Positions 1 through 64,000 of a stretch of DNA of 64,000 nt are shown here, one piece after another (the first letter of the stretch is position 1; every line of letters starts with the position of its first letter). Source of the DNA: an uncultured Hyphomicrobiales bacterium (lineage in GTDB: Bacteria > Pseudomonadota > Alphaproteobacteria > Rhizobiales > Xanthobacteraceae); contig CAYWNY010000003.1 of NCBI GenBank assembly GCA_964459765.1, forward strand, positions 12,861-76,860. Reading direction: 5' to 3'. The notes beneath the pieces are model-generated. The model was not told where the DNA came from. It saw only the letters and a list, made by a program, of their open reading frames with translations, and did not search any database. A program made the translations under genes and the position numbers.

Positions 1-409
1 CGCCGTCGCCTTGCTGGTACCGTCGGCCGTGACGGCGATGGGCAATCCCGGTCCGCACGGCTTTACCGAAGTGCTCTACGCCTATACCTCGCAGACCGGC
101 AATAACGGCTCAGCGTTCGCGGGCTTAAGCGCCAATACCCTGTTCTACAATCTCACCAGCGCCGTCGCGATGTTCATCGGTCGGTTTTGGATGATCATCC
201 CGACCATGGCCATTGCCGCGTCCTTGGCCGAGAAGAAATCGATCCCGGCTTCGGCCGGCACGATTCCGACCACCGGCGGCTTGTTCGTCGGCCTAGTCGT
301 GGGCGTGATCATCATTATCGGCGGGCTGACGTTTTTCCCGGCGCTGGCGCTCGGACCGCTCGCCGAGCAGCTGGCGATCAATGCCGGCACGCTGTTCTCG
401 GCAAATTAG
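1..409 (+). CDS. kdpA: Potassium-transporting ATPase subunit KdpA, C-terminal end (gene begins upstream of the window)
   Basis: The ORF is open to the left window edge (track ORF 11..409). The C-terminal sequence [29 protein letters not shown]...[14 protein letters not shown] matches the conserved KdpA C-terminus. kdpB follows 19 nt downstream. Confidence 0.9.
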
Positions 410-427
410 GCTTTCGGAGCGTCCGCG

Positions 428-2539
428 ATGGAGACTTCACAGCTGCGCAAAAGCCTGCCGGTTTCGGCGCTCTTCGATCCAAAGATCGTCGTCCCGGCGA
501 TCGGCTCCGCCTTCGTCAAGCTTAATCCGCTTAAGCTAATGAAGAACCCGGTCATGTTCGTGCTCGAAGTCGTCACCGCGCTGACGACGGTCATTTTTAT
601 CCGCGATCTGGCGACCGGCGGGACACACCTCGGCTTCGAATTCCAGATCATCCTGTGGCTGTGGTTCACGGTGTTGTTCGCCAATTTCGCCGAAGCCGTC
701 GCCGAAGGACGCGGCAAGGCGCAGGCCGACACGTTGCGCCGTCAGCGCACCGAAACACAAGCCAAGCTGATCAACGGATCGGGCGATCAGCAGAGCTATC
801 GGCTGGTGCCGAGCACGGGTCTTAAGGTGGGCGACCTGGTCTTGGTCGAGGCCGGCGATCTGATCCCCTCCGACGGCGAAGTGGTCCAGGGCATGGCGTC
901 GGTCAACGAAGCCGCCATCACCGGGGAATCGGCTCCGGTCATTCGCGAATCCGGCGGCGACCGCTCGGCCGTAACCGGGGGCACCCAGGTGTTGTCCGAT
1001 TGGATCCGCGTGCGCATAACGGCGGCGCCCGGCTCGACCTTCCTCGATCGGATGATCCGGCTGGTCGAGGGCGCCGAACGGCAGAAGACTCCGAACGAAA
1101 TCGCGCTCGATATTCTCTTGGTCGGCCTGACCATCATCTTTGTGTTCGCAACCGCGACCATCCCGAGCTATGTCGCCTACACCGGCGGCTCGATTTCGGT
1201 CGTGGTCCTGGTGGCGTTGTTCGTGACGCTCATTCCCACCACCATCGGCGCGTTGTTATCGGCCATCGGCATTGCCGGCATGGACCGGCTGGTGCGCTTT
1301 AACGTGCTCGCCATGTCCGGACGCGCGGTAGAGGCGGCCGGCGACGTCGATACACTCCTCCTCGACAAGACCGGCACCATTACGCTTGGCAACCGGCAGG
1401 CCACCGAATTCAAGCCGCTGCGCAGCGTCAGCGACCAGGAACTAGCCGACGCGGCGCAGCTGGCGTCGCTCGCCGACGAGACGCCGGAAGGGCGTTCCAT
1501 CGTCGTGCTGGCGAAGGAAAAATACGGCATCCGCGGTCGCGACCTGGCCGACTTGCACGCCAATTTCATTCCGTTCAGCGCGCAGACACGCATGAGCGGC
1601 GTGGAGGTCGGCTCGTCGTGGGTGCGCAAAGGCGCCGTCGACTCGATCTTGAATTTCATCAACGCTGCACCGGCCGCCGTTGTCGGCATGACGTCAGCGC
1701 CGCGCCCGAGCCTGAGCGGCGAGACCGTGCGCGAGGTTACCGCGCTCGCCGACACGATCGCGAAATCCGGCGGCACGCCCCTGGTCGTGGCCAAGGACGG
1801 CCGCATTCTCGGCGTCATTCATCTCAAAGACATCGTCAAGGGCGGCATCCGCGAGCGCTTCGCCGAATTGCGCCGCATGGGCATTCGCACCATCATGATC
1901 ACCGGCGACAATCCAATGACCGCCGCGGCGATCGCGGCTGAAGCCGGGGTTGACGATTTTCTGGCGCAGGCGACGCCCGAGGATAAGCTGCGCCTGATCC
2001 GCGATGAGCAGGCCAAGGGCAAGCTTGTCGCCATGTGCGGCGACGGCACCAACGACGCGCCGGCGCTGGCGCAAGCCGACGTCGGCGTCGCCATGAATAC
2101 CGGCACGCAGGCCGCGCGCGAAGCCGGCAACATGGTCGATCTCGATTCCAACCCGACCAAGCTCATCGAGATCGTCGAGATCGGCAAGCAGCTGCTGATG
2201 ACGCGCGGCGCGCTCACCACCTTCTCGATCGCCAACGACGTGGCCAAGTACTTCGCCATCATCCCGGCGATGTTCGTCGCTTTCTATCCGCAGCTGCAGA
2301 CGCTCAACATCATGCGGCTGCAGACGCCCGAGAGTGCGATCCTTTCGGCAATCATCTTCAATGCGCTTGTCATTGTCGCGTTGATCCCGCTGTCGCTCAA
2401 AGGCGTGCGCTATCGTCCGATCGGCGCCGCCGCGCTGTTGCGCCGCAATCTTTGGATCTACGGCGTCGGCGGCGTGATCATTCCATTCATAGGCATCAAG
2501 GCGATCGACCTCGCGGTCACCGCCTTTCATCTCGCCTAA
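428..2539 (+). CDS. kdpB: Potassium-transporting P-type ATPase catalytic subunit KdpB
   Basis: 703-aa ORF with P-type ATPase motifs DKTGTIT (phosphorylation site), MITGDN and [11 protein letters not shown]. It sits between kdpA and kdpC. Confidence 0.97.
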
Positions 2540-2553
2540 GGAAGAGGCCCGCT

Positions 2554-3159
2554 ATGTTGCGCGAGATCCGTCCCGCGATCGTCGTTCTGGTCGTCCTGAC
2601 GCTCATTACCGGGCTGGCTTATCCGCTGGCCATCACCGGCATCGCCGAAGTTATTTTTCCCCGCCAGGCGCAGGGCAGTCTGATCGAACGCGATGGCCGC
2701 GTAGTCGGCTCCGCGCTCATTGGGCAGGACTTTACCAGCGACAAATACTTCCACGGCCGGCCGTCGGCGACGACTGCCCCCGATCCGAAAGATCCCACCA
2801 AGACGGTGGCTACGCCTTACAACGCCGCCAATTCCGGCGGTTCCAATCTTGGGCCATCCAATAAGGCGCTGATCGACCGCGTGCAGGGCGACCTCGACAA
2901 GCTTCGGGCCGAGAATCCGTCAATGCCGGTCCCGGTCGACTTGGTCACGACGTCGGGAAGCGGGCTTGACCCGGATATCTCGCCGGAAGCCGCGTACTTC
3001 CAGGTCCCCCGTGTTGCCAAGGCGCGCAACTTGACCGAAAATCTAGTGCGTCAGCTCGTCAGCGATCACGTCGAGGAACGTTTCCTCGGACTTTTGGGCG
3101 AGCCGCGCGTGAACGTCCTCTTGCTCAATCTCGCGCTCGACCGGCTGTCAGCCGGATAG
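2554..3159 (+). CDS. kdpC: Potassium-transporting ATPase subunit KdpC
   Basis: The internal ATG at 2554 gives [29 protein letters not shown]..., a typical KdpC N-terminal TM helix. The gene is 201 aa, and the upstream part of track ORF 2035..3159 overlaps kdpB out of frame. Confidence 0.93.
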
Positions 3160-3188
3160 CGACGCACCCGGGACGTCTAGAGACCTGA

Positions 3189-5918
3189 TTGGTGATGGCG
3201 GATCCGCGGCGCGATTCCGAACATAGGCCCTCGCCGGAAGCCCTGCTCGAAGCAGCGCGCCGCGAAGAAGGCCGCGTCGGCAAGCTGCGAATTTTTGTCG
3301 GCGCCGCGCCCGGCGTCGGCAAGACCTACGAGATGCTGCAGCAAGCGCATGCCCGCAAAAAGGACGGCTACGATGTCGTCGCCGGCATCGTCGAGACCCA
3401 CGGCCGCAGAGACACGGAAGCGTTGCTGCAAGGCCTGGAAGTCGTTCCGCGCCGGCACATCGAATACAAAGGCCAGTGGTTCGAGGAAATGGACCTCGAT
3501 GCGCTGATCGCGCGCCGGCCGCAGATCGCGCTGGTCGACGAACTCGCGCATACAAATGTCGAAGGCAGCCGCCACCCCAAACGCTACCTCGACGTCGAAG
3601 AGCTGATGAATGCCGGCATCGACGTCTACACCACCGTCAACATCCAGCACATCGAAAGCCTCAACGACGTGGTGGCGCAAATCACTCATGTACGCGTGCG
3701 CGAGACCGTGCCGGACGCCGTGTTCGACCGCGCCGATGCCGTCGAACTGGTCGACCTGACCCCCGACGATCTGATCCAGCGGCTCCGCGAAGGCAAAGTT
3801 TATGTTCCCAAGCAGGCCGAGCGCGCTCTCGAACATTTCTTTTCCCCGGCCAATCTGACTGCTTTGCGCGAGCTCGCCTTGCGCCGCACCGCCGAGCGGG
3901 TCGACGACCAATTGCTCACCGAAATGCAGGCGCACGCCATTTCGGGACCGTGGGCGGCCGGCGAGCGCATTCTGGTCTGCATCAGCGACGACCAGCGCTC
4001 CGCCGGCCTCGTCCGTTATGCTAAGCGGCTCGCGGACCGGCTTCATGGGCCGTGGACGGCGCTCTATGTCGAGGGACGTCGTGCGCTGCAACTATCGGAC
4101 GAAGAACGCGATCGCATCGCCGACACTTTGCGGCTGGTCGAAGCGCTCGGCGGCGAGGCGATTACGCTGCCCGCCAGCCATCGGCAAATCGCCGAGGACG
4201 TCGTCAATTACGCGCAGGCCAACAATGCGACGCAAATCGTGATCGGCAAGTCGGAGCGGTCGCGCTGGTTCGAAATCTTGCACGGCTCGGTGGTGCACGA
4301 TCTTGTCCGCCGCTCCGGCAACATCAGCGTCCACGTCATCGCCGGCGAGACTATCGAGGGAGAGCCGATCCCTAAAAAGACCGTTCGCGCCGCCGAGCGC
4401 GACGAGACCGCCGATCCGCAGCCTTATGGCCTTGCGCTCCTTGCGGTGGCGATAGCGCTCGGCTTCGCCGAGCTGATCCGGCCCTGGTTCGGGGTCGAGA
4501 ATGTCGATCTGGTGTTTCTCACCGCGGTCGTCAGCGTCGCGGTTCGGCTCGGTTTATGGCCGTCGCTGCTGGCCAGCGTCGCAGCCTCGCTCTGCTACAA
4601 CTTCTTTTTCCTGCCGCCGATCTACAGCTTCACCATTACCGGCCCGACCAATATCGCGGCCTTCATTTTGTTTATTCTGGTGGCCGTCATTGCTTCGTCG
4701 GTGTCCGTGCGCGGCCGTACCGAGGCGGCGGCTGCCGTCGATCGCGCCCGCACGACTGAGTCGCTTTATTCATTCAGCCGCAAGCTCGCCGGCACCGGAA
4801 CGCTCGACGACGTGCTTTGGGCCACCGCCTATCAGACCGCGTTGATGCTCAAAGTGCGGGTGGTGCTGCTGCTGCCGGAGAACGGCATGATCGCGGTCAA
4901 GGCCGGCTATCCGCCGGAGGATATCCTCGACGACGCCGATCTCGCGGCGGCGAAATGGGCCTGGGAGAATGACCGTGCCGCGGGCCGCGGCTCGGACACG
5001 TTGCCCGGCGCCAAGCGGCTGTTTCTGCCAATGCGTACCGGCCGCGGCGCCGTCGGCATCATGGGCATCGACAGCGACAAACCGGGCCCGTTGCTCACGC
5101 CCGATCAACGGCGGCTCCTCGACGCGCTGCGCGATCAGGGCGCGCTCGCGATCGAACGCGTGCGGCTGGTCGAAGACATGGACCGGGTCGAACGCGCCGC
5201 CGAAACCGAGCGGCTGCGCTCGGCGCTGCTGACCTCAATCTCGCACGATCTGAAGACGCCGCTGGCGGCCGTGCTCGGCGCCGCCGAAACGTTGCGCGAC
5301 GTCGGGGACAGATTGACGGACGGGGAGAAGGTCGATCTCTTGACGACCATCATCGAGGAGTCCGAACGGCTCAACCGCTTCATCGCCAACCTGCTCGACA
5401 TGACCAAGCTTGAATCGGGCGCCGTTTCCCCAAATGTCGGCTTGCACGACGTCGGCGAGATCGTCGGCTCGGCATTGCGGCGCGCAAGCCGCATCCTGGC
5501 CAATCACAGAGTCGAGCTCGATCTGGCGCCGGACCTGCCGATGCTGGCACTCGACGCAGTGCTGTTTGAGCAAGCCCTGTTCAATCTACTCGACAATGCC
5601 GCCAAATATTCGCCGCCCGAAACCACCATCCGCGTGCAAAGCTGGCAAGATGGCGATTCGGTTTTCTTGCGCGTGCTCGATGAAGGCAGCGGCATTCCGC
5701 CCGGCGATCTGGAGCACATCTTCGACAAATTCTATCGGGCGCAAAAGACCGACCAGGTCCGCGCCGGCACCGGACTCGGACTCGCGATTTCGCGCGGCTT
5801 CGTCGAAGCCATGAACGGCACCATCATCGCCGCTAACCGCACCGACCGCAGCGGCGCCGCATTTACGATTCGCTTGCCGATCCCGCGCGCGCGACAAAGC
5901 CTGGACGCGGCCGCATGA
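3189..5918 (+). CDS. kdpD: Sensor histidine kinase KdpD
   Basis: 909 aa. It has an N-terminal KdpD domain with P-loop GAAPGVGKT, a Usp-like region, a four-TM block, the H-box SHDLKTPL and an HATPase domain. The first ATG is at 3195 (TTG at 3189). Confidence 0.95.
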   Translation: MVMADPRRDSEHRPSPEALLEAARREEGRVGKLRIFVGAAPGVGKTYEMLQQAHARKKDGYDVVAGIVETHGRRDTEALLQGLEVVPRRHIEYKGQWFEEMDLDALIARRPQIALVDELAHTNVEGSRHPKRYLDVEELMNAGIDVYTTVNIQHIESLNDVVAQITHVRVRETVPDAVFDRADAVELVDLTPDDLIQRLREGKVYVPKQAERALEHFFSPANLTALRELALRRTAERVDDQLLTEMQAHAISGPWAAGERILVCISDDQRSAGLVRYAKRLADRLHGPWTALYVEGRRALQLSDEERDRIADTLRLVEALGGEAITLPASHRQIAEDVVNYAQANNATQIVIGKSERSRWFEILHGSVVHDLVRRSGNISVHVIAGETIEGEPIPKKTVRAAERDETADPQPYGLALLAVAIALGFAELIRPWFGVENVDLVFLTAVVSVAVRLGLWPSLLASVAASLCYNFFFLPPIYSFTITGPTNIAAFILFILVAVIASSVSVRGRTEAAAAVDRARTTESLYSFSRKLAGTGTLDDVLWATAYQTALMLKVRVVLLLPENGMIAVKAGYPPEDILDDADLAAAKWAWENDRAAGRGSDTLPGAKRLFLPMRTGRGAVGIMGIDSDKPGPLLTPDQRRLLDALRDQGALAIERVRLVEDMDRVERAAETERLRSALLTSISHDLKTPLAAVLGAAETLRDVGDRLTDGEKVDLLTTIIEESERLNRFIANLLDMTKLESGAVSPNVGLHDVGEIVGSALRRASRILANHRVELDLAPDLPMLALDAVLFEQALFNLLDNAAKYSPPETTIRVQSWQDGDSVFLRVLDEGSGIPPGDLEHIFDKFYRAQKTDQVRAGTGLGLAISRGFVEAMNGTIIAANRTDRSGAAFTIRLPIPRARQSLDAAA

Positions 5919-6604
5919 GCGCCGCCCCACTCCGGGTGTTGGTGGTCGATGACGAGCCGCCGATCCGCAAGCTCCTGCGCATGGGCCTGAGCGCACAGGG
6001 CTACCAAACGCTTGAAGCGCCAAACGGCAAGACTGCACTCGAATTGCTCGAGCAGGCCCCCGACTTGGTCATTCTCGACCTCGGCCTGCCCGACGTAAAA
6101 GGCCTCGAACTGTTGCGCACCATTCGCGCGCGCAACGAGAGCGTTCCGATCGTGGTGTTGTCGAGCCGCGGCGACGAAGCCGGCAAGGTTGCCGCGCTCG
6201 ACCTCGGCGCCGACGACTACGTCACCAAGCCGTTCGGGATGGAGGAGCTGCTGGCGCGCATGCGGGCGGCCCTTCGGCATCAGTTACAGATTCACGGCGA
6301 GCGACCAGTTTTTAAGGTCGGCGACCTCTCGGTCGATCTGGTCCGCCGTCTGGTCAAAGTCGGCGACAAGGAGGTCAAACTGTCGCCAAAGGAATACGAT
6401 CTGCTGCGCGTCCTGGTGCAGCACGCCGGCAAGGTCCTAACCCACAAATTTTTGCTCGGCGAATTGTGGGACGACCTGACGGACGCCCAGTATCTTCGCG
6501 TCTATGTGCGCCAGCTGCGGCAAAAGATCGAAGCCGACCCGGAGCGGCCACAATTTATCCTCACTGAAACCGGGATCGGCTACCGGCTGCGCGCACCGGA
6601 TTAG
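5915..6604 (+). CDS. kdpE: OmpR-family response regulator KdpE
   Basis: 229 aa with a receiver domain (VVDDE...DLGLPD) and a winged-helix C-terminus (GIGYRL). Its start overlaps the kdpD stop by 4 nt (ATGA). Confidence 0.95.
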   Translation: MSAAPLRVLVVDDEPPIRKLLRMGLSAQGYQTLEAPNGKTALELLEQAPDLVILDLGLPDVKGLELLRTIRARNESVPIVVLSSRGDEAGKVAALDLGADDYVTKPFGMEELLARMRAALRHQLQIHGERPVFKVGDLSVDLVRRLVKVGDKEVKLSPKEYDLLRVLVQHAGKVLTHKFLLGELWDDLTDAQYLRVYVRQLRQKIEADPERPQFILTETGIGYRLRAPD

Positions 6605-6707
6605 CGCATGATCCGGAAAAGTGGACACCGGTTTTCCGAAAAAGATCATGCGCCAGCGTAGAATCTAGACCACGATCCGATTCAACCTGATCGGATCGTG
6701 GTCTAGA
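6604..6707. repeat. Composite intergenic palindromic element, copy 1 (hairpin A 6604-6653, hairpin B 6664-6707)
   Basis: Hairpin A is GCGCATGATCCGGAAAAGTGGACACCGGTTTTCCGAAAAAGATCATGCGC. Hairpin B is a perfect inverted repeat, TCTAGACCACGATCCGAT-TCAACC-TGATCGGATCGTGGTCTAGA. A near-identical two-part unit recurs at 10029-10131 and a degenerate one at about 15527-15598. Confidence 0.85.
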
Positions 6708-6792
6708 TAGCGCGCAGCGCGATGGCAAGTCGTGCAAATGTGCGGTGCATCGTTTATTGATGCCACCGACAGACTGTCGGGAGGATTACACC

Positions 6793-7428
6793 ATGGCCGA
6801 AGAGCTCGTTTTCTACACCAACCCACGCTCACGCGGACGCATCGTGCGCTGGATGCTAGAAGAGGTCGGGCAGCCGTACCGCACCGAAGTACTCGACTAC
6901 GGCACGACCATGAAGGCGCCGGCGTATCTCGCGATCAACCCCATGGGCAAGGTGCCGGCGCTGCGCCACGGCGAAGCAGTAGTCACCGAGGCCGCGGCCA
7001 TCTGCGCCTACCTCGCCGACGCGTTTCCGCAAGCCGGATTGGCGCCGCCGCCCGGCGATCGTCTGCGCGCTCCCTATTATCGCTGGCTGTTTTTCGCCGC
7101 GGGCCCGCTCGAGGCGTCGGTCACCAACAAGAAATTTGGCTTCGTGGTGCCGCCGGAACGCCAGGCGTCGGTCGGCTATGGGTCTTATGACCTGGCGACA
7201 AAAACGCTCGAAGACGCCGTGTCGGCGGGCGACTATCTCGTGGGCGGGAAATTTAGCGCCGCCGACGTCTATATCGGCTCGCATATCGGCTTTGGCCTGA
7301 TGTTCGGCACGCTCGAAAAGAAACCGGCATTCGAGCGTTATCTGCAGCGACTGACGGCGCGTCCAGCCTATCAGCGCGCCAACGAACTCGACAATGCACT
7401 GATGCCGCCGCAGAAGGCGGCAAGCTGA
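6793..7428 (+). CDS. Glutathione S-transferase family protein
   Basis: The ATG at 6793 is preceded by GGGAGGA. The N-terminal thioredoxin-like fold (FYTNPRSRGRIVRWMLEE...MGKVPAL) and C-terminal GST helices fit the family. The product is 211 aa. Confidence 0.85.
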   Translation: MAEELVFYTNPRSRGRIVRWMLEEVGQPYRTEVLDYGTTMKAPAYLAINPMGKVPALRHGEAVVTEAAAICAYLADAFPQAGLAPPPGDRLRAPYYRWLFFAAGPLEASVTNKKFGFVVPPERQASVGYGSYDLATKTLEDAVSAGDYLVGGKFSAADVYIGSHIGFGLMFGTLEKKPAFERYLQRLTARPAYQRANELDNALMPPQKAAS

Positions 7429-7429
7429 T

Positions 7430-8302
7430 TTAAGTTTTTGGGAGCCGCATCAGCGGCTCCCCGACCCGGATATTGACGCCCTCGCGCACATTCTCGGTGA
7501 GCTCAAAGCCTTCCGGCGCAAAGACGATGATGGTCGAGCCATGCTCGAACCAGCCGAGTTCGTCGCCTTTGCGGAAGTCGGCGTCGCACGGCAGCGCATT
7601 GGGCCCGCGATGCGCAAGATTGAGCGGCGCGTCGAGGCAATGCAGGCGAATGCTGGCGACCAGAATGGCGGCGACCGCAACCAAAGTCACCGGTGCGCCG
7701 TTCGTGGCGAGCGTTGTGCGCACCATAGCGCGCTCGTTCTTGCAAAACAGGCGCTCGACGCGCTTGAGCGCGATCGGGTTGACGTTCCACGTATCGCCGG
7801 AAATGTAGATCACTTCCTCTACCCGGCAGTCGTGCGGCGCGTGGAAGCGATGATACATGCTCGACGTGAGGCGGAGCGTCACATAGCGGCCGTTGCGGTG
7901 CGCCTCGACCAGCGCGCGGCCGTGGAGCAAGTCCTCGAGTATGTAGGGAAAGCCCTTGGCCTGAAAAAGCTCGGTGCCGGCGATCGCGCCGCAGGCCCCG
8001 ACAATGGCATCGCAGGGACTGACCAGGATGTCGGTCCGGGCGTCGATCGGCCGCGCGCCGTCTTTGAGTTCGCGCGTGAAGCAATCGTGCACGCTGCGGA
8101 ACCGTGTCTTCTTGGCCTCCCCAAGATCGAGGTCGGAAAACAGCCGCCAAACGGCGATCGAAGCGTCGCGGATAAGCGGTTGCTCGATTTTGCTGAACCA
8201 GCCGACGAACTGCGTGGCCAACCGCCGCGGAATGCGGTTGGTCAGGAGGAAGTTGATATCCTCCTGCGCCAACAACCGCATAAGTCCGGACCGCACTGTC
8301 AT
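7430..8302 (-). CDS. Phosphatidylserine decarboxylase family protein (long, Psd/Asd-like proenzyme)
   Basis: It has the self-cleavage motif context LGWFEHGSTIIVF and other Psd-family blocks (FHAPHDCRV). The start is chosen at ATG 8302 (MTVRSGLMRLL...), while the track ORF extends to 8350. It is divergent from the aminotransferase gene. Confidence 0.8.
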   Translation of the reverse strand: MTVRSGLMRLLAQEDINFLLTNRIPRRLATQFVGWFSKIEQPLIRDASIAVWRLFSDLDLGEAKKTRFRSVHDCFTRELKDGARPIDARTDILVSPCDAIVGACGAIAGTELFQAKGFPYILEDLLHGRALVEAHRNGRYVTLRLTSSMYHRFHAPHDCRVEEVIYISGDTWNVNPIALKRVERLFCKNERAMVRTTLATNGAPVTLVAVAAILVASIRLHCLDAPLNLAHRGPNALPCDADFRKGDELGWFEHGSTIIVFAPEGFELTENVREGVNIRVGEPLMRLPKT

Positions 8303-8337
8303 GGCGCTGTCAAATCCGGCGCGTAGACCGCGATTCG

Positions 8338-10131
8338 ATGGCACTGGCAACGACTTGGGCTACTGCTACACTGGCGCTCTACGGGGTTGGCGGCGCTGCG
8401 CTCGCGACCTCGTTTTATAAGCTGCGGCGCCGCCTCAATCTGTCGCAGGCCAAACACAAGTCGCTCTCCGGCCATTCGCGAATCGCCCGGCGGTTGGCCG
8501 CGCTGGTGCCGTTTTACGAATACGACGAAGCGCACTTCTTTTGCGCCGACGGTGCGCCCGAAGCAGTGTTGCAACGCCGCCGCACCGGCTTTGCGAGGCT
8601 CTCCACGCTTTATAAAACGCGCCTCGCCGAGACCGTCGCCCGCACCGCCGAGGCCGCCGAGAGCATTTCCGACCTGCAATTCACCAGCGCCTATCGCGTG
8701 CCATTCCAGTTCAACCGTTATGTGCGCCAGCACCTGCCGCCGGCGAGCTTCATGCAATCGAGCTCGGGCGTCATGGTAACCGACCTTGACGGCAATCACT
8801 TCTACGACGTCAGCGGCTCCTACGGCGTCAACGTGCTCGGCTACGACTTCTATAAGGGCGCCATCGAGCGCGGCGCTGCGCGGGTGCGCGAACTCGGCCC
8901 GGTGCTCGGCCCCTATCATCCGCTGATTATCGAGAATGTGAATATTTTGAAGGCGATTTCCGGGCTCGATGAAGTGTCCTTCCACATGTCGGGAACGGAA
9001 GCGGTGATGCAGGCGGTGCGGCTCGCGCGCTATCACACACGCCGCTCGCACCTGGTGCGGTTCTGCGGCGCCTATCACGGCTGGTGGGGCGACGTGCAGC
9101 CGGGCATCGGCAATCCGGTTCCGGCCCACGAAACCTATACGCTGGCCGACATGTCCGAGGCTTCGCTGCACGTCATCCGCACCCGAAGCGACATTGCCTG
9201 TGTCCTGATCAACCCGCTGCAGGCGCTGCATCCGAACGCCTCCGCCGCGAGCGACTCGGCGCTCCTCGACAGCGGGCGGCGCGCCCATTTCGACAAGGAC
9301 GCCTACGCCGCCTGGCTCAAGGCGCTGCGCGAGGTCTGCACCGAGCGCAATATCGTCCTGATCTTCGACGAAGTGTTCGTCGGCTTCCGGTTGGCGATCG
9401 GCGGCGCGCAGGAATATTTCGACGTGCGTGCCGACCTTGTGACCTACGGCAAGACCCTGGGCGGCGGACTTCCGATCGGCGTCGTCTGCGGCAAAAGCCA
9501 TTTGATGAAGCGCTATCGCGACGATCGGCCGGCCGATATATGCTTTGCCCGCGGCACCTTCAATTCCCACCCCTACGTCATGGCGGCGATGAATGAATTC
9601 TTGCGCCACCTGCAGACCCCGCGCGGCCGCGCCGTCTACGACGACCTCGACCGGACCTGGGACGAGCGGTCGCGGCGGCTCAATGAACGGCTCGGCGCGG
9701 AAGGATTGCCGGTGCACGTCGCCAATATCTCCTCGATCTGGACCGTGTGCTACACGCGGCCGTCGCGCTACAATTGGATGTTCCAATATTACCTCCGCGC
9801 GGAAGGGCTGGCGTTGAGCTGGGTCGGCACCGGACGGCTGATTTTCAGTCTCGACTATACCGAAGCCGATTTCGCGGCGGTGGCCGATCGCTTCGTCAGA
9901 GCCGCGCAAGCGATGCAAGGCGATGGCTGGTGGTGGAATAGTCCGACCCTGACCAACAAATCGATCAAGCGGGCGATCCTCAAAGAGACGATCGCCCGAC
10001 GCCTGTTTTCCCAAAGCTCGCAAACCTACCGCATGATCCGGAAAAGTGGATACCGATTTTCCGAAATAGATCATGCGCCAGCGAAGGATCCGGACCATGA
10101 TCCGATTCAACCAAATCGGATCATGATCTAG
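8338..10131 (+). CDS. Class-III (GSA-aminomutase-like) PLP-dependent aminotransferase with a ~130-aa N-terminal membrane-anchored extension
   Basis: 597 aa. It has an N-terminal TM helix (TATLALYGVGGAALATSFY) and a class-III aminotransferase core (SGTEAVMQAVRLAR, FDEVFVGFR, TYGKTLGGGLP with the PLP lysine context). The last ~35 codons read through repeat copy 2. Confidence 0.8.
   Translation: MALATTWATATLALYGVGGAALATSFYKLRRRLNLSQAKHKSLSGHSRIARRLAALVPFYEYDEAHFFCADGAPEAVLQRRRTGFARLSTLYKTRLAETVARTAEAAESISDLQFTSAYRVPFQFNRYVRQHLPPASFMQSSSGVMVTDLDGNHFYDVSGSYGVNVLGYDFYKGAIERGAARVRELGPVLGPYHPLIIENVNILKAISGLDEVSFHMSGTEAVMQAVRLARYHTRRSHLVRFCGAYHGWWGDVQPGIGNPVPAHETYTLADMSEASLHVIRTRSDIACVLINPLQALHPNASAASDSALLDSGRRAHFDKDAYAAWLKALREVCTERNIVLIFDEVFVGFRLAIGGAQEYFDVRADLVTYGKTLGGGLPIGVVCGKSHLMKRYRDDRPADICFARGTFNSHPYVMAAMNEFLRHLQTPRGRAVYDDLDRTWDERSRRLNERLGAEGLPVHVANISSIWTVCYTRPSRYNWMFQYYLRAEGLALSWVGTGRLIFSLDYTEADFAAVADRFVRAAQAMQGDGWWWNSPTLTNKSIKRAILKETIARRLFSQSSQTYRMIRKSGYRFSEIDHAPAKDPDHDPIQPNRIMI
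10029..10131. repeat. Composite palindromic element, copy 2 (hairpin A 10029-10078, hairpin B about 10091-10131)
   Basis: CGCATGATCCGGAAAAGTGGATACCGATTTTCCGAAATAGATCATGCGC is followed by ...ATCATGATCCGATTCAACCAAATCGGATCATGAT. It is homologous to copy 1 and forms the 3' end, including the stop, of the aminotransferase ORF. Confidence 0.85.
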
Positions 10132-10182
10132 CGCCGTCACGGCAACGAATAAGCCTGCGCGCCCTGGCAAAGACCGTCGGCG

Positions 10183-10866
10183 CTAAGTCAGCCGCGGCAG
10201 CTCTTCCGGCTCGACGTCTTCCTCGTCTTCCCACTCCGCGACTTCGCGGCCGATGCCGGGATCGATCAATTCGCCGCGCAAAAGCGCCAGCGGCGCCTTG
10301 TGGTAGAGCTTGATGTCGTTGAACGGGTCGGTGAGGATTTTGGTGGCCCACACCAGGCCGGTCTGCACGTCTTTGATGAAGAACAAATGCACGGTGCGGA
10401 ACAGCACGCCGCCAATGCCGATGACGAGCCACATTTCCGCTACCTGGCGGATGAAGTCCATCTTGCCGGCGGCCGGCGTGAAGATGCCCAACAGGGTCGG
10501 ATCGAAAAAGAGCACTGCAGGCGACAGCGCCCAGATCGTCATCAACACCACCTTGCGGCGGAGATTGTAGCCGACCTTGATCTCTTCCTTGTGTTCGTGG
10601 GTGGCGTGATTGACGGTGTCGTAGTCTTTAGGCTCGAAGAAAAAGTGACCGCATTGGCGCGTGGTCATCGACACCAGCCAGCCGGCCAAAGCGGAGATGG
10701 CCGGATCCTTGAAGATCATCAGGTAGGAGAACAAAAAGCTGACCGCGCTGACGAAGTGCAGCGACTGATTGATCCGGCTGTGATGATAATAACGATGATC
10801 GTCCCAGCGTTGAGTACGCAAAGCCAAGAGAAAGCCGCCCATCTGTGTCCCCCGTGCTCCGGTCAT
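10183..10866 (-). CDS. Mpo1-like / DUF962-like integral membrane protein
   Basis: 227-aa polytopic ORF. It carries YYHHSRINQSLHFVS and QCGHFFFEPKDYD motifs, which resemble the His-rich signature of the Mpo1/DUF962 family. An alternative ATG at 10842 has a better GGGGGA RBS. Confidence 0.6.
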   Translation of the reverse strand: MTGARGTQMGGFLLALRTQRWDDHRYYHHSRINQSLHFVSAVSFLFSYLMIFKDPAISALAGWLVSMTTRQCGHFFFEPKDYDTVNHATHEHKEEIKVGYNLRRKVVLMTIWALSPAVLFFDPTLLGIFTPAAGKMDFIRQVAEMWLVIGIGGVLFRTVHLFFIKDVQTGLVWATKILTDPFNDIKLYHKAPLALLRGELIDPGIGREVAEWEDEEDVEPEELPRLT

Positions 10867-10948
10867 CGTTTTTAGATATGGCGATTCGGTGAATCCCCGA
10901 TGACAGACGGGCGACCGCCGTCTGAAAAGAATCGCCGGCGAGCCTTTG

Positions 10949-11662
10949 TCAGGATGCGGCGCGGGCAGCGGGGAAGTCGGGTTCCGACTTACCCGACGGT
11001 GCCACCTGTGCGGCCTCCTTGGCGAAGCGAATCAGCGAAAAATGCCCGAGCGGCGGCATCGATCGGCGCTCGATCAGGCGGATGCCGGAGGTGCGCGCCA
11101 CCCATTTTGCATAGCGCTCGAAGGAGAACTCGGTGCGCCAACCGAGCTTGCGCACGGCCGGCTGGAACCAATGCTCGAGGGTGCGCCGCAGCCCCGCTTC
11201 CGCGCCGACGCGGGTGACGACAATGATCTCACCGCCGGGTTTGAGAACCCGGGCGAATTCGTCGAGCACAGCTTCCGGATTTGGCGCGGTACTGACCACG
11301 TATTGCGCCACCACGACATCGAACGAATTGTCGGGGAAGGTGAGACGTTCGGCGTCCATCACGTAAAGCCCTTCGACATTGCTCAGGTCGAACTCGGTCA
11401 CGCGTTCGTGGGCCTTGCGCAGCATCTGCTCGGAAATGTCGATGCCGGTCAGCCGGCAATTCTTCGAATAATGCGGCAAGGCAATGCCGGTGCCGACGCC
11501 GACTTCGAGGATGCGTCCGCCGATCTTTTCAGCTGCCTCGATCGCGGCATCGCGGCCGCGCTCGAACACCGCACCGAACACAATGTCGTAGACCGGCGCC
11601 CAGCGGTCGTAAGCCTTGGTGACGGTCTGTTTATCGAGGTCTGCATTCGCGAGGCTGGTCAT
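10949..11662 (-). CDS. Class I SAM-dependent methyltransferase (rhizobial PmtA-like phospholipid N-methyltransferase candidate)
   Basis: 237 aa with SAM motif I (ILEVGVGTGI), a post-I acidic residue (GIDIS) and motif II (FDVVVAQYV). Its size and context among lipid genes resemble Sinorhizobium-type PmtA. Confidence 0.7.
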   Translation of the reverse strand: MTSLANADLDKQTVTKAYDRWAPVYDIVFGAVFERGRDAAIEAAEKIGGRILEVGVGTGIALPHYSKNCRLTGIDISEQMLRKAHERVTEFDLSNVEGLYVMDAERLTFPDNSFDVVVAQYVVSTAPNPEAVLDEFARVLKPGGEIIVVTRVGAEAGLRRTLEHWFQPAVRKLGWRTEFSFERYAKWVARTSGIRLIERRSMPPLGHFSLIRFAKEAAQVAPSGKSEPDFPAARAAS

Positions 11663-11726
11663 AGCTCATCCTTTAGTTGCCACCCTTAAACTCCAAACAC
11701 CGAAACTTAGGAGTAAAGTCGATTCC

Positions 11727-12782
11727 TCAGCCCGGTGCCGTTTCGGTAACGGTCATTGCCGTTTCGATTTCGCGCGCGCCGCCGGTCGCCACCTTGCGCA
11801 CATGGCCGATGAACTGCCGCGCGCTGTTTTCCCAGGAATAGTCGAGCGCGAATTCACGGCAGGCCTCTCGAGACAGCTTGAGCGCCTCAAGACAGGCGCG
11901 GCGCAGGTCTTCGTCCAAGAAGCCGACCGGCCGGTCGCCGACCACGTCTTTCGGACCGGTGACGGGAAAAGCAGCGACCGGCACGCCGCTCGCCAACGCC
12001 TCGAGCTGCACGATGCCGAAGGTATCGGTCCGGCTGGGGAAGACGAATACATCCGCAGCAGCCAAATGCGCAGCCAGCGTGCCGTTCTCCAGCGGTCCGA
12101 GAAATTTCGCGTCGGGAAAGTCGCGGCGAAGCTTCGCTTCTTGAGGACCCGTGCCAACCACGACCTTGGTGCCGGGAAGATCGAGCGACAAGAACGCTTC
12201 CAGATTCTTCTCCACGGCGACGCGACCGACGGTCATGAAGATCGGCCGCGGCAAGCCGATATCGATGGCGCGATCGGGGCGGAACAGGTCGATGTCGACG
12301 CCGCGCGTCCACATGCCCAGATGGCCGAAGCCGCGTTCGGTCAGCTCGTTGGTCAGTGAGGGCGTTGCCACCATGGTGACGGTGGCGCCGGCGTGAAACC
12401 AGCGCAGTACCGCATAGATCCAGCTCTCCGGCAGCGGCGAGCGCGCCGAAATGTATTCGGGAAAGCGCGTGGTGTAGCTCGTGGTGAACGGTCGGCCGTT
12501 GCGGCGGCAGTAGGCGCGCACGGCAAACCCGATCGGCCCCTCGGTCGCCAGATGAATAGCATCCGGGTTGGCCGCCTCGATGCGCTCGGCGATTCCCCTT
12601 CGATTGGGGATGGCAAGGCGCAAGCCCGGATAGGTCGGCAGCTGAAAAGACGGAAATCCGTCGGGCGATAGAAACTCAACCGTCACCCCGAGTTTGCTTG
12701 ACGCCCGGGCCAGCGAGCCTAGCGTCCTTACGACCCCATTCACCTGCGGATGCCACGCATCGGTGGCGACAAGAACCTTCAT
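11727..12782 (-). CDS. GT4-family glycosyltransferase (SQD2 / glycosyl-diacylglycerol synthase-like)
   Basis: The sequence MKVLVATDAWHPQVNGVV...FVFPSRTDTFGIVQLEALASGVPV includes the E-x7-E region of GT4 retaining transferases. The ATG is at 12782 (TTG at 12797). Confidence 0.85.
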   Translation of the reverse strand: MKVLVATDAWHPQVNGVVRTLGSLARASSKLGVTVEFLSPDGFPSFQLPTYPGLRLAIPNRRGIAERIEAANPDAIHLATEGPIGFAVRAYCRRNGRPFTTSYTTRFPEYISARSPLPESWIYAVLRWFHAGATVTMVATPSLTNELTERGFGHLGMWTRGVDIDLFRPDRAIDIGLPRPIFMTVGRVAVEKNLEAFLSLDLPGTKVVVGTGPQEAKLRRDFPDAKFLGPLENGTLAAHLAAADVFVFPSRTDTFGIVQLEALASGVPVAAFPVTGPKDVVGDRPVGFLDEDLRRACLEALKLSREACREFALDYSWENSARQFIGHVRKVATGGAREIETAMTVTETAPG

Positions 12783-12931
12783 CGGGTGTGCGGCCAAAGG
12801 CCGCCCCTCGCTAATGTCGAATCGAGTGCGGCAACATTTACCGTTTCATATCTCAATCGTGTGACGGTGACGCGGCAGCGCCGTCCGGATAGCGTCGGCT
12901 CGTAACAATACTGTTACAGTTCGATGAGAGT

Positions 12932-14023
12932 TTGCCGCACGAATCGCGCGAGGACGGCTTTGTTGACGTTCGTTACCTCGCGCCGCACCGGGACGTGACC
13001 AGCAATACCGCGCAAAAGATCGTCTCCAGGCTTGGTCACGGCGCGATAAGTGCTGCGATCAGCCTGGTGTTCCTCGCCGTCGCCGGTTTCATTCTTTATA
13101 AATTGCTGCACGACGCCGACTTCGCCAAAGTCGTAACAGCGATCAAAGCGGAATCGCTGAAGCGGATCGCCCTCGCCAGCGTGTTCGTGGTGGTCGGTTA
13201 CATCACGCTGACGTTCTACGATCTGTTCGCGTTGCGCATCATCGGCGCCAGCAAGGTGCCGTACTCGGTCGCGGCACTGGCGAGCTTCACGAGTTCGACG
13301 ATCGGCCACAGTCTCGGCGCGGCCGTGTTGACGGGCGGACTTATCCGACTGCGCATCTATTCGAGCTGGGGCCTGACCGTGCTCGACGTTGCCAAAATCG
13401 CGTTCGTCACCGGCATGACCTTTTGGCTCGGCAATGCGTTCATGCTCGGCAGCGCCACGGCGTTCCTACCGGCGGCAGCTTCTGCCGTCGATCACCTGCC
13501 GCTATGGATCAACCGGGCATTTGGGCTCGCCGGCTTGGCGGCCATCGGCTGCTATTTGTTATGGCTTGCGCCGCGGCCACGCATGGTCGGCCGCGCCGAC
13601 TGGCAGATCGTGCTGCCCAACCTGCGCTCCACGGTATTGCAGATCGGCATCGGCGCGCTGGATCTGACGTTCATAACGACGGCAATGTACATCTTGCTAC
13701 CGCCCGATCCGCCGCTCGGTTTTGTGATGATGATGGTCCCCTTCCTCGCCGCCACATTTCTCGGCACCATCAGCCATACGCCCGGCGGGCTGGGCGTGAT
13801 CGAAGCGACAATGCTGCTGGGGCTCGGCGAATTCCCGCGCGAAGAGCTGTTGGCGTCGCTGCTGACGTTCCGCGCGGTCTACTTCGTGCTGCCCCTCATT
13901 TTGGCCACGTTGTCGCTGGGTTTGCGGGAACTTCGGCTCCTCGTGCGCCCGGCGACCGAGGATTCCGGGACAAACGCGCGCGAGACCGACCGCCAACTTG
14001 TAAGGCCACCACCCCCACGTTAA
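12932..14023 (+). CDS. Lysylphosphatidylglycerol-synthase transmembrane-domain (UPF0104/MprF flippase-like) protein
   Basis: 363 aa with about 8 TM helices and the C-terminal motif HTPGGLGVIEA typical of UPF0104. The start is uncertain (TTG 12932; possible GTG near 12995). It is divergent from the GT4 gene. Confidence 0.8.
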   Translation: MPHESREDGFVDVRYLAPHRDVTSNTAQKIVSRLGHGAISAAISLVFLAVAGFILYKLLHDADFAKVVTAIKAESLKRIALASVFVVVGYITLTFYDLFALRIIGASKVPYSVAALASFTSSTIGHSLGAAVLTGGLIRLRIYSSWGLTVLDVAKIAFVTGMTFWLGNAFMLGSATAFLPAAASAVDHLPLWINRAFGLAGLAAIGCYLLWLAPRPRMVGRADWQIVLPNLRSTVLQIGIGALDLTFITTAMYILLPPDPPLGFVMMMVPFLAATFLGTISHTPGGLGVIEATMLLGLGEFPREELLASLLTFRAVYFVLPLILATLSLGLRELRLLVRPATEDSGTNARETDRQLVRPPPPR

Positions 14024-14027
14024 TGTT

Positions 14028-15524
14028 TTGCCACGCAAATTGGGGTGGGTTGTGGCGCGTGGCGTGATCGGTTCCGGGACTCGAAAGCGGTCGCAATCGT
14101 CGCCGTTTGAACGGGTTCTAAGCAAGCTCGCGGCACTCTTTGCGGCCGCGATGCTGTTGGCGTTGGCGCACCCGGGCGAACTCGCTGCCGAGACGCTCGA
14201 AGCGGCGCTGGCACGCGCTTACCAGGGCAACCCGCAGCTCAATGCCCAACGTGCTATCGTTCGCCAGAACGACGAAGGCGTGCCGCAGGCGCTCTCCGGC
14301 TATCGGCCGACGCTTTCCGCGACTGCATCGGTCAGCGAGCAATTCACCAACACGACCGGGGTCATTCCACCCATACCGCCGGCCTTGCCGAACGGGGTAT
14401 CCTACTCGGTCAAAGGTTACACCAAGCCGTATGCGGTCGGCTTCAACGGCGCGCAAACCTTGTTCAACGGCGGGCAAAACGCCAACAAGGTGCGCAAGGC
14501 CGAGAGCCAGGTTTCGGCGGCGCGCGAGACACTGAGGCTGATGGAGCAATTGTTGTTGCTGTCGGCGGCGACCGTTTACATGGACGTGTCGCGCGACAGC
14601 GCAAATCTCGGAGTTCAACAGAATAATATTCGCGTTCTGGAGCGCACCCTCAAAGATACCAAAAATCGCTTCGAAGCCGGCCAAGTCACAACCACCGACG
14701 TCGCGCAGGCAGAGGCGCAGCTGGCGGCCGGCCAAGCCAGCCTGTATGCCGCACAATCGACGCTGATGACCACGCGCGCCAACTACCGGCGCATTATCGG
14801 AGTAGAACCGTCCAATCTCGCACCCGCTTCCCCGGTGGATCGACTGATCCCGACCGTACTCAATGCCGCAATCGCCGTCGGCGCCGCGGAGAATCCGTCG
14901 ATCACCGCGGCATTATACGGAGTCGACGTCGCGCAATTGCAGGTGAAGATCGCCGAAGGCGCGCTGTGGCCGACGCTGGCGCTGCAAGGCAGCGTCCAGC
15001 AACAGGTTTATTCGAACATTCTAACTCCCAATCTGTTCCTCGGAACGGTCGGACTCAATCTGTCGGTTCCGCTTTATCAGGGCGGCGCGGAATATTCCGC
15101 CATCCGTCTCGACAAGGAAACCGTGGGACAGCAGCGACTCAATGCCGATCAAGTCCGCGACCAAAACCGCGCCGATATCGTTCAATCCTGGGGCCAGCTG
15201 CAAGCTGCCAAGGCGCAGATCGAGGCGGCCATCCGGCAGAACGACGCCGCCGAGCGGTCGCTGGAAGGCGTGCGCAACGAGGCGCAGGCCGGGCAGCGCA
15301 CCACGCTGGACGTGCTCAACGCCGAACAGGCGCTGGTCAATGCGCGCGTCGCCCTGATCGTCGCACAGCATGATCGGGTGGTTGCCTCCTACGCCTTGTT
15401 GTCGGCCGTCGGACGCCTGTCGGCGCAGGAGCTGCATCTGCCGGTCACCATCTACGATCCGATGGTGCATTATCAGCAGGTGCGCGACGCCTGGTTCGGC
15501 GTCCGCACTCCGGGCGGTCGTTAG
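14028..15524 (+). CDS. TolC-family outer-membrane efflux protein
   Basis: 498 aa. A signal-like segment (LAALFAAAMLLALAHPGELAAE) is followed by LEAALARAYQGNPQLNAQR and duplicated OEP repeats. The start codon is uncertain (TTG 14028 or GTG near 14064). Confidence 0.88.
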   Translation: MPRKLGWVVARGVIGSGTRKRSQSSPFERVLSKLAALFAAAMLLALAHPGELAAETLEAALARAYQGNPQLNAQRAIVRQNDEGVPQALSGYRPTLSATASVSEQFTNTTGVIPPIPPALPNGVSYSVKGYTKPYAVGFNGAQTLFNGGQNANKVRKAESQVSAARETLRLMEQLLLLSAATVYMDVSRDSANLGVQQNNIRVLERTLKDTKNRFEAGQVTTTDVAQAEAQLAAGQASLYAAQSTLMTTRANYRRIIGVEPSNLAPASPVDRLIPTVLNAAIAVGAAENPSITAALYGVDVAQLQVKIAEGALWPTLALQGSVQQQVYSNILTPNLFLGTVGLNLSVPLYQGGAEYSAIRLDKETVGQQRLNADQVRDQNRADIVQSWGQLQAAKAQIEAAIRQNDAAERSLEGVRNEAQAGQRTTLDVLNAEQALVNARVALIVAQHDRVVASYALLSAVGRLSAQELHLPVTIYDPMVHYQQVRDAWFGVRTPGGR

Positions 15525-15526
15525 TG

Positions 15527-15598
15527 CCTGATCCGAAAAAAGCCTGGCCTCGGACTTGATCCGAGGGTGGAAGGCCGGTTTTCCGAAAGACTCGACTC
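15527..15598. repeat. Degenerate copy of hairpin A of the palindromic element, with an inserted small hairpin
   Basis: In GCCTGATCCGAAAAAAGCC...CCTCGGACTTGATCCGAGGG...CCGGTTTTCCGAAAGAC, the arms GATCCGAAAA and TTTTCCGAAA resemble copies 1 and 2. It lies immediately after the TolC stop. Confidence 0.4.
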
Positions 15599-15645
15599 CC
15601 GATAGCAAACAAAAGGCCGCGTCGACCGCCGCCGTCGCCCGCCCG

Positions 15646-15659
15646 TTGATCCAAATCAA
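15646..15659. promoter_or_regulatory. Perfect FixK/FNR-type box TTGATCCAAATCAA
   Basis: This is an exact TTGAT-N4-ATCAA palindrome 35 nt upstream of ATG 15694, which heads the small protein and cytochrome c gene pair. Confidence 0.75.
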
Positions 15660-15693
15660 GGTGTCAGCGGCGAAGGCGTGGCACAGATTCGTC

Positions 15694-15888
15694 ATGCCGT
15701 GGAAAGAGATCAAAAGCGCGCCGCCCGATTGCGACCTCGAATTGGCGGTCATCGACCGCGAGGGTACGCATGCGCTTATTTTCGCCTGCCGCCGCCAAGG
15801 CGGGGTGTGGATCAGCGCCAAGACCCATAGGCCGATCGACGTTAGCCCGACACACTGGCGAGAATGGACTGACGGCGCCAGCCTGTGA
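15694..15888 (+). CDS. Small hypothetical protein (64 aa)
   Basis: Internal ATG of track ORF 15556..15888. The product MPWKEIKSAPPDCDLELAVIDREG...PTHWREW lies downstream of a FixK box. I cannot assign a family. Confidence 0.5.
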   Translation: MPWKEIKSAPPDCDLELAVIDREGTHALIFACRRQGGVWISAKTHRPIDVSPTHWREWTDGASL

Positions 15889-15966
15889 CGGGTTGCGGTG
15901 TGGCGGCACCTACCTTAACAAACGGTGGCGATTTTTAATGTTCAGTGTTTCCGACGCCTCGAGCCG

Positions 15967-16308
15967 ATGTGCAAAATCCCGATTGCCTTGCTGTCGTTCG
16001 CGGGTTTGCTTGCCGCGACAGCGACCGCCCCCGCCGAGGAGAGCGCGTTTAGCCCTCTTGCGCTTCACGGCCGCGCGCTAGCCGCAAGGATGTGCGCGCC
16101 GTGTCATGCCATCGGCCGCAGCGGCCCCAGTCCGCACGCCGGCGCGCCGGCGTTCCGCACGCTGAACAGCCGCGCGGACCTCGATACCTTTACCAATCGG
16201 CTGCGCGAGGGCTTGACCAGCGGCCACCCCGACATGCCGACTTTCCGCTTCAGCCCTGACGATGCCCGCGCGCTGACCGCGTACCTGCGCGCGATCCAGG
16301 GGCCTTGA
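15967..16308 (+). CDS. Class I c-type cytochrome (monohaem)
   Basis: It has a signal peptide (MCKIPIALLSFAGLLAATATAPA), the haem-binding motif CAPCH and a distal Met in the DMPTF context. The product is 113 aa. Confidence 0.85.
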   Translation: MCKIPIALLSFAGLLAATATAPAEESAFSPLALHGRALAARMCAPCHAIGRSGPSPHAGAPAFRTLNSRADLDTFTNRLREGLTSGHPDMPTFRFSPDDARALTAYLRAIQGP

Positions 16309-16355
16309 GGTCGCCGGTCGTCGAGCCGCCGGACGGGCGGTTGATCGACATCGGG

Positions 16356-16750
16356 TCAGGCGCCGTGCGGCCGGCACGCCTCGCGGATCTTATCCACCAA
16401 GGCGTTGTTGAACAACGGCATCTCGACGACTGGAACCTCGGCCAAGGCGGCGCGCATTGACACCGCTGGATTGTGCTTACTGAGGAGAAGGATCGCCGGA
16501 GTGCGCACATGCCGCTCGCGCAGCCTGGCGATCAATTCCATGCCGTTCATGTCGGGCATTCTTTGATCGACGACCAAGCAGTCGCCGTCCTCAAGCTTGC
16601 CGTCAGCGAACACCTCGGCAGCACCGCCATAGATCCGCACCGCAAAGCCCTCGAGTTCCAGGGAGAATTTCAAGGACAGAAAGCCGCGTCATCGTCGACG
16701 ACGACCACCAATAGCTTTTTCGCCTCTCCCGCTTGGCGCTGTGTTGTCAT
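16356..16750 (-). pseudogene. Single-domain response regulator (FixT-like position downstream of fixLJ), interrupted by one frameshift
   Basis: The ATG at 16750 gives MTTQRQAGEAKKLLVVVVDDDAAF, which stops at 16670-16672. The receiver continues in the -1 frame (track ORF 16356..16673: KFSLELEGFAV...LVVDQRMPDMNG...). The total length of 395 nt is 3n-1, and the break is at a GG/GGG run near 16684. Confidence 0.75.
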
Positions 16751-16809
16751 TGATCCGAAATAACCCCGTTTTTACAGTGCTAATTTTATGTGCGCCCGGC
16801 GAAGCCGCT

Positions 16810-16823
16810 TTGATGTGGCTCAA
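16810..16823. promoter_or_regulatory. Near-consensus FixK box TTGATGTGGCTCAA
   Basis: The TTGA-N6-TCAA core is intact. It lies 60-73 nt upstream of the receiver ATG at 16750 (minus strand). Confidence 0.55.
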
Positions 16824-16939
16824 TTCCGCGCCGCCGTAAAATCCGCCGCCGCAGTGCCGGCACACAAGGAGTGAAGACGTCAGATGAAACTGTTGTTGAG
16901 CTAGATCATTCGCCGAATTGTCACAAACGGCAGGTCGCC

Positions 16940-17563
16940 TCAATCGGAGCCGACCATGCGGGCGACGAGCGCCATGCGCACAAGATCCGACAGGCTGCCC
17001 GCCTGCATCTTGTTCATGAGATTGGCGCGATAAATCTCGACGGTACGCGGGCTGATGCCGAGATCGTCGGCGATCTGCTTGTTCGCCCTTCCCGCCACCA
17101 GCCCCACCAACACGTCGCGCTCGCGGTTCGAGAGCGCCGCCAGCCGGCTTTCGATATCGGCGCGCTCGGCCAACTTCTTGGCCTCGTGATCGTGCTGCTT
17201 GAGCGCCGAACGCACGCTCGCCAGCAAGACTTCGTCGTCGAACGGTTTTTCCAGAAAATCGACCGCACCGATCTTCATGGCCTCGACCGCCAGCGGCACA
17301 TCGCCGTGACCGGTAATCACGATCACCGGCACCTCAATCTTCAATTCCCGCAAACGCCGTAGCAGATCGAGCCCGCTCAAGCCGGGCATGCGCATGTCGC
17401 TGATCACGCAGCTCAAACCTTTGACCGGAAGCTTATCGAGAAAGGCGCCGGCCGAAGAGTAGCTTTCCACATCGAGCTGCACGGTGCGTAACAGGAAGAT
17501 CAGCGATTCGCGCAATGCTTCGTCATCGTCGATGACGTGCACGATTCCCCTGTCAACCGACAT
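16940..17563 (-). CDS. fixJ: Response regulator FixJ (receiver + LuxR/FixJ HTH)
   Basis: The sequence runs [21 protein letters not shown]...[13 protein letters not shown]...[36 protein letters not shown]. The start at 17563 overlaps the fixL stop by 11 nt. The longer track ORF N-terminus is out-of-frame fixL sequence. Confidence 0.93.
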
Positions 17564-19073
17564 CGCCGACCTCCTCCTTGCTGACTGTCGGCAAGGTGAA
17601 GCTGAACACGGTCCCTCCGCCCGGATTGGATCGCGCGGCGATGGCGCCGCCATGCGCCTCGACGATGGTGCGCGAAATCGACAGTCCGACCCCCATGCCC
17701 TGGCGCTTGGTGGTGATGAATGGCTGGAATAGCTGGTCGCTGACCTCTGGCGCAATGCCGGTGCCGGTATCGCTGACGCTGATCTCGGTCATGTCGTCAG
17801 CGGCGAGCGCGGTGGCGACGATCAGGTCCCGTCGATCGCAACTTTCCATCGCCTCGATGCCGTTGCGGATCAGATTGAGAATGACCTGCTGAACCTGCAC
17901 TTTGTCGGCCAGCACGAAACCGGTGCCCGGATCGAAATCGAAGCGCACGCGCACGCCCTTGTCCTTGGCGCCGACCAAGGCCAGTGCGCTCGCTTCCTCC
18001 ACGAGCTTGCGCACGTCTTCGACTCGACGTTCGCTTTCGCCGCGCGCAACGAAGTCGCGCAAGCGCCGGATCACTTGCCCGGCGCGCAGCGCCTGCTCGG
18101 CCGCCTTGTCCATGGCCTCGCGCAAAATCCCCGCGCGTTCGTCGGAACTGTCCTCAAGCAGCCGCCGCGATCCCTTCATGTAATTGGCAATCGCCGACAA
18201 TGGCTGATTGAGTTCGTGCGCCAGCGCCGAGGCCATTTCGCCCATCGCGGTCAGCCGCGAGACGTGAACGAGCTCCGACTGCAATTCCTGCAGGCGCGCC
18301 TCGGTCTTCTGGCTCTCGGTCAAGTCGCGGATGAAGCCGGTGAAGAAGCGTCTATGGCCGGTCTTGACCTCGCCGACGCTTAATTCGAGCGGAAAGGTCG
18401 AGCCGTCCCTGCGTTCACCCACGACTATGCGGCCGATGCCGATGATGCGCCGCTCGCCGGTCATTTTGTAGCGCTGCAGATAACTATCATGGTCGTTGCG
18501 ATAGGACGACGGCATGAGCACCTTGACGTTTTGTCCCAAAACCTCGGCCGCCGTATATCCGAACAGCCGCTCGGCGGCCGCGCTGAACGATTGCATGGCG
18601 CCGCGCTCGTCCATGACGATCATGGCATCTGGAACAGTATCGAGGATCGATTTGACATGAGCTTCGCCGGCGATGGCGGCGTCGGCACACGTCGACGCCG
18701 CAATCCGCGAGCGGCGCAACAGGTCGCCCCGCCAAGACGCGCCCAGGCCGACCAGAACAAAAACGAACGCATTGACGATGTCGGCGTTCGTCAGCGCACG
18801 GTGGCTGTAGATCAGAAACTGTCCCGATATCAAGCCGAGAGCGGTCGCCAGAACGCCTGGACCCCAGCCGCCGAATGCCGAACCGATAAGGATGGCCGGG
18901 AAAAAGAAAAGATACGAAGCCTGCCCCTCAAGCTCGCTCCACAGCGCCACGCGGAGGAGAAGACCTGCGCCGATCGCGCCAACGGTAAGGCCGTAGCGCT
19001 CGACAATTCGCCGTGCAGCGGAGGAGCTTGGCGCCGGCTGGGCGGAGTGCAAATGCGGAGCTGCCTCTACCAT
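17553..19073 (-). CDS. fixL: Oxygen-sensor histidine kinase FixL (haem-PAS)
   Basis: 506 aa with N-terminal TM helices. The PAS domain carries the FixL haem pocket signature [50 protein letters not shown]. The H-box is HELNQPL, followed by an HATPase domain. Confidence 0.93.
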
Positions 19074-19232
19074 CGAAACTGGCGGTGATCGCCACCTACT
19101 GACGTTTTTCGTCCGCCGGAGGATCGCATCGGAGGCGGACCTAAGGATTACCCCTTAGGGTGATTATCTGAATTTTTCACTTGTCGCCCGCTCGTTACCA
19201 ATACCTCCCGAAGCTCCCGGAGGTAAAGAGCC

Positions 19233-19943
19233 ATGCACCCCCAATACGCAATCCGCACCACACTCCGTACCGACGCAATGCGCAGCCCCGTCGCCGTGAA
19301 TTCAGTTCCCTTGAGCGGCGTAGCAGGCGACCGCGAACCGCTTGCCCAGTCCATGCAGCTGATGGGCGCCGCCATGTCATATCCGCGTAACACCGAAATT
19401 TTCGGCGAAAACGAGCTCGCCGACTACGTCTACAAGGTCGTCAGCGGCAGCGTACGAACCTACAAAATCCTCAGTGACGGCCGCCGTCAGATCGGCGGGT
19501 TCTATCTGCCGGGCGACATTTTCGGCATGCAACTTGCCGACGAGCACGCCTTTTCTGCCGAGGCAATCACCGACACCAAGGTTCTGGTGGTCAAGCGCAG
19601 TGCGTTGACGGCCCTTGCCGGACGCGATGCCGCCGTTGGCCGCGAACTGTTCAACCTCACCAGCCGCGAATTGCGCCGCATGCAGGACCGCATTCTGCTT
19701 CTGATCAAGAGCGCGCAGGAACGCGTGGCAAGCTTCCTCCTGGAAATGGCGGAACGAGCTTGTGCCGGTAATACTGTGGAATTGCCGATGTCGCGTCAGG
19801 ATATTGCGGATTATCTCGGCCTAACCATCGAGACGGTTTCCCGGACGCTAACCGGATTGGAAGGCACGGCCGCCATCGAGGTGCTGACGTCGCGTCGCAT
19901 CGCGTTGCGCAATCGCGCCGCGCTAAGCCGTCTGAACAGCTAA
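19233..19943 (+). CDS. fixK: Crp/Fnr-family transcription factor FixK
   Basis: It has a cNMP-like beta-barrel (YVYKVVSGSVRTYKILSDGRRQIGGFYLPGDIFG) and the HTH SRQDIADYLGLTIETVSRTL, with no N-terminal Cys cluster. It is divergent from fixLJ. The true start may be an internal Met. Confidence 0.88.
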   Translation: MHPQYAIRTTLRTDAMRSPVAVNSVPLSGVAGDREPLAQSMQLMGAAMSYPRNTEIFGENELADYVYKVVSGSVRTYKILSDGRRQIGGFYLPGDIFGMQLADEHAFSAEAITDTKVLVVKRSALTALAGRDAAVGRELFNLTSRELRRMQDRILLLIKSAQERVASFLLEMAERACAGNTVELPMSRQDIADYLGLTIETVSRTLTGLEGTAAIEVLTSRRIALRNRAALSRLNS

Positions 19944-20000
19944 AGAGCCGCATCCGCAATCGAACCGGGCGTCGAGCCAGAGGGCCTAAGAGGATCGATC

Positions 20001-20126
20001 GTGCAAGTCCGCGATGTAATGACGCGCAACGTTGTGTGCACAGCGTCGACTGAAACTATCGCGACCGGGCTGATACCGTTTTTGTGGTCGCTCAAAAGCA
20101 GCCAATACGACGATCTCGAAAGCTGA
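20001..20126 (+). pseudogene. Remnant of a CBS-domain protein gene (first ~23 codons only)
   Basis: The GTG at 20001 is preceded by AAGAGGA. The translation VQVRDVMTRNVVCTASTETIATG matches the usual start of single CBS-pair proteins, then diverges and stops after 41 codons. Confidence 0.3.
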
Positions 20127-20133
20127 GCCTCGG

Positions 20134-21672
20134 CTACCGTTTTCCCCATGGGATCCACGACCAGACCCGTTCGTGTCCGTAATAGATCAGTATTTTCGTC
20201 AGCACTTCGGTGACCGCCACCGAGCCGGCGATCTTCGGGCTGCCGGTAATCACGAAAGCAACAACAAAGGTATCGAGGCTGCCGGTCGCGCGCCAGCTCA
20301 CCGCCTTGGCGAGCGACCGCGCATGCGTTTCCGTCCAGCGGGTAAGTTTGCCTTTTGCGGTCGGCAAAACCGCTTCGACGCAGCCCATGCCGACGGTATC
20401 GTACGTTTCCGGATCGATCAGGATGAAGCTTCCGGTGTCTTTGGTTTCGGCGTAGCGGTCGACCGCGATCGGGCGATCGAGTTTGAGCGTGCCCAGGCCG
20501 ATTTCATTCTGCGCAATCGCTTCGGCGTTGATCGAGCGCTGCGTGTCGAGATCGAAGACGCGCACATCCGCTTCGATCTTCGCCGTTACGGTCGTGGTCG
20601 CAAGCTTGAGCAGATAGGTTCGCCCGGGCTTGAGCGCTTCGCTGTGCATCCAGAACACACGCGCAGAAAGCCGATCGGTCATGGTCGGCGCCTGCTCAAG
20701 CCCGACGACGAAGTCGCCGCGCGAGGCATCGATTTGGTCGGCAAAGGTCACCGTGATCGAGCGGCCCGCCGCCGCGCGTTCGAGATCGCCGTCGAAGGTG
20801 GCGATCCGCGCGATCCGCGTGACGCGGCCGGAGGGTAGAATTTTTACCGGCATGCCGGCGCGGACTTCGCCGTGTGTAACTAGGCCGCTATAGCCGCGAA
20901 ACTCGGCATTGGGCCGGCTGACCCATTGAATGGGCAGACGCAACGGCTCCCGATCCGTCGCGTGCGGCGCAGCTTCCGCTTGTTCGAGATGCTGCAGGAG
21001 CGTCGGCCCGCCGTACCACGGCATATGCGGCGAGCGACTGACGATGTTGTCGCCAGTCTTGGCCGCGACCGGGATGGCGACAATCTTCTCGATGCCCAAA
21101 CTCGCCGCAAATCCGCGGAATTGCTTCTCGAGCGCGCGGAACGCGTCTTCCGACCAGCCGACGCGATCCATCTTGTTAACCGTCAGCACAATCTGGCGAA
21201 TGCCGAGCATGGACAGCAGCACGGCATGACGTTTGGTCTGACGGGTCAAACCGTCGTCGCCGCCAAGCAACACCAGTGCGAGATCGGCGACCGACGCGCC
21301 GGTCGCCATGTTGGCGGTGTACTGTTCGTGGCCGGGCGCGTCGATGACGATGAATTTCCGCCGCGCCGTCTCGAAGAAGCGGTAGGCGACGTCGATCGTT
21401 ATCTTCTGCTCGCGCTCGGCGGCAAGGCCGTCCAACAGCAGCGAAAAGTCGAGCTCGCCATTTTGCGTGCCGAATTTTCGTGAATCCACTGCCAGCGCGT
21501 CGAGCTGATCGTCGAACAATTGCTTGGATTCGTAGAGCAGCCGGCCGATCAGCGTCGACTTGCCGTGATCGACAGACCCGCAGGCGATAAAGCGCAGCAG
21601 GCTTTTGCGCCCTTGCTCGCGCAGCAGCACATTGAAATCACGCGCGGCGGGCCGGGCATGGACGTTCATCAA
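20134..21672 (-). CDS. cysN: Sulfate adenylyltransferase subunit 1 (CysN GTPase) fused to a C-terminal DUF2061-like membrane domain; no APS-kinase domain
   Basis: It has the GTPase motifs [14 protein letters not shown] and NKMD, plus EF-Tu-like domains II and III. The last ~65 aa ([26 protein letters not shown]...[21 protein letters not shown]) match the DUF2061 pattern. Confidence 0.88.
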
Positions 21673-22643
21673 AAATAACCTTGCTGTTTTTTGCGTTCCA
21701 TTGATGCGGTGCCGTCGCGATCGATCACGCGCCCGCGCCGCTCCGAGTATGGGCTTGCGAACGCCTCCTGAATGATTTGCGGAACGGTGCTCGCCGTACT
21801 TTCGATGGCGCCGGTCAGCGGATAGCAGCCGAGCGTGCGAAACCGGACCGTCTTGAGTTGCGGACGTTCGCCGGCCTTAAGCGGCAGCCGCTCGTCATCG
21901 ACCATGATAAGCGCGCCGTCACGCTCGACCACCGGACGCGGCGCCGCAAAGTAAAGCGGCACGACGGGAATGCGCTCCTGGTGGATGTAGAACCAGACAT
22001 CGAGCTCGGTCCAATTCGACAGCGGAAAGACCCGGATGCTTTCGCCGCGGCGCTTGCGGCCATTGTAGATCCGCCACGGCTCCGGGCGCTGCCGCTTGGG
22101 ATTCCAAAGATGCTCGGCGGTGCGAAATGAAAACACGCGCTCCTTGGCGCGCGATTTTTCCTCGTCGCGGCGCGCGCCGCCGAAAGCGGCGTCGAAGCGA
22201 TGCTGGTCGAGCGCCTGGCGCAACGCCAGCGTCTTCATCACGTCAGTATGCAGTTCCGATCCGCTGGCGATGGGATTAATGCCGCGCTCCAGACCATCTC
22301 GATTCACATGCACGATCAAATCGAGGTCGAGTTCGCGCACCCGCGCATCGCGAAACGCGATCATCTCGCGAAACTTCCAGGTGGTGTCGATATGCAGCAG
22401 CGGAAACGGCGGCTTCGCCGGATAGAACGCCTTGAGCGCCAGATGCAAGAGCACCGAGGAATCCTTGCCGATCGAATAAAGCATGACCGGATTTTCGGTT
22501 TCGGCCACGGCCTCGCGGATGATGTGGATGCTCTCGGCCTCGAGTTGCTCAAGGTAAGTCAGCGACGGCGCTGCCGGCGCGTCGGCGCCCGCTTGCGCGG
22601 CAGGCTCGGCGTCGTGATCGAGGGTGGGTAAGAGAGCATCCAT
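21669..22643 (-). CDS. cysD: Sulfate adenylyltransferase subunit 2 (CysD)
   Basis: The ATG at 22643 gives MDALLPTL.... It has the PAPS-reductase-fold motif [15 protein letters not shown] and the C-terminal sequence ERKKQQGYF. It overlaps cysN by 4 nt. Confidence 0.93.
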
Positions 22644-22669
22644 GATCGGTCCTGACAAATTCTTAGGTT

Positions 22670-23518
22670 TCAGATCTGCGGCGCCGCGCGGACGATGTGA
22701 CCGTCCGCAGCGAAGTGCAGGCCGCATTCTTTCTTCTCGGCCTCTTCCCACCACCATCGTCCGGCGCGTTCGGGCTCCCCTGGCTCAACCGCACGCGTGC
22801 AAGGCGCGCAGCCGATCGAAAGAAAACCACGGTCATGCAGCGCGTTGTAGGGCACGCCGTGGGCCTGCACGAATGCCAGCGTCCGTTCGCGCGTCCAGTC
22901 GAACAACGGGTTGGCCTTGATCAGGCCGTGCTGCGCGTCGAACGAAACCGCAGCGAAGCGCGCGCGGTCGGCGGATTGATCGGCGCGAATGCCGGTGATC
23001 CACGCGGCGCTATCCCTGAGCGCGCGGGCAAGCGGCGCAACCTTGCGTACCGCGCAGCATTCCCGGCGCGCGGCGACGGAGGCACGGAATCCATCGATGC
23101 CTTGCCGGCCAACCAAAGCTTCGACGCTGGCGTGGTGCGGCGTGAAGGCGCGGATGCGGGTTGCATAGCGGCGTTCGGTCGCCGCCCACACCGCATGCGT
23201 TTCGGGAAAAAGCCGTCCGGTGTCGAGCGTCACGACATCGATCGCCAGCGCCCGTGCAAATATCGCATGTGCAATGGCCTGATCCTCGAGGCCAAAACTC
23301 GTCGTAAAGGTGATAGGGCCGGCGACCTGATCGCGGACGGCAGCCAGGCGGCCGAACAAGTCGCGTGTGCCAAACGTGAGCGCTAAAGCGGTTGCGACGT
23401 CCGCCGCGTTCGCTTGGGCGGTCGCTAGGTTGACGGCTTCGGGAACGGCAGTGGTTTCGGCGACGGGATCGCCACGAAGCGCCGGGGGCGCGGCGCTCGA
23501 CTGCACAATTTCGGACAT
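22670..23518 (-). CDS. cysH: Assimilatory adenylyl-sulfate (APS)/PAPS reductase CysH, Fe-S type
   Basis: It has the ECGLH C-terminal motif and the cysteine pairs RRECCAVRK and GCAPCT, which are characteristic of 4Fe-4S APS reductases. The start is taken at MSEIVQ..., placed by ORF-track arithmetic. My own base count there differs by 1 nt. Confidence 0.85.
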
Positions 23519-23562
23519 TTTAGAGAGGGCCCTCACAGCAACTTGAGCCCACCATGTAGAAT

Positions 23563-23588
23563 CAAAAACAAAGGCCGCCAAGCCTTTG
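23563..23588 (-). terminator. Rho-independent terminator downstream of the Pat-like gene
   Basis: The minus strand reads CAAAGGC-TTGGCG-GCCTTTG followed by TTTTTGAT, a 7-bp stem plus a U tract about 90 nt after the stop at 23677. Confidence 0.5.
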
Positions 23589-23676
23589 GCAAGGAAAGAA
23601 ATTTCCTTCCGCGTCGCATGCGCGGGACAGATTTCAATTTCAACTTTTGACCCAAAAGCGGAACAGGAGCTTGCGC

Positions 23677-26370
23677 CTAGAGCTGCAGGCTTACCGGCGC
23701 CGTCGAAGGATCCTCCGGGTCGGATCCGATCTGAAAGCCGAGCTCGCGGCACATCTCAAGCATACCGGCGTTTTCGTGCAGCACCTGTCCATGCATGGAA
23801 CGCAGTCCCTCGGCCCGGGCGTATTCGATGATCAATTGCATCAGCGCCCAGCCAAGCCCCCGCCCCTGCTGATCGGAGCGCACCAGGACCGCGTATTCGC
23901 CGCTCTCGTAGTTCGCGTCGGAATGCAGGCGCGCCACCCCGAGCATGGCGCCGGTTGCCTCGTCGACGGCGATTAACGCCATGGCCCGCGCGTAATCGAT
24001 TTGCGTAAAGCGCGCGATGAAGGCGTGCCCGAAACTCTTCACCGGCGCGAAAAACCGTAAGCGCAGATCGTCCTGCGTGACCGCGGCGAAGAATGCCGGA
24101 TAGAGCGGCTCGTCCTCCGGTCGGACCGGGCGAACGAAAACTGAGCCGCCGTCGCGCAAAGTCACGTGTCGCTCCCATTCGGTCGGATAGGGCCGGATGG
24201 CGAAGCGCGGATTGCCGCGCCGCCCGCGCGACACGCCGTCGACCGGAGCGATCAACATGCGCGCGTCCACGGCGATGACGCCGGTCTCGTCGGCGAGCAC
24301 CGGATTGAGGTCGATTTCGCGGACTTCCGGAAAATCCGCCACCAATTGCGATAGCTTCACCAATACCAGTTCGATCGCCCGCTCGTCGGCCGCCGGCACG
24401 TTGCGGTAAGCCTTCAAGATGCGCGACACGCGGGTGCGCGCGATCAACCGGCCGGCCAATTCGAGGTCGAGCGGCGGCAGGGCCAGCGCCTTATCGCTGA
24501 TCACTTCGACCGCCGTGCCGCCCTGCCCGAAGACGATCACCGGACCGAAGGTCGGGTCGTCGGCAACGCCGATAATCAGCTCGCGCGCCTTCGGCAGCAC
24601 GATCATCGGGAACACCGCGACGCCGGCAATGCGCGCGTTCGGCCGCGCTATCCGCGCTTTTTGCAAAATGTCAGCGGCAGCCTCGCGGACGGCCCGCTCA
24701 CTGGTGAGATTGAGCCGCACACCGCCGATCTCCGACTTGTGAATAATGTCAGGCGACTGGATTTTTAGGACGACGGGGGTGCCTTGGCCCAGAAACACTT
24801 TCGCCGCTGCCACCGCCTCGTCGGCGTTGCGCGCGAGCACCGCAGGCGTCATCGCAATTCCATAGGCGGAGAACAATGCCGACAGCTCGATCGGGTCGAG
24901 CCAAGTCCGCTTGTCGCGCAGCACCCCGTCGATCACCGTCCGCGCGGCGGCGACATCAGGCGAGAAATCCTTCGGCAAACTCGGCGGCGTCGCCATCAGC
25001 TGCTCCCGCGCTTGCCGGTAGCGCACCAGATGCGTGAAGCCAAAGACCGCACCCGTTTCCGTCGCATAACTCGGAATGCCGGCGGTGGCGAACGCGCCGT
25101 CAGCGGCATCGGCTTGCCCGATCCACATGGCAAAGACCGGCTTGGGCGGAAAATATTTTTTGCGTTCGCGCTCGACGACCCCCACCACCGCTTTCGCCGC
25201 GTCGGCCGCAGAAGCCAGCGCGGTCGGTACGTTCATCACCAGCACCGCATCGTTGGCTTTGTCTTGCAGCAGTAATTCTAGTGCCTTGGTGTATCGGGCA
25301 TCGTCGGCGTCGCCAGCGATATCGACCGGATTGGCGCGTGACCAGATCGGCGGTAACGCCGCGTCAAGCTTCTGGAAGGTCTCCGGCGAGATCGCGGCGA
25401 GTTCGCCGCCGAGATCGACCAGACGATCCACCGCCAGCACGCCGACCCCGCCGCCGTTGGTCAGAACCGCAAGCCGGTTGCCGCCAAGCGCAGTGAGCCG
25501 GCTGAGCGTTTCCGCAGCCGCAAACAATTCGTCGAGATCGATGACGCGCAGCAGCCCGGCACGCCAGAATGCCGCGTCGTAAACCGCATCAGAACCGGCG
25601 AGCGCTCCCGTATGGGTCAGCGCAGCCTTGGCGCCCTGCGCGTGCCGCCCCGATTTGATCACCAGCACCGGCTTGGCACGCGCCGCCGCGCGCGCCGCCG
25701 ACATGAATTTGCGCGCATCGCGGATCGATTCGACATAAAGCAGGATCGCGCGGGTAAAGCGATCCAGCGCGAAATAATCGAGCAGGTCGGCAAAATCCAC
25801 GTCGATGCTGTCGCCGATCGAAACGATCGCGGAAAAGCCGACGCTGCGTGCGGTCGCCCATTCCGCCAAGGCGGTGGCAATGGCGCCGGATTGCGAAATC
25901 ACGGCAAGATCGCCGGCGGGCGGCGCTGAAGCGGTAAAGCTGGCGTTGAGCTTGGCGCGCGGCACGAGGACGCCGATGCAATTCGGGCCGATCAAGCGCA
26001 GTCCGGCCGCGCGCGCTTCGTTAGCGCTTTGCGCGGCGAGCGAGCCCGGCCCGTGTCCGAGCCCGGCGGTGACAATGATGCCGCCCGCCGTTCCTTTGCG
26101 CGCCGCTGCGGCGACCGTTCCGGGCACGTCTGCCGGCGGCACGGCGATGACGGCGAGCTCCGGCGTTTCGGGCAATGCGTCGTAGCTTTTGACGGCGCGG
26201 ATGCCTTCAATCTCGTCGTAGCGCGGATTGACGAGATAGACCGGGCCAGGAAAGCCGGACCGGCGCAGATTTTCGATCACCGCCCGCCCGGTGGACGTTT
26301 TGCGCGGCGAGGCACCGACCACAGCCACGGATCGCGGCGCGAACAGGTTGTCCAGGCGATAGGTTGACAT
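23677..26370 (-). CDS. Pat/YfiQ-like protein lysine acetyltransferase (NDP-forming acyl-CoA synthetase-like domains + C-terminal GNAT)
   Basis: 897 aa with an N-terminal CoA-binding domain (VAVVGASPRK...), succinyl-CoA-synthetase-like and ATP-grasp regions, and a C-terminal GNAT (QQGRGLGWALMQLIIEYA). Confidence 0.85.
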   Translation of the reverse strand: MSTYRLDNLFAPRSVAVVGASPRKTSTGRAVIENLRRSGFPGPVYLVNPRYDEIEGIRAVKSYDALPETPELAVIAVPPADVPGTVAAAARKGTAGGIIVTAGLGHGPGSLAAQSANEARAAGLRLIGPNCIGVLVPRAKLNASFTASAPPAGDLAVISQSGAIATALAEWATARSVGFSAIVSIGDSIDVDFADLLDYFALDRFTRAILLYVESIRDARKFMSAARAAARAKPVLVIKSGRHAQGAKAALTHTGALAGSDAVYDAAFWRAGLLRVIDLDELFAAAETLSRLTALGGNRLAVLTNGGGVGVLAVDRLVDLGGELAAISPETFQKLDAALPPIWSRANPVDIAGDADDARYTKALELLLQDKANDAVLVMNVPTALASAADAAKAVVGVVERERKKYFPPKPVFAMWIGQADAADGAFATAGIPSYATETGAVFGFTHLVRYRQAREQLMATPPSLPKDFSPDVAAARTVIDGVLRDKRTWLDPIELSALFSAYGIAMTPAVLARNADEAVAAAKVFLGQGTPVVLKIQSPDIIHKSEIGGVRLNLTSERAVREAAADILQKARIARPNARIAGVAVFPMIVLPKARELIIGVADDPTFGPVIVFGQGGTAVEVISDKALALPPLDLELAGRLIARTRVSRILKAYRNVPAADERAIELVLVKLSQLVADFPEVREIDLNPVLADETGVIAVDARMLIAPVDGVSRGRRGNPRFAIRPYPTEWERHVTLRDGGSVFVRPVRPEDEPLYPAFFAAVTQDDLRLRFFAPVKSFGHAFIARFTQIDYARAMALIAVDEATGAMLGVARLHSDANYESGEYAVLVRSDQQGRGLGWALMQLIIEYARAEGLRSMHGQVLHENAGMLEMCRELGFQIGSDPEDPSTAPVSLQL

Positions 26371-26424
26371 TGATTAACAATCTCGACGGCGCAGCGATTT
26401 TTCGCAAGCCGCCCTGCACCGGCC

Positions 26425-26438
26425 TTGATCCAGATCAA
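26425..26438. promoter_or_regulatory. Perfect FixK/FNR-type box TTGATCCAGATCAA
   Basis: This is an exact TTGAT-N4-ATCAA palindrome in the divergent intergenic region. It lies about 61 nt from the Pat-like ATG (26370, minus strand) and about 70 nt from the small-ORF ATG (26502, plus strand). Confidence 0.75.
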
Positions 26439-26501
26439 AGGTTGCCTGCCGTCGTAACGACATCATGACATCAAAGAGGAGAAACAAAGAGGAGAAAAAC
26501 C

Positions 26502-26684
26502 ATGCCGGTTTTTGATGCACTTATCGTCGCTGCCATTGTCGCGTTCTTTGTCATCTTCGGCGCTGTGTTGGCCTGGGCCGAACGTCAAACCCGCAATCCG
26601 ACGCCGACGCCGCGGCCCACGGTCGCGCCGGCAACGGATGATACGCATTCGACCGTGACGCCACTGCGCAAAGAGGCCGCTTGA
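26502..26684 (+). CDS. Small single-pass membrane protein (60 aa), hypothetical
   Basis: The TM helix in MPVFDALIVAAIVAFFVIFGAVLAWA is followed by a Pro/Thr-rich tail. A very strong, tandemly duplicated SD (CAAAGAGGAGAAA x2, 26472-26497) precedes it, and a FixK box lies upstream. Confidence 0.55.
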   Translation: MPVFDALIVAAIVAFFVIFGAVLAWAERQTRNPTPTPRPTVAPATDDTHSTVTPLRKEAA

Positions 26685-26721
26685 ACTAATCGATCCGGCC
26701 GCGCCAGCGGCCGGCTTGCGC

Positions 26722-27705
26722 TCACGGTACGAGGACGGCGGCGCCCTGCAACCGCCCGGCCCGCAGATCCGAAAGCGCCTCGTTGGCGCGGACGAGCGCA
26801 TAGGGCATTGTTTGCGTCACAATGCCGGCTTTCGGCACCACGCTGAAAAACTCCTCGCCGTCGGCGCGCGTCAGATTGGCGACGGAGAGAACTTCGCGCT
26901 CCTCCCAAAGGATGCAATAGGGAAAGCTCGGAATATCGCTCATGTGAATGCCGGCGCAGACCACGCGCCCGCCCTTGCGCACGGCGCGCAGCGCCGCCGG
27001 CACCAGCGCGCCGACCGGCGCATATATAATGGCGCAGTCCAGTTCGTCCGGCGGCTTGTCGTCGGAACTGCCGGCCCAACGGGCGCCGAGCTTCCGGGCG
27101 AAGGTTTGCGCCGCAGTATCGCCTTCGCGGGTGAAGGCGAACACCTCACGGCCTTGCCAGCGCGCCACCTGCGCGATGATGTGCGCCGCGGCGCCAAATC
27201 CAAAAAGCCCGATGTTCTTGCCATCGCCGGCCATGCGCAGCGAACGCCAGCCGATCAAGCCGGCGCATAACAGCGGTGCGCTCGCCACAGCGTCGCTGCC
27301 TTCCGGCAATCGAAAAACAAACCGCGCATCGGCGACGGTGTGCGTGGCGTAGCCGCCGTCGCGGGTATAGCCGGTGAAAAGCGGATGGTCGCAGAGATTT
27401 TCCCGGCCGGCGCGGCAATAGCGACAGCGCCCGCAGGTCTGGCCGAGCCACGGAATACCGACGCGCATACCAACGGCGAGTTGATCAACTCCACCGCCGA
27501 CCAAATCAACGCGACCGACGATTTCGTGACCGGGAATGATCGGGAGTTTCGGATCCGGCAGTTCGCCGTCGACGACATGAAGATCGGTGCGGCAAACGCC
27601 GCAGGCCTCGACGCGGACGCGCACTTGACCCGGCGCGGGCACCGGATCAGGCCGCTGGACAAGTTTCAGTTGCTCTCCCGGCCGCTCCAGAACCATCGCT
27701 CGCAT
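26722..27705 (-). CDS. Zinc-dependent alcohol dehydrogenase (MDR family)
   Basis: 327 aa with the Zn motifs CGVCRTDLH and GHEIVG, a structural-Zn Cys cluster (CGRCRYCRAGRENLC) and a Rossmann GLFGFGAAAH. Confidence 0.88.
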   Translation of the reverse strand: MRAMVLERPGEQLKLVQRPDPVPAPGQVRVRVEACGVCRTDLHVVDGELPDPKLPIIPGHEIVGRVDLVGGGVDQLAVGMRVGIPWLGQTCGRCRYCRAGRENLCDHPLFTGYTRDGGYATHTVADARFVFRLPEGSDAVASAPLLCAGLIGWRSLRMAGDGKNIGLFGFGAAAHIIAQVARWQGREVFAFTREGDTAAQTFARKLGARWAGSSDDKPPDELDCAIIYAPVGALVPAALRAVRKGGRVVCAGIHMSDIPSFPYCILWEEREVLSVANLTRADGEEFFSVVPKAGIVTQTMPYALVRANEALSDLRAGRLQGAAVLVP

Positions 27706-27741
27706 GGCTTTGGCATCTCCGGCTACGCCGCCCTAGGCCAT

Positions 27742-28383
27742 TCATTCCATAAGCACATAGGTGCCCGGCGCATCGTCGAGCGGCGGATAACCCGCCGCGC
27801 CCATCGCCGGCGGCGACACCGGCGCGCCTGAATGCCGCTCGAGCCAGCCCATCCACGCCGGCCACCACGAGCCATCTTTGATCTGCGCTTCCGCATAGAA
27901 GTGATCCGGATCGTGGAAGTGGCCATTGGCACCCATGGCGGCGATGCGGAAGCTGCGGTTTGGATGACCGGGCTCCGACACGATGCCGGCGTTGTGACCG
28001 CCGGCCGTGAGCACAAAAGTCACTTCCGATTCCACTTGCAGATTGATCTTGTAAACCGACCGCCACGGCGCGACGTGATCGCGTTCGGTGCCGACGGCGA
28101 ACATCGGCACGTGAATGTCGGTGAGCGCCACCGGGCCGTCGCCGGCCATGAAATGGCCTTCGGAAAGATCGTTGCCGAGAAACAGGTCGCGCAAATATTC
28201 GGAATGCATGCGATAGGGCAAGCGCGTGGCATCGACGTTCCACGCCATCAGGTCGTTCATCGGCTGCCGTTCACCAAGAAAATAATCATGGACGAGGCGC
28301 GACCAAACGAGATCGTTCGAGCGCAGCATCTGAAACGCGCCCGCCATCTGCCGGCTGTCGAGAAAGCCCTGTTCCCACATCAT
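27742..28383 (-). pseudogene. 3' remnant of a class I poly(3-hydroxyalkanoate) synthase (PhaC) gene
   Basis: The 213 aa (FLDSRQMAGAFQMLRSNDLVWSRLVHDYFLG...VGTERDHVAPW...TAGGHNAGIV) cover only the C-terminal third, which holds the Asp and His of the catalytic triad. The Cys-box and N-terminal ~350 aa are absent, and the next gene starts about 150 nt upstream. Confidence 0.7.
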
Positions 28384-28530
28384 GTCTTCGAGGAAGGCGA
28401 TCTGGCGGGACGGCCGGTCGCAGCGCCGGTAGTGCCGGCGTCAGACCCGGTGCCGAGGTCAATTCTTCGAGTTTTTGTTCGGGATCGCCCATCGTTTTAC
28501 TTCCAGCTGCGAAAATCGTTGATAGGACCG

Positions 28531-28977
28531 TCAGCCGACCAGGTGTTTTTCGATGTCCCAGACCGGGTGCTTGGTCAAATCCTTGCCGACTTCGGCAATG
28601 ATGCGGCTCTTTACGTCGGCGTGAAAGACGTGGCGCAGTTCGGCAAGCGTGCGTGGCGGCGCCACCACGACGATGGCCTTCGCCCCGCCGCCCTGCACCA
28701 GCTTTTCGAGTGCCGCCGCGACGTGATCGGCAAAGACGTTCTTTTCAAGCCGGTGCCAGTCGGTCGTCTCCACGCTGCTGCGCGCAGATCCTACGCTCTG
28801 AAACGCGCGGCCGGGCCGGTCGGTGCCTTGATCGTGCGTCGGCGGATCAGCTTCGGCAAAAACCCGCTCCACCCGCAGGTTGGGAAACTTGCTGTCGCCC
28901 TTGTTGCGCAGGAACAGGGCCTTTTGTCCGTCACCGACAAAAACCAATGCGTCTTGCGGAATACTGAGCTTATCCAT
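28531..28977 (-). CDS. Host-attachment family protein (Pfam Host_attach-like; bacterial eRF1-like fold family)
   Basis: 148 aa. MDKLSIPQDALVFVGDGQKALFLRNKGD...VVVAPPRTLAELRHVFHADVKSRIIAEVGKDLTKHPVWDIEKHL closely follows the pattern of proteins annotated as host attachment protein in rhizobia. Confidence 0.75.
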   Translation of the reverse strand: MDKLSIPQDALVFVGDGQKALFLRNKGDSKFPNLRVERVFAEADPPTHDQGTDRPGRAFQSVGSARSSVETTDWHRLEKNVFADHVAAALEKLVQGGGAKAIVVVAPPRTLAELRHVFHADVKSRIIAEVGKDLTKHPVWDIEKHLVG

Positions 28978-29077
28978 GCGTCACCTTAACCTGCTGGCAA
29001 ATGCCCAATCAGCATTCATTTGAAAGCGCGGTGTGTCGATCTCGTGACCGCGCAGGAGTTATGTGCACCCGTTTGCA

Positions 29078-30118
29078 TTATTCGGCTTCGATCAACACCT
29101 TGAGCGCGTGCGTGCTCGCGGCATGGCCGAACGTATCGTAGGCGTCGATAATCTGGTCGAGCTTGAAACGATGCGTGATCAGCCGCGTGGGATCGATCTT
29201 GCCGGATTGTACCGTCTTCAACAGCATCGGCGTAGTCACCGTATCGACCAGCCGGGTGGTGATGACGATGTTCTGCGACCACAGGCGCTCGAGATGCAGG
29301 TCGACCTTGATGCCATGCACGCCGACGTTGGCGATGGTGCCACCGGGCGCGATGATGTTTTCGCACAGTACGAATGTGTCCGGAATACCGACGGCCTCTA
29401 TCGCGGTGTCAACGCCACGCCCGCCTGTCATCTGCATGACCGTGTCGGCGGCCTTGCCGTCTTTGCTGTTGATCGCGGCCGTGGCGCCAAAACGTTTGGC
29501 CGTCTCAAGCCGATAGTCGTCAATATCGATCATGATGATTTCGGCTGGGGAGTAGAACTGGGCTGTCAACAGCGCGGCAAGCCCGATCGGGCCGGCGCCG
29601 ACGATGGCGACGGTGTCGCCTGGCTGCACCTTGCCGTTGAGCACGCCGCATTCGAAGCCGGTCGGCAAAATATCACTCAACATCACGAGAGCGTCTTCCG
29701 CCGCCCCTTCCGGCACGTGGTAGAGACTGGTGTCGGCATACGGCGTGCGCACATATTGTGATTGCGTGCCGTCGATTTCGTTGCCGAGAATCCAACCGCC
29801 GGTCGTGCAATGCGAATACATGCCGCGCCGGCAATATTCGCAGCGGCCGCATGCCGAAATGCAAGAGATCAGAACGTGGTCGTTCGGCCGGAAGGCGGTG
29901 ACACCGGGTCCGATGCTATGCACAACGCCGACGCCTTCGTGGCCGAGGATGCGCCCGGGCTTGCAGGTCGGCACGTCGCCTTTGAGGATGTGCAGATCGG
30001 TGCCGCAGATCGTCGTCTTGATGATTTTTACGATCGCCTCCGTAGGGTCGATGATTGTCGGCATCGGACGGTCTTGTAACGATTTTTTGCCAGGACCCTC
30101 ATATACAAGCGCCTTCAT
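29078..30118 (-). CDS. Zinc-dependent NAD(P) alcohol dehydrogenase (secondary-ADH-like)
   Basis: The ATG at 30118 gives MKALVYEGPGKK.... It has the motifs ICGTDLH and GHEGVG and the Rossmann VAIVGAGPIGL. The product is 346 aa. Confidence 0.88.
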   Translation of the reverse strand: MKALVYEGPGKKSLQDRPMPTIIDPTEAIVKIIKTTICGTDLHILKGDVPTCKPGRILGHEGVGVVHSIGPGVTAFRPNDHVLISCISACGRCEYCRRGMYSHCTTGGWILGNEIDGTQSQYVRTPYADTSLYHVPEGAAEDALVMLSDILPTGFECGVLNGKVQPGDTVAIVGAGPIGLAALLTAQFYSPAEIIMIDIDDYRLETAKRFGATAAINSKDGKAADTVMQMTGGRGVDTAIEAVGIPDTFVLCENIIAPGGTIANVGVHGIKVDLHLERLWSQNIVITTRLVDTVTTPMLLKTVQSGKIDPTRLITHRFKLDQIIDAYDTFGHAASTHALKVLIEAE

Positions 30119-30212
30119 GTGAGCCTCGATGACCTGCTGTTGTGGCAGACGCGCTGACGCGCTGCGACCGGAAAGCATAAAATTGATGATAGTCGTTCTG
30201 GCGGCCTGCTCC

Positions 30213-30226
30213 TTGATCTAGGTCAG
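30213..30226. promoter_or_regulatory. Near-consensus FixK box TTGATCTAGGTCAG
   Basis: The left half-site is perfect and the right half is GTCAG (one mismatch to the degenerate RTCAA). It lies about 100 nt upstream of the ADH ATG at 30118, in a divergent intergenic region. Confidence 0.45.
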
Positions 30227-30490
30227 AATGGCGCCTTCTAAACTTTGCTTGGTTGCACCGCAGCGGTCGGGATTTGCGAGCCATGCAGCAGGCTTTGGAG
30301 TACAGCTATACGCGTGAAGGCATCAGGGCGCGCTTAAGCCGCGTCGGCGCCATCAAGAGCCGGTGGTGGATCCGGATTGGAAACTTTTGCGATCGGCATG
30401 AGTGCCGCCGCGGTCGCCTTCGCGGCGGGCTTTGCATTGAAGGCGTTAGTTCACGCGTCCGTCCTGTAGCAGTTTCTCAAATCGTCGAGG

Positions 30491-30745
30491 ATGACAATGG
30501 AGCTCAGCGCAGCAATTTATACACGCCGCTCGGCGCGCGAATACACCGCGCAACCGGTTGACGACAAAACCATTCGCGAACTGATCGATGCCGCGGTGCA
30601 GGCGCCGAGCGCGGTCAATAGACAGCCTTGGTCGTTTTGCGTCGTGCGCGACAAAGCGCTCCTTACTCGCATATCTCGCGCCGCCAAAGCGCACATCTTG
30701 AAAAGCACGCCAGTCGGGCTCTTGTCGCCCACGCGCCTGTGCTGA
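30491..30745 (+). pseudogene. Nitroreductase-family gene remnant (N-terminal ~80 codons; a further fragment in another frame to about 30800)
   Basis: MELSAAIYTRRSAREYTAQPVDDKTIRELIDAAVQAPSAVNRQPWSF is a typical nitroreductase N-terminus. The ORF then stops, and the conserved HAPVLIVIC block appears in a different frame (track ORF 30628..30927) and runs into the convergent HPF gene. Confidence 0.6.
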
Positions 30746-30805
30746 TTGTGATTTGCATTGTCGCAGAAACGTCACGGGCGACCGAAGACACCGCCCGTCA
30801 AAAAA

Positions 30806-31375
30806 TCACGCCCGCAATCCGTGTTTGCCGGCGAGCCGCACTGTCGTCGCTTGCGGTCCCTTGTCGCCCGGCTCTTCCGCGAAGGCCACTCGCGTGCCGA
30901 CCTGCAACTTGGCAAATCCGTCGTTGAGCACGCTGTTGCGGTGAAAGTAGATTTCCTGGCCGTCGCCCGCCTCGAGGAAGCCGAATTCGCCCGAAGGATC
31001 GAGCCGCACCACCGTCCCGATCGGCGGTCGCTCGTCATGTTTCACATCGCCGCGCGTCAGCCGTACTTTGTCTTCCAGCTGGCGGCGGGCATGCTTAAAG
31101 GCATCGCTGATGGCGGACGTCAGGTCAGAATGGCGTTCGTCGTGCGTCGGCGTGCGCGAGACATTCACTTCCCGGCCCTGCGGCAGCGCGAGACGAATGT
31201 GCACTTCATACAGCCCACCTTTGTGGTGATGTTGGCTGGGTGCTTTGACCACGACCCGGCAGGCAGTGATGCGGCCGAAGAGTTCTTCGAGCTGGCCGAT
31301 GTGCGCGCTGATCACGTCCTCGATCTGCGGCGTGCCAGCCATGCCTTGAAACTGGATTTCAGGGGGCGTTTCCAT
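30806..31375 (-). CDS. HPF/RaiA-family ribosome-associated domain fused to a C-terminal cold-shock (OB) domain
   Basis: The N-terminal ~110 aa (ITACRVVVKAPSQHHHKGGLYEVHIRLALPQGREVNV...AFKHARRQLED) fit the S30AE/HPF pattern. The C-terminal part (GTVVRLDPSGEFGFLEAGDGQEIYFHRNSV...VGTRVAF) fits a cold-shock domain. The ATG at 31375 has GGGAGA 9 nt upstream, and the track ORF extends to GTG 31399. Confidence 0.7.
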   Translation of the reverse strand: METPPEIQFQGMAGTPQIEDVISAHIGQLEELFGRITACRVVVKAPSQHHHKGGLYEVHIRLALPQGREVNVSRTPTHDERHSDLTSAISDAFKHARRQLEDKVRLTRGDVKHDERPPIGTVVRLDPSGEFGFLEAGDGQEIYFHRNSVLNDGFAKLQVGTRVAFAEEPGDKGPQATTVRLAGKHGLRA

Positions 31376-31443
31376 GTTCGACATTCTCCCGCTAAGCACG
31401 TGTTCTCGCCGTTCATCTATCCGCAGCGCTGCGTGACCTGGCT

Positions 31444-31457
31444 TTGATCTCTATCAA
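31444..31457. promoter_or_regulatory. Perfect FixK/FNR-type box TTGATCTCTATCAA
   Basis: This is an exact TTGAT-N4-ATCAA palindrome centred about 75 nt upstream of the HPF-CSD ATG at 31375 (minus strand). Confidence 0.75.
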
Positions 31458-31538
31458 AGTGCGCCCAAATGCGGCTTTACTCAGGCCGCCAGTTCTCCGA
31501 GACGCGTTCCTTTTCTCCGCCGGCGGTCGGAGTAGAGG

Positions 31539-31877
31539 TTATTTCTTCAGCGTTGCGATGTAAGTGGCGATGTCGTCGGCAGCCATTCGGCTCAACGGCA
31601 GTTCCGGCATCTTCGGGTGCGGATCGAGCAGGAAGTGCAAGAGTTTATCCGTATCGAACCCCGGCGATTGGGCGATCTGGGCAAGCGGCGGCACATCGGC
31701 GACCGCACGCTGCTGGTCGGGCGCAACCAGATGGCACGAGGCGCACCACCTGTTCGCAAGATCGAGACCGTGATCCGGTTTGCCTTTGTAGCCGGGCTCT
31801 ATTTCGGCCGCATTGCCTGCCGACACGCCGAAAAGAATGACCGATGCGGCCAGTACCGCAAGCCCGTAATTGGGCAT
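31539..31877 (-). CDS. Class I c-type cytochrome (monohaem)
   Basis: The ATG at 31877 gives MPNYGLAVLAASVILFGVSAGNA (signal peptide). It has the haem motif CASCH and a distal Met in HPKMPEL. The product is 112 aa. Confidence 0.85.
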   Translation of the reverse strand: MPNYGLAVLAASVILFGVSAGNAAEIEPGYKGKPDHGLDLANRWCASCHLVAPDQQRAVADVPPLAQIAQSPGFDTDKLLHFLLDPHPKMPELPLSRMAADDIATYIATLKK

Positions 31878-31972
31878 TGAATGCCTCTTTCCCAAAAATT
31901 CACGGGCGGCCGTCACCGCCGCCTCGCCGAATCGGACGCCAAAACACCTTACCGTCGTTCTCGGCGACGTCT

Positions 31973-31986
31973 CGTGACCTGGATCA
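31973..31986. promoter_or_regulatory. Weak FixK-like box (minus strand TTGATCCAGGTCAC)
   Basis: One perfect half-site and one 3/5 half-site lie about 100 nt upstream of the cytochrome c ATG at 31877. Confidence 0.3.
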
Positions 31987-32142
31987 AAAAGCGTCTATAG
32001 GCCGAGGCCGCCTGCACGACAGCACGCAGACAACCGCGAGCCCGCCGCCATCTACTCCGAATATCTTTTATGTACAGCGTGTTATGATTCGCCAGCGGCG
32101 GCGGCCGCCTGTAAGCAGCCGCGAATTTGCGGGAGGTTTCAG

Positions 32143-33669
32143 ATGGGGCTGCGCGATTTCACTCTGTTCGACGTCATTGAACGCAATGCGCAGCTTTACG
32201 CCGACCGGCCGGCCTTCGTCTGCGAGAGTGAACGCATCAACCATGCTGCCTATTTGAAGCGTGTCGCCGGTTTGGCCGCAGGCCTGGCGCGCGCCGGCGT
32301 CGAACCGGGCGACCGCATTGTCATCCTGTCGCAGAACAGTCTTGAGTTTGTCGATCTCTACGGAGCCACGGCGAGGCTCGGCGCCATCGTCGTGCCGATC
32401 AACTGGCGTCTCAGCGGTCAAGAAGTCGCCTATATCGCCGGCGACGCCGCGCCAAAAGTCCTGATCGCCGACGCCGCCAATCAGCCGGCATTGGCGAGCG
32501 CTCGCGATCAGCTTTCGTCGGCCGGACACTGGTATGGCACCGGCAGCTGCCTTGCGCCCTTTGCACCCTATGCCGAACTGCTGGATCTCGGCGCGGCGCA
32601 TGCTGATGCGTTGCCGAGGGACGTGACAGCCGACGCGGGCTTTGTGATGATTCATACCGCCGCTGTCGGCGGCCGGCCGCGCGGCGCCGTTCTCTCGCAC
32701 CGCAATTTGATCGCCGCCGGCGTTGAACTCATGCGCCAGTGGTCGCTGACGGCCGATGACGTGAATCTTGCCGCATTGCCGCTGTTTCATGTCGCCGGCC
32801 TCGGCATGCTGCTGGCAGCGCAACACGCCGGCGGCTGCAATGTGATCATGCCGAAATTCGACGCCGCCGCGGCGCTCGCTTACATCCGCGACGAACGCGT
32901 CAGCATGCTCGCCGAATTCCCGCCGATGCTCACGACGCTGCTTGACGCCGCCGAAGGCCGCTTCACCGAGCTTGCGAGCTTGCGCGTCGCAACCGGCCTC
33001 GACGGGCCGGAGACCATCACGCGCTTCGAGACGCACTGCCCGCAGGCGCGCTTCTGGTCGGTCTTTGGCCAGACCGAAACATCGGGCTTTGTCACCATGA
33101 GCCCCTATCGCGAGAAACCCGGCACCGCCGGCAAGCCGACCGCGACCGCGCGGGTCGCCACTGTCAACGAAAACGACTTGCCCCTCGGCGCTGGCGAAAT
33201 CGGCGAGATCGTGGTGCGCGGGCCGATTGTTTTTAAGGGCTTCTGGAAGTGCGAGGCGGACACCGCGTTCACGTTCCGAAACGATTGGCATCACACCGGC
33301 GATCAGGGCACATTCGATGCCGAGGGTTACCTTTGGTACAAAGGCCGCTCGCCGGCGAAAGAGCTCATCAAGCCCGGCGGCGAGAATGTCTACCCGGCGG
33401 AGGTCGAGCGTGAAATCGCGGCCCACCCGGCGATTGCCGAAGTAGTCGTGCTCGGCGTTCCCGACCAGCAATGGGGCGAAGCGATTAAGGCGGTTTGTAA
33501 GTGCAAAAGCGGCAATACCGTCACGGCGCAAGACCTGATTGATTTCGTCGGCGCGCGGATCGCGCGCTACAAGCGGCCGAAATATGTAGATTTCGTTGCG
33601 GCCATGCCAAAGACAGCGGCGGGCGCGATCGATCGCGCGGCGGTGAAGAAAGAGCACGGTCAGGCTTGA
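32143..33669 (+). CDS. AMP-binding acyl-CoA synthetase (class I adenylate-forming enzyme)
   Basis: 508 aa with the AMP-binding core blocks (FGQTETSG, WHHTGDQG, GENVYPAEVE and a terminal RYKRPKYV). Confidence 0.88.
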   Translation: MGLRDFTLFDVIERNAQLYADRPAFVCESERINHAAYLKRVAGLAAGLARAGVEPGDRIVILSQNSLEFVDLYGATARLGAIVVPINWRLSGQEVAYIAGDAAPKVLIADAANQPALASARDQLSSAGHWYGTGSCLAPFAPYAELLDLGAAHADALPRDVTADAGFVMIHTAAVGGRPRGAVLSHRNLIAAGVELMRQWSLTADDVNLAALPLFHVAGLGMLLAAQHAGGCNVIMPKFDAAAALAYIRDERVSMLAEFPPMLTTLLDAAEGRFTELASLRVATGLDGPETITRFETHCPQARFWSVFGQTETSGFVTMSPYREKPGTAGKPTATARVATVNENDLPLGAGEIGEIVVRGPIVFKGFWKCEADTAFTFRNDWHHTGDQGTFDAEGYLWYKGRSPAKELIKPGGENVYPAEVEREIAAHPAIAEVVVLGVPDQQWGEAIKAVCKCKSGNTVTAQDLIDFVGARIARYKRPKYVDFVAAMPKTAAGAIDRAAVKKEHGQA

Positions 33670-33732
33670 ACGCCCGACATCGGTGGCTCGCCGAAAGATA
33701 AACGCCGCCGCGACCAGCGTCGCTCCCACTGT

Positions 33733-35544
33733 CTAATGATTGTCCCGTGGCACGTACTTTGTCGCCACGCGTTGGAAGGCGACCGCCGGCTCAAGCACCA
33801 TGCCCTCCGCGAGCTGGTCGACCATGGCGCGCTGGATCTCCTGCCATGGCGTCTGGCTTGGCGGATACCGGTATCCGCCGCTTTGTTTGAGCGCCGCGCG
33901 CCGCTGCGTCAGTTCCTCGTCCGAGATCAGCATGTCGACCGTCCCGCGATTAAGATCGACGCGAACGCGGTCGCCGGTCTTGAGCAAGGCGAGACCGCCG
34001 CCGGCCGCGGCCTCGGGCGATGCGTTGAGAATGCTAGGGGAGCCGGAGGTGCCCGATTGGCGTCCGTCGCCAAGACACGGCAGCGAGCTCACACCGCTTT
34101 TGATCAGCGCTGCCGGCGGCTGCATGTTCACGACCTCGGCGGAACCCGGGTAACCGATCGGTCCAACGCCGCGCATACACAGGATCGTGCGCTCGTCTAC
34201 GCCAAGGGCCGGATCGTCGATGCGTCGGTGGTAATCTTCCGGCCCGTCGAAGACCACGGCGCGGCCTTCGAACGCATTCCGGTCGTCCGGATTGTCGAGG
34301 AAGCGCCGGCGAAAATCTTCGGAAATCACGCTGGTTTTCATGATCGCGGAGTCGAACAAGTTGCCGCGCAGCACCTTGAAGCCGGCGCGCTCCAGCAGCG
34401 GATCGGCATAGGGTCGAATGACGCCGGAATTGAGCGACCGTTCACAGGCCGAATTTTCGCCGATCGTCCTGCCGTTGACCGTCATCGCGCCGGCGTGGAG
34501 GCGGCCGGCTTCAAGCAGCTCACCCATCACGGCCGGCAAGCCGCCAGCCTTGTAATACTCCTCGCCTAAATATTCTCCGGCCGGCTGCATGTTGACGAGC
34601 AGCGGAACGTCATAGCCGATGCTCTCCCAGTCCCCGATCTCGAGCGGCACGCCGATGTGTCGCGCAATGGCATTGATGTGAATCGGCGCGTTGGTCGACC
34701 CACCGATCGCTGCGCAAACGACGATCGCGTTTTCGAATGCAGCACGCGTCAGAATGTCGGACGGTTTCAAGCCGTCACGCACGATCTCGACCGCGCGTAC
34801 GCCGGTTTCATAGGCGATCTGCCCGCGCTCCCGATAGGGAGCCGGGATCGCGGCACAGCCGGGTAACGAAAGACCCAACGCTTCGGCGAGCGCGTTCATG
34901 GTCGAGGCCGTGCCCATGGTGTTGCAATGCCCGATGGACGTCGCCGACTGGGCGACGATATCGATGAACTCGCTGTAATTGATTTTCCCGGCGGCATGCT
35001 CCTCGCGCGCCTGCCAAACAATCGTACCCGAGCCGGCCAGCTTGCCTCGGTTGTAACTATCGAGCATCGGGCCGCCTGACAGCACGATTGCCGGTATATC
35101 GACCGTCGCCGCAGCCATGATGCAGGCCGGCGTGGTTTTGTCGCAGCCGGTCATAAGCACGACGCCGTCGAGCGGATAGCCGAACAGCACTTCGACTAAG
35201 CCGAGATAAGCGAGATTGCGGTCTAATGCGGCCGTCGGCCGCTTGCCGGTCTCCTGAATGGGGTGCACCGGAAACTCGATGGCAACGCCGCCGCCATCGC
35301 GGATGCCGTCACGTACGCGCTTGGCCAACTCAAGATGGTGACGATTACAGGGCGACAGATCCGAGCCGGTTTGCGCGATACCTATAATTGGCCGGCCGGA
35401 ACAGAGTTCCTCGCGCGTCAGGCCGTAGTTGAGATAGCGCTCGAGGTAGAGCGCGGTCATACCGGGATTATCGGGATTGTCGAACCACAACTGCGAACGC
35501 AGGCGCAGCTTTTGGGTTTCCGGTGCCCCGCCGTCTTTCGCCAT
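33733..35544 (-). CDS. IlvD/Edd-family dehydratase (sugar-acid / dihydroxy-acid dehydratase)
   Basis: The ATG at 35544 has a GGAGAG RBS. It carries family blocks ([17 protein letters not shown]-like, [12 protein letters not shown]). The product is 603 aa, and the longer track ORF N-terminus looks non-native. Confidence 0.88.
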
Positions 35545-35802
35545 CGACCTCTCCAACCTGCGTTTCGCAAGTCCGTTATTGCAAAGTCCGTTCTGCAAAC
35601 CGCGAACCCCAACGCGCTGATGATCCCCCATTCTTAGGGCATCGCGCCCTCGGCCGCAAAAAAGCCGCCGAGCCGCCACGCGCCGAAATTTCGGTCTTGG
35701 TCGCAGGAGGCGTCAAAATCATCGAAGCGCACGGTTTGCGCGTGTGGATCAAAGCCGCCACCGTCGAATAGTTCCCGGTTTTGCCTGCTCTTCGCTTTCC
35801 CT

Positions 35803-35827
35803 GGAACCCAACAAAGCATTCGTCGTT
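35803..35827 (+). promoter_or_regulatory. EcfG-type general-stress promoter GGAAC-N16-CGTT
   Basis: GGAAC (35803-35807), then CCAACAAAGCATTCGT, then CGTT (35824-35827). It lies about 45 nt upstream of ATG 35874. Confidence 0.7.
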
Positions 35828-35873
35828 GATGTCGCGCACTTTCCAACCGCCCATCACCAACCAGGAGTTCAGG

Positions 35874-36130
35874 ATGAAGCCAATAAGTTCTCTACTGGTC
35901 GCGGCAGCACTTGGCGCCAGCGCCCTTGCAATCTCCCCGATCAGCGCATCCGCGGAGATTGTATGCACAGGCAACGTGTGTTGGCATACGCATGACCGAT
36001 ACGACTACCCGCCGGAAGCCAACGTCGTCGTGCACCCGATGACTGGCGTTGGGGTCCTAACGAGCACTTCGGCTGGCGCGAACATGAAGGCCGCGGCTAT
36101 TGGCGCGGTGATCGTTGGATGGAACACTAA
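35874..36130 (+). pseudogene. Small secreted Trp/Arg-rich protein, one frameshift (about 85 aa if repaired)
   Basis: An AGGAG RBS precedes the signal peptide MKPISSLLVAAALGASALAISPISASA. After ...EANVVVHP the plausible continuation DDWRWGPNEHFGWREHEGRGYWRGDRWMEH* lies in the -1 frame. The length of 257 nt is 3n-1, and the break is near 36038 (CCCG/GAT). Confidence 0.55.
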
Positions 36131-36261
36131 GCTTTCGCACTGCTCCGGCGTCGGCCGTCATGCCGACGCCGGCTGCCAGCAAGTGTTTTGCAAATCATTG
36201 TTATGATAGCGTGCGAGTTTTACAGAAAAGGTTGATCCTGAGCAAATTGGAGCATTGAGCC

Positions 36262-36462
36262 ATGGCCACGCGCCGAAAACCCAAATATTCGCCTTCCGCC
36301 GGAAAAGACGTCGAGCGCGAAATGCGCAAGTTCAACCGCGGCACGCTAAAAAGCGGCAAGGGTGGGAAGGGCGGCAAGGTCAACAACCGCAAGCAGGCGA
36401 TCGCTATCGCGTTGTCGGAAGCGCGCAAGGAAGGGAAACGCGTGCCAAATCCGAAAAGGTAA
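36262..36462 (+). CDS. Small basic protein (66 aa), DUF6496-like
   Basis: MATRRKPKYSPSAGKDVEREMRKFNRGTLKSGKGGKGGKVNNRKQAIAIALSEARKEG has the ...RKQAIAIALSEAR... core, which I recognise from a widespread small stress-associated protein family. The family name is given from memory. Confidence 0.6.
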   Translation: MATRRKPKYSPSAGKDVEREMRKFNRGTLKSGKGGKGGKVNNRKQAIAIALSEARKEGKRVPNPKR

Positions 36463-36519
36463 GCCAGCAAAGCGTCGGTCGGCGGCGTCAGTCAAACTCC
36501 GCCTGCCAGATGGAGACGT

Positions 36520-36780
36520 TTGATGACAAATCCACAAGCCCGGCGAGATGCGGACGCGCGCACCGAACTATCTACACACCAGGCAAGACAAGCCGTAACC
36601 GGTCATAATGTGCGCTACGTGCTCCGCTTCGGCACGGTCGCCGTGATCATTGCATTTGCCGCAAGTCTATCTGTCTTTTTTTGCTTGAATTTTCCGGCGC
36701 CTCTATTTTCCGACGCTCTTCTACTACCCCACGAAGGGCCCGCTCATGCGGGCCTTTTTAGGTCAGCGCGCTTAGCCTAG
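36520..36780 (+). CDS. Hypothetical small membrane protein
   Basis: The N-terminal part (ARQAVTGHNVRYVLRFGTVAVIIAFAASLSVFF) resembles short single-TM proteins of rhizobia. The C-terminal extent is uncertain. Confidence 0.4.
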   Translation: MMTNPQARRDADARTELSTHQARQAVTGHNVRYVLRFGTVAVIIAFAASLSVFFCLNFPAPLFSDALLLPHEGPAHAGLFRSARLA

Positions 36781-36894
36781 CGATGGTAGGCAGCGTGGCA
36801 GCCACCGTCGAGCGGGAGACAACACGAGGGCGACGTCCTCGTTCCGGCCCAGGGACAAGACGTGCGGCCCCTTTCGCAAATACGTGATTTGTTT

Positions 36895-36919
36895 GGAACT
36901 CGGTTCCACCGAGGGAGTT
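36895..36919 (+). promoter_or_regulatory. Near-canonical EcfG-type promoter GGAAC-N16-AGTT
   Basis: GGAAC (36895-36899), N16, then AGTT (36916-36919). It lies 38 nt upstream of the 28-codon ORF at 36957. Confidence 0.45.
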
Positions 36920-36956
36920 ATTTGATCGGCTTCGATATTCGATGATGGAGATGACA

Positions 36957-37043
36957 ATGGGCTTCGGACGCGGTGTGTTGTTTTGGCTACTGGGTATCCC
37001 CCTTCCGATCATCATTTTGCTGGCGCTGTTCTGGCACCACTGA
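36957..37043 (+). CDS. Tiny hydrophobic protein (28 aa), not in the ORF track
   Basis: The product is MGFGRGVLFWLLGIPLPIIILLALFWHH, a single TM helix. A GGAG lies about 10 nt upstream, and the gene sits between an EcfG-like promoter and the DUF3309 gene. Confidence 0.5.
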   Translation: MGFGRGVLFWLLGIPLPIIILLALFWHH

Positions 37044-37095
37044 TCCTTCGGACCGGCAATCCGTCGAAAAGTCGAAAAGCAAGCTGGAGGCAACA

Positions 37096-37251
37096 ATGCT
37101 TGGCACTATTCTAATCGTTATTCTTGTTTTGCTCCTGGTTGGAGCATTGCCGACTTGGCCATATAGCGGCGCCTGGGGATATTATCCTTCGAGCGGGCTC
37201 GGATTGGTCGTCGTCGTCGTTCTGATCTTGGTCCTCGTCGGCAGAATCTAG
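37096..37251 (+). CDS. DUF3309-family small membrane protein (51 aa)
   Basis: MLGTILIVILVLLLVGALPTWPYSGAWGYYPSSGLGLVVVVVLILVLVGRI matches the DUF3309 pattern (LGALP.WP.S..WGY.PSGGLG). A GGAGG RBS precedes it. Confidence 0.8.
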   Translation: MLGTILIVILVLLLVGALPTWPYSGAWGYYPSSGLGLVVVVVLILVLVGRI

Positions 37252-37281
37252 CGCCGCGCGAGTCGGATCGAAAATCCGGAG

Positions 37282-37320
37282 GACGTCGCCCATTTCAAAT
37301 CCGGGCGACGTCGCCGTTTT
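37282..37320 (+). terminator. Intrinsic terminator after the DUF3309 gene
   Basis: The stem GACGTCGCCC (37282-37291) pairs with GGGCGACGTC (37303-37312), followed by GCCGTTTT. Confidence 0.6.
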
Positions 37321-37359
37321 GGGACCGATGGACTGCCAATACGGCGGCGAACAATCATT

Positions 37360-37385
37360 GGAACCTTTTCTTTCACACTCACGTT
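37360..37385 (+). promoter_or_regulatory. EcfG-type general-stress promoter GGAAC-N17-CGTT
   Basis: GGAAC (37360-37364), then CTTTTCTTTCACACTCA, then CGTT (37382-37385). It lies 40 nt upstream of ATG 37425. Confidence 0.7.
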
Positions 37386-37424
37386 AATTCCTCAGAGCCG
37401 CTGTGGCTCAGTCGTCGTGAGGAC

Positions 37425-37610
37425 ATGGCCATGTTGGGATGGGCAGCTTTGTTTCTGATTATCGCCATAGTCGCCGGCGTCTTGGGTCTTGCCGGTATCG
37501 CGATTGTCTCGGTGGAAATCGCTAAGGCGATCTTCTTCGTCGCCATCATCTTGTTTCTGGTCTCGGCGGCGATCGGAATCGCTCGCGGGCGGTCGGTACG
37601 CGCGCCGTAA
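37425..37610 (+). CDS. UPF0391 / DUF1328 small membrane protein
   Basis: MAMLGWAALFLIIAIVAGVLGLAGIAIVSVEIAKAIFFVAIILFLVSAAIG is the typical YtjA/UPF0391 two-helix pattern. Confidence 0.85.
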   Translation: MAMLGWAALFLIIAIVAGVLGLAGIAIVSVEIAKAIFFVAIILFLVSAAIGIARGRSVRAP

Positions 37611-37656
37611 GGTCGCGCGAAGTACCCCCGCCTCCGACGATATCTCGATATCTTGG

Positions 37657-38226
37657 ATGGTTGATATGTCTGTGCATAGACCAACCGCGTTTGTGGCAGC
37701 GGCATGCGGCATTTGCCCGACGGGGCTAGCCCTCGTACTGGCCCTCCTAGTAGCGCCGCCGGCGCTTGAAACACACGCCGGCTGGTCGACGCTCGAAGCG
37801 GGACCCGCCGTCAACCGAGACCGCAAGGGTGATCGCCTCGCTGTCATGCATCAGCACAAAACCGCCGGGACGGAGATCGGACTCGGCGGACTCTTCGAAC
37901 TGTCGATCGGCCGGCATCCTGGCGATCTCCTCGCGGTATGGGACGCGGCCGGGCAATTGCGCTTTGTCGTGGACGCTCGCAGCGGCCTCACCGCCGTAAC
38001 CGAAACACCTTCACGAGCTGGGCTAGTGCCCGATCCATTCGATGAGCCTTCGCGTCCGCAAGGACCGCCGTCTCCGACGGTTCCCTTTGGCTGCGAGCCG
38101 CTCGCAAGTTCCTCGACAGATCCCCGCATCGCCGGCCTGACAGGAAAATGCATGTCGGACGCTGCAACCGGGCTTTATGCGGCGCTGTCCGGGCCTGAAA
38201 CGATCCATCAGCCCGCCTTCGATTGA
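37657..38226 (+). CDS. Hypothetical exported protein
   Basis: In-frame ATG within track ORF 37489..38226. The N-terminus is hydrophobic (TAFVAAACGICPTGLALVLALLVAPPALE). The codon third-position GC bias is consistent with coding. I cannot assign a family. Confidence 0.45.
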   Translation: MVDMSVHRPTAFVAAACGICPTGLALVLALLVAPPALETHAGWSTLEAGPAVNRDRKGDRLAVMHQHKTAGTEIGLGGLFELSIGRHPGDLLAVWDAAGQLRFVVDARSGLTAVTETPSRAGLVPDPFDEPSRPQGPPSPTVPFGCEPLASSSTDPRIAGLTGKCMSDAATGLYAALSGPETIHQPAFD

Positions 38227-38435
38227 AGGCGCGTCGAGAGCGTCGTTGCGACCGCCGCCACAGTTCTAAAACATTTAGTTCCCACATTGCGGCAGCAAAT
38301 CGGTGAGCAACCCGCCACCGATGCGCCGCCGCGAGATGATGCATGTTCCGGGACTTTGGTGTAGAAGTTCCCGCACGGGAACAGAACGTTATTTTATCGC
38401 CAGGTTCCCGGCCGGCACGCCCCCGATACCGGAAG

Positions 38436-40357
38436 ATGAAGTTACCAGCGATTTCGCGTTTGGCGCACCACCGCAACGTCGGGCTTTCGAAAGGCAGCTT
38501 GGCGTTGATTACGGCGATCGTTCTATTGACCTGCGTGGCCGCAGCAGCGGCGGTCGTTTTGATGTTTCGTTCGGCGGAAGCCAACGACTGGGTCAATCAC
38601 ACATTCGATGTCCAGCGGGAGGCTCGGAGTCTCCTCAACGACGTCTTGAGCACCGACACGGCGTGCGTGGTTATTTGCTGACCCGGGACAAGACGTACCT
38701 GGAGCCGTACAATTCGGCAAATTCCGGACAATCCGACAGCCTCCAGAATCTATTCGAACTCACCGCAGACAATCCATCGCAGCAGCGGCGTCTTGAGGGG
38801 ATACGCGCTTCGCTGTCGCGTTTGCGCGCGTTGTTCGAGCAGATGATCGCGACGGCCTCCGACCCGAATAACCCGTCGAGCACGCTCGAATTAACCAGCC
38901 TGCAGGCGACCAAATCCCTGATGGACGAGACGCGCGCCGATCTCGACCAGCTCGTCGATGCCGAGCAGAAGCTATTGACCGCGCGCCAGTCGACGGCCGC
39001 GTACCTACAGCGGGCGCTTGCCATCGCCGTGATTGCGGCCCTCGCCGCGGCATTAGTCCTCGCCATCATTCTCGGACGCATCACCGCGCTATACATCGAA
39101 CATCTCGATTTGCGAACGGCCGAGCTGGAAAACGAAAATCGTCTTCGTATGCAGGCTGAGGCGGCCTTGGTGCAGTCGCAAAAGATGGACGCCATCGGAC
39201 AATTGACCGGCGGCATCGCCCACGATTTCAACAACATGCTCACGGTGGTGATCGGCAGCCTCGACGCCATCGCCCGCCGGCTGGCGCGGCGGCAAACCGG
39301 GGGTGGCGACGACGGAGAGTTCATCGCGTCAATGCAAAGATCGGTGGAACTGGCGACGCAAGGCGCGGAAAAGGCAGCTCAGCTAACCCATCGTTTGCTC
39401 GCCTTCGCCAGGCGACAACCGCTGGCGCCGAAGCCGACCGACCTGAACCTTGTTATCAGGGACAGGATCGATCTGCTGCGGCGGACGATCGGAGAGGCAG
39501 TGGACCTAGAGACGGTCTTCGGTGGGGGGCTGTGGCTCACGTCCGTTGATCAGAATCAGTTGGAAAACGTGCTGGTCAATCTTGTTATTAACGCGCGTGA
39601 CGCAATGCCGGAAGGAGGCAAGCTTACGGTCGAAACGGCGAATGCGCATCTCGACGACACTTACGTGCGCCAATTCGGCGACGTCGCCGCCGGGCAGTAC
39701 GTTCTGCTTAGCGTCACCGACACCGGAGTGGGAATGACGAACGACTTGCTGCAACGCGTATTCGAGCCGTTTTTTACAACTAAAAAAGGCGGAACGGGCT
39801 CGGGACTGGGCCTTCCCATGGTCCATGGCTTCGTAAAACAGTCTGGAGGGCACATCCGTATCTATAGCGAAATCGGTCAGGGCACGGCCGTGAAATTATA
39901 TTTGCCGCGCAACTTGCAGTTGGGAGTGACGGCGACGCCCGCCGCCCGGCCGTTGACGGCAGAACCGATGCCGCGCGCGGATCGCGATGAAGCGATCCTG
40001 GTCGTGGAAGACAGTCACGAAGTGCGGCAATTCGCGAAAACCATCCTTGAGGATTTGGGCTATGCCGTCGTGGCCGTCGTCGACGGCCTAGAGGCTGTCC
40101 GCACGGTTCGCTCGGGGGCAAGATTCGATCTGTTGTTCACCGACGTGGTTCTGTCCGTTTCGCTCAATGGCAGGGAGCTGGCGCAGCTGCTTCGCGAAGG
40201 TCGGCCTGACTTGCCGGTTCTGTACACCACCGGATACACCCGAAACGCCATTGTTCATAACGGCCGGCTTGATGCCGATGTCGATTTTATTCAGAAACCC
40301 TATTCGCAGCGCGACCTCGCGCTGAAGCTGAGAGAGCTTCTCGATCGCCCAATCTAA
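38436..40357 (+). pseudogene. Hybrid sensor histidine kinase (CHASE3 - HisKA - HATPase - receiver), one frameshift
   Basis: The N-terminal TM and CHASE3 start (MKLPAISRL...WVNHTFDVQREARSLLNDVLSTDTA) is in track ORF 38343..38681. The continuation VRGYLLTRDKTYLEPY... with H-box HDFNNML, the HATPase and the receiver (ILVVEDSHEV...) is in ORF 38303..40357. The length is 3n-1, and the break is near 38660 (ACG-GCG where ACG-GGC is expected). Confidence 0.8.
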
Positions 40358-40364
40358 TGGCGGG

Positions 40365-41480
40365 CTACTTCGTCGCCGAATCCCAGTCGGCAAAGCCCGG
40401 TTCTTCGACGCGCGCGACATGCTGGTAAACGGTTGTGGCGATGAGAAGGATCGGCGTAGCCAAAAGCGTTCCGAGCGGTCCCCACAGCCAGGTCCAAAAC
40501 GCAATCGAGAGAAATATCGCCAACGGGCTGAGCGTCAATCGGCGACCGATCACGCTCGGCGTGATGAACTGGCCCTCAAGCGTGTTGACGGCCACGATCA
40601 GCGCCGGCGCCAGCAACGCCTGGGCCAATGTCGGGAGCACGACCAACCCGACCACGAACACCAGCGTGACCACGGCGGCCGGTCCCAAATACGGTACGTA
40701 ATTGAACAAGAACGCGGCGGCGCCAAATAGCAGCGGATTCGGCAGGCCAACCAGATAGGCGACGGCGGCGGTAACCAAGCCGACGCAGAGGTTGATGACC
40801 GTGACCACCGCGACATATTGCGCCAGGTTTTGCTCGATGGCCGTGAACAACCGCAGCGCCGTCAACCGCGCCTCCGATCTTTCGAACAGCAACGCAACGA
40901 AATGTCTCTGGCTTTTCAGCGATAGCAGGAAAAAGAACAAGCCGACGAAAAACAAAATGACGCCGCCCAAAGCCGGGGTCAGAAATTGAACCAGAAAACC
41001 TATCGTGCTGCTCGTCGACGGCTCTATTCGCAGCGACGTCGCCGAGCCACTGCCCAACATGGTCGCGAAGCCGTTCTGCACACCCTGAATTGTCGCGATC
41101 AGCGGTTGGAGAAAGGCAGCCTTGCTCTTCAAGGCAGCGCCGATTTCCGGAATCCTGCCCGCGCCGTAGCTCAAGGCATCACCGAGCACGACAAACAAGG
41201 CGTTGAGCGCGACCAGCACCAAACCTAGGCAAGCGAGCACAAACAGCGGGCGTGGAACGCGGTAGCGCTCGGCGAGCGCCGCCAGCGGCCCGAACATATT
41301 GGCGACGATGGCGGCAGCGACAATCGGCGCGATTACGGCGCGGGCAAAATAAAGCAGAGCGCACAACAGCAGACAAAAAATGCCGATTGTCGCAACCCGG
41401 GAGGTGTTAACGAGCAAGTTGCCGCGGCCGGACATCGGCACGGACACGGGCACTGGCTCCAACGTACGCAAGCGCTGCAT
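40365..41480 (-). CDS. AI-2E family transporter (PerM/UPF0118)
   Basis: The ATG at 41480 gives MQRLRT.... It has about 8 TM helices and a conserved C-terminal block (FLFNYVPYLGP...EGQFITPSVIGRRLTLSPLAIFLSIAFWTWLWGPLG). Confidence 0.88.
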   Translation of the reverse strand: MQRLRTLEPVPVSVPMSGRGNLLVNTSRVATIGIFCLLLCALLYFARAVIAPIVAAAIVANMFGPLAALAERYRVPRPLFVLACLGLVLVALNALFVVLGDALSYGAGRIPEIGAALKSKAAFLQPLIATIQGVQNGFATMLGSGSATSLRIEPSTSSTIGFLVQFLTPALGGVILFFVGLFFFLLSLKSQRHFVALLFERSEARLTALRLFTAIEQNLAQYVAVVTVINLCVGLVTAAVAYLVGLPNPLLFGAAAFLFNYVPYLGPAAVVTLVFVVGLVVLPTLAQALLAPALIVAVNTLEGQFITPSVIGRRLTLSPLAIFLSIAFWTWLWGPLGTLLATPILLIATTVYQHVARVEEPGFADWDSATK

Positions 41481-41659
41481 ATGATATCCCCCGGCGCCGA
41501 CTGCCTCCAAACATCATCCTTCTGACAAGGAAGTGACCGGCGACTGTTATTAGAACGAGCGATGTTCGATTCGGTTTCAGACCGGCCGGCGGCCGGCCTC
41601 ACTTGTGCGTTATCGCCGACACATTTGCAGATTAGTTGCAATCGAATTGGGCCCGCGCG

Positions 41660-42049
41660 TCAGAGCCCATCGGTCGCGATGCCGAACGCGACTAGCGACG
41701 CGCGCAGCGTCGAGAACTGATAGGGCTTGGAAAGGACGGAGAGCTTCTCATAACGAGCGAGCTCGGCTGCGGCCGTCTCGGCAGACTGTCCGGATGCGAC
41801 GATGATCGGCAGATCGCGCCGCATTTGCTTAAGCTCGACGACTAAGTCGGCTCCGTCGCGGTCCGGCAGACCGAGATCGACGATCGCGATCTCGAAGTCC
41901 GAAATCTCGGCCGCCGCCAACGCCAATGCCCGCGAAGCCGACGGCGCTTCCGCAACCTCGAAACCCATTTCACGCAGAGCGTCCGCGGCAAACATCGCCA
42001 CGAGCGCTTCGTCCTCCACCAAAAGGGCGTATGGGCATCCGTTGCGCAT
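41660..42049 (-). CDS. Single-domain response regulator (receiver only)
   Basis: The sequence runs MRNGCPYALLVEDEALVAMF...AIVDLGLPDRDGADL...SKPY and is 129 aa. An exact EcfG promoter lies about 115 nt upstream. Confidence 0.85.
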   Translation of the reverse strand: MRNGCPYALLVEDEALVAMFAADALREMGFEVAEAPSASRALALAAAEISDFEIAIVDLGLPDRDGADLVVELKQMRRDLPIIVASGQSAETAAAELARYEKLSVLSKPYQFSTLRASLVAFGIATDGL

Positions 42050-42169
42050 GAGACCACATGAAAGGTTTGACGAACCGCGCATTCTCCACCGGACGTCGTA
42101 TAAAGACCAGCGCGCTCACGAAGCCGAGACCGGAGACGGCAGGATTCGGCCGCTGTCGAGCCTTGGGAA

Positions 42170-42194
42170 AACGCCTAAAGTTCCGCTCGGTTCC
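42170..42194 (-). promoter_or_regulatory. EcfG-type general-stress promoter (minus strand) GGAAC-N16-CGTT
   Basis: The plus strand reads AACG (42170-42173), N16, GTTCC (42190-42194). It faces the receiver gene 41660..42049. Confidence 0.65.
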
Positions 42195-42218
42195 GGGTCG
42201 CAAATCAGCGCGCGGACC

Positions 42219-42244
42219 GGAACCAAGGCGCCGGCCGGCGCGTT
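42219..42244 (+). promoter_or_regulatory. EcfG-type general-stress promoter GGAAC-N17-CGTT
   Basis: GGAAC (42219-42223), then CAAGGCGCCGGCCGGCG, then CGTT (42241-42244). It sits back-to-back with the minus-strand promoter 25 nt away. Confidence 0.7.
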
Positions 42245-42249
42245 GAGCC

Positions 42250-42333
42250 ATTGTCCGACTGCACCTCCCCCCTCGCCCCCCGTGCGCAGTCGGGAAGAGA
42301 GGCGCTGCCTGCAGGCAGCGCCTCTTTGTCTTT
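42250..42333 (+). ncRNA. Candidate EcfG-dependent small RNA with C-rich loop (GsrN-like), copy 1
   Basis: The unit starts about 6-8 nt after the promoter -10. Stem CCGACTGC (42255-42262) pairs with GCAGTCGG (42286-42293) around the 23-nt loop ACCTCCCCCCTCGCCCCCCGTGC. A 12-bp terminator hairpin AGAGGCGCTGCC-TGCA-GGCAGCGCCTCT (42298-42325) and TTGTCTTT follow. The only ORF across it is the non-native N-terminal extension of track ORF 42251..42622, whose real product is CsbD from ATG 42422. Confidence 0.5.
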
Positions 42334-42421
42334 GGCGGCGGCCCGTTGCGCAACTCGGAACCCCTCGCGCATCCCGTTGTTTAAACCGGGTGAAGGCAAC
42401 TTTACCCGGGGACAAAAGACC

Positions 42422-42622
42422 ATGAACTGGGATCGCATCGAAGGAAATTGGAAGCAGTTGAAGGGTCGCGCGCAGCAAAAGTGGGGCAAGCTCACCGACG
42501 ATGACATCAACGTCATCGAGGGCAACCGCACCGAGCTGTCCGGGCGCCTGCAAAATCGTTACGGCATCGCCAAGGATGAAGCCGAACGTCAGATCGACAC
42601 GTGGATGAAATCCATCGGCTGA
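42422..42622 (+). CDS. CsbD-family general stress protein
   Basis: MNWDRIEGNWKQLKGRAQQKWGKLTDDDINVIEGNRTELSGRLQNRYGIAKDEAERQID is a canonical CsbD repeat pattern. The product is 66 aa. Confidence 0.92.
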   Translation: MNWDRIEGNWKQLKGRAQQKWGKLTDDDINVIEGNRTELSGRLQNRYGIAKDEAERQIDTWMKSIG

Positions 42623-42663
42623 CGCCAAAGCCAACAGGATCGAAGCAAAGCGGCGTCGCGCCG

Positions 42664-43464
42664 TTATGCCGTGGCGCGACGCTTCTTGTTGCTGGCATTC
42701 TGTTCGAAAAAGAGGACCTGACTTATCAGCGCCGACACCGCGGCGGGCTGATAAGGCTTGGCGATCAGGAACGCGGGCTCCGGTCGCTCGCCGGTCAGAA
42801 ACCGCTCCGGATAAGCGGTAATGAAGATAACCGGCACCTCAAAACGATGGAGCATCTCGTTGACGGCATCGAGGCCGGAACTGCCGTCCGCCAACTGGAT
42901 ATCGGCGAGGATCAGGCCCGGGCGTTTTTGCGCCGCCAATTTCAACGCGTCATTTCTCGTACGCGCCACGCCTACAACGCGGTGACCCAGGCTTTCAGCC
43001 AGTGACTCGAGATCAAGGGAGATAAGAGCTTCGTCCTCGATGATGAGCACATCGGTCGCGATCTGATCGGCAAGCTCGCGGCCGAACTGATCGATGAGCG
43101 CGCGCAGCGTGGTGACGTCAACGTCGAGGATACGGGTGGCCGACTCTTCTCCGAACATTTCCAGCGAAGTCAGCAAAAACGCCTGCCTCGGCAGCGCGCT
43201 GATTTGCGCAAGACGCCGCTCAGGCGGAAAGGTAGCGGCGTCACGGGCCTCCGCATTGAGCGGAACCGAATTCCAGATCCGCGTGAAAGTGCGGAACATG
43301 TCCACGCGAGTGTCGCCGTCTGCACTGACGAGGGTAGGCTGTTTGACCACGGCTTCCAGCGTGGCCGCTACGTAGGCATCGCCGGATTCCTGACTGCCGG
43401 TCAGCGCTCTGGCGTAACGGCGCAGGGCTGGAAGATGGCCTCTAACCGACTGAGCTAATTGCAT
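42664..43464 (-). CDS. phyR: Anti-anti-sigma response regulator PhyR (sigma-like domain + receiver)
   Basis: 266 aa. The N-terminal ECF-sigma-like region (LPALRRYARALTGSQESGDAYVAATLE...LPRQAFLLTSLEMF) is followed by a receiver (VLIIEDEALI...ILADIQLADGSSG...KPY). It is divergent from nepR. Confidence 0.95.
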   Translation of the reverse strand: MQLAQSVRGHLPALRRYARALTGSQESGDAYVAATLEAVVKQPTLVSADGDTRVDMFRTFTRIWNSVPLNAEARDAATFPPERRLAQISALPRQAFLLTSLEMFGEESATRILDVDVTTLRALIDQFGRELADQIATDVLIIEDEALISLDLESLAESLGHRVVGVARTRNDALKLAAQKRPGLILADIQLADGSSGLDAVNEMLHRFEVPVIFITAYPERFLTGERPEPAFLIAKPYQPAAVSALISQVLFFEQNASNKKRRATA

Positions 43465-43509
43465 AAAAATTGCCTCCCGCTAGGCCCAATAAAACGCATC
43501 CGCGAATTT

Positions 43510-43534
43510 AACGCCTCCGTTGAAAAAAAGTTCC
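43510..43534 (-). promoter_or_regulatory. EcfG-type promoter of phyR (minus strand) GGAAC-N16-CGTT
   Basis: The plus strand reads AACG (43510-43513), then CCTCCGTTGAAAAAAA, then GTTCC (43530-43534). It lies about 45 nt upstream of the phyR ATG at 43464. Confidence 0.75.
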
Positions 43535-43603
43535 GGTGCCGGAGGAACTATTTGTTTTGGCTGGCTTTCTCCAATACCCAGAAACAAGTATAAGCCATAT
43601 GCC

Positions 43604-43831
43604 ATGGCAGACCAGGGGGAGTTGTTGAAGAAGCCGCAAAGGCGTGCCGCGATCGCACAAGCGGCCGTCCGGGACGCGAAGGGGCGCTTGGGGCCGGAAA
43701 TTCAAAATAAGATCGGTCAACATTTGCGTGGCCTCTATTCCGACATCGTCGACCAAGGCGTGCCCAACCGTTTCGCGGAGCTTTTACGCGACTTGGACGA
43801 TTCGGACCTGGACAAGCCGAAGCCGGAATAG
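43604..43831 (+). CDS. nepR: Anti-sigma factor NepR
   Basis: The ATG at 43604 gives a 75-aa product with the NepR core IGQHLRGLYSDIVDQGVPNRFAELLRDL. It is divergent from phyR. Confidence 0.88.
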   Translation: MADQGELLKKPQRRAAIAQAAVRDAKGRLGPEIQNKIGQHLRGLYSDIVDQGVPNRFAELLRDLDDSDLDKPKPE

Positions 43832-43939
43832 CCGTCGAGTACCCGGCTCTTGCCGGGCCGTTGCGCGACCAGCAAAGCCGTCGGTGCTAGCCCGCGGTCG
43901 TTCGGCCGCCAGTTTATCGAAACGTCGATAAGCCCTGGC

Positions 43940-43964
43940 GGAACGAGTGGACCAATTGGCCGTT
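43940..43964 (+). promoter_or_regulatory. EcfG-type general-stress promoter GGAAC-N16-CGTT
   Basis: GGAAC (43940-43944), then GAGTGGACCAATTGGC, then CGTT (43961-43964). It lies about 285 nt upstream of the HWE kinase ATG at 44252. Confidence 0.65.
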
Positions 43965-44251
43965 TGACCCATAGAGAACCGATCACCACACCAGGCGGGG
44001 ACCTCAAGAATGCTCCGGCCTTTAAATCGGCTACCGACTGTCGCACCGGACTCGACCTCAAACGTTGACGCCTCTGTTGCTTTGCTTAGGCCAAATGATG
44101 GACGTCCGTGTGCCGCCGGGGCGCCCATTGTTTAATTTCGAAGCCTTTTTCGTCGCGAACCTTTCGCTCATTTAATGAGCGAACGGACGTCCCGTACGGC
44201 GACCATGCTACAATAAGAGGTGGCGGCACAGTCCGTAGTGGGGAGAGCACC

Positions 44252-45253
44252 ATGGCAAGCGATCTTCAACGGATTGAGGCAACAGCGTTGCTCGCGGCCA
44301 TCGTGAAATTTTCTCACGACGCCATCGTCAGCAAAGATTTGAACGGCATTGTGACGTCGTGGAACGCCGGAGCCGCCCGAATGTTCGGCTATGCCAGCGA
44401 GGAGATCGTCGGCCGCTCGATCCTGACGATCATACCGCCGGATCGCCACAGCGAAGAAAGCTATATTCTGGATCAGGCCAGGGCGGGAAAAACCATCGAG
44501 AACTACGACACCGTGCGGGTGCGCAAGGATGGCGGGCAATTGCACGTATCGCTGTGCATATCGCCGATACTGGGCGATGACGGAAGAATTCTCGGTATTT
44601 CTAAGATTGCGCGCGACATTACCGGCCTGAAGATCGCGCAGCAGACACAGAATCTTTTGCTGCGGGAGCTGAACCACCGTTCGAAAAATCTGCTGGCGGT
44701 TGCCGATGCCATCCTGCGGCAGACGGCCAAAAACACGCCGCCGCAAGAACTGGTCAGCCGGGTCAGCCGGCGATTCCAGGCGCTGTCGGTCAATCAGGAT
44801 CTGCTGATCGATAAAGATTGGCGGGGCGTCGAACTTGAACACGTCGTTCGGTCGCAGCTTGCCGCATTGATCGACGATGCCGGCGCGCGTCTAGCTGTCG
44901 GCGGTCCGACGATCGTCCTCACTCCAGCCGCGGCGCAGGCCATCGGGCTCGCCATTTTCGAACTCGCCAGCAATGCGCTCAAATTCGGCTCACTTTCGGC
45001 TCCGCACGGGCGTGTCGACGTCGATTGGCGCGTGTCGGGCGAAAGCCAAACCGAGGAGCTGGTCTTGAGCTGGCGGGAATCGGGCGGTCCGCGCATCAAA
45101 GCCCCCAAGCACAAAGGGTTCGGAAGCACCGTTATTGAGGGCATGGTCGCCCGCTCGCTGGTTGGCCGTGCGTCGGTCGACTACGCCCCCACCGGCATCG
45201 TGTGGCAGCTGGTCGCGCCGACGGCGTCATTGCTCGGCGCCGAAGTCGCTTAG
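44252..45253 (+). CDS. PAS-domain HWE/HisKA2-family histidine kinase (PhyK-like candidate)
   Basis: The ATG at 44252 has a GGGAGA RBS. The PAS domain (IVSKDLNGIVTSWNAGAARMFGY) is followed by the H-box ELNHRSKNLLAV typical of HWE/HisKA2 kinases and a degenerate ATPase (KHKGFGSTVI). The product is 333 aa. Confidence 0.85.
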   Translation: MASDLQRIEATALLAAIVKFSHDAIVSKDLNGIVTSWNAGAARMFGYASEEIVGRSILTIIPPDRHSEESYILDQARAGKTIENYDTVRVRKDGGQLHVSLCISPILGDDGRILGISKIARDITGLKIAQQTQNLLLRELNHRSKNLLAVADAILRQTAKNTPPQELVSRVSRRFQALSVNQDLLIDKDWRGVELEHVVRSQLAALIDDAGARLAVGGPTIVLTPAAAQAIGLAIFELASNALKFGSLSAPHGRVDVDWRVSGESQTEELVLSWRESGGPRIKAPKHKGFGSTVIEGMVARSLVGRASVDYAPTGIVWQLVAPTASLLGAEVA

Positions 45254-45296
45254 GCGTACTCCCGTTCATGAACGCGCATGCTGACGGCTCCTGGAG

Positions 45297-46064
45297 CTAT
45301 TCTGCTGCCTCGGCAATAGGGTAGACCCCGTGCAGAACTTTTTCGAAATGGTCCGCAACCGACGCGTTACAGCGGCATGCACGCGCCTTAAGCATGTCGG
45401 GCTTACGAACGACCAAAGCGCCGCGGCGCGTCTCCAAAATGCCGCCCGCCTTGAAGGTCTGGATGATGCGGCTGGCGTAGCTGCGTCCGACCCCCAATAA
45501 CGTCGCCAGTTGTTCCTGCGTAATTGGAACGACGTCATCGCCGGTTCGATCGAGCGCGGAGATGATCCATTTCGCCGTGCGCTGCTCGATGGAATGGATT
45601 GCGTTGCAGGCGGTCGACTGAAACACCTGCGCTAAGAGGCAGTCGGCGTAGCGGGCAAACAATGCCCGCAATGAGGGGGATTTTAACTTTGCAGCCTCGA
45701 GGTGGCGGATGCTAAGCCGTACAAACGGGCCTTTGCCCTTTGCCACGATCCTGCAATAGGCCGGCAGATTGCCGCAACTGACAATACCTCCGACCGCGCC
45801 CTCGCGGCCGACCAGTGTCACCTCCACATCGTTTCCGTCATCGCTGGTGACAAGGAATGCCGCCAGACTGGCGGCGCAAGGAAAGTAGACCACCTCGACA
45901 TCGTCGCCTGGATGATAAAGCAACGTATCGGCGGCGGCCTCCATGGCGACGAGGTTTGCGCCAAGAAGCTCATAATCCTCTTCGCGCAAGGCGTTCAGGA
46001 GGTTGTTGTTCGGGCGGTGGATCGCCGTAGTTTGCTGCCACCGCGAATATCGTGGCTCGTCCAA
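45297..46064 (-). CDS. Crp/Fnr-family transcriptional regulator
   Basis: 255 aa with a cNMP-binding-like barrel and the C-terminal HTH ITQEQLATLLGVGRSYASRIIQ. Confidence 0.82.
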   Translation of the reverse strand: MDEPRYSRWQQTTAIHRPNNNLLNALREEDYELLGANLVAMEAAADTLLYHPGDDVEVVYFPCAASLAAFLVTSDDGNDVEVTLVGREGAVGGIVSCGNLPAYCRIVAKGKGPFVRLSIRHLEAAKLKSPSLRALFARYADCLLAQVFQSTACNAIHSIEQRTAKWIISALDRTGDDVVPITQEQLATLLGVGRSYASRIIQTFKAGGILETRRGALVVRKPDMLKARACRCNASVADHFEKVLHGVYPIAEAAE

Positions 46065-46217
46065 GACGGTCTCACAATCAATTGAAACTACGAGGTGGGT
46101 CGCTTCTGTCCACTAGTGAACGGACAACACTCGCCCGTTGTGATTGGTTCCATTGTGTGGAACCCAAACCCTCAGGAGCCGCATCATGCGAACCACGAAA
46201 CCGAACGATGTTAAAAT

Positions 46218-46616
46218 TTGATCCTCGCGGGCGGCGCCGGATTTTGTCTCGTGACCGAAGAACCTGAGATACCAAGGGACGTGCTGCTCGTTGAAGACAA
46301 CGCCCTTATTGCGCTCAATACCGAGGACATGCTGAGGGAAATCGGTGTCGTCAGTGTTCGTGTTGCCGGCACCGTCGCTTTGGCATTAGCGGCGATTGAA
46401 GAGGAAGGGTTGCCGAATTTTGCGCTTTTGGATGTCTATCTAGGCGGCGAAAGCGCCGTGGAGATTGCTTATCGCCTGTTCAAAGAAGGTGTGCCGTTCG
46501 CATTCGCCACCGGAATTGGCGGAGCCGCCGATCTTCCCGCGAAGTTCGCCCAGGTACGGATATTGCGAAAGCCCTATACCATCGACATGCTACGGACGGC
46601 GTTGTTGGAGCATTGA
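46218..46616 (+). CDS. Single-domain response regulator of the PFxFATG (FAT GUY, SdrG-like) family
   Basis: The receiver runs VLLVEDNALIAL...ALLDVYLGGES...VPFAFATGIG...LRKPY. The PFAFATG motif matches the PFXFATG[G/Y] signature described for SdrG. The start codon is uncertain. Confidence 0.8.
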   Translation: MILAGGAGFCLVTEEPEIPRDVLLVEDNALIALNTEDMLREIGVVSVRVAGTVALALAAIEEEGLPNFALLDVYLGGESAVEIAYRLFKEGVPFAFATGIGGAADLPAKFAQVRILRKPYTIDMLRTALLEH

Positions 46617-46635
46617 GCCGTAGCCGGCGCTGTGT

Positions 46636-47609
46636 TCAACGCGACGTCGCTACCTGCAAGTTGTCCAGTCGCATATGCTGCTCGTCGCTCAATCCCTGTT
46701 GCAGCCCCGCCAACGCTACCTCGATAGCCTCGACCGCGCGCCAACTAGCGTCGAGGCGGCTCGTGATCGCATCGAGACGCGCTAAAGCCGTGGCCGGTAT
46801 CGCACCGGCGCAGTATCCATCAAATTCGCGCGCAGCGCGTTGGAAGGCATCCTGAACGGTCGCGAACGCCGCTTGCTGAGCTTCGGTGGGCTGCACCGCT
46901 CGCGAGAGCTGTGCAAGCGGCTCGTTCACCAGCTCGGCGCTCAGCTTGCAGTCCGCTGCCGCCTTGGACGTGGCGGCGCCCGGCGCCGGTCCATCAAGCT
47001 GCGCGCGTTGTTTGCTGTCCAAGGAGTCGGCAAACTCCTGCAGGGTTGGGCGCACCAAGCCGAGCGCCATGATGGTTGCGTCGATCTCGCGATCCATGAG
47101 CTGTAAGCGCTCGACCGGATGCGCCGGTATTTTGTCCGGACACGACTTGATCAGAAGTCCGTTCGCTTGCCCAAGCGCGGTCCCCAGCTTTTGCAGCGCC
47201 GGACTTTGAGCGGCGGTAGGCATCGTCTCGCGCGCGATGCGCGCGACAGTTTCCTCCGTCGCGATACGATCCAGGCACAGGTTTGATGTCCGTTCGTCGG
47301 GCGCGTGTTTGCCGAAGGCTTGGTCCAAAATGTCTTGGTACCCAAACGGCCATGGCGCGGACGCCTTCGGCCGAAAGATATTGTCATAAAGCGAAGGCAG
47401 GGCCAGTACGGGGTAAAGCAACGTCGGCGCACGGTTCTCTGTTGTCAGCGATGGCTCCGATGGCGCGCTGCGCCCGCCGCGGAAACCGGGTACCGGCAAA
47501 GAAAAATGCAATGGCCCAAAGTTTAAGCCGAGTGCGCTTGCCCTAGGTGGGGCGCGAGGGCGGCAAGCACTAGCGCAACGACGCCTATGCGGGCGGTGAC
47601 AGGTAGCAT
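46636..47609 (-). pseudogene. Periplasmic LTXXQ-motif (Spy/CpxP-like) protein, one frameshift after the signal peptide
   Basis: The ATG at 47609 gives MLPVTARIGVVALVLAALAPHLGQAHSA, then a stop at 47523-47525. The body with repeated xxxxQ motifs (LDSKQ, PTEAQ, LSDEQ) continues in another frame (track ORF 46636..47643). The length is 3n-1. An exact EcfG promoter lies about 40 nt upstream of the signal-peptide ATG. Confidence 0.65.
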
Positions 47610-47646
47610 GGTTCGGCCACTCTAGATCGAGCGGACTCCCCATAAA

Positions 47647-47671
47647 AACGCACCCGCCAGACTAAGGTTCC
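47647..47671 (-). promoter_or_regulatory. EcfG-type general-stress promoter (minus strand) GGAAC-N16-CGTT
   Basis: The plus strand reads AACG (47647-47650), then CACCCGCCAGACTAAG, then GTTCC (47667-47671). Confidence 0.7.
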
Positions 47672-47728
47672 GGGCGCCGCAATAAAACAACGTGCCCGCC
47701 GCAAGGCAGCCGAAGTACGTTCCGACAA

Positions 47729-49216
47729 TTACGCCGCTGAAGCCGGGTCAAGCGGACGGAAACCTGTTGCTTGCGCGGGCCGCATTTCGGCAGCCGCCGG
47801 TATTGCTATTGAGCGGGCTTCATCTCCCCGCAAGGCGGCCAAAAACTCCTGTTGCCATCGATTCACATCATAATCGGAAATCACGGCAAGCAGCGCCCGA
47901 TGGCGGCTTTGCCGTTCATCGAGCGACATCGCAAGCGCCCGCGCCATCGCGCCGGCGACCGACTCGGCATCATACGGGTTGACCAGTAATGCCTGTCGCA
48001 TCGCCGTCGCGGCGCCGGCGAAACGCGACAGAATGAGTACGCCTGGGTCGTCGGGATCCTGTGCGGCGACATACTCTTTCGCGACGAGGTTCATGCCGTC
48101 GCGCAGCGGCGTCACCAGGCCAACGCGAGCGGTGCGGTAGAGCCCGGCCAGCGCGGAGCGGCTGTAGACACGATTGATGTAGCGGATCGGTGTCCACGAT
48201 ACTTCGCCGTATTTGCCGTTGATGCGCCCGGCGGCCGAACCGGCATCCAATTCCAGTTCGGCATATTCGGGAATCTCCGATCGGTTCTTTGGAGTGATCT
48301 GCAGATAGGTGACCTTGCCGACCCAGTCAGGATGGTTGGCCAGGAACAGATCGAAGGCCTCAAAGCGCTGGATGAGGCCTTTGGAATAATCGAGACGGTC
48401 AACGCCGATCATCAGGGACCGATCGCCGAGGCTGGCAACAAGCTCCTGCACCAGCGGCGACCGCACGTTGCGCCGGGCCAGCCGCGCGAATGTGCGCGGC
48501 TCGATGCCGACGGGGAATGTCCCGATTTGTGTCTGCTTGCCGTTCAGTCGCAAGGTGATCTGGCCGCCGGCGGTTTCGAACACACGCGCCTGCTGCGCGT
48601 CACACTCGGACAACAAGTAGCGGACGAAATTTTCGGAATCGCTGTTCGTCTGGAAACCAACAACGTCGTAATCCAAAAGCAGCGGAATGAGATGGTCGTG
48701 GTTCGGCAGCGAGGTCAAAATCTCGGGCGCCGCCAAAGGCGTATGCAGGAAGAAACCGATACGATTGCAGTGGCCCCGCCGTCGTAACGCAGCGGCGAGC
48801 GGGATCATGTGGTAATCGTGCACCCAGATGATGTCATCTTCCAGAATAACCTTCTCAAGTTCGCTCGCGAAATGCTCGTTGACTCGGAAATAGCCGCTGA
48901 GATCGCGGCGCGCGAACTCGGCAAGATCGAGCCGATAATGCAGGATCGGCCACAGCACGCGATTGGCAAAGCCGTTGTAATATTCCTGATAGTCGTCCTT
49001 CATGAGATCGGTGACGACGTACTCCACATTCTTGTAAGTGACGGATCGCGTCTCTAGTTGGTCGGCGGCCGCCGCCACCTTGCCGCTCCAGCCAAGCCAG
49101 ACGCCGCCGTTGCGCTGCAAGGTCGGGCGCAACGCCACTTCGAGCCCGCCGGCGCGTTTGGAACCGTCGCCGGCCGGAACTGAAACGCGATTGGAGACAA
49201 CGACTAGTCGTGCCAA
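47729..49216 (-). CDS. otsA: Alpha,alpha-trehalose-phosphate synthase OtsA
   Basis: The GT20 family sequence runs LVVVSNRVSVP...GGLEVAL...WVHDYHMIPLA...YRTARVGLVTPLRDGMNLVAKEY. The proposed TTG start at 49216 overlaps the GH15 stop by 13 nt. The track ORF extends to 49429 inside the upstream gene. Confidence 0.9.
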   Translation of the reverse strand: MARLVVVSNRVSVPAGDGSKRAGGLEVALRPTLQRNGGVWLGWSGKVAAAADQLETRSVTYKNVEYVVTDLMKDDYQEYYNGFANRVLWPILHYRLDLAEFARRDLSGYFRVNEHFASELEKVILEDDIIWVHDYHMIPLAAALRRRGHCNRIGFFLHTPLAAPEILTSLPNHDHLIPLLLDYDVVGFQTNSDSENFVRYLLSECDAQQARVFETAGGQITLRLNGKQTQIGTFPVGIEPRTFARLARRNVRSPLVQELVASLGDRSLMIGVDRLDYSKGLIQRFEAFDLFLANHPDWVGKVTYLQITPKNRSEIPEYAELELDAGSAAGRINGKYGEVSWTPIRYINRVYSRSALAGLYRTARVGLVTPLRDGMNLVAKEYVAAQDPDDPGVLILSRFAGAATAMRQALLVNPYDAESVAGAMARALAMSLDERQSRHRALLAVISDYDVNRWQQEFLAALRGDEARSIAIPAAAEMRPAQATGFRPLDPASAA

Positions 49217-51003
49217 TGCCGATCCTCCCAACTTCGCGATAGCCGCATCGCCGTCAAGATCAGGCCGGCCATCGAGTAAGTTTGCGGAAAATTGCCGCAC
49301 AGTTCGCCGGTTTGGGGGTCCACATCTTCCGAAAGCAATCCGTAGCGATTGCGATACCGCAGCGCGTCGTCGAACATTTCGATCGCCTCTTCGCGCCGGC
49401 CGAGCTTCCACCAAACATCGATCAGCCAAAACCTGCAGATCAGAAAGGCAGCCTCCGGCTCGCCAAAGTCATCCTTGGCCACGTAACGCATAACGTGCTT
49501 GCCGCGTAAAAGTTCACCTTCGATTGCTTCGACGGTGCGGACAAAGCGCGGATCGTCCACATCCACCAGGCCGATTTCAGGCAACAACAGAACGCTGGCG
49601 TCGAGATCGTCGGACCCGATCGCCGCGGTAAAAGCGCCGCGTGTCTCGCTCCAAGTCTGCTCGAGCAATCGGGCCTGCATGGCGTTGGCGACGCTCTTCC
49701 ACTCGGCGGCGCGCTCTTTCAGACCGAGGTGCCTGGCGATCGCTGCCAGCCGGCTGCATGCCGCCCAGCACATCGCAGCCGAATGCGTATGCACGCGCAT
49801 GCGGCCGCGATACTCCCAGATGCCAGCGTCCGGCTCGAACGCCAACCGTTTGGCGATCTCACCGAGATGCTCAAGGAGCTGAAACAGGCCGGCGTCGCCC
49901 GGCCGCGGCAGACGGCGATCGAAGAACATCGGCATCGCGGCTAGAATGATGCTGCCGTAAGTGTCGTGCTGGTGCATATCAGCGGCCGCGTTGCCGACAC
50001 GCACCGGACCGTCGCCGCGATATCCTTTGAGCTTTAGAGCGATCTCTTCGTTCATGTCGTCCGTCGGGACGATAGAATACACCGGACGCACCGGATCTTC
50101 GGTGGCGATGCCAAGGATGAAGGAGATGAAGTCTTCCATCGTCTGCGTGGCGCCGAGTCTATTAAGCGCCTTGACGACAAAATACGCGTCACGCAGCCAA
50201 CAAAAGCGATAGTCCCAGGTGCGCCCGGAGCGCGGAGATTCTGGAATCGAGGTCGTGTGCGCGGCTATAACCGCGCCGGTTTCCTCGAAGTTGCTAAGCT
50301 TGAGCGTGATTGCCGCGCGGATGATAACGTCCTGCCAATCGTAGGCGATCGACAGGCGGCGCACCCATTCGGTCCAGTAATTGCGCGTGCGGTCGGCGAA
50401 TTCCCGGCAGGTCGTCGCCAGATCGGCAGGGAAAGGCTCGTCGGGCCCGATCACCAGATAAACCGGCCGCGTGAGCACGAATGGCGCCTCGCGGTCGATG
50501 TAGGACAATGGCGCGTCAGTGGTCAGACGGACGACGAGATTAGGGCCGCGGAAGGTAACGTGATTACTGCCAATCGACTTGGATCGAATTGGCACCCCGT
50601 AACGATTCGTCGGTCGAAAGCGTATCGTTATTCGTGGCGTTCCAGCGACCGGCTCGATGATGCGAACCAGCTGCGGCGGACGGAATACGCGATCGTAGAT
50701 GCGAAAGCGCGGCGCGAAGTCGGTGATTTTGACGGCGGCTGATTTGCCGTCGACGAGCGTCGTCGAAACGACCGCGGTATTGCGCTCATAATCGGACGAA
50801 AAGTCGACCATGCCGTCCAATACGACGTCGCAGAATCCTTTTTCTTCGTCGCCTGCCAGCAGGCGGGAAAAAACCGGATCGTTGTCGAAGCGCTGAAAAC
50901 ACCACCAGACGATTCGCGAAGACGGCTCCAGCAGAGCTGCGGTGCGCCCGTTACCAATGAGAGCGAGATCGAGCCCGAAATCGTTCTTGGCTTGATGCTT
51001 CAT
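49204..51003 (-). CDS. Glycoside hydrolase family 15 protein (glucoamylase/trehalase-like)
   Basis: 599 aa. The N-terminal beta-sandwich (LIGNGRTAALLEPSSRIVWWCFQRFD) and the (alpha/alpha)6 catalytic domain (WDYRFCWLRDA, GIWEYRG) fit GH15. It is embedded between otsB and otsA with 4-nt and 13-nt overlaps. Confidence 0.88.
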   Translation of the reverse strand: MKHQAKNDFGLDLALIGNGRTAALLEPSSRIVWWCFQRFDNDPVFSRLLAGDEEKGFCDVVLDGMVDFSSDYERNTAVVSTTLVDGKSAAVKITDFAPRFRIYDRVFRPPQLVRIIEPVAGTPRITIRFRPTNRYGVPIRSKSIGSNHVTFRGPNLVVRLTTDAPLSYIDREAPFVLTRPVYLVIGPDEPFPADLATTCREFADRTRNYWTEWVRRLSIAYDWQDVIIRAAITLKLSNFEETGAVIAAHTTSIPESPRSGRTWDYRFCWLRDAYFVVKALNRLGATQTMEDFISFILGIATEDPVRPVYSIVPTDDMNEEIALKLKGYRGDGPVRVGNAAADMHQHDTYGSIILAAMPMFFDRRLPRPGDAGLFQLLEHLGEIAKRLAFEPDAGIWEYRGRMRVHTHSAAMCWAACSRLAAIARHLGLKERAAEWKSVANAMQARLLEQTWSETRGAFTAAIGSDDLDASVLLLPEIGLVDVDDPRFVRTVEAIEGELLRGKHVMRYVAKDDFGEPEAAFLICRFWLIDVWWKLGRREEAIEMFDDALRYRNRYGLLSEDVDPQTGELCGNFPQTYSMAGLILTAMRLSRSWEDRHWHD

Positions 51004-51716
51004 TCATCTGCATCCAGCGCGGCCAGCCATTCGCGGACCTCGGCCGGAGAACCGAACATGCCGGTGGCGCCCGTCATGAACCGTTCCACCGAATAGCCGA
51101 TGCCGCCATAGGCCGGTAATTCCGCAAACACCGTCTCGTCGGTGACGTCGTCGCCGATGAAAATCGGCTTGCGACTAGCGAAAGGCGGATTCGTCATCAA
51201 CTCGCGGACGGCGGTGCCCTTGGAAAAGCGCCTCGACTTGATCTCGATCACCGCTTTGCCCTCCATAAGCTCGAGATCTTCAGTTTGACTGACGATCGTG
51301 GCGATTTTGGACTTGAGCGGCTTCTCCATTTCCGGCGCCAGCCGATAGTGAATCGCCAGCGACGCGCCTTTGTTCTCGACGAATATCCGTGGATCGGCAG
51401 ACGCCACCGCGGCCACTTGTCGGCGACAGTCTTGCCCGATCAGTTCGGCATGGCGCGAACGCGTGCGTCCGTTGCCGGCGAACCGAATTTGAGCTCCATG
51501 ACCGCCGATCGCGGGAAGCCTCAGCGGCGCAAACAGGCGGTCGACATTCGCGATGACGCGTCCGCTTACGAAAGCGACGGCGCCGCCGCTCTTGACGTAC
51601 AATCGTTCAAGCGAGCTAAGCAGCGAGTCCGGCACAACCACGCTTCTCGGGGTGGCCGCCGTGTCCAATATTGTGCCGTCGACATCCAGCAATAATGCGA
51701 TCGATGAAAGGTCCAT
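51000..51716 (-). CDS. otsB: Trehalose-6-phosphate phosphatase OtsB
   Basis: The ATG at 51716 gives MDLSSIALLLDVDGTILD (HAD motif I DxDGT). Later HAD motifs include GDDVTDE. It overlaps the GH15 start by 4 nt. Confidence 0.88.
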   Translation of the reverse strand: MDLSSIALLLDVDGTILDTAATPRSVVVPDSLLSSLERLYVKSGGAVAFVSGRVIANVDRLFAPLRLPAIGGHGAQIRFAGNGRTRSRHAELIGQDCRRQVAAVASADPRIFVENKGASLAIHYRLAPEMEKPLKSKIATIVSQTEDLELMEGKAVIEIKSRRFSKGTAVRELMTNPPFASRKPIFIGDDVTDETVFAELPAYGGIGYSVERFMTGATGMFGSPAEVREWLAALDADE

Positions 51717-51824
51717 CGATTGCGGCGGCGGGAATACATCAGGCGGCGGCGCATGACGACAACTTTGTTGGGGCAAATTTCGTCACCGTGGGGCCGTGGT
51801 GGAGGGTCTAGCGACCAACACCTC

Positions 51825-51849
51825 AACGCGCCGCCACCGGAAAAGTTCC
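51825..51849 (-). promoter_or_regulatory. EcfG-type promoter of the otsB-GH15-otsA operon (minus strand) GGAAC-N16-CGTT
   Basis: The plus strand reads AACG (51825-51828), then CGCCGCCACCGGAAAA, then GTTCC (51845-51849). It lies about 110 nt upstream of the otsB ATG at 51716. Confidence 0.7.
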
Positions 51850-51894
51850 ACGCAAGTTCCGAGGGCGCAGCTCGCACCACGTCGCGCCCGCCGA

Positions 51895-52269
51895 TTAACT
51901 CGCAGCGAAGGCAACCGTGGAGAGAAGCGCGAGCTCGGCGCGGCGGGAATCGAGCCTCGTATGCTGCACGACAATGGGCATGTCCGATTCGAATACCGAG
52001 GCATAATCGGTATCGCGAGGCATCGGCTGCGGGTCGGTCAGATCGTTGAACCGCAGATGCAAGGTTCGGCGCGCCGCGACCGTCACAAGATACGGTCCCA
52101 CCGGCTCGCGGTCCGCGAAATAGATTGTGATCACGACTTTGGCGTCGCGGTCGCCAGCATTGAGGATGCACGCGGTCTCGTGCGACTCCAACGCGCGATC
52201 CGCATGTTTGCTTTCAGAGGGAATGTAACCCTCCGCGATCGCCCAGCGCGTTCGTCCGATGGCAGCCAT
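51895..52269 (-). CDS. Sensory-rhodopsin-transducer-like protein (ASRT family)
   Basis: 124 aa. GRTRWAIAEGYIP...SHETACILNAGDRDAKVVITIYFADREPVGPY...RRTLHLRFNDL...PIVVQHTRLDSRRAELALLST closely follows the Anabaena ASRT sequence pattern as I recall it. Confidence 0.8.
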   Translation of the reverse strand: MAAIGRTRWAIAEGYIPSESKHADRALESHETACILNAGDRDAKVVITIYFADREPVGPYLVTVAARRTLHLRFNDLTDPQPMPRDTDYASVFESDMPIVVQHTRLDSRRAELALLSTVAFAAS

Positions 52270-52294
52270 TGGCAGGATTTAGCCTTCCGAGCCA

Positions 52295-52319
52295 AACGCG
52301 CCACGGGCGGTGCGGTTCC
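52295..52319 (-). promoter_or_regulatory. EcfG-type promoter of the ASRT-like gene (minus strand) GGAAC-N16-CGTT
   Basis: The plus strand reads AACG (52295-52298), then CGCCACGGGCGGTGCG, then GTTCC (52315-52319). It lies about 26 nt upstream of ATG 52269. Confidence 0.7.
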
Positions 52320-52334
52320 CTTAATTGCATTTGC

Positions 52335-52360
52335 GGAACTTTTGCTCGCGCTCACGCGTC
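52335..52360 (+). promoter_or_regulatory. Near-canonical EcfG-type promoter GGAAC-N17-CGTC
   Basis: GGAAC (52335-52339), N17, then CGTC (52357-52360). It sits back-to-back with the ASRT promoter and faces the debranching-enzyme-like gene about 200 nt away. Confidence 0.35.
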
Positions 52361-52562
52361 ACTCTTTCACGGAGCCATCGGTGGCGCGGCGGGGTGCTCG
52401 CGCGCGAGCAACGATAGACGTTGAGGGGTAACAGCACATGGCCGCAATCGGAAACGCCGGTGAGGCAAACGATCCGTCCGGTGCCGCGGCACCGACCACC
52501 TCGGCCACGATCGAGGGCGCCCGAAAGTCGTGATCGAATTTCCGCAACATTGATCCGGCAGC

Positions 52563-54784
52563 ATGGCGGCGATGAAAGTTCCGGCCAAACGCAGTGTTAT
52601 TCCGCACAAGGCGGGAGCGGGTGCCGTTGCGGACCGCCTTTCAGCACCCTCGCCGGAAGCGGCATTTGCCGTAACTGCGTCGCAGTCGACCCCAACTCCG
52701 TTCGCGCTCAAGTGCGGCGATACGTTTGCGGTTTTGGACGGCCGCGGCGATATGCCGGGCTTGCTCGGCGGTTCAGCCGGCCTTTTTCATTGCGACACGC
52801 GCTACCTGTCTCGTTTCGTCCTGTTGATAAACGATACGGCGCCGCTGCTGCTCGGCTCCAACTTACGCGATGACAACTCGGCGCTCGTCGTCGATTTGAC
52901 GAATCCCGATTTTGTCTCCGGGCCGCAGATAGCAATGGAGAAGGATACCGTCCACATCTTGCGCACCTTTTTTTTGTGGCGCGATATCGCCTACCAGCGG
53001 CTTGCTCTGCGCAATTACGGCGATCGACGCATCGACTTGCGGCTTTCGCTGCTTTTTGAAAGCGATTTTGCCGATTTGTTCGAGGTGCGCGGCTCGCGGC
53101 GCGAGCGGCGCGGCCGCGTTACGGCAGAGCTTCGCGGCCGCGATCAGGTGGTGCTTGCTTATGATGGTCTCGACTTAAGGCTGCGGCAGACAATGCTCAC
53201 CTTCGATCCGTTGCCGCAATGGATCACCGCCGGCGGCGCGGCCTACGACCTCCAGCTCAGTCCCGGTGAAATGCGACCTATTTTCGTTGCCGTGAGTTGC
53301 GATTCCAACGAAGAGCGACCGCCGACGTTTGCCCGCGGTCTGATCGCGGCGCGCCGGGACATGCGAGCCTCAACGCGCGGCATGACGTCGGTCGAGACTT
53401 TCAACGATTAACGAAATGCTGTGCCGAGCGACGGCCGATCTGATGATACTGCTGACCGACACGCCGCAGGGCCGCATCCTTACGCAGGAATCCCCTGGTA
53501 TTCGACGACCTTTGGCCGCGACGGCCTTATCACGGCGCTGCAGATGCTGTGGTGGTCAGCCGACGTAGCGCGGGGCGTGCTTCGTCGTCTTGCCGCCTAT
53601 CAAGCCCAAACAACCGATCCGTTTGCCGACGCCGAACGCGGAAAAATACTGCACGAAATGCGCGGCGGCGAAATGGCGGCGCTGGGCGAAGTGCCATTCG
53701 GACTATACTACGGCAGCGTCGACGCCACGCCGCTGTTTGTTCTTCTTGCGGGTCTGTATGCCGCACCGGCGACATGGCGACCGTGACCGCGTTGTGGCCC
53801 GCGATCGTGGCGGCCCTCAATTGGATCGACGGCGCCGGCGACGCCGATGGCGATGGCTTCGTCGAGTACCGCCGCGCCGGCGATCTCGGCCTCGCCAATC
53901 AAGGCTGGAAGGACTCGCACGATGCAATCTTCCACGCCGACGGACGCTTGGCGCAGGGCGCCATCGCGCTCGCCGAAGTGCAAGGCTACGTCTACGCCGC
54001 CAAACGCGTGATCGCGCGCTGCGCGCGGCGGCTCGGACAAAGCGAGGCGGCTGCTAAGCTTGAAACCGACGCCGCCAAACTCGCGGAACGGTTCGAGGCG
54101 GCGCTCTGGTGCCCCGAAATCGATACCTATGCGCTAGCGCTGGACGGGGCCAAGGAGCCGTGCCGCGTTCGCAGCTCGAACGCCGGACAGGTCTTATTCA
54201 CCGGGATAGCCGGCGCCGAGCGCGCCGGCCTGGTCACTGAAGGCTTGCTGCAGCCGCGCTTTTTTTCCGGCTGGGGAATCCGCACCATCGCCAAAGGCGA
54301 GTCGCGTTATAATCCGATGTCTTACCATGACGGATCGATTTGGCCGCATGACAACGCGCTCATCGCGCTGGGACTTGCGCGTTTCAATCACAAGCGATCG
54401 CTCGACAAACTCATCGGCGGACTGTTCGACGCTGCAACTTATATGGAGCTGCGGCGGCTGCCCGAGTTGTTCTGCGGATTTGAGCGCAAGCGCGGCCATG
54501 GCCCAACGCTCTATCCCGTCGCCTGCTCTCCCCAGGCCTGGGCCAGTGCGAGGCCTTTTACGCCGATCGAAGCCGCGCTCGGGCTGCAATTCGATCCGTT
54601 CGGCGGCGCGATCAAGCTGTTGAATCCGCGGCTGCCGCAGTTTCTTGATGAGGTGATCTTGCGGCAACTCCGCCTCGGCTCTTCGCGCGTCGATCTGAGA
54701 ATTAGACGCCACGATGAAACCGTGTCGCTCGACATCCTTCGCAACACCGGAAATGCCATGGTCTCAATCGTGCACTCGTCATGA
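52563..54784 (+). pseudogene. Amylo-alpha-1,6-glucosidase / glycogen-debranching-enzyme-like protein (GDE_N_bis + GDE_C), three frameshifts
   Basis: The N-terminal domain is in ORF 52563..53411. The conserved blocks [21 protein letters not shown] (frame +1), [16 protein letters not shown]...[11 protein letters not shown] (ORF 53421..53786) and [15 protein letters not shown]...WKDSHDAI...YHDGSIWPHDN (ORF 53549..54784) lie in different frames. The breaks are near 53409, 53470 and 53762. Confidence 0.8.
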
Positions 54785-54834
54785 ATTGAAAGAAGCCCCG
54801 ACGCGGAGGTCGGGGCTTTTGCAGTTGCAGCGAG

Positions 54835-55443
54835 CTATTCGACCGGCTGGCCAGAGGGAACGACAAGCACAGCGACGTCACGCCGCCACACCGCGCCGTT
54901 ATCGAATTGAATCGTCATCCCATCCGGGGCATAAATGGCGCCCTCATTCCAACTCGCGACCCAAATGTGGCCCGGGCGGTCGATCCATGCGCGTGAGGAT
55001 TGGCCAAGTTCGTTCACGACGTTGAGGTCCCATCCATTTTGCGTGACGAATGCGGGTCCAAGGCCCACGGTGCAGCCGGCGACGCATTGAAATTGTCCGG
55101 AAACATTGAGGACCTGCCCGGGCGCGAGGGCGATAGCCGGCGCGGCCGGAGCAACGACTTGAACCTGTGGCGCCGGAATGGCGTCATAGAGTGGCCGCTC
55201 GTACGTTTTGGTAACGACCGTATTGGTCACGACACGGCGCCGGGCTGGTTCGCGCGCCACAACAGCGCCACGTGCGACGGGTCGTGCGGCTGGGCGCGTT
55301 GTCCGCGTGGTCGTGGTCGTTTGATCAGTCTGGACGACCGTCGGCGACGGTTGTTGCACGATAACTGTCTCCTGGGCATTCGCAATCGACGGCCCTGCCA
55401 AAAAGGCACAGCCTAGCGCGACAGAACTGGCGAAGATTCTCAT
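54835..55443 (-). CDS. Hypothetical secreted protein
   Basis: The ATG at 55443 gives MRIFASSVALGCAFLAGPSIANA (signal peptide). A Thr/Pro/Val-rich linker and a Cys-containing C-terminal domain follow. I cannot assign a family. Confidence 0.6.
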   Translation of the reverse strand: MRIFASSVALGCAFLAGPSIANAQETVIVQQPSPTVVQTDQTTTTTRTTRPAARPVARGAVVAREPARRRVVTNTVVTKTYERPLYDAIPAPQVQVVAPAAPAIALAPGQVLNVSGQFQCVAGCTVGLGPAFVTQNGWDLNVVNELGQSSRAWIDRPGHIWVASWNEGAIYAPDGMTIQFDNGAVWRRDVAVLVVPSGQPVE

Positions 55444-55665
55444 TGTGTCCTCCATCCGCTTTGGACCCCGCCTTCAAGGTCCTGGCGGTTCACGCGAGTT
55501 CCTTCTTTTCGTTTCATCACGACCTCGTGTGTTGGGCGAACGATCCGATTTATCGGATTTTTGCTTTGCCTGCGCGTGTCGGTCCCGCGCCGCCAACACA
55601 AAACGAAGGAACTCGATGCAGCGCCGCCGCTTTATCCCGGTTAAGGCCATTGCACCAAGAGGCGG

Positions 55666-56175
55666 ATGCGTATGGAACGGCTGCTGCGTGTGGACCGGCT
55701 GCCGGCGCTAGCGGGCGCGATGTTGCTGGCCTTCGTCATCGCGATGTCCGCGACGCTTGCCCAGGAGGACGCCGCACCGGCAAACAGCGCTGCGACTAAC
55801 GGCGTCACGCCGGTTCCTGGCGCCACGCCGGTTCCTGAAGTTACGGTTCTGGCCTCACACGAAGTGGAAGGTATCCTCGGGCGCGAGGTTCGTAGTGCCG
55901 CCGACGAAAATATGGGGCATGTGGTCGATGTTCTCGTTGATCATGCCGGACAGGTCCGCGCGGCGATCATCGACTTTGGTGGATTCCTTGGCGTCGGCAG
56001 TCGAAAAATCGCAGTCGACTGGACCGCGCTGCACTTTCCTCCGCCCGGCAAGCCCGGGGCGCGGGTCACGCTTGAACTCAATCGCGACCAAGTGAACGCG
56101 GCGCCTGCTTACCAGGAGGGTAAGCCGGTCGTGGTTCTGGGTGCGTTGGGCAAGCTTGAGCCGCTACCAGAATAG
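55666..56175 (+). CDS. PRC-barrel domain protein (exported)
   Basis: A signal-like N-terminus is followed by the PRC-barrel core ILGREVRSAADENMGHVVDVLVDHAGQVRAAIIDFGGFLGVGSRKIAV. Confidence 0.78.
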   Translation: MRMERLLRVDRLPALAGAMLLAFVIAMSATLAQEDAAPANSAATNGVTPVPGATPVPEVTVLASHEVEGILGREVRSAADENMGHVVDVLVDHAGQVRAAIIDFGGFLGVGSRKIAVDWTALHFPPPGKPGARVTLELNRDQVNAAPAYQEGKPVVVLGALGKLEPLPE

Positions 56176-56376
56176 AGCAAAGCGGGGGAGACTGTCCTGT
56201 CAGCGGAACCATGGCGCCGCGCTCGTGAAAGCCCCGATCTTGGTGCCGATCCTGGAGGCGATTTTGGGCCCGACGGCACCACGACGCATGATCCGGCGCC
56301 GGCGCTACAGCCGCCGGACGCCGACGAGCTGCCGTCGGCGCCATCGTCTCGCAGCTTACGCGGCCTCGATTGGTTC

Positions 56377-57543
56377 GTGTTTTTCGTTGCCGACGTGCAA
56401 ACCGGGTTTGGGCCGTTCGTTTCGGTTTATTTGACCACGCAGAAATGGACGCAAGTCGACATCGGCCTTGTTCTATCGGCGGCGGGCCTCGTGTCGCTGT
56501 TGGGGCAGATGCCTGGGGGCGCCTTGGTCGATGCCGCCCGTTCGGAGCGTCTGGTCGCCGGTCTTGCGCTCGGCGCCATCTGCATTAGCGCGCTGGCATA
56601 CGCGACGCTGCCGGTTTTTCCGACGGTGCTTTCTGCCGCGGTCTTGCAGGCACTGGCGAGTTGCGTGCTCGGGCCGGCCATTGCCGCCATCAGTCTTGGC
56701 CTCGTCGGCCATGCCGCCATCGGCGCGCGTCTCGGTCGCAACGCGCGCTTCGCGTCCGTCGGCAGCGGGCTTGCCGCGGCGGCGATGGGCGCGTGCGGTT
56801 ATCTCTTGTCCGCGCGCGCGGTCTTTGTTGTCACCGTTCTTCTGCTCGCGCCCGCACTATTGGTGCTGAGGACGATCGCCGAAAGCGAGATCGATCCTGA
56901 GCGCGCGCATGGCGCGCCGCCGACCCACCGCGCCAAACCACCCACCATGGTCTCGATGCTGCGAGGCAGTCGGCCGCTGCTTATTTTTGGCGGCTGCCTG
57001 TTGCTGTTCCATTTGGCCAACGCGGCGATGCTGCCCTTAATGGGCAGTCTGCTCACGATGCGGTCGAGTCGCTGGGCGACGGTACTGATCGCGGCCTGCA
57101 TCGTCGTACCGCAACTCGTCGTCGCGACGTCTTCGCCGTGGATCGGTGCGCGCGCACAGACTTGGGGCCGGCGGCCATTGCTGCTGATCGGGTTCGCGGC
57201 CTTGCCAATTCGCGGCATTCTGTTCGCGACGGTCGCGAGCCCCTCCCTAATCGTCGCCGTGCAAGTGTTGGACGGCGTAACCGCGGCCGTCTTCGCCGTC
57301 CTGGTGCCGCTTGTTGTCGCCGATCTCACGCGCGGGACCGGCCACTTCAATCTCGGGCAGGGGATCGTCGGCACCTTTGTCGGCGTCGGCGCTTCGCTGA
57401 GCGCCACGCTTGCCGGTTACTGCAGCGATCATTTCGGCGGTCCCGCGGCGTTCGCCGGACTGGCGGCGATCGCGTTTCTCGGCTTGATCGCGGTTTGGCT
57501 TTTTATGCCAGAGACCCGTCCCGAGCTGGCGGCGGATTCATAA
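56377..57543 (+). CDS. MFS transporter
   Basis: It has about 11-12 TM helices and MFS loop motifs. The frame stays open back to 56176 with no ATG, so the true start (or an upstream indel) is unresolved. Confidence 0.75.
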   Translation: MFFVADVQTGFGPFVSVYLTTQKWTQVDIGLVLSAAGLVSLLGQMPGGALVDAARSERLVAGLALGAICISALAYATLPVFPTVLSAAVLQALASCVLGPAIAAISLGLVGHAAIGARLGRNARFASVGSGLAAAAMGACGYLLSARAVFVVTVLLLAPALLVLRTIAESEIDPERAHGAPPTHRAKPPTMVSMLRGSRPLLIFGGCLLLFHLANAAMLPLMGSLLTMRSSRWATVLIAACIVVPQLVVATSSPWIGARAQTWGRRPLLLIGFAALPIRGILFATVASPSLIVAVQVLDGVTAAVFAVLVPLVVADLTRGTGHFNLGQGIVGTFVGVGASLSATLAGYCSDHFGGPAAFAGLAAIAFLGLIAVWLFMPETRPELAADS

Positions 57544-58618
57544 AGCGCGCTGCGGCACTTGCGCTTCCTCGGCCACGAGGCGGAGCTGCGGCGCGGATGC
57601 CCGCAGCAGCCCGCGATAAACCGCAAGATAATCCTGCGCCATGCGTCGCGCGGTAAAGCGCTCCTCGAAACGCCTGCGGATATTGTCACGCGAAAGCTGG
57701 CTAAGGCGATCGACGGCGCCGATGGCCCCGGTTTCGTCTTCGACGACGAAACCGGTCAGGCCGTCTTCGATAATTTCGGACGCGGACCCGCGGTTAAACG
57801 CAATGACCGGCGTACCGCAGGCCATGGCTTCGATCATCACCAAGCCGAATGGTTCGGGCCAATTGATGGGAACCAGGAGCGCGACCGCGCCGCTCAGGAA
57901 CGCGGACTTCTCGCGGTCGTTGATCTCGCCGATATACTCGACGCGTACCGATTGGATCATCGGCCGGATTTGCTCTTCGTAATACGTCTGATCGACGGGG
58001 TCGATCTTCGCGGCAACCTTGAGCGGCACGCCGCAGTGCTCGGCAATGCGGATCGCGCGGTCGAGGCCCTTCTCCGGTGCGACGCGGCCCAAAAAGGCGA
58101 AATAGGAAGGCTTGATCGGTCTGGGCTCCAGCAGGTCCGCCGGCAGGCCATGGTGAACGGTGCGCACCCAATTGGCCTGTGGCAGCGGCCGCCGCTGCGA
58201 ATTCGAGATCGAGACCACCGGAAGCGACGAAAACACTTCGAACACCGGTTGGTGCTCGGGCAGATCAAGCCGGCCGTGCAGGGTGGTGATGAACGGCGTC
58301 GCCTGCCGCGAGAACAGCGAGAAAGGATAATAATCGAGGTGAAAGTGCAGAAAATCGAAATCGCCGGCGCGGCGATATACCTGCTCCAACATCATCATGA
58401 AGCGCATTAGGGTCGCGGACCGCGCCGTCGAGGCGAAGCGCCCGCGGCCAAACCTTAGCCAGTCGAGCCGACGTCCGCGAGTCGCCACTCGCGAAGAGGG
58501 TCACGTCGTGACCGAGCGCGATGAGTTCCTCGGTCAGCCAAGATACCACTCTCTCCGTGCCGCCATAGAGCTTCGGGGGAATGGCCTCGGTAAGCGGGGC
58601 GACCTGCGCAATGTGCAT
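57538..58618 (-). pseudogene. GT4-family glycosyltransferase, one frameshift
   Basis: The N-terminal part MHIAQVAPLTEAIPPKLYGGTERVVSWLTEEL...VRDPNAL is in ORF 58265..58618. The remainder MMMLEQVYRR...FHLDYYPFSLF...EPFGLVMIEAMACGTPV is in ORF 57538..58488. The length is 3n+1, and removing one T near 58400 (CTT to CT) restores the frame. Confidence 0.8.
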
Positions 58619-58837
58619 TGCGGATTTTCCTTTCGGCTTTTGGGGCTGACGTCGTCAACGTGAACCCACCCCGGTCAGAGGGAACAACGCAAAACTGCGA
58701 AAATATTTTCATTGCGGGGCGGAACTTATTTTTCCGTGACGCTGGGAACTTTCCGCACTTTGCGGCGTCGACACTGACTGGTTGAGCAAACTGAGCGTCG
58801 GGCTTGCCGGGAACCAGCCCGCGCGAGGGACGAATTA

Positions 58838-60616
58838 TTGATGGCAGCAGGTGCCGCGCCTATGGCCGATCTTTGTGGTTATGCCAGCCGTCCCCTCGCA
58901 TTTGTCTTCCATTACGTTCGGCTGCGGCCGATGTCTCATGCAATCATTCTTGCGGCGGTGCTGTCCGCCGTGGCCTGCTCGGTCGGCACGCAGTATGGCG
59001 TGAAGTTTTTGGTCGACATCCTGTCGAACCATAACAACACCGACGTGTGGATTGCCTTTTGCCTTCTTGGAGCGCTGGTAGCCGCCGACAATTTGCTCTG
59101 GCGGGTAGCGAGTTGGATCGCCAATTTCGCTTTCGTCGGCGTGACGGGTGACTTGCGGCGCGATTTGTTCCGTCACCTCACCGGTCATTCGCCCAGCTAT
59201 TTCGCCGACCGCCTGCCGGGAACCCTGGTCGCCCGCGTAACGGCAACGTCGAATGCGATCTTCACCGCTGAAAACATGTTCATCTGGAATGTGTTGCCGC
59301 CGTGCGCGGCGACGGTCGCCGCCATCGCGCTTGTCGGCACGATAAGCCTTCCGATCGCCGCCAGCCTAGGCGTTGTTGCCGGCATCATGGTGTGCATGAT
59401 GTTTCGCTTGGCCGCGCGCGGGCGTCCGCTGCACCACGATTTCGCCGACAAGGCCGCCGCGGTCGATGGAGAAATGGCCGACGTAGTCGGCAATATGCCG
59501 CTGGTCCGCGCTTTCAGCGGACTCCTGCGCGAACACCGCCGCTTCGATGCGACAGTCGAACGTGAAATGGAGGCTCGGCGCCGCAGCCTCTATTATCTGG
59601 AGAGACTGCGCATCCTCCATGCGTTCGTGACTATCGCGCTGACGCTGGCGCTCTTGGCCTGGGCAATCGTGCTGTGGCAACAGGGCAACGTCACGACCGG
59701 CGATGTCGTACTGGTCTGCACGCTCGGCATGTCGGTCCTGCATGCTACGCGTGACTTGGCGGTTGCGCTCGTCGACATCATTCAGCACATCGCTCGCCTG
59801 TCGGAGGCGCTACTGACCTTACTGGTGCCACACGAATTGCGCGACCACCCTGAGGCAACGGCGCTGGTTCGCCGCGGCGCCAGCGTGAGGTTCGAGCACG
59901 TTCATTTTCGCTACGACGGTCGCCCCATCTTCCAGGATCTCAATCTCAGTTTGATGCCGGGCGAGCGGGTCGGGCTGGTAGGGCCGTCGGGCGGTGGCAA
60001 ATCGACGTTGTTGACCCTATTGCAGCGCTTCTATGACGTTCAGCGGGGGCGGATTCTGATCGACCACCAGGACATCGCCCGGGTCACGCAGCAAAGCCTA
60101 CGCGAATATATTGGCGTGGTGCCGCAAGATATCTCGCTATTTCACCGCTCCGTCGCAGAGAATATCCGTTACGGCAGGCCAACTGCCTCGGACGACGAAG
60201 TTCTCGAAGCTGCAATCGCGGCGCGGTGCGATTTTATCGAAGACTTTCCGGCGGGCATCCGCACGATCGTCGGGGATCGCGGCGTGAAATTGTCGGGGGG
60301 ACAGCGCCAGCGTATCGCCATTGCCCGCGCCTTCCTCAAGAACGCGCCGCTTTTGCTGCTCGACGAAGCAACGTCCGCGCTGGACGGCGAGTCCGAAGAA
60401 GCGATCCGCGAAGCCTTGGGCCGGCTGATGAACGGGCGCACGGTGATCGCCATCGCCCATCGCCTGTCCACGGTGCGAAGTTTCGACCGGATCGTCGTGC
60501 TCCAACTGGGCCAAGTGATCCAGGACGGTCCACCCGATCTGCTGATGGGCAGGGAGGGATTCTACCAAAGGCTTGTGCAGCGCGAGATGCACCGCCTGAC
60601 CAGTCAAGCGGCCTAG
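58838..60616 (+). CDS. ABC exporter, fused permease + ATPase (MsbA/NdvA-like half transporter)
   Basis: 592 aa with six N-terminal TM helices, Walker A GPSGGGKST, the signature LSGGQRQR and Walker B LLLLDEATS. Confidence 0.9.
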   Translation: MMAAGAAPMADLCGYASRPLAFVFHYVRLRPMSHAIILAAVLSAVACSVGTQYGVKFLVDILSNHNNTDVWIAFCLLGALVAADNLLWRVASWIANFAFVGVTGDLRRDLFRHLTGHSPSYFADRLPGTLVARVTATSNAIFTAENMFIWNVLPPCAATVAAIALVGTISLPIAASLGVVAGIMVCMMFRLAARGRPLHHDFADKAAAVDGEMADVVGNMPLVRAFSGLLREHRRFDATVEREMEARRRSLYYLERLRILHAFVTIALTLALLAWAIVLWQQGNVTTGDVVLVCTLGMSVLHATRDLAVALVDIIQHIARLSEALLTLLVPHELRDHPEATALVRRGASVRFEHVHFRYDGRPIFQDLNLSLMPGERVGLVGPSGGGKSTLLTLLQRFYDVQRGRILIDHQDIARVTQQSLREYIGVVPQDISLFHRSVAENIRYGRPTASDDEVLEAAIAARCDFIEDFPAGIRTIVGDRGVKLSGGQRQRIAIARAFLKNAPLLLLDEATSALDGESEEAIREALGRLMNGRTVIAIAHRLSTVRSFDRIVVLQLGQVIQDGPPDLLMGREGFYQRLVQREMHRLTSQAA

Positions 60617-60637
60617 CGGCCCCAAAGCTAATTTTAG

Positions 60638-60662
60638 GGAACGAACGGCCGCGGCCCGCGTT
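60638..60662 (+). promoter_or_regulatory. EcfG-type general-stress promoter GGAAC-N16-CGTT
   Basis: GGAAC (60638-60642), then GAACGGCCGCGGCCCG, then CGTT (60659-60662). It lies 22 nt after the ABC exporter stop, and no plus-strand gene follows. Confidence 0.65.
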
Positions 60663-60668
60663 GCCATT

Positions 60669-60747
60669 ACGGACGGGGTCCTTCCCGCCTCAGCCCCCCA
60701 ATCCCCGTCCAGGAGCCCCGCGCGCACTCGCCGGGGCTCTTCGTTTT
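60669..60747 (+). ncRNA. Candidate EcfG-dependent small RNA with C-rich loop (GsrN-like), copy 2
   Basis: Stem GGACGGGG (60671-60678) pairs with CCCCGTCC (60703-60710) around the 24-nt loop TCCTTCCCGCCTCAGCCCCCCAAT. A terminator follows: GAGCCCCG (60713-60720) pairs with CGGGGCTC (60732-60739), then TTCGTTTT. The architecture and the loop core CCTC(A)GCCCCCC match the unit at 42250-42333. Confidence 0.5.
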
Positions 60748-60801
60748 GGGGAACCCTCATTGTCTTGCGGGCGCCACCACTGCCTTCGCTGACTGCCGCG
60801 A

Positions 60802-62115
60802 TCAGGCCACGCTTGGCTGCGCGGGTCTGCGCCGCGGCCCCATGAAGCCAAACAAAAATCCAGCAACCTTACGCATCTGGATCTCCTCCGAGCCCTCGGT
60901 GATCCGATAGCGCCGGTGATGGCGGTAGATGTGTTCGAACGGCTTATGGCGGGAGTAGCCGACGCCACCGTGCACCTGCATGGCGCGATCGGCAGCCTCG
61001 CAGCAGAATCTATTCGCCCAGTAATTGCACATCGACACCTTGTCCGAGAGCTGCTGCTCGATCTCGCTTGGCGTCATTTGACCCATTTCCCAAGCGGTTT
61101 TGCGGATCAGAAGCCGCAGCATCTCGGCTTGGGTAGCGAGTTCGACCAACGGCCATTGGATGGCCTGGTTCTCGGCGAGCGACCGTCCGAACGGTTTGCG
61201 CTGCCGCGCGTATTCCACGCTCGCATTGATGCAATAGACCGCCGCACCGAGCGAGCTCGCCGCCTGGCGAATGCGGTTCTGGTGCACGAAGCATTGCGCC
61301 AATGCGAGGCCATCGCCGACCTTGCCGAATAGCGCATCCTCGGCAACGAATACATCCGTGAAGCTCACCAGGGGATGATCCGTCGGCATGTTAAAGGTCC
61401 ACAAATACTCTTCGACTTTCACGCCTTCGGCGTTGGCCGGCAGCAGGAAGCAGGTGATACCACCGCCGTCGCCGTCCTGTCCCGAAGTCCGGGCAAACAG
61501 CGCACAATGGGTGGCGACGTGCATGCCGGTGGTCCACATCTTCTCGCCGCCGATCAGCCAGCCCGCGACGCCGTTGCGTGTCCCGCGGACGGCTCGCGTC
61601 TCCATGTGCGTGGCATCCGAGCCATGATTGGGTTCCGTCAGGCCGAAGGCGATGCGGTATTCTCCGGTGATGCTGCCCTCAATCATGGCCTGCTGCTCGG
61701 GCCTGCCGTAAAGATCAAGCATGGTCACAAACGGCAGATTGCCGACAATGGAATGCTCGTTCTGCAGATCGTTGTGGAGGCCAAGACCCTTCGCCGCAAA
61801 GTGTTCGCGTATCACCGCCATCCACAAATCTGAACCGTCGCGGCCGCCGTACTTCTTCGGCAAGGCGAAGCGGTAATGGCCGGCGCGGTCGGCAAGCTCC
61901 CTGGCGCGTCCCAGCAAAGCTTCCCAATCCGGGCGCGGCAACCCCCCGCGTTCGAAATCAGTCCGTGCCCACTCGCGCCGATGATCGAAGAAACGGATGT
62001 TGTCGTCCGCGTTTTCGAGCGGGCGGATCTCCGCCTCGATGAAATCATCCAGGCGATCGAGATAGTCGATTAGACCGCTCGGCAGATTGAAATTCATGTC
62101 GAGGTTCGTTGCCAA
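60802..62115 (-). CDS. Acyl-CoA dehydrogenase family protein
   Basis: 437 aa with ACAD blocks (AFGLTEPNHGSDA, the middle beta-domain, and a C-terminal helical domain with YRITEGSEEI). Confidence 0.9.
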   Translation of the reverse strand: MATNLDMNFNLPSGLIDYLDRLDDFIEAEIRPLENADDNIRFFDHRREWARTDFERGGLPRPDWEALLGRARELADRAGHYRFALPKKYGGRDGSDLWMAVIREHFAAKGLGLHNDLQNEHSIVGNLPFVTMLDLYGRPEQQAMIEGSITGEYRIAFGLTEPNHGSDATHMETRAVRGTRNGVAGWLIGGEKMWTTGMHVATHCALFARTSGQDGDGGGITCFLLPANAEGVKVEEYLWTFNMPTDHPLVSFTDVFVAEDALFGKVGDGLALAQCFVHQNRIRQAASSLGAAVYCINASVEYARQRKPFGRSLAENQAIQWPLVELATQAEMLRLLIRKTAWEMGQMTPSEIEQQLSDKVSMCNYWANRFCCEAADRAMQVHGGVGYSRHKPFEHIYRHHRRYRITEGSEEIQMRKVAGFLFGFMGPRRRPAQPSVA

Positions 62116-62117
62116 GG

Positions 62118-62528
62118 CTATTCCTCCGCTGCATCTTTTTTTCTCTCATCCTCGGATCCGCTCCGCGCGACCGCCGCGACGTAAGCGGAATAGCTGGGCT
62201 GATCGATGGCAAGCCGATCCAGCGTGGTCGCGCGCAGGTGCTCGCGCAACTCCGCTCGATCGAGCGTGATTTTTCCGGAGGCGATTTGCTCGCAAAGCTC
62301 CTGTCGCATCGCCTCAAGCTCGTCATTCCTGCCGAGGAGCTTTGCCAGGCGGCTGTGCTCTCGCTCCTCGGCGGCGGCTTGCAGCTCGACCTCCCGACGC
62401 ACCAGATCAAGGACGTTGATGCTGACACGCAGATTAAAGGCGTGACTGCCGCTCAAAGACGGCAGCAGGTCGTCGCGGAGAAATTTCGCCACTGACGCCA
62501 GCAACTCGGTCGCCGGGGGATGCTTCAT
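62118..62528 (-). CDS. DUF6285-like small protein (partner of phosphotransferase/ACAD pairs)
   Basis: 136 aa, with the sequence PATELLASVAKFLRDDLLPSL...FNLRVSINVLDLVRRE. It overlaps the phosphotransferase stop by 4 nt and abuts the ACAD start. The family name is given from memory. Confidence 0.65.
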   Translation of the reverse strand: MKHPPATELLASVAKFLRDDLLPSLSGSHAFNLRVSINVLDLVRREVELQAAAEEREHSRLAKLLGRNDELEAMRQELCEQIASGKITLDRAELREHLRATTLDRLAIDQPSYSAYVAAVARSGSEDERKKDAAEE

Positions 62529-63586
62529 CGCACGCTCCCCGGGGCGAGAATGTCTAAAAGATCGAGTTCGGTTTCAGAGATGCGCCGCCCGATCATCGCC
62601 CCCTCCACCGTGATGCGCCCGCCGGCCTGTCCCGGACACGCCATCGAGCGGCACATCAGCCCCCAGCGGAGCGAACCCAAAGTGCGCCAATAGAGTACCC
62701 TGCTAACGTCGATGTCCTCGCCACCCTCGGAACGATAGCCCTCGAGCATCTGCTCGACGCTCCCGAAGCCGCCGACCGGCTCATCGATCATGCCAAAGCG
62801 CCAGCTGTTGACCGTTATCCAGCCTAGATCTTCGGCAGGGTCGCCAAGATGCGCGAGTTCCCAGTCGAGCACTGCCCGCACTCCCTCGGGGCCGACAATC
62901 AGGTTCCCGTTGCGAAAATCCCCGTGCACCAGCCGCGGCACACGCGCTTCGCCCGGCGCGCGATCGCGCAACCATCGGAACGCCGCCTCGAATACCGGGC
63001 TGCCGCCGCCAAAAGATCGATAACTGCGGTAAAGCCCGTCAAGATCGCCGAGCGCAAACTGCGCTTTCAGTTGCGGGAGGGTCGCCAGCGGAATCGCGTG
63101 GATACGAGCGAGAATCGCGCCGCATTGAAAGCTCAGCTTCGATCGTATCTCGGCGAATTCCGGATTACGCAGAATGCGCCGCGCAAGCGTTTCGCCTTCA
63201 ATTCTCGCCGACAAGAATCCCGCACCGAGGCCGTCCCACGGTTCGAGGATGTGACAGACGCGCGGTGTCGGCACACCGCATTCGCCGGCGCGGCGAATAA
63301 GACGAGCCTCACAGTCGGGTTCGATGGTGCGCTCGCTCGGCAAAGCATCGGCAGAGAGGCGGCGCATAATCAAGGGCGCCGCACCCGCGCTGCCGACCGC
63401 TTCCAACGCCCAGGTTTCTTTGCTGGCGCCTCCGGTCAGGCGCTGGAGCGATCCCCGCTTGAGGTTGCCAAAGCCGAGACGAACGAGAAGGGCATCGAGT
63501 TTGTCGGCAAGGCAAGCGTCATCATCCAGGTGTGATTGCGACTGCCCCACGGGCCACCCTCTCAGGCCGACGACCTCATATACCAC
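62525..63586 (-). CDS. Phosphotransferase (APH/choline-kinase-like) family protein
   Basis: It has a kinase-fold Brenner motif (LVHGDFRNGNLIV), a downstream D-W-E motif (VLDWELAHLGDPAEDL) and an N-terminal RLTGGASKETW. The start codon is uncertain. Confidence 0.85.
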   Translation of the reverse strand: MVYEVVGLRGWPVGQSQSHLDDDACLADKLDALLVRLGFGNLKRGSLQRLTGGASKETWALEAVGSAGAAPLIMRRLSADALPSERTIEPDCEARLIRRAGECGVPTPRVCHILEPWDGLGAGFLSARIEGETLARRILRNPEFAEIRSKLSFQCGAILARIHAIPLATLPQLKAQFALGDLDGLYRSYRSFGGGSPVFEAAFRWLRDRAPGEARVPRLVHGDFRNGNLIVGPEGVRAVLDWELAHLGDPAEDLGWITVNSWRFGMIDEPVGGFGSVEQMLEGYRSEGGEDIDVSRVLYWRTLGSLRWGLMCRSMACPGQAGGRITVEGAMIGRRISETELDLLDILAPGSVR

Positions 63587-63633
63587 ATGGCGACGGGGTT
63601 AAGTCGTGCGTCACAGCAAACGCAGCCGCACGA

Positions 63634-63649
63634 TGATCCATATGGATCA
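63634..63649. promoter_or_regulatory. Perfect 16-bp palindrome TGATCCATATGGATCA (candidate operator)
   Basis: It lies about 50-60 nt upstream of the phosphotransferase-DUF6285-ACAD operon start (63586, minus strand). The half-site spacing does not fit a FixK box. Confidence 0.3.
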
Positions 63650-63692
63650 AAAAGCGATCCCGCGCAGCCACGCCGATGCCTGCTTTGTCGTC

Positions 63693-63911
63693 GATTGTGT
63701 TGCAAAACTCGAAAGTTGAAGGGCTACGAATTTTTCGCAAAAATAAGAAACCGAACGCAATCGCTGATTCGTATAGTCTCTGTCGCGCTACCGAACTCGC
63801 CTATGAGTTTAACGTGAGGCGGTGAGGTCCCTCATATCTTTACACGAAGGTCGCGCCAGCAGCCCGCAGAATTTTTGAGCACCAATGAAAAACGAGTTTT
63901 GCAACACAATC
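63693..63911. repeat. Perfect 19-bp inverted repeats flanking a 181-bp lower-GC spacer (MITE-like or long-range stem)
   Basis: GATTGTGTTGCAAAACTCG (63693-63711) is matched by its exact reverse complement CGAGTTTTGCAACACAATC (63893-63911). The spacer is AT-richer than its surroundings and has no convincing ORF. Confidence 0.6.
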
Positions 63912-64000
63912 TCGTCAAAAGCGGACGAAACGGATCCGGAAGCGGCCGATTAATACTGACGGACGCAGAGCGCCAGCCCTTCTCCCGAACCGCCGACGCA

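Follow-up and report, generated by a model that had tools for sequence, protein, structure and literature searches.

Six consecutive genes occupy positions 7430–14023 of the window (the whole 64 000-nt stretch that was analysed), and their ORF positions agree with those first stated (Table 1). An earlier note on this DNA proposed that all six are concerned with membrane-lipid head groups, and this theme is borne out; synteny and co-occurrence establish that this neighbourhood of a soil alphaproteobacterium is more than a chance arrangement. The Psd-like and aminotransferase genes are indeed tightly paired and divergent, although we count 35 nt between their ATG codons (8302 on the minus strand and 8338 on the plus strand) rather than the 36 nt given previously. 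Our search of the literature found no paper on the trio formed by these two genes and the Mpo1-like gene.

Table 1. Genes and sequence features of the cluster, in window coordinates
Feature	Position	Strand	Remarks
Psd-like protein (core trio)	7430–8302	−	290 aa; long E. coli-type pyruvoyl proenzyme
Pho box CTGTCATggcgCTGTCAa	8296–8313	+	Only match in the window with ≤1 mismatch
Class-III PLP aminotransferase (core trio)	8338–10131	+	PF00202; conserved N-terminal helical extension
105-nt palindromic repeat, second copy	10027–10131		88 % identity with 6602–6706
Mpo1/DUF962-like His-rich membrane protein (core trio)	10183–10866	−	227 aa; PF06127
Weak Pho-box-like site	10900–10917	−	3 mismatches; upstream of the Mpo1-like gene
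Rhodobacter/Legionella-type Pmt-like SAM methyltransferase (accessory)	10949–11662	−	237 aa; Methyltransf_11
Agt-type GT4 lipid glycosyltransferase	11727–12797	−	356 aa; GT4 Pfam domains
Weak Pho-box-like site	12913–12930	−	3 mismatches; divergent GT4/flippase spacer
Stand-alone MprF-type flippase-like polytopic protein (accessory)	12932–14023	+	363 aa; NF033480, PF03706

The Psd-like protein matches PF02666 (E-value 1e-54) and TIGR00163 (157.6 bits, cut-off 111.75), and its ATG is the start conserved among its relatives. An HGST motif lies at aa 254–257, and residues D98, H151, H154 and G255-S256-T257 align with D90, H144, H147 and G253-S254-T255 of the E. coli enzyme. The genome has a separate short psd gene adjoining pssA on contig C22, and the Psd-like protein of the trio is always a second copy besides the housekeeping one. 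In the trio clade the head-group pocket is invariantly altered at four positions (Y137R, D142M, F165W and S166N; residue roles from PMC7952604). The phosphate-binding position retains an Arg, as it does in one housekeeping copy, a variant found in 15 % of PSDs (PSD structure paper, PMC7952604), and phosphatidylserine is for that reason still a possible substrate, one whose use would save no phosphorus.

The aminotransferase falls in PF00202, but with two GSA-aminomutase models it reaches only 180 and 172, far under the respective cut-offs of 398 and 527, and the enzyme, earlier described as GSA-aminomutase-like, does not behave like HemL. The unusual N-terminal extension remarked on previously is real: it spans ~110–135 aa, and in homologues of 555–575 aa from several classes it is conserved at the level of single residues; it is therefore no annotation artefact. 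In an AlphaFold2 model (mean pLDDT 77.6) residues 2–38 form a single long helix. Its hydrophobic stretch is moderate here (Kyte–Doolittle 1.34) but clearly hydrophobic in homologues (1.7–2.3), and a KLRRR cluster follows; the N-terminus includes a probable membrane anchor. K372, the PLP lysine, is invariant, as is D344. Homologues align over residues 5–560 and end near residue 558–563; the last ~35 codons and the stop codon of the window gene are supplied by the palindromic repeat. Among solved structures the MycA AMT domain is closest (6KFM, 167 bits; Foldseek TM 0.81 normalised by target), and this fatty-acyl domain, part of mycosubtilin synthase, resembles the enzyme more closely than HemL does.

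The third trio member is Mpo1/DUF962-like: PF06127 is matched by all 22 family members tested (best E-value 2.7e-5), although the window protein itself stays below the gathering score of 24 (20.3 bits, E-value 6e-4). Two motifs, QRWDDHRYYHH..NQ.LH and RQ.GHFFFEP, are invariant. Among named models the methyltransferase scores best with the Legionella-type PmtA NF045882, but its 157 bits fall short of the cut-off of 390. The genome has a 63 %-identical paralogue at another place, after mnmA, and a 48 %-identical homologue adjoins plcP-agt in two genomes that have no trio. The GT4 protein is without a close paralogue elsewhere in the genome. Of the 201 genomes of the order, 141 have orthologues with 44–68 % identity, which stand directly beside plcP in seven of eight loci sampled and also adjoin plcP in genomes without the trio. 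It is 55–61 % identical to the GT4 genes immediately beside plcP in related genomes, and it is an Agt-type lipid glycosyltransferase orthologous to the plcP-linked Agt. The flippase-like protein has multiple hydrophobic segments and matches PF03706 and positions 4–304 of the 841 in NF033480 (MprF; 193 bits), and it lacks a synthase domain; a paralogue with 50 % identity is encoded immediately upstream of phoR-pstS.

The earlier proposal that the Psd-like and aminotransferase genes form a functional unit is supported by their identical distribution in a family-level genome set (40 of 201), in which they are adjacent and divergent throughout, save in one assembly that has them on separate contigs, and by the same arrangement across phyla. 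A set of 100 loci from several phyla (Alpha-, Beta- and Gammaproteobacteria, Polyangia, Holophagales and Dormibacterota) retains the trio in 94–100 cases, with the Mpo1-like gene next in 95. Natural fusions of aminotransferase and Mpo1-like protein also occur (P0127, P0162, P0181 and P0188). A GT4 gene stands beside the trio in 79 of the 100 loci, a methyltransferase in 59, the flippase-like gene in 28, and plcP within 8 kb in 18. The conserved unit is thus the trio, usually with an Agt-type GT4 alongside; the methyltransferase is an add-on almost confined to Alphaproteobacteria, and the flippase-like gene one restricted to a subset of Xanthobacteraceae. Since the trio is conserved and these two are lineage-bound, the arrangement is one of a core pathway plus accessories.

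The near-perfect Pho box between the divergent genes extends over the Psd start codon, and 24 nt separate its end from the aminotransferase ATG. The 4.2-Mb genome has only four sites with ≤1 mismatch; of the remaining three, one is at phoR/pstS and one at pgt/plcP. A box at the same position is present in Bradyrhizobium and other loci. At ≤3 mismatches the window holds three sites, all intergenic within the cluster. In 36 of 93 loci the best site in the Psd/aminotransferase spacer has ≤3 mismatches, compared with 1.5 % of control windows, and each of the 29 sites within the cluster that have ≤2 mismatches falls at the edge of a gene or between genes. A good box is missing from this spacer in many loci, and part of the conservation could be coding because the first half-site overlaps the Psd start codon. 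From these boxes we infer that the cluster belongs to the phosphate-starvation regulon and would be induced under that condition.

We consider it rather likely that this is a PhoB-controlled cluster for phosphate-starvation lipid renovation, in which the conserved trio works on a membrane-bound lipid and its amine-bearing head group is the outcome. In its favour stand the linkage within the trio, the plcP connections of the GT4 and of the trio, the Pho boxes, the altered pocket beside intact catalytic residues in the Psd-like protein, and an aminotransferase whose nearest relative of known structure works by aminating a fatty-acyl substrate. The substrate, step order and product that we infer are as follows. 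The Agt-type GT4 would glycosylate diacylglycerol released from phospholipids by PlcP, and the trio, as one unit, would install or trim an amine-bearing head group on a membrane-bound lipid. In the most parsimonious order one carbon would be handled three times, being oxidized to a carbonyl by the Mpo1-like protein as an iron oxygenase and aminated by the membrane-anchored aminotransferase, after which the pyruvoyl enzyme, a specialised Psd paralogue, would decarboxylate the resulting alpha-amino-acid head group to the amine. In this lineage the Pmt-like methyltransferase would then N-methylate the amine and the MprF-like flippase move the product to the outer leaflet. The product is probably an amine-bearing, phosphorus-free lipid head group, and the decarboxylation/transamination route to an amino-lipid or amino-sugar suggested in the earlier note is plausible. 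A pyruvoyl decarboxylase requires a free alpha-amino acid, and we know of no Agt product (Glc- or GlcA-diacylglycerol) that has one; how the GT4 product would lead to the substrate of the trio is therefore not explained, which counts against this reading, as does the sub-threshold score of the Mpo1-like protein.

The same enzymes could instead dismantle head groups under phosphate stress, converting phosphatidylserine or phosphatidylethanolamine to other species: the Psd-like enzyme would make phosphatidylethanolamine from phosphatidylserine, the aminotransferase would turn its amine into an aldehyde, and the Mpo1-like protein would oxidize this to the acid or cleave it, so rebalancing charge or feeding a PlcP-type salvage of phosphorus. 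Aminotransferases are reversible, the Psd-like protein retains all catalytic residues and an anion-capable residue at the phosphate site, and the Pho boxes and plcP neighbours suit salvage. We nevertheless hold this to be unlikely, as PlcP by itself already takes off head groups in a single step, a conserved phosphatase or lyase is missing from the cluster across the 100 loci, and the biosynthetic GT4 linkage, with the N-methyltransferase and flippase here, suits synthesis better.

The trio might also modify a membrane-bound molecule other than a diacylglycerol lipid, such as the sugars of lipid A/LPS, hopanoid side chains or ornithine lipid, the last through N-acyl-ornithine/glutamate-semialdehyde chemistry. 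N-acetylornithine aminotransferases are among the class-III enzymes, and the closest structure, the MycA AMT domain, works on a fatty-acyl chain and not on a head group. Ornithine lipids increase under phosphate limitation (PMC7937720). Yet conserved ols, lpx or hpn genes are absent from the surroundings of the trio across the 100 loci; the recurrent neighbours are Agt, PlcP and Pgt, with an MFS transporter at one locus. Ornithine lipid, moreover, lacks the free alpha-amino acid that a pyruvoyl decarboxylase would need, and this alternative appears quite improbable. That the genes are merely adjacent, a second route from phosphatidylserine through phosphatidylethanolamine to its methylated form (Psd and Pmt) lying by an unrelated aminotransferase, a glycolipid GT4 and a flippase, would accord with the textbook status of the Psd and Pmt-type steps by themselves and with the limitation of methyltransferase and flippase to particular lineages. 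It is already disfavoured, and very improbable, given the perfect co-occurrence of the Psd-like and aminotransferase genes, the conserved order of the trio across phyla, the fusion proteins, and the fact that most loci outside the Alphaproteobacteria lack the methyltransferase yet have the aminotransferase and Mpo1-like genes.

Each trio member can be set beside a characterized protein. The Psd-like protein shares fold, family, GST self-cleavage site and the equivalents of D90, H144 and H147 with Type I PSD (E. coli Psd; PDB 7CNW, 6L06; PMC7952604), but is an extra copy with clade-invariant pocket changes, a Pho box and linkage to an aminotransferase. The MycA AMT domain (PDB 6KFM, 6KFU) is the best match to the aminotransferase in both sequence and structure, with a class-III PLP fold in each, although identity is just ~27–30 %. 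We take the MycA domain to act on a lipid-like beta-ketoacyl substrate; the window enzyme, in contrast, is free-standing without a carrier-protein partner, bears a helical extension and a putative anchor at its N-terminus, and shows an invariant Arg (R405) ahead of the GTFN motif where MycA has Ala. Yeast Mpo1 (PF06127) is a Fe2+-dependent 2-hydroxy-fatty-acid dioxygenase and, like the window protein, a small polytopic membrane protein with His-rich motifs, whereas the window family scores at or under the PF06127 gathering threshold and is fused or linked to an aminotransferase.

At the level of pathways, the synthesis of DGTS by BtaA/BtaB and N-methylation by Pmt share with our favoured reading the concept of a zwitterionic, N-methylated, phosphorus-free head group made under phosphate starvation, and the window cluster too has a Pmt-like SAM methyltransferase; its enzymes are nonetheless different, the methyltransferase is under the PmtA cut-off, and the genome gave no BtaA-family match, although this is a weak test, since the control genomes gave none. 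The PlcP–Agt renovation of lipids under phosphate stress is described in Sinorhizobium/Agrobacterium (Agt Atu2297), SAR11, Pseudomonas aeruginosa, Methylosinus and Burkholderia (PMC3972451, PMC9239053, PMC13700237). Pho-box control is common to these systems and the window cluster, plcP often lies near the trio, and the window genome has its own Pho-boxed plcP, although this is on a different contig, where its partner is a GT21-type pgt, while agt lies with the trio. The described PlcP–Agt systems have no decarboxylase, aminotransferase or Mpo1-like gene, and their products, Glc- and GlcA-diacylglycerol, are nitrogen-free, whereas the window cluster adds all three genes and probably yields an amine-bearing head group.

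The core of the gene cluster at positions 7430–14023 is a trio of genes encoding a Psd-like protein, an aminotransferase and an Mpo1-like protein, with a GT4 glycosyltransferase gene as a very frequent partner. All six of the genes in this segment that an earlier note had assigned to membrane-lipid chemistry were recovered by ORF listing and HMM scans (see table). The starts of the Psd-like and aminotransferase genes lie on opposite strands with 35 nt between them, and a consensus promoter scan of this spacer gave nothing useful. The pairing of these two genes held up in a check of neighbourhood conservation, the two being neighbours in divergent orientation wherever the assembly could show it. 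The aminotransferase gene is found in 40 of 201 genomes of the family, spanning 17 of its 62 genera, and precisely these 40 also carry the Psd-like gene, the remaining 161 having neither; across the phylum, a full-length aminotransferase is encoded by 28 of the 401 genomes sampled. Gene frequencies were taken from 100 loci (20 excised and 80 retrieved through a protein pattern), in which genes were counted by ORF clustering and several of the absences fall at contig ends. The 80 fetched loci include, as named carriers, Bradyrhizobium, Pseudorhodoplanes, Methylocystis, Acetobacteraceae and Stellaceae, and also Burkholderiales, Steroidobacteraceae, Polyangia, Holophagales and Dormibacterota.

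Features of the cluster and its surroundings, with the number of loci (of 100) in which each gene was counted
Feature	Position	Strand	Assignment or setting	Loci
Psd-like	7430–8302	-	PF02666, E 1e-54; long E. coli-type proenzyme	94
Aminotransferase	8338–10131	+	class-III PLP, PF00202	100
Mpo1-like	10183–10866	-	His-rich membrane protein; PF06127 below threshold	95
Methyltransferase	10949–11662	-	Methyltransf_11; best named model Legionella-type PmtA	59
GT4	11727–12797	-	Agt-type by orthology	79
Flippase-like	12932–14023	+	flippase portion of MprF only	28
Pho box CTGTCATggcgCTGTCAa	8296–8313		1 mismatch
Pho-box site	10900		upstream of Mpo1-like gene; ≤3 mismatches
Pho-box site	12913		GT4/flippase-like spacer; ≤3 mismatches
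Palindromic repeat, copy 1	6602–6706		after kdpE
Palindromic repeat, copy 2	10027–10131		end of aminotransferase gene

The central place of the trio follows from these locus counts, from natural fusions of the aminotransferase with a C-terminal Mpo1-like domain (proteins P0127, whose cluster is named Methylomirabilota, P0162, P0181 and P0188), and from the status of the Psd-like gene as a second copy: the housekeeping psd of the window's own genome adjoins pssA, and a separate housekeeping psd is kept in all five of the distant trio carriers examined. The methyltransferase gene is almost restricted to Alphaproteobacteria, and the flippase-like gene is restricted to a subset of Xanthobacteraceae. 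On the flanks, kdpDE plus a GST gene stand at one end of the cluster and tolC at the other, an arrangement common to the genus only.

The Psd-like protein scores above the cut-offs of both PF02666 (185.6 bits, cut-off 22) and TIGR00163 (157.6 bits, cut-off 111.75), and the GST self-cleavage motif claimed for it is present as HGST at residues 254–257. In an alignment its residues D98, H151 and H154 correspond to E. coli D90, H144 and H147, which serve in processing and decarboxylation, and the trio proteins carry the invariant changes Y137R, D142M, F165W and S166N at positions of the head-group pocket. As judged from such alignments, the trio Psd is a specialised clade that has kept its catalytic residues. 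The roles of the pocket residues are described for E. coli Psd, in which Tyr137 and Ser166 contact the phosphate (PMC7952604); these two positions are occupied by Arg and Asn throughout the trio clade. Arg at the phosphate-contact position is a 15 % variant across the family (PMC7952604). We considered this Arg as a mark of a non-phospholipid substrate and rejected it, as one housekeeping Psd also has it, and phosphatidylserine thus stays a possible substrate of the Psd-like enzyme.

The aminotransferase scores 110 bits against PF00202 (cut-off 30.5), its PLP lysine (K372) and the Asp that would contact the pyridine nitrogen (D344) are invariant among 33 sequences, and an AlphaFold2 model searched with Foldseek confirms the class-III PLP fold. 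The fold is the part of the earlier description as a GSA-aminomutase-like enzyme that stands; the GSA-aminomutase models score far under their cut-offs (TIGR00713, 171.6 vs 527.3; NF000818, 180.3 vs 398), and HemL is a soluble protein of about 430 aa, whereas the aminotransferase has 563 conserved residues including an N-terminal extension of 110–135 aa. The best match among solved structures, ranked first by Foldseek, is the AMT domain of the mycosubtilin synthase MycA (167 bits, vs 124 for HemL), a domain that aminates a fatty-acyl keto group. The extension, proposed at about 130 aa, is real: homologues of 555–575 aa, drawn from Alpha-, Beta- and Gammaproteobacteria as well as other groups, align from about residue 5–15, and D71, R81 and D112 within it are invariant. 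The AlphaFold2 model (mean pLDDT 77.6, pTM 0.81) has a long helix at residues 2–38, and residues ~70–110 form a helical sub-domain modelled with confidence. The first helix, which had been called transmembrane, is only moderately hydrophobic in the window protein but clearly so in homologues, and a basic cluster comes next; on these grounds an N-terminal membrane anchor is likely. At the other end of the gene, the stop codon and the ~35 codons before it come from the second of two copies (88 % identity) of a 105-nt palindromic repeat, a tail that homologues lack. Long multi-helix N-terminal regions occur in the homologues P0134 (a Euglena mutabilis transcript, 1189 aa), P0130 and P0131, the last two being eukaryotic by appearance only, and the only Pfam match among these long proteins is a weak one to GT2, below the cut-off, in P0134.

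The Mpo1/DUF962 call is tentative: all 22 homologues tested match PF06127 (best E-value 2.7e-5) and no other family consistently, although the window protein itself falls short (20.3 bits, gathering score 24). Its His-rich motifs are conserved, and a role as an Fe2+-dependent dioxygenase of a 2-hydroxy acid is putative. The methyltransferase has the predicted SAM-binding fold and NF045882 (Rhodobacter/Legionella type) as its best named match, but at 157.2 bits, against a cut-off of 390, the name PmtA does not carry over; a paralogue with 63 % identity is present in the same genome. Homologues with 48 % identity lie divergently beside plcP–agt in two Hyphomicrobiales genomes that have no trio (loci L113, 8088–8717, and L117, 8246–8902), and the family may therefore belong in its own right to phosphate-stress lipid renovation. 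The product of the last gene, described as of the UPF0104/MprF type, corresponds to the flippase part (model positions 4–304 of 841) but at 363 aa is not a full MprF; a bifunctional MprF was rejected, the aminoacyl-PG synthase domain being unmatched, and the protein is by its domain content a stand-alone flippase-like domain. We note that a paralogue with 50 % identity, the second flippase-like gene of this genome in a phosphate setting, lies directly upstream of phoR (contig C38, 10705–14449), with a Pho box and pstS–pstC following.

The glycosyltransferase had been called SQD2-like; its GT4 membership is upheld, and orthology with plcP-linked GT4 genes refines the assignment to Agt. It is without a close paralogue in its own genome. 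Orthologues with 44–68 % identity are much more widespread than the trio: 141 of 201 genomes of the order have one. Eight loci were sampled, one of them the second Bradyrhizobium copy, and in seven the orthologue directly adjoins a gene for a PlcP-type metallophosphoesterase (full-length identity 55–61 %); such plcP–agt pairing has been described for phosphate-stress lipid renovation (PMC3972451, PMC9239053, PMC13700237). The GT4 protein is accordingly placed by orthology among the Agt enzymes, of the diacylglycerol glucosyl/glucuronosyl-transferase type, with donor and acceptor predicted. In 18 of the 100 loci, from both Xanthobacteraceae and Burkholderiales, the trio has a plcP gene no more than ~8 kb away; in the window's own genome plcP is paired with a GT21-type pgt, and the sole agt-like gene is the one beside the trio. 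The GT4 of freshwater-type Burkholderiales forms the C-terminal part of a protein of 890–940 aa encoded directly after the aminotransferase (L008, 10550–13372; L014, 2344–5025), for whose N-terminal ~570 aa Pfam gave nothing at E ≤ 0.001. One 1.9-Mb AT-rich genome, belonging to a different class of the phylum, has an MFS transporter gene (L004, 12694–13992) after the GT4 gene beside the trio, its start overlapping the GT4 end.

With a Pho box defined as two CTGTCAT repeats 4 nt apart, the box at the Psd-like gene is the only match in the window with ≤1 mismatch, and the 4.2-Mb genome has four such boxes where ~1.3 are expected by chance. The other three are located between phoR and pstS, between the divergent genes for a GT21-type processive glycosyltransferase-like protein (pgt) and a PlcP-type metallophosphoesterase (CTGTCATTTACCTGCCAT at 7467; contig C52, 6143–8368), and at the 5′ end of an ORF for a SulP-like transporter of 730 aa, the last being the only perfect box of the genome (CTGTCATCGTTCTGTCAT; contig C22, 23104). 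Relaxing the limit to ≤3 mismatches gives three sites in the window, each of them intergenic and within the cluster. The Psd/aminotransferase spacer contains such a site in 36 of 93 loci, vs 1.5 % of control windows, many loci being without a good box there; Bradyrhizobium has CTGTCATGAATCTGTCAG at the equivalent position. The first half-site of the window's box overlaps the Psd start codon; the second lies outside coding sequence and is conserved in loci from Burkholderiales and Steroidobacteraceae too. The 29 in-cluster sites with ≤2 mismatches are all placed at gene edges or between genes, and they are 3.5 times as dense as in the flanks. By its Pho boxes the cluster qualifies as a predicted member of the Pho regulon, presumably induced by PhoB.

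Considered jointly, the enzyme classes, Agt, PlcP and the Pho boxes suggest that phosphate-starved cells make a head group that bears an amine and is probably free of phosphorus, and we hold this general reading to be rather probable, any particular chemistry of the trio being much less so. From the enzyme classes, one carbon would be oxidized to a carbonyl, amination would turn this into an alpha-amino acid, and decarboxylation of the latter would give an amine, with N-methylation and flipping as optional later steps. The substrate of a pyruvoyl decarboxylase has to be an alpha-amino acid rather than a beta-keto or beta-amino acid, and an ArnA/ArnB-like route from glucuronosyl-diacylglycerol (C4 oxidation, decarboxylation, amination) was for this reason set aside. 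We know of no Agt product with an alpha-amino acid. More tentatively, and with rather more doubt than confidence, the trio and Agt, joined in Alphaproteobacteria by the Pmt-like methyltransferase, might make an undescribed phosphorus-free, amine- or betaine-headed glycerolipid that replaces PE/PC in phosphate-starved soil and freshwater bacteria, through a new head-group chemistry of three steps at the membrane: oxidation, transamination and pyruvoyl decarboxylation. A search for BtaA in the window's own genome gave no match, but the control genomes also gave none, which makes the result uninformative.

The same enzymes could instead dismantle a head group, which we think unlikely, or act on some other membrane-bound target, which seems quite improbable. 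That the genes are independent neighbours is contradicted by the linkage data and is very hard to credit. Knowing what the trio makes would give environmental lipidomics a further lipid class, and would provide a function for the apparently membrane-anchored aminotransferase family, for bacterial Mpo1/DUF962 proteins and for the 'second psd' genes currently annotated as ordinary phosphatidylserine decarboxylases. About one-fifth of the Xanthobacteraceae sampled, Bradyrhizobium among them, have the trio, and it is also present in Burkholderiales, Steroidobacteraceae, myxobacteria and further groups.

A full-text literature search found no publication on the trio, and papers on phosphate limitation in Burkholderia, Desulfovibrio and Methylosinus make no mention of an aminotransferase or a decarboxylase; PhoB-driven lipid renovation is a known phenomenon and the trio enzyme set is not known. 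Replacement of phospholipids by lipids without phosphorus is a major answer of soil, freshwater and marine bacteria to phosphorus scarcity, and it alters antibiotic susceptibility and host interactions. The known routes lead to PlcP–Agt glycolipids, to the betaine lipid of BtaAB and to ornithine lipid, and the trio, with its Pho boxes and its place beside agt and plcP, would be a fourth enzyme set.

Follow-up and report, generated by a model that had tools for sequence, protein, structure and literature searches.

Low-oxygen gene sets under FixK-type regulators are best described in Bradyrhizobium diazoefficiens, where they are controlled by FixLJ-FixK2, and a core FixK regulon has been predicted for the Bradyrhizobiaceae (Dufour et al. 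2010, PMC2908626; Fernandez et al. 2019, PMC6515984). In Bradyrhizobium, Zn-dependent alcohol dehydrogenases, CBS-domain proteins, a nitroreductase, a host-attachment protein, class I cytochrome c, phaC and a fixJ-adjacent receiver are microoxia-induced or FixK2 targets, alongside the cbb3 oxidase (PMC6515984, PMC2908626). The locus described here, part of a 64,000-nt stretch of DNA (the window) from an uncultured soil member of the Xanthobacteraceae, resembles that system in its sensor/regulator module, its TTGAT-N4-ATCAA box, these target classes (together with PHB genes and Hsp20) and the grouping of targets in 'hypoxia' gene clusters. It differs in that fixNOQP/fixGHIS are absent from the window, deleted at the syntenic site, that HPFcold and Pat/Acs have boxes in this genome, and that several members are pseudogenes.

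The lxa locus of Burkholderia cenocepacia (Sass et al. 2013, PMC3721108) is a clustered FNR/Anr-box set needed for anoxic persistence and not for growth. Zn-dependent alcohol dehydrogenases, PHA synthase and nitroreductase are common to both, and lxa also has alpha-crystallin. The lxa locus is, however, betaproteobacterial, contains about 50 genes with abundant universal stress proteins, has a regulator not established as FixK and no reported hibernation factor and, unlike the window, is backed by experimental deletion phenotypes (PMC3721108). A comparison with DosR has already been published for this FNR-box locus (PMC3721108).

DosR (DevR) of Mycobacterium tuberculosis is headed, like FixLJ, by a sensor kinase that uses heme and a response regulator of the LuxR type. 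Nitroreductases, alpha-crystallin and universal stress proteins are among its outputs (PMC3721108). DosR also controls Rv0079, a translation inhibitor of the S30AE family, as well as a storage-lipid synthase and a CBS protein. The DNA motif is a different one, and the window interposes FixK, a second-tier CRP/FNR protein; the systems as such are not homologous and the likeness is functional only. Finally, HPFcold of Coxiella burnetii (CBU_0020; PDB 9T0Z and 9TZE; Nat Commun 2026;17:7049, PMC13392368) represents a family, present in Alphaproteobacteria, that was shown by cryo-EM (structure solved 2026) to hibernate ribosomes, blocking the decoding centre and clamping the anti-Shine-Dalgarno end of 16S rRNA.

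We read the region as the local core of an anaerobox regulon under FixLJ-FixK, from which the cbb3 arm has been deleted and the rest of which is partly eroded, and give this reading a probability of about 0.75. The sequence features, box conservation, deletions and family memberships are directly established. It is a real but mostly ordinary low-oxygen island, unusual in that its oxidase genes are deleted and several members are broken; the gene classes and the DosR comparison are already known, and the oxidase deletion is the informative twist.

Three perfect TTGAT-N4-ATCAA boxes are present, at 15646..15659 (TTGATCCAAATCAA), 26425..26438 (TTGATCCAGATCAA) and 31444..31457 (TTGATCTCTATCAA), with no other copy in the window. 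Shuffling gives an expectation of 0.02, and none of 100 shuffles reached three; the initial annotation had reported the same sites with a chance expectation of about 0.06. Genome-wide there are 12 perfect boxes against 0.6 expected, the majority intergenic. Using the tolerant consensus TTGAY-N4-RTCAA and allowing one mismatch, there are 19 sites in the window (4.4 expected). Three imperfect boxes add to the perfect ones: one with a single mismatch at 16810..16823 (TTGATGTGGCTCAA), and two degenerate ones at 30213..30226 (TTGATCTAGGTCAG) and 31974..31987 (GTGACCTGGATCAA), each with two mismatches to the strict palindrome and one to TTGAY-N4-RTCAA. Strict palindromes with two mismatches are common, at about 23 per 64 kb, so the last two are weak taken alone. 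The positions 16810 and 30213 agree with those first given, and the weak box moves from 31973 to 31974. As had been claimed, all six boxes occupy promoter regions near fixLJ-fixK: every one is intergenic, with centres 44–103 nt upstream of start codons, which would be consistent with a −41.5 geometry. They are anaeroboxes of the FixK/FNR type adjoining an intact fixLJ-fixK module, far more numerous than chance predicts and conserved upstream of orthologous genes.

The regulatory genes all encode intact proteins with the expected domains. FixJ (16940..17554, minus strand) has a receiver and a LuxR/GerE helix-turn-helix (Pfam) and is 75–79% identical to same-genus orthologues; FixL (17553..19073, minus), assigned by Pfam and synteny, has a DUF4118 membrane part, PAS, HisKA and HATPase domains; and FixK (19233..19943, plus) belongs to the CRP/FNR family (Pfam, NCBIfam), with an ETVSR recognition helix and, by motif check, no N-terminal Cys cluster. 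The window fixK is divergent from fixL; in B. diazoefficiens we take it to lie downstream of the receiver. Boxes are absent from the fixL, fixJ and fixK promoters across the orthologues examined, which serve as internal negative controls.

The first perfect box is centred 44 nt upstream of the ATG of a conserved 63-aa protein (15697..15888, plus; sequence and synteny), whose family is unassigned, Pfam and NCBIfam searches having given no match. All 11 orthologues have a perfect box with matching placement, −43 to −45, and this spacing points to a transcript with little or no leader. The gene is probably co-transcribed with c-type cytochrome 1 (15925..16308, plus; CxxCH; Pfam Cytochrome_CBB3/Cytochrom_C), which is syntenic across the genus. 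Downstream of fixJ is a FixT-like single-domain receiver gene (16356..16750, minus), its ATG 66 nt from the centre of the 16810 box; nine of 11 orthologues have a box with at most one mismatch. The loss of 4 nt near 16684 disrupts it, as seen by reading the sequence and by DNA alignment with the orthologue in the related genome G017, and the remaining frame matches only positions 16–89 of the Response_reg profile.

The cbb3 genes fixNOQP-GHI, ancestrally located between fixK and the Pat gene, have been deleted from that site, a finding new to this analysis. Genomes G017, G021 and G010 have 9–11 kb there, including ccoN (in G017 the genes around it were additionally confirmed as FixO, FixP, FixH and FixI), and in relatives the slot holds a cytochrome c gene, fixNOQP, fixGHI and an adenylate-cyclase/TPR gene. 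In the window, on an uninterrupted contig, there is only a cysN(-DUF2061)-cysD-cysH operon (20134..23752, minus; synteny, with CysN by Pfam and cysD and cysH named from ORF translations alone) and a 20-codon CBS/BON stub just 3' of fixK (20001..20060, plus), found by tblastn with the G024 orthologue; in relatives a gene of this type, CBS+BON when intact, follows fixK. The initial gene list is borne out, including the phaC and nitroreductase remnants, except that the CBS remnant lies outside 26425-31986, where it had been placed. Neither ccoN nor ccoO turned up anywhere in the genome, which is 93.9% complete; a second cbb3 copy may lie on an unbinned contig, since 6% of the genome is missing. 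Clean absence of cbb3 is likewise seen in G016, G001 and G024 (the last 93% complete in 3 contigs). A locus tree implies two or more losses of cbb3 within the genus with fixLJ-fixK retained, which argues for a cbb3-independent role. Both locally and genome-wide the target set is non-respiratory, and neither cydA nor the aa3-type oxidase has a good box upstream in this genome. The earlier view that the gene set resembles a DosR-type dormancy programme more than a respiratory regulon is thereby supported in part: the targets are non-respiratory, but the DosR-type programme is an analogy and not a finding. The classes are ordinary FixK2/microoxia ones in Bradyrhizobium. The regulon looks non-respiratory because fixNOQP-GHI is deleted, not because it is a regulon of another kind.

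The second perfect box is shared by two divergent genes. The first (61 nt to the ATG) encodes a Pat-like NDP-forming acyl-CoA-synthetase/GNAT protein acetyltransferase (23677..26370, minus) with CoA_binding, Succ_CoA_lig, ATP-grasp_5 and C-terminal GNAT domains (Pfam, NCBIfam); three of seven orthologues have a box upstream. The second (70 nt) encodes a 60-aa single-helix membrane protein (26502..26684, plus) with a strong tandem Shine-Dalgarno repeat upstream; its G017 counterpart, 45% identical and at the same place, also has boxes. Beyond it, four minus-strand loci probably form one transcription unit, with no terminator-like site from 30178 to 27705: Zn-dependent alcohol dehydrogenase 2 (29078..30118; Pfam, NCBIfam), which comes first; a predicted eRF1-like baeRF family 12/Host_attach protein (28531..28977; PF18856 and PF10116, both above cut-off), with a box at two of five orthologous loci; a 5'-truncated phaC paralogue (27742..28404) retaining the last ~215 codons (TIGR01838 profile positions 318–531 of 532) and, compared with the intact phaC on contig C296, lacking the GxCxGG catalytic box; and Zn-dependent alcohol dehydrogenase 1 (26722..27705; TIGR02822 family, above cut-off; Pfam).

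The degenerate 30213 box lies between alcohol dehydrogenase 2 and a VIT1/CCC1-family remnant (30286..30454, plus), and the orthologous region of L033 has boxes with 0–1 mismatch. The remnant, overlooked in the initial annotation, was found by tblastn with the L033 orthologue (PF01988 VIT1); residues 1–19, 192–204 and 212–239 of 243 are left after an internal deletion and a frameshift. It is followed by a nitroreductase remnant (30497..30800, plus) of ~77 N-terminal codons and a shifted HAPVLIVIC block, ending against the 3' end of the HPFcold gene; all three nitroreductase orthologues have a box upstream.

The HPFcold gene (30806..31384, minus; S30AE and cold-shock domains by Pfam) starts 66 nt from the centre of the third perfect box. 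Its product has the PF02482 + PF00313 architecture of CBU_0020 and aligns with it over the full length (PDB 9T0Z chain 9, E=3e-56), with the cold-shock motifs GxFGF and EIYFHRNSV conserved; an AF2 model searched with Foldseek shows an HPF fold plus a CSD fold. By these matches it is a member of the ribosome-hibernating family. About half of the alphaproteobacterial orthologues examined likewise have a FixK-type box (TTGA-N6-TCAA within 250 bp upstream at 39 of 80 loci); PMC13392368 describes no regulation. Here, in a further difference from the CBU_0020 system, the canonical hpf is a pseudogene with a nonsense codon. C-type cytochrome 2 (31539..31877, minus; Pfam) follows, and the weak 31974 box lies between it and a divergent AMP-dependent ligase gene. 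Perfect boxes elsewhere in the genome precede genes for Acs, a phasin, a cytochrome c, PPK2 and DUF3891. No report of HPFcold or Pat/Acs as FixK targets was found in the literature searched.

By homology with Bradyrhizobium and Sinorhizobium, we infer oxygen dependence, binding of FixK to the boxes and a physiological role as follows. When oxygen is low, FixL, a PAS kinase, would phosphorylate FixJ, which would switch on fixK; FixK dimers on TTGAT-N4-ATCAA, ~40 nt upstream of transcription starts, would then activate adjacent genes. The predicted targets are HPFcold, the Pat-type acetyltransferase and its classical substrate acetyl-CoA synthetase (encoded elsewhere in the genome), both alcohol dehydrogenases with baeRF12, probably on one transcript, three small c-type cytochromes, a phasin and two small proteins. 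Loss of fixNOQP-fixGHI would leave a persistence or energy-saving arm, itself partly eroded through breakage of the FixT-like receiver, phaC paralogue, nitroreductase, VIT1, CBS/BON and PPK2.

That erosion may mean a regulon on its way out instead of in use. Lesions affect about 6 of the 20 loci associated with boxes, PPK2 included, compared with ~0–3 of 73 background genes probed; the feedback receiver is frameshifted and two boxes are degenerate. A functionless relic, its boxes and targets decaying since cbb3 loss removed any microoxic programme, is nonetheless unlikely: fixL, fixJ and fixK are intact, as are HPFcold, Pat, Acs, both alcohol dehydrogenases and all three cytochromes; neutral decay would soon erase the 12 palindromes matching at 10 of 10 positions; and G024, independently cbb3-less, keeps a perfect box at HPFcold. 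The repeated losses of cbb3 described above point the same way.

It is less probable still that the reader of the boxes is not FixK under FixLJ but another CRP/FNR regulator, or that they serve another signal (NO, redox state, carbon starvation). FNR, FixK, NnrR and AadR use one box type in other alphaproteobacteria (PMC2908626, PMC4999443), and among the ~13 CRP-family helix-turn-helix proteins of this genome one (C119:3418-4206) has an ENVSR helix (E--SR type) that could read the same boxes. That protein is, however, distant and generically CRP-like (CRP is its top NCBIfam match, at 71 bits), the cysteines near its N-terminus fall in a doubtful extension, E--SR is absent from all remaining paralogues, and the boxes cluster around fixLJ-fixK in an arrangement kept across the genus. 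Chimeric joins or collapsed contigs in this MAG-like assembly of 319 contigs are a very improbable source of the truncated genes and missing cbb3, given that GC content is uniform over the region, both sides of every junction match the gene order of relatives, three other species (one assembled in 3 contigs) share the fixK-Pat adjacency without cbb3, background genes are mostly intact, and the lesions differ in type, from deletions (one of 4 nt, one internal) through truncation at the 5' or 3' end to a nonsense codon.

The strict FixK/FNR-type palindrome TTGAT-N4-ATCAA occurs three times in the window, at 15646, 26425 and 31444 as first reported, and nowhere else in it; 0.02 occurrences are expected, and none of 100 dinucleotide-preserving shuffles gave three. 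The looser pattern TTGA-N6-TCAA adds a site at 16810 and an unrelated one at 1649. Two further boxes that the initial annotation had listed, at 30213 (TTGATCTAGGTCAG) and, with the position adjusted by one nucleotide, at 31974 (GTGACCTGGATCAA), are real but degenerate, each having two mismatches to the strict palindrome, a class of site with a background of about 23 per 64 kb in this genome, and one mismatch to the tolerant consensus TTGAY-N4-RTCAA. Sites within one mismatch of that consensus number 19 in the window, compared with 4.4 expected. All six boxes are intergenic, with 44–103 nt between box centre and start codon; in the four best sites the centre lies 44–70 nt 5' of the start codon, compatible with leaders of 0–30 nt if the box lies at −41.5 (class II). 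The sequence TTGACATTGATTAA at 26364–26377 also fits the tolerant consensus with one mismatch and overlaps the start codon of the Pat gene; it could be a chance match, a repressing site, or the −35 element of the divergent gene. Additional one-mismatch boxes are present at 36232, 39546 and 51238, in the neighbouring general-stress (EcfG/PhyR) region.

A genome-wide scan, which the initial annotation had called for, was run on the source assembly (4.2 Mb in 319 contigs, 93.9% complete, 0.69% contaminated, 63% GC), whose nearest relatives are soil metagenome-assembled Xanthobacteraceae. Twelve perfect boxes are found against 0.6 expected from composition; eight are intergenic by a rough gene caller, and at least two more, including that at 15646, lie in promoter DNA miscalled as coding. 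Perfect-box targets outside the window are acetyl-CoA synthetase (Acs; C90:4428-6437, −), a phasin (C149:4614-5030, +), a third small c-type cytochrome, a DUF3891 protein, an FtsX-type permease, and polyphosphate kinase 2 (PPK2; C44:5567-6392, −; box at C44:6415). Acetyl-CoA synthetase is the classical substrate of Pat, and given boxes at both genes the two would be co-controlled. One-mismatch boxes add roughly 25 targets, part of which are covered by Pfam annotation.

The fixL, fixJ and fixK genes are all present and intact, share 70–85% identity with their orthologues in the genus, and keep their synteny. By Pfam, FixL is a putative heme-PAS histidine kinase (PAS-HisKA-HATPase), FixJ has a receiver and a GerE (LuxR HTH) domain, and FixK has cNMP-binding and HTH_Crp_2 domains. 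FixK lacks an N-terminal Cys cluster, carries the recognition helix ETVSR, and has as its best NCBIfam match the Caulobacter FixK equivalog, at 234.8 bits and thus under the 300-bit cut-off. About 13 CRP-family proteins are encoded in the genome, and besides FixK an E--SR helix is found only in one distant CRP-like paralogue (C119:3418-4206, +; helix ENVSR). This is the sole other protein of the genome that might read the box, and a second FNR-type regulator acting in place of FixK is a minor alternative, the paralogue being a generic CRP-like protein. Assignment of the boxes to FixK holds up, with the cascade intact, the boxes in excess and their positions kept before orthologous genes; from these sequence features, the locus qualifies as a predicted FixK anaerobox regulon.

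Conservation of the boxes was compared across relatives. A perfect box precedes the 63-aa gene (15697–15888, +) in 11 of 11 genus orthologues and the nitroreductase gene in three of three; a box within one mismatch precedes the FixT-like receiver in nine of 11; and boxes are found before Pat in three of seven and before the baeRF12 gene in two of five. The fixL, fixJ and fixK promoters, an internal negative control, have a box in none of the genus orthologues. The 63-aa protein is conserved and belongs to no known family, and because the box centre is fixed 43–45 nt before the ATG in all of its orthologues, its mRNA appears to be leaderless or nearly so; a paralogue with a one-mismatch box lies at C242:1871-2134. 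Beyond the fixLJK core, synteny of the whole island is not conserved among the relatives compared, and "island" is therefore a description of this genome, not of a mobile or conserved unit.

The intact genes listed by the initial annotation (fixL/J/K, Pat, the dehydrogenases, baeRF12, the cytochromes and an S30AE–cold-shock fusion) were all recovered in family searches. The Pat gene (23677–26370, −) encodes, in order, CoA_binding_2, Succ_CoA_lig, Ligase_CoA_2, ATP-grasp_5 and Acetyltransf_1 domains, and its GNAT part matches the NCBIfam Pat model weakly; the domain order fits a predicted SePat/RpPat architecture, an NDP-forming acyl-CoA-synthetase-like region with a C-terminal GNAT. Family searches also identify two Zn alcohol dehydrogenases (ADH1, 26722–27705, −; ADH2, 29078–30118, −) and, in the window, two c-type cytochromes. 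The baeRF12/Host_attach protein (28531–28977, −) scores 144.4 bits against PF18856 (cut-off 27.7) and 136.7 bits against PF10116 (cut-off 26.7), and its release-factor-like function is a published prediction. No terminator-like sites were found on the minus strand between ADH2, baeRF12, the phaC remnant and ADH1, which are probably transcribed as a single unit, downstream of the degenerate box at 30213. Directly 5' of the ATG of the 60-aa membrane protein (26502–26684, +), a tandem pair of CAAAGAGGAGAAA at 26472–26497 forms a duplicated Shine-Dalgarno block.

FixLJ-FixK cascades are usually explained by their control of the high-affinity cbb3 oxidase. This hallmark FixK target (fixNOQP/fixGHIS) is missing here: profile searches of the 93.9%-complete source genome with ccoN (TIGR00780) and ccoO (PF02433) found neither, and the terminal oxidases present are one aa3/bo3-type enzyme, one COX1 fragment and one cytochrome bd. 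No good boxes precede cydA (C194) or the complete aa3/bo3-type oxidase just past the window, both of which have only chance-level two-mismatch sites. A relative that has the oxidase (G017) carries, in this order, fixK, CBS/BON, cytochrome c, a perfect box, ccoN, FixO, a 78-aa ORF, FixP, a 518-aa ORF, FixH, FixI, an adenylate-cyclase/TPR gene, Pat, boxes and the 60-aa gene, and in two others (G021 and G010) the same 9–11 kb, including ccoN, separates fixK from Pat. The window instead runs, on a single uninterrupted contig, from fixK through 20 CBS codons (20001–20060) and an opposite-strand cysN-cysD-cysH operon to Pat. Set against the order in the relatives, this uninterrupted sequence shows that the absence of cbb3 genes at their ancestral site is not an assembly gap. 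The cysHDN operon occupies the place of the relatives' cbb3 cluster, and its CysN (20134–21672, −) has by Pfam a C-terminal DUF2061 membrane domain in place of the APS kinase domain.

Three other relatives (G016, G001 and G024) have only 1–2 kb between fixK and Pat, and searches throughout their genomes found no ccoN; the G024 assembly is 93% complete in three contigs. In a maximum-likelihood tree of the locus (FixL+FixJ+Pat), the source genome and G016 fall on one side (support 92), and G001 and G024 (support 100) group with the cbb3-positive G010 (support 90). The locus tree thus indicates that cbb3 was lost at least twice with fixLJ-fixK kept. One of the cbb3-less genomes, G024, retains a perfect box at the gene for the S30AE–cold-shock fusion (locus L010). 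As cbb3 is a typical and not a defining target, membership of a FixK regulon stands despite its loss. The non-respiratory content of the regulon, pointed out in the initial annotation, is borne out, but its cause, which had escaped notice there, is the deletion of cbb3.

The fusion gene (30806–31384, −) encodes an S30AE domain (PF02482) followed by a cold-shock domain (PF00313). A profile of 37 orthologues matches chain 9 of PDB 9t0z, a 183-aa "Ribosome hibernation promoting factor", over positions 2–181 of 188 with E = 3e-56. The AlphaFold model (pLDDT 76.9) shows an HPF fold of b-a-b-b-b-a order and, C-terminal to it, a barrel of five strands, with Foldseek target TM-scores of 0.83–0.85 to RaiA/HPF and 0.82 to Csp. 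The protein thus belongs to the HPFcold family, described for CBU_0020 of Coxiella burnetii and present in all major proteobacterial classes (Nat Commun 2026;17:7049, PMC13392368). In the Coxiella complex, HPFcold lodges in the decoding centre of the 30S subunit, with the anti-Shine-Dalgarno sequence clamped by its cold-shock domain (PMC13392368); this binding is known for the Coxiella protein only, and by analogy the window protein may bind likewise. The 9t0z match and the fold model give structural backing to the translation-dormancy label originally attached to the fusion, although the family itself had already been described.

On contig C46, outside both the window and the regulon (L082:1461-1740), the canonical hpf lies between rpoN and ptsN; it has lost 21 nt in frame and has a stop mutation (TAT to TAA) at a tyrosine codon retained by the three orthologues compared, whereas the gene is stop-free in 15 of 15 same-genus relatives searched. 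With hpf damaged in this way, no intact S30AE-family protein other than HPFcold was detected in the genome. An exact TTGA-N6-TCAA lies within 250 bp upstream of the gene in 39 of the 80 species with an HPFcold-type fusion, among them Rhodospirillales, Caulobacteraceae, Geminicoccaceae, Devosia and Methyloceanibacter. In G017 (L087:4307-5632) one perfect box is common to HPFcold and a divergent Hsp20/alpha-crystallin gene, a further parallel with the lxa locus and with the DosR regulon, which both include alpha-crystallins.

Regulons of this kind are already known. The predicted core FixK regulon of Bradyrhizobiaceae includes FixLJ, ABC transporters, Hsp20, phosphoketolase, a CBS protein, a class I cytochrome c and Zn-ADH (Dufour et al., PMC2908626). 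Fernandez et al. (PMC6515984) list, among microoxia-induced proteins of B. diazoefficiens, the receiver bll2758, CBS proteins, host-attachment bll4645, nitroreductase blr4652 and AdhP bll5655, and some entries of their table bear a "+" in the last column, read here as FixK2 control. In Burkholderia cenocepacia, the lxa locus, which is linked to FNR boxes and contains Zn-ADHs, PHA synthase, nitroreductase and alpha-crystallin, is required for anoxic survival and was explicitly likened to the DosR regulon by its authors (Sass et al., PMC3721108). The DosR analogy drawn for the present locus is thus reasonable and already published, and implies no claim of membership: the resemblance is in gene content alone, the motif in the window being the FNR/FixK palindrome and the adjoining regulators FixLJ and FixK, not a DosR/DevR regulator with its own motif. 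"Dormancy programme" is likewise a functional analogy.

We tentatively propose, with a probability of roughly 0.3, that in part of the genus FixLJ-FixK has been uncoupled from respiration, with cbb3 lost at least twice and fixLJK kept, and remains in place as a switch devoted to triggering persistence at low oxygen, with HPFcold as its central output and, more broadly, that HPFcold is a conserved member of the hypoxia (FNR/FixK-box) regulon across Alphaproteobacteria. If so, low oxygen would be the first physiological trigger for HPFcold. In the literature searched we found no description of HPFcold regulation and no link of HPFcold or HPF to FixK, FNR or hypoxia control; the conserved anaerobox suggests low oxygen as a trigger of this hibernation factor, structurally solved only in 2026. 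The surviving outputs appear to point to energy saving: hibernation, control of Acs by acetylation, dehydrogenases that recycle NADH, and proteins linked to PHB and polyphosphate. How FixK regulons are known to work is unchanged by the island; its two most informative aspects are that cbb3 was lost repeatedly with FixLJ-FixK kept and that an anaerobox is conserved before HPFcold. A cascade and boxes retained after deletion of the oxidase constitute a natural experiment on the other roles of the cascade, and for soil ecology they hint at how abundant uncultured Xanthobacteraceae outlast anoxic spells.

Several box-associated genes are decayed. Remnants of phaC, nitroreductase and CBS genes exist as originally listed, but the CBS stub lies after fixK, outside the range 26425–31986 first given for the island; a CBS remnant between ADH2 and the nitroreductase was rejected, and the remnant there is a VIT1/CCC1 gene that had been missed, with residues 1–19, 192–204 and 212–239 left and a frameshift. 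The phaC remnant (27742–28404) corresponds to residues 272–488 of the intact phaC housekeeping copy on C296 (37% identity) and to profile positions 318–531 of 532; it begins about 50 residues past the GYCVGG position of the intact paralogue and, having lost this GxCxGG nucleophile box, is not a full-length class I PHA synthase. The nitroreductase retains about 77 N-terminal codons and a shifted block, and the FixT-like receiver 3' of fixJ lacks 4 nt present in its orthologue, which leaves receiver profile positions 16–89 alone in frame. Frameshifts are also present in long-read soil metagenome-assembled relatives, in fixL (L053), Pat (L090) and the nitroreductase (L033); these are probably assembly indel errors, and intactness in relatives was therefore judged across several genomes.

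About six of 20 box-associated loci are broken. Background breakage was estimated with 672 probe proteins from same-genus loci, giving about 73 usable genes of which 0–3 are broken (Fisher p 0.003–0.01 against the box-associated loci), most "partial" calls being over-extended probe ORFs or frameshifts in long-read relatives. With so small a sample, and with the box-associated and background sets ascertained differently, these figures do no more than suggest that decay is concentrated in the regulon. The PPK2 gene on C44 is probably a frameshift pseudogene, its two overlapping frames matching Pfam positions 5–122 and 113–219; a 102-aa membrane ORF lies divergent from it.

Follow-up and report, generated by a model that had tools for sequence, protein, structure and literature searches.

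The region between 35.8 and 60.7 kb of the window, the 64-kb stretch of DNA analysed here, is very probably a chromosomal general stress response (GSR) island around PhyR and NepR, in a host alphaproteobacterium related to the Xanthobacteraceae. Judged from this sequence and those of its relatives, the ten intergenic matches to GGAAC-N16/17-CGTT in the region are real, evolutionarily conserved EcfG promoters. EcfG is the sigma factor that we infer for them, with its gene outside the window.

An excess of EcfG-type motifs in intergenic DNA

The whole window was scanned for GGAAC-N16/17-CGTT, which gave 11 exact matches against the 1.20 expected from 100 dinucleotide-preserving shuffles (sd 1.17, largest 6); no shuffle reached 11 (0/100). 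The true motif also ranked first of 360 composition-matched box permutations, with 11 matches against a mean of 1.26 and 8 for the next best. On a codon-usage-based gene map, in which 84.6% of the window is coding and ~15% intergenic, 10 of the 11 matches are intergenic (binomial P ~7e-8). Nine of these are followed, 25-287 nt further on, by a start codon in the same orientation, and the tenth, at 60638, aims at a hairpin-plus-terminator small RNA. The eleventh (57897..57921, +) lies antisense inside a GT4 gene (57538-58407), shows no positional conservation in the related contig L008, and is most likely the single match expected by chance. All 11 fall between 35.8 and 60.7 kb, the same scan finding none in the first 35.8 kb of the window. 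The 10 kb on each side of phyR contain nine exact sites, compared with a mean of 3.25 and a maximum of 8 in 60 related loci. A repeat-element origin is ruled out: the ten sites are not copies of such an element, because their flanking sequences are only 26-28% identical pairwise.

The first-pass annotation had located ten exact sites by eye, and all of its coordinates and strands are right, although it overlooked the match at 57897 (+). Its statement that every site is correctly oriented upstream of a gene or small RNA holds for the ten intergenic sites, at 25-287 nt. Its reading also survives the systematic scan of genic versus intergenic position and orientation that it had proposed. Pfam confirms its gene identities (PhyR, NepR, PAS-HWE kinase, receiver, CsbD, DUF1328 (UPF0391), LTXXQ protein, OtsB, GH15, OtsA and ASRT), and the motif that it took for the EcfG consensus fits the published GAAC-N16,17-C/GGTT, given in work on Methylobacterium extorquens AM1, in its 16-17 nt spacing and its CGTT box (PMC4814048). 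The three near matches that it reported, at 36895 (AGTT), 52335 (CGTC) and 58745 (CGTC), are present, and we found four more, at 42357 (+), 36821 (-), 46126 (-) and 43544 (+). New relative to that annotation are the absence of ecfG from the locus, the ECF-type promoters of the ASRT-trehalose genes, and the finding that several target genes are pseudogenes.

Conservation of the sites in related genomes

The host is an uncultured soil alphaproteobacterium. Contigs L165 and L175 are taken as sister species on the strength of PhyR and ASRT, which share 93% identity with the proteins of the window, and L179 is a further sister-level contig. Between them, these three contigs show an exact match at the orthologous position for nine of the ten sites; the remaining one, 60638, lies outside the coverage of every sister contig. 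Twelve orthologous sites, one and the same set for boxes and spacers, were compared between the window and L165 and L175. Identity extends to 106 of 108 box positions (98%) and to 112 of 146 positions in equal-length spacers (77%; Fisher P = 2.5e-7). The boxes are more conserved than the spacers, and we therefore conclude that purifying selection acts specifically on the boxes.

The motif also recurs upstream of homologous genes in other phyR loci. Of 164 related loci, 99 have an exact copy 5' of phyR, and, with exact and near matches taken together, it precedes 30 of 31 DUF1328 homologues (22 of them exact), 14 of 15 AI-2E homologues and 14 of 20 CsbD homologues, against a background of ~8% of random 310-nt windows from the same loci that score likewise. 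None of 61 HWE-kinase homologues in other loci has an exact motif upstream.

The PhyR-NepR core and the missing ecfG

The anti-anti-sigma factor gene phyR (42664..43464, -) encodes sigma-like and receiver domains (Pfam PhyR_sigma2, 86 bits; PhyR_sigma-like; Response_reg), and divergent from it lies the anti-sigma factor gene nepR (43604..43831, +; Pfam NepR, 48 bits). An exact N16 promoter, exact also in L165, stands 45 nt 5' of the phyR ATG (43510..43534, -). This phyR promoter serves as an internal positive control. A candidate nepR promoter, read from the sequence 35 nt 5' of the gene (43544..43568, +), has a degenerate -10 box (GGAAC-N16-CTTT); CTTT is also found in L165, and CGTT takes its place in other lineages. 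The next gene after nepR, across 420 nt of non-coding DNA and with no ecfG between, is that of the PAS-HWE histidine kinase (44252-45253, +; Pfam HWE_HK). The kinase gene has a 287-nt leader behind an N16 site found in the scan (43940..43964, +), which is exact in L165 despite 4/16 spacer changes. Nearby, a Crp-like regulator gene (45297-46064) carries a near-consensus GGAAC-N17-TGTT 61 nt upstream (46126..46151, -), and in L166 and L167 the site 5' of the Crp homologue is exact.

A tblastn search of the 64-kb window with a Bradyrhizobium EcfG query detected no ecfG (best E = 0.34), and there is none within ~9 kb past the right end of the window. The gene is also missing in L165 and L008. Unlike the window, 78 of 80 related phyR loci have nepR and ecfG adjacent. 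The relative L166 has the gene order Crp, HWE kinase, ecfG, nepR, phyR, together with a second nepR-ecfG pair, and because of this second pair an ecfG elsewhere in the host genome is plausible.

Gourion reportedly described in 2009 the general stress regulon that PhyR, NepR and sigma(EcfG) govern in Bradyrhizobium diazoefficiens. In that regulon the promoter consensus is the same as here, and phyR is likewise divergent from nepR and autoregulated (PMC8092242). Unlike in B. diazoefficiens, nepR of the window is not followed by ecfG, and otsB is linked to GH15 and ASRT-like genes, not to the otsC transporter gene. In M. extorquens AM1, as here, phyR and nepR are neighbours and their locus lacks ecfG, an arrangement described as exceptional among Alphaproteobacteria (PMC4814048). 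M. extorquens belongs to another lineage, however, and by synteny with L166 the window locus looks like the canonical locus minus a lost ecfG.

Promoters of small envelope, membrane and regulator genes

The first exact site (N16; 35803..35827, +) lies 46 nt 5' of a small secreted ORF at 35874 and is exact in L165 at 9856(-), with 5/16 spacer changes. Against the 85-aa protein of L165 the ORF shows a frameshift, and a DUF6496 gene (36262-36462) comes after it. A near match with TGTT is found at 36821 (-), and a near-consensus GGAAC-N16-AGTT (36895..36919, +), its AGTT variant kept in L165 at 8747(-), lies 176 nt 5' of a DUF3309 gene (37096-37251). The exact N17 promoter at 37360..37385 (+), also exact in L165, precedes the DUF1328/UPF0391 gene (37425-37610) and probably also serves a conserved ORF (37693-38226).

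An N16 promoter from the scan (42170..42194, -), whose exact L165 counterpart has an N17 spacer, faces a single-domain receiver gene assigned by Pfam (41660-42049) and probably also serves an AI-2E family transporter gene (40365-41510). The csbD gene (ATG ~42422, end 42622, +; Pfam CsbD) has a near-consensus promoter of its own, GGAAC-N16-TGTT, ~40 nt upstream (42357..42381, +), whose L165 orthologue is an exact CGTT. The N16 site at 47647..47671 (-), also from the scan, lies 37 nt 5' of the LTXXQ (Spy/CpxP-like) gene (Pfam; ATG 47609, running to 46636, -) and is exact in L179 with 5/16 spacer changes. In the window LTXXQ is a frameshift allele; the gene is intact in the homologues P0241 and P0242 and in strain L170. 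Finally, a near-consensus GGAAC-N16-CGTC (58745..58769, +) lies 92 nt 5' of an ABC transporter gene (58862-60616), and the L008 orthologue has a similar CGTC site upstream, at 12861(-).

The trehalose and ASRT genes

The otsB-GH15-otsA genes (51716 down to 47729; OtsA, Glyco_transf_20, 404 bits; OtsB, Trehalose_PPase, 108 bits; Pfam) are preceded by an exact N16 promoter (51825..51849, -). This site is exact in L175, L179, L178 and L008, and has GGTT at -10 in L177 and CGAT in L176. The adjacent ASRT-like gene (51895-52269), whose protein matches PF07100 with 182 bits against a cut-off of 25, has an N16 promoter 25 nt upstream (52295..52319, -). It is exact in L175 and L179, and its GGAAC box is positionally kept in the others, with a -10 of CATT in L176, L177 and L178 and of AATT in L008 among the more distant lineages. 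The ASRT-trehalose module carries ECF-type promoters in six lineages, and L179 has the exact motif upstream of ASRT, otsB and LTXXQ.

Divergent from these genes, a near-consensus GGAAC-N17-CGTC (52335..52360, +) faces a split GDE gene (52563-54784). L175-L179 retain a GGAACTTTT...CGTC/CGTA site, there directed at a gene for a Zn-dependent alcohol dehydrogenase (Zn-ADH). L008 and L175 have an intact GDE of 734-740 aa; in the window GDE is a pseudogene. Frameshifts or stop codons in the window population disrupt the secreted ORF, the LTXXQ gene (one allele) and the GDE gene.

In B. diazoefficiens, trehalose synthesis by otsA and otsB (the trehalose-6-phosphate pathway) is EcfG-controlled, as we propose here; the link between trehalose and PhyR-NepR control is already published for Bradyrhizobium (PMC8092242). 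Standalone ASRT-like proteins with PF07100 beside sugar-metabolism genes, as found here, have also been described, with linkage to amylases in Sinorhizobium (PMC2739507). In contrast to that account, in which trehalose is unmentioned, ASRT in the window and six related contigs lies directly upstream of otsB-GH15-otsA or GT4-GDE-otsB, and it has its own ECF-type promoter. Unlike Anabaena ASRT, which is partnered with a sensory rhodopsin, the window has no rhodopsin domain among the ORFs scanned across it.

Two GsrN-like small RNAs

Fold and covariance-model analyses place two candidate small RNAs behind exact sites. Copy 1 (42250..42336, +) has an N17 promoter (42219..42244, +) back-to-back with the receiver promoter; this site is exact in L165 with an N16 spacer, and the body of the RNA is nearly identical there. 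Copy 1 lies ~330 nt from the phyR stop codon and consists of a 5' hairpin, whose C-rich loop spans ~23 nt (CCUCCCCCCUCGCCCCCC), and a terminator hairpin with a U tract behind it (-41.9 kcal/mol, z = -4.5; covariance-model score 68.5 bits). Copy 2 (60668..60750, +), behind an exact N16 promoter (60638..60662, +), has the same architecture with the loop UCCUUCCCGCCUCAGCCCCCC (-41.3 kcal/mol, z = -4.8; 33.5 bits, E = 2.4e-5). A simple terminator scan missed both terminators, which we explain by greedy stem extension consuming part of the T tract.

In 43 related loci the covariance model places a family member immediately 3' of phyR, and members lie near phyR in Bradyrhizobium. GGAAC stands at -35 in 44 of 45 family matches, the two copies of the window included. 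The structure is supported by covariation, with compensatory changes in 21/21 pairs and 89% of cells paired, against 30-42% with the partners slid. The family is not in Rfam; BjrC68 (RF02353, gathering threshold 39 bits) gave a weak full-length match to copy 2 (17.3 bits) and no match to copy 1.

The published description of GsrN-like small RNAs, with predicted examples from Rhizobiaceae, R. palustris and B. diazoefficiens, comprises an EcfG site, a position near the GSR locus and a C-rich 5' loop (PMC5869019). Going by these features, both small RNAs appear to fit the description; copy 1 lies beside the GSR locus, whereas copy 2, 17 kb from phyR, falls outside the proximity criterion. Shared with GsrN of Caulobacter crescentus and the predicted RNAs are the EcfG-type promoter, the intrinsic terminator, and the 5' hairpin exposing a cytosine-rich loop with six tandem C residues. 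Unlike the GsrN system, the window has two copies. The likeness to Caulobacter GsrN is one of described features, and BLASTn matches to GsrN itself were found only within Caulobacteraceae (PMC5869019).

Alternative explanations

Several observations count against the GSR reading: the missing ecfG, the CTTT -10 of nepR, the disrupted targets, the CATT or AATT -10 of ASRT in distant lineages, the lack of exact motifs upstream of the 61 HWE-kinase homologues, and the small RNA terminators missed by the simple scan. The disrupted downstream genes suggest that part of the regulon could be decaying. Carried further, the island would be a decaying remnant that lost ecfG and with it much GSR control, its promoters intact in sequence and its motifs persisting only because the split from the sister species is recent. 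The absence of ecfG from L165 and L008 as well, the degenerate nepR box, the GDE pseudogene and the frameshifts in the secreted ORF and LTXXQ are consistent with this, as is the loss from the window, relative to L165, L175 and L179, of a Gly/Tyr-rich secreted protein, an ElaB-like protein and Zn-ADH. However, the selection indicated by boxes more conserved than the spacers between them argues against it, and PhyR, NepR, the kinase, OtsA, OtsB and ASRT are all intact. The second nepR-ecfG pair of L166 makes paralogous sigma genes elsewhere plausible, and the GSR of M. extorquens is fully functional without ecfG at the phyR locus (PMC4814048). We consider such a remnant quite unlikely.

A reading in which an ECF sigma factor outside the EcfG family, but of similar AAC and CGT specificity, recognises the motif and has the island as its regulon is very unlikely. 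Many ECF groups share GGAAC and CGT-type boxes, and no sigma factor gene in the window decides between the candidates. Nevertheless, the identical motif stands 5' of phyR both here and in most related loci with an adjacent ecfG, the spacing and CGTT box agree with the EcfG consensus, and the targets (CsbD, DUF1328, otsA/otsB and a GsrN-like small RNA) are classical EcfG regulon families. Chance matches or composition artefacts in G+C-rich intergenic DNA, which would account for the random-looking 57897 match at ~1.2 expected, are refuted by the shuffles, the permutation rank, the intergenic bias and the retention of sites at orthologous positions in other genomes.

A model of the island

The steps from sensing to transcription are established for the family, and we infer them for this organism. 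The stress sensors would be HWE/HisKA2-type kinases, represented in the island by the PAS-HWE kinase; the receivers and the CHASE3 hybrid kinase may join in. The kinases would bring about phosphorylation of PhyR, and phosphorylated PhyR would sequester NepR, freeing an EcfG-type (ECF15) sigma factor that would by necessity be encoded outside the window. RNA polymerase with this factor would initiate at the ten exact promoters, with some six weaker variants probably used as well.

In the predicted output, phyR and the genes for the kinase and the receiver would be positively autoregulated, and small stress proteins of envelope and membrane (CsbD, DUF1328, DUF3309, DUF6496, the secreted peptide and the Spy/CpxP-like LTXXQ chaperone) would be produced. 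Trehalose would be made via OtsB and OtsA, together with the GH15 enzyme and the ASRT-like predicted sugar-binding protein, and the C-rich loops of the two GsrN-like small RNAs may pair with G-rich or Shine-Dalgarno sequences of mRNAs. Taken together, the locus is an unusually dense, otherwise essentially ordinary case of the known EcfG regulon.

Distribution of EcfG-type promoters in the window

Scanning both strands of the whole window for GGAAC-N16/17-CGTT, the -35 and -10 boxes of the EcfG-type promoter, gave 11 matches, where 1.20 were expected from 100 dinucleotide-preserving shuffles, the richest of which contained 6. A second control left the real window sequence intact and permuted the letters within each box; here the true motif, with its count of 11, ranked first of 360 (mean 1.26, runner-up 8). 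All of the exact matches lie between 35.8 and 60.7 kb, with none in the first 35.8 kb, and ten of the 11 are intergenic on a codon-usage gene map that is 84.6% coding (binomial P ~7e-8, by our own arithmetic). Nine sites lie 25-287 nt upstream of a start codon in the same orientation, and the tenth intergenic site precedes a small RNA. The flanks of these ten sites are only 26-28% identical to one another, and the sites are therefore not copies of a repeat.

The first-pass annotation had listed ten exact sites and three near matches, with one box off consensus, and had read the region as the neighbourhood of a general stress response (GSR) regulon. All ten sites are present on the strands that it gave, as are the three near matches; the observation itself is thus confirmed, and the intergenic placement of the sites and their orientation toward a gene or small RNA support the reading. 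The list fell short of complete, since it missed an eleventh exact match, 57897(+), which runs antisense within a GT4 glycosyltransferase gene. The GT4 gene of the syntenic relative L008 has a sense-strand site at a different codon position, and 57897(+) is the approximately one match expected by chance. Further near sites were found at 42357(+) (csbD), 36821(-) and 46126(-) (Crp-like gene), together with a GGAAC-N16-CTTT sequence upstream of nepR. We also observed a GGAAC-N15-CGTT sequence, its spacing one base short, at 38385-38408(-), in the region that separates the ORF at 37693-38226 from the CHASE3 kinase gene, facing a weak ORF (37747-37956). Three promoter pairs are divergent, with their -35 boxes 9-24 nt apart, and serve the receiver gene and small RNA copy 1 (42170-42244), phyR and nepR (43510-43568), and the ASRT and glycogen-debranching-type (GDE) genes (52295-52360).

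Gene identities in the island and at its left edge were assigned by Pfam. From left to right, this stretch comprises a dihydroxy-acid/6-phosphogluconate dehydratase gene (33733-35679, -), a signal-peptide ORF (from 35874, +), and genes for DUF6496 (36262-36462, +), DUF3309 (37096-37251, +) and DUF1328 (UPF0391; 37425-37610, +) proteins, a CHASE3 hybrid kinase (to 40357, +), an AI-2E family transporter (40365-41510, -), a receiver (41660-42049, -), CsbD (to 42622, +), PhyR (42664-43464, -), NepR (43604-43831, +), a PAS-HWE kinase (44252-45253, +), a Crp-like regulator (45297-46064, -), a receiver-like protein (46218-46616, +) and an LTXXQ (Spy/CpxP-like) protein (46636-47609, -). These are followed by OtsA (47729-49216, -), a GH15 enzyme (49204-51003, -), OtsB (51000-51716, -), ASRT (51895-52269, -), a split GDE gene with GDE_N_bis and MGH1-like domains (52563-54784, +), and PRC-barrel, MFS, GT4 and ABC transporter genes (55666-60616). 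The first 35 kb of the window hold kdp, sulfate assimilation and other housekeeping genes, and ARAGORN found no tRNA or tmRNA genes. An ORF at 30806-31384(-) shows an unusual fusion of Ribosomal_S30AE, a ribosome hibernation factor, to a C-terminal cold-shock domain, and has no EcfG-type motif upstream.

Enrichment of the motif around phyR is general and extends beyond the window: it occurs 437 times across 2.07 Mb of phyR neighbourhoods (0.21 per kb), against a chance rate in the window of ~0.019 per kb. Within 10 kb on either side of phyR the window has 9 matches, compared with a mean of 3.25 and a maximum of 8 in the 60 loci with full coverage; the sister-species contig L165 has 8 in 11.4 kb. 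The island is the top of a continuous density distribution and not a separate kind of locus, and the window is a new, unusually dense example of a regulon whose type is well known. Current understanding stands, and the central claim agrees with the textbook GSR model.

Conservation of the promoter boxes among relatives

PhyR scans of genome and metagenome contigs gave relatives 61-70% identical among the matches listed, and closer relatives were reached through a protein database and exact-protein look-ups. The named relatives nearest by PhyR, Pseudolabrys and metagenome-assembled genomes of Xanthobacteraceae, reach 73% identity. Identical PhyR and ASRT proteins occur on several independent metagenome assemblies, and the contigs that carry them (L169-L174, strains of the same population) are 99.9-100% identical to the window, which marks the organism as uncultured and leaves no power for footprinting. 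Contigs from a closely related species, L165 (PhyR 93%), L175 (ASRT 93%) and L179 (LTXXQ 89%), jointly cover nine of the ten sites, and all nine are exact at the orthologous position and orientation within diverged spacers. The comparison drew on 12 orthologous sites, of which L165 contributed nine, exact or near, and L175 three. Box positions agree in 106 of 108 cases, and positions in spacers of equal length in 112 of 146 (Fisher P = 2.5e-7). The near sites 42357 and 36821(-) of the window have an exact CGTT in L165; the DUF3309 near site reads AGTT in both. The selective conservation of the boxes speaks for continued use of the promoters themselves.

A wider comparison took in 164 phyR loci at greater distance, where ~8% of random 310-nt windows contain the motif in exact or near form. 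Far above this rate, the motif is found upstream of DUF1328 homologues (31 loci; 22 exact, 8 near), AI-2E transporters (15 loci; 5 exact, 9 near), CsbD (20 loci; 9 exact, 5 near) and PhyR (164 loci; 99 exact, 15 near).

Absence of ecfG from the phyR-nepR locus

In related phyR loci, ecfG directly follows nepR in 78 of 80 cases; the two loci without this arrangement are a truncated contig and L008, whose synteny with the window is the closest. A tblastn search of the 64-kb window with Bradyrhizobium EcfG found no ecfG (best E = 0.34), the first 35 kb contain no ECF sigma factor gene, and none was found in contigs that reach ~5-9 kb past the right end of the window. The sister contig L165 likewise lacks ecfG. 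Between nepR and the HWE kinase gene lie 420 nt of non-coding DNA (43832-44251), which hold the 43940 promoter and no recognisable remnant of ecfG. The Pseudolabrys genome L166/L167 (PhyR 73%) has the order Crp, HWE kinase, ecfG, nepR, phyR, which is that of the window plus ecfG, and contains another nepR-ecfG pair at a distance of 3 kb. Most simply, an originally canonical locus would have lost ecfG, with a paralogue elsewhere supplying the sigma factor; the literature singles out Methylobacterium extorquens AM1 as a similar exception (PMC4814048).

The candidate nepR promoter at 43544-43568(+) has a perfect GGAAC and CTTT for CGTT, a change shared with L165; the promoter is exact in L008, L166 and L168. 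This substitution may have weakened negative feedback in the ecfG-less lineage. On the kinase side, the leader that follows the 43940 promoter (43965-44251) is unusually long at 287 nt and is conserved in L165 only in part; neither a convincing ORF nor a structured RNA was identified in it.

A family of predicted phyR-adjacent small RNAs

Behind 42219(+) and 60638(+) lie two sequences of ~85-90 nt, copies 1 and 2, with one shared architecture: a 5' hairpin whose loop is C-rich and ~23 nt long precedes a terminator hairpin rich in G+C and a U tract. Their fold energies are -41.9 kcal/mol (z -4.5) and -41.3 kcal/mol (z -4.8), respectively. A simple terminator scan did not report the terminators, which rest on ViennaRNA folds and covariation. 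A covariance model built from the two window copies and six relatives detects a copy a short way downstream of phyR, on the other strand, in 43 of the 80 genome loci (L001-L080), among them loci of Xanthobacteraceae, Rhodoplanes, Bradyrhizobium, Afipia and Tardiphaga; in most, the ~90-nt RNA lies ~100-900 nt downstream of phyR. GGAAC stands at -35 in 44 of the 45 matches with E below ~1e-3, the two window copies included, and the -10 box varies (CGTT, GGTT, GCTT, CGTC or AGTC). Compensatory changes occur at all 21 modelled base pairs, and 89% of cells are paired versus 30-42% with slid partners, in an alignment that was fitted to the model and so favours structure.

The family is missing from Rfam: at gathering thresholds nothing in the window matches, and a permissive scan gave nothing above chance-level matches for copy 1. 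Copy 2 (60661-60748, +) has a full-length, sub-threshold match to the Bradyrhizobiaceae small RNA BjrC68 (RF02353; 17.3 bits, with the cut-off at 39; E ~0.02). We rejected BjrC68 as the identity of these RNAs, given this sub-threshold score and its absence from seven related phyR loci (six Bradyrhizobium, one Rhodoplanes); neither copy 1 nor the phyR-adjacent copy of the Bradyrhizobium locus L038 matches it. The family does match the 'GsrN-like' RNAs, which are characterised by an EcfG site, a place close to the GSR locus and a C-rich 5' loop; in 2018 such RNAs were predictions only, put forward for R. palustris and B. diazoefficiens with no supporting data (PMC5869019).

The ASRT-trehalose module

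The promoter of the trehalose operon, which lies between the operon and the ASRT gene, is exact in the window, L175, L179, L178 and L008, whereas L177 and L176 have GGTT and CGAT, respectively, as the -10 box. The distance from GGAAC to the ATG of the ASRT gene is constant in the window, L175-L179 and L008, with a -10 box of CGTT only in the window, L175 and L179, CATT in L176, L177 and L178, and AATT in L008. A divergent GGAACTTTT...CGTC/CGTA site on the strand opposite to the ASRT promoter is also conserved. Control of trehalose synthesis by EcfG has already been shown in B. diazoefficiens (PMC8092242), and ASRT-like proteins are predicted sugar sensors tied to sugar-metabolism operons (PMC2739507). 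Since the latter paper does not mention trehalose, and none of the papers listed by our search on the GSR mentioned the transducer, the link between ASRT, trehalose and the GSR is a new lead, of an incremental kind.

Gene decay and structural variation

Part of the regulon could be eroding, which we consider a minor alternative. The GDE gene (52563-54784, +) is interrupted by an in-frame stop and by a frameshift in each of the six independent strain assemblies and is intact, at 734-740 aa, in L008 and L175. The secreted ORF (35874-36206, +) is frameshifted at ...VVVHP|DDWRW... relative to an intact 85-aa protein of L165, and a Gly/Tyr-rich secreted protein gene, intact in L165 (8876-9106) with an exact promoter, is a decayed remnant in the window (36540-36845, -), faced by the GGAAC-N16-TGTT site at 36821(-). 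Also absent from the window are the ElaB/DUF883-like gene found between the receiver and AI-2E genes in L165, and the Zn-dependent alcohol dehydrogenase gene that precedes GDE in L175-L179. The LTXXQ gene has a 1-nt deletion just past the signal peptide, near 47530, in the window, L169, L171, L172 and L174; an extra G restores the frame in L170 and L173, and P0241 and P0242, close homologues of 323-324 aa, are intact. As strains L170 and L173 are intact, this frameshift is a polymorphism within the population. Against erosion of the regulon stands the selective conservation of the boxes, and we favour promoters that remain in use.

Contigs L180 and L181 share the right-hand genes of the window and differ wholly past the APH gene, right of ~63.6 kb, where L180 has a large TPR/Trans_reg_C regulator gene and L181 cytochrome oxidase genes. 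The difference reflects structural variation among strains or else a misassembly.

A model for the stress response hub

Knowledge of the established system can be carried over to this organism, where HWE/HisKA2 kinases activated by stress would phosphorylate PhyR, phosphorylated PhyR would bind NepR, and the released EcfG would direct transcription from the window promoters. Locally, the predicted outputs would be feedback on phyR and on the genes for the kinase and the receiver, small proteins of the envelope and membrane, a periplasmic Spy/CpxP-like chaperone, trehalose synthesis and the two small RNAs, whose C-rich, partly anti-Shine-Dalgarno loops may pair with G-rich mRNA leaders.

We offer as tentative, and on balance rather unlikely, the overall reading that a PhyR-NepR hub which has lost its linked sigma gene runs the GSR of this lineage, with an unusually large share of the regulon packed around it; this share would include a duplicated GsrN-like small RNA from a widespread family outside Rfam and a conserved ASRT-otsB-GH15-otsA module, whose ASRT-like protein would sense a sugar (trehalose or trehalose-6-phosphate) and tune stress-induced trehalose metabolism.

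Three side leads deserve mention: a hub that lacks ecfG, a small RNA family next to phyR, and a conserved module of ASRT and trehalose genes. Our data provide a comparatively validated GSR promoter map for an uncultured group of soil bacteria, for which no experiment was needed, and a second natural phyR-nepR locus uncoupled from ecfG, Methylobacterium being the first. The structured small RNA family, with its EcfG-type -35 box across Xanthobacteraceae, Rhodoplanes and Bradyrhizobium, is a testable lead. To our knowledge, the ASRT-like family has no known role outside Anabaena, and the conserved linkage of this predicted sugar-binding protein with stress-controlled trehalose synthesis suggests a concrete function.
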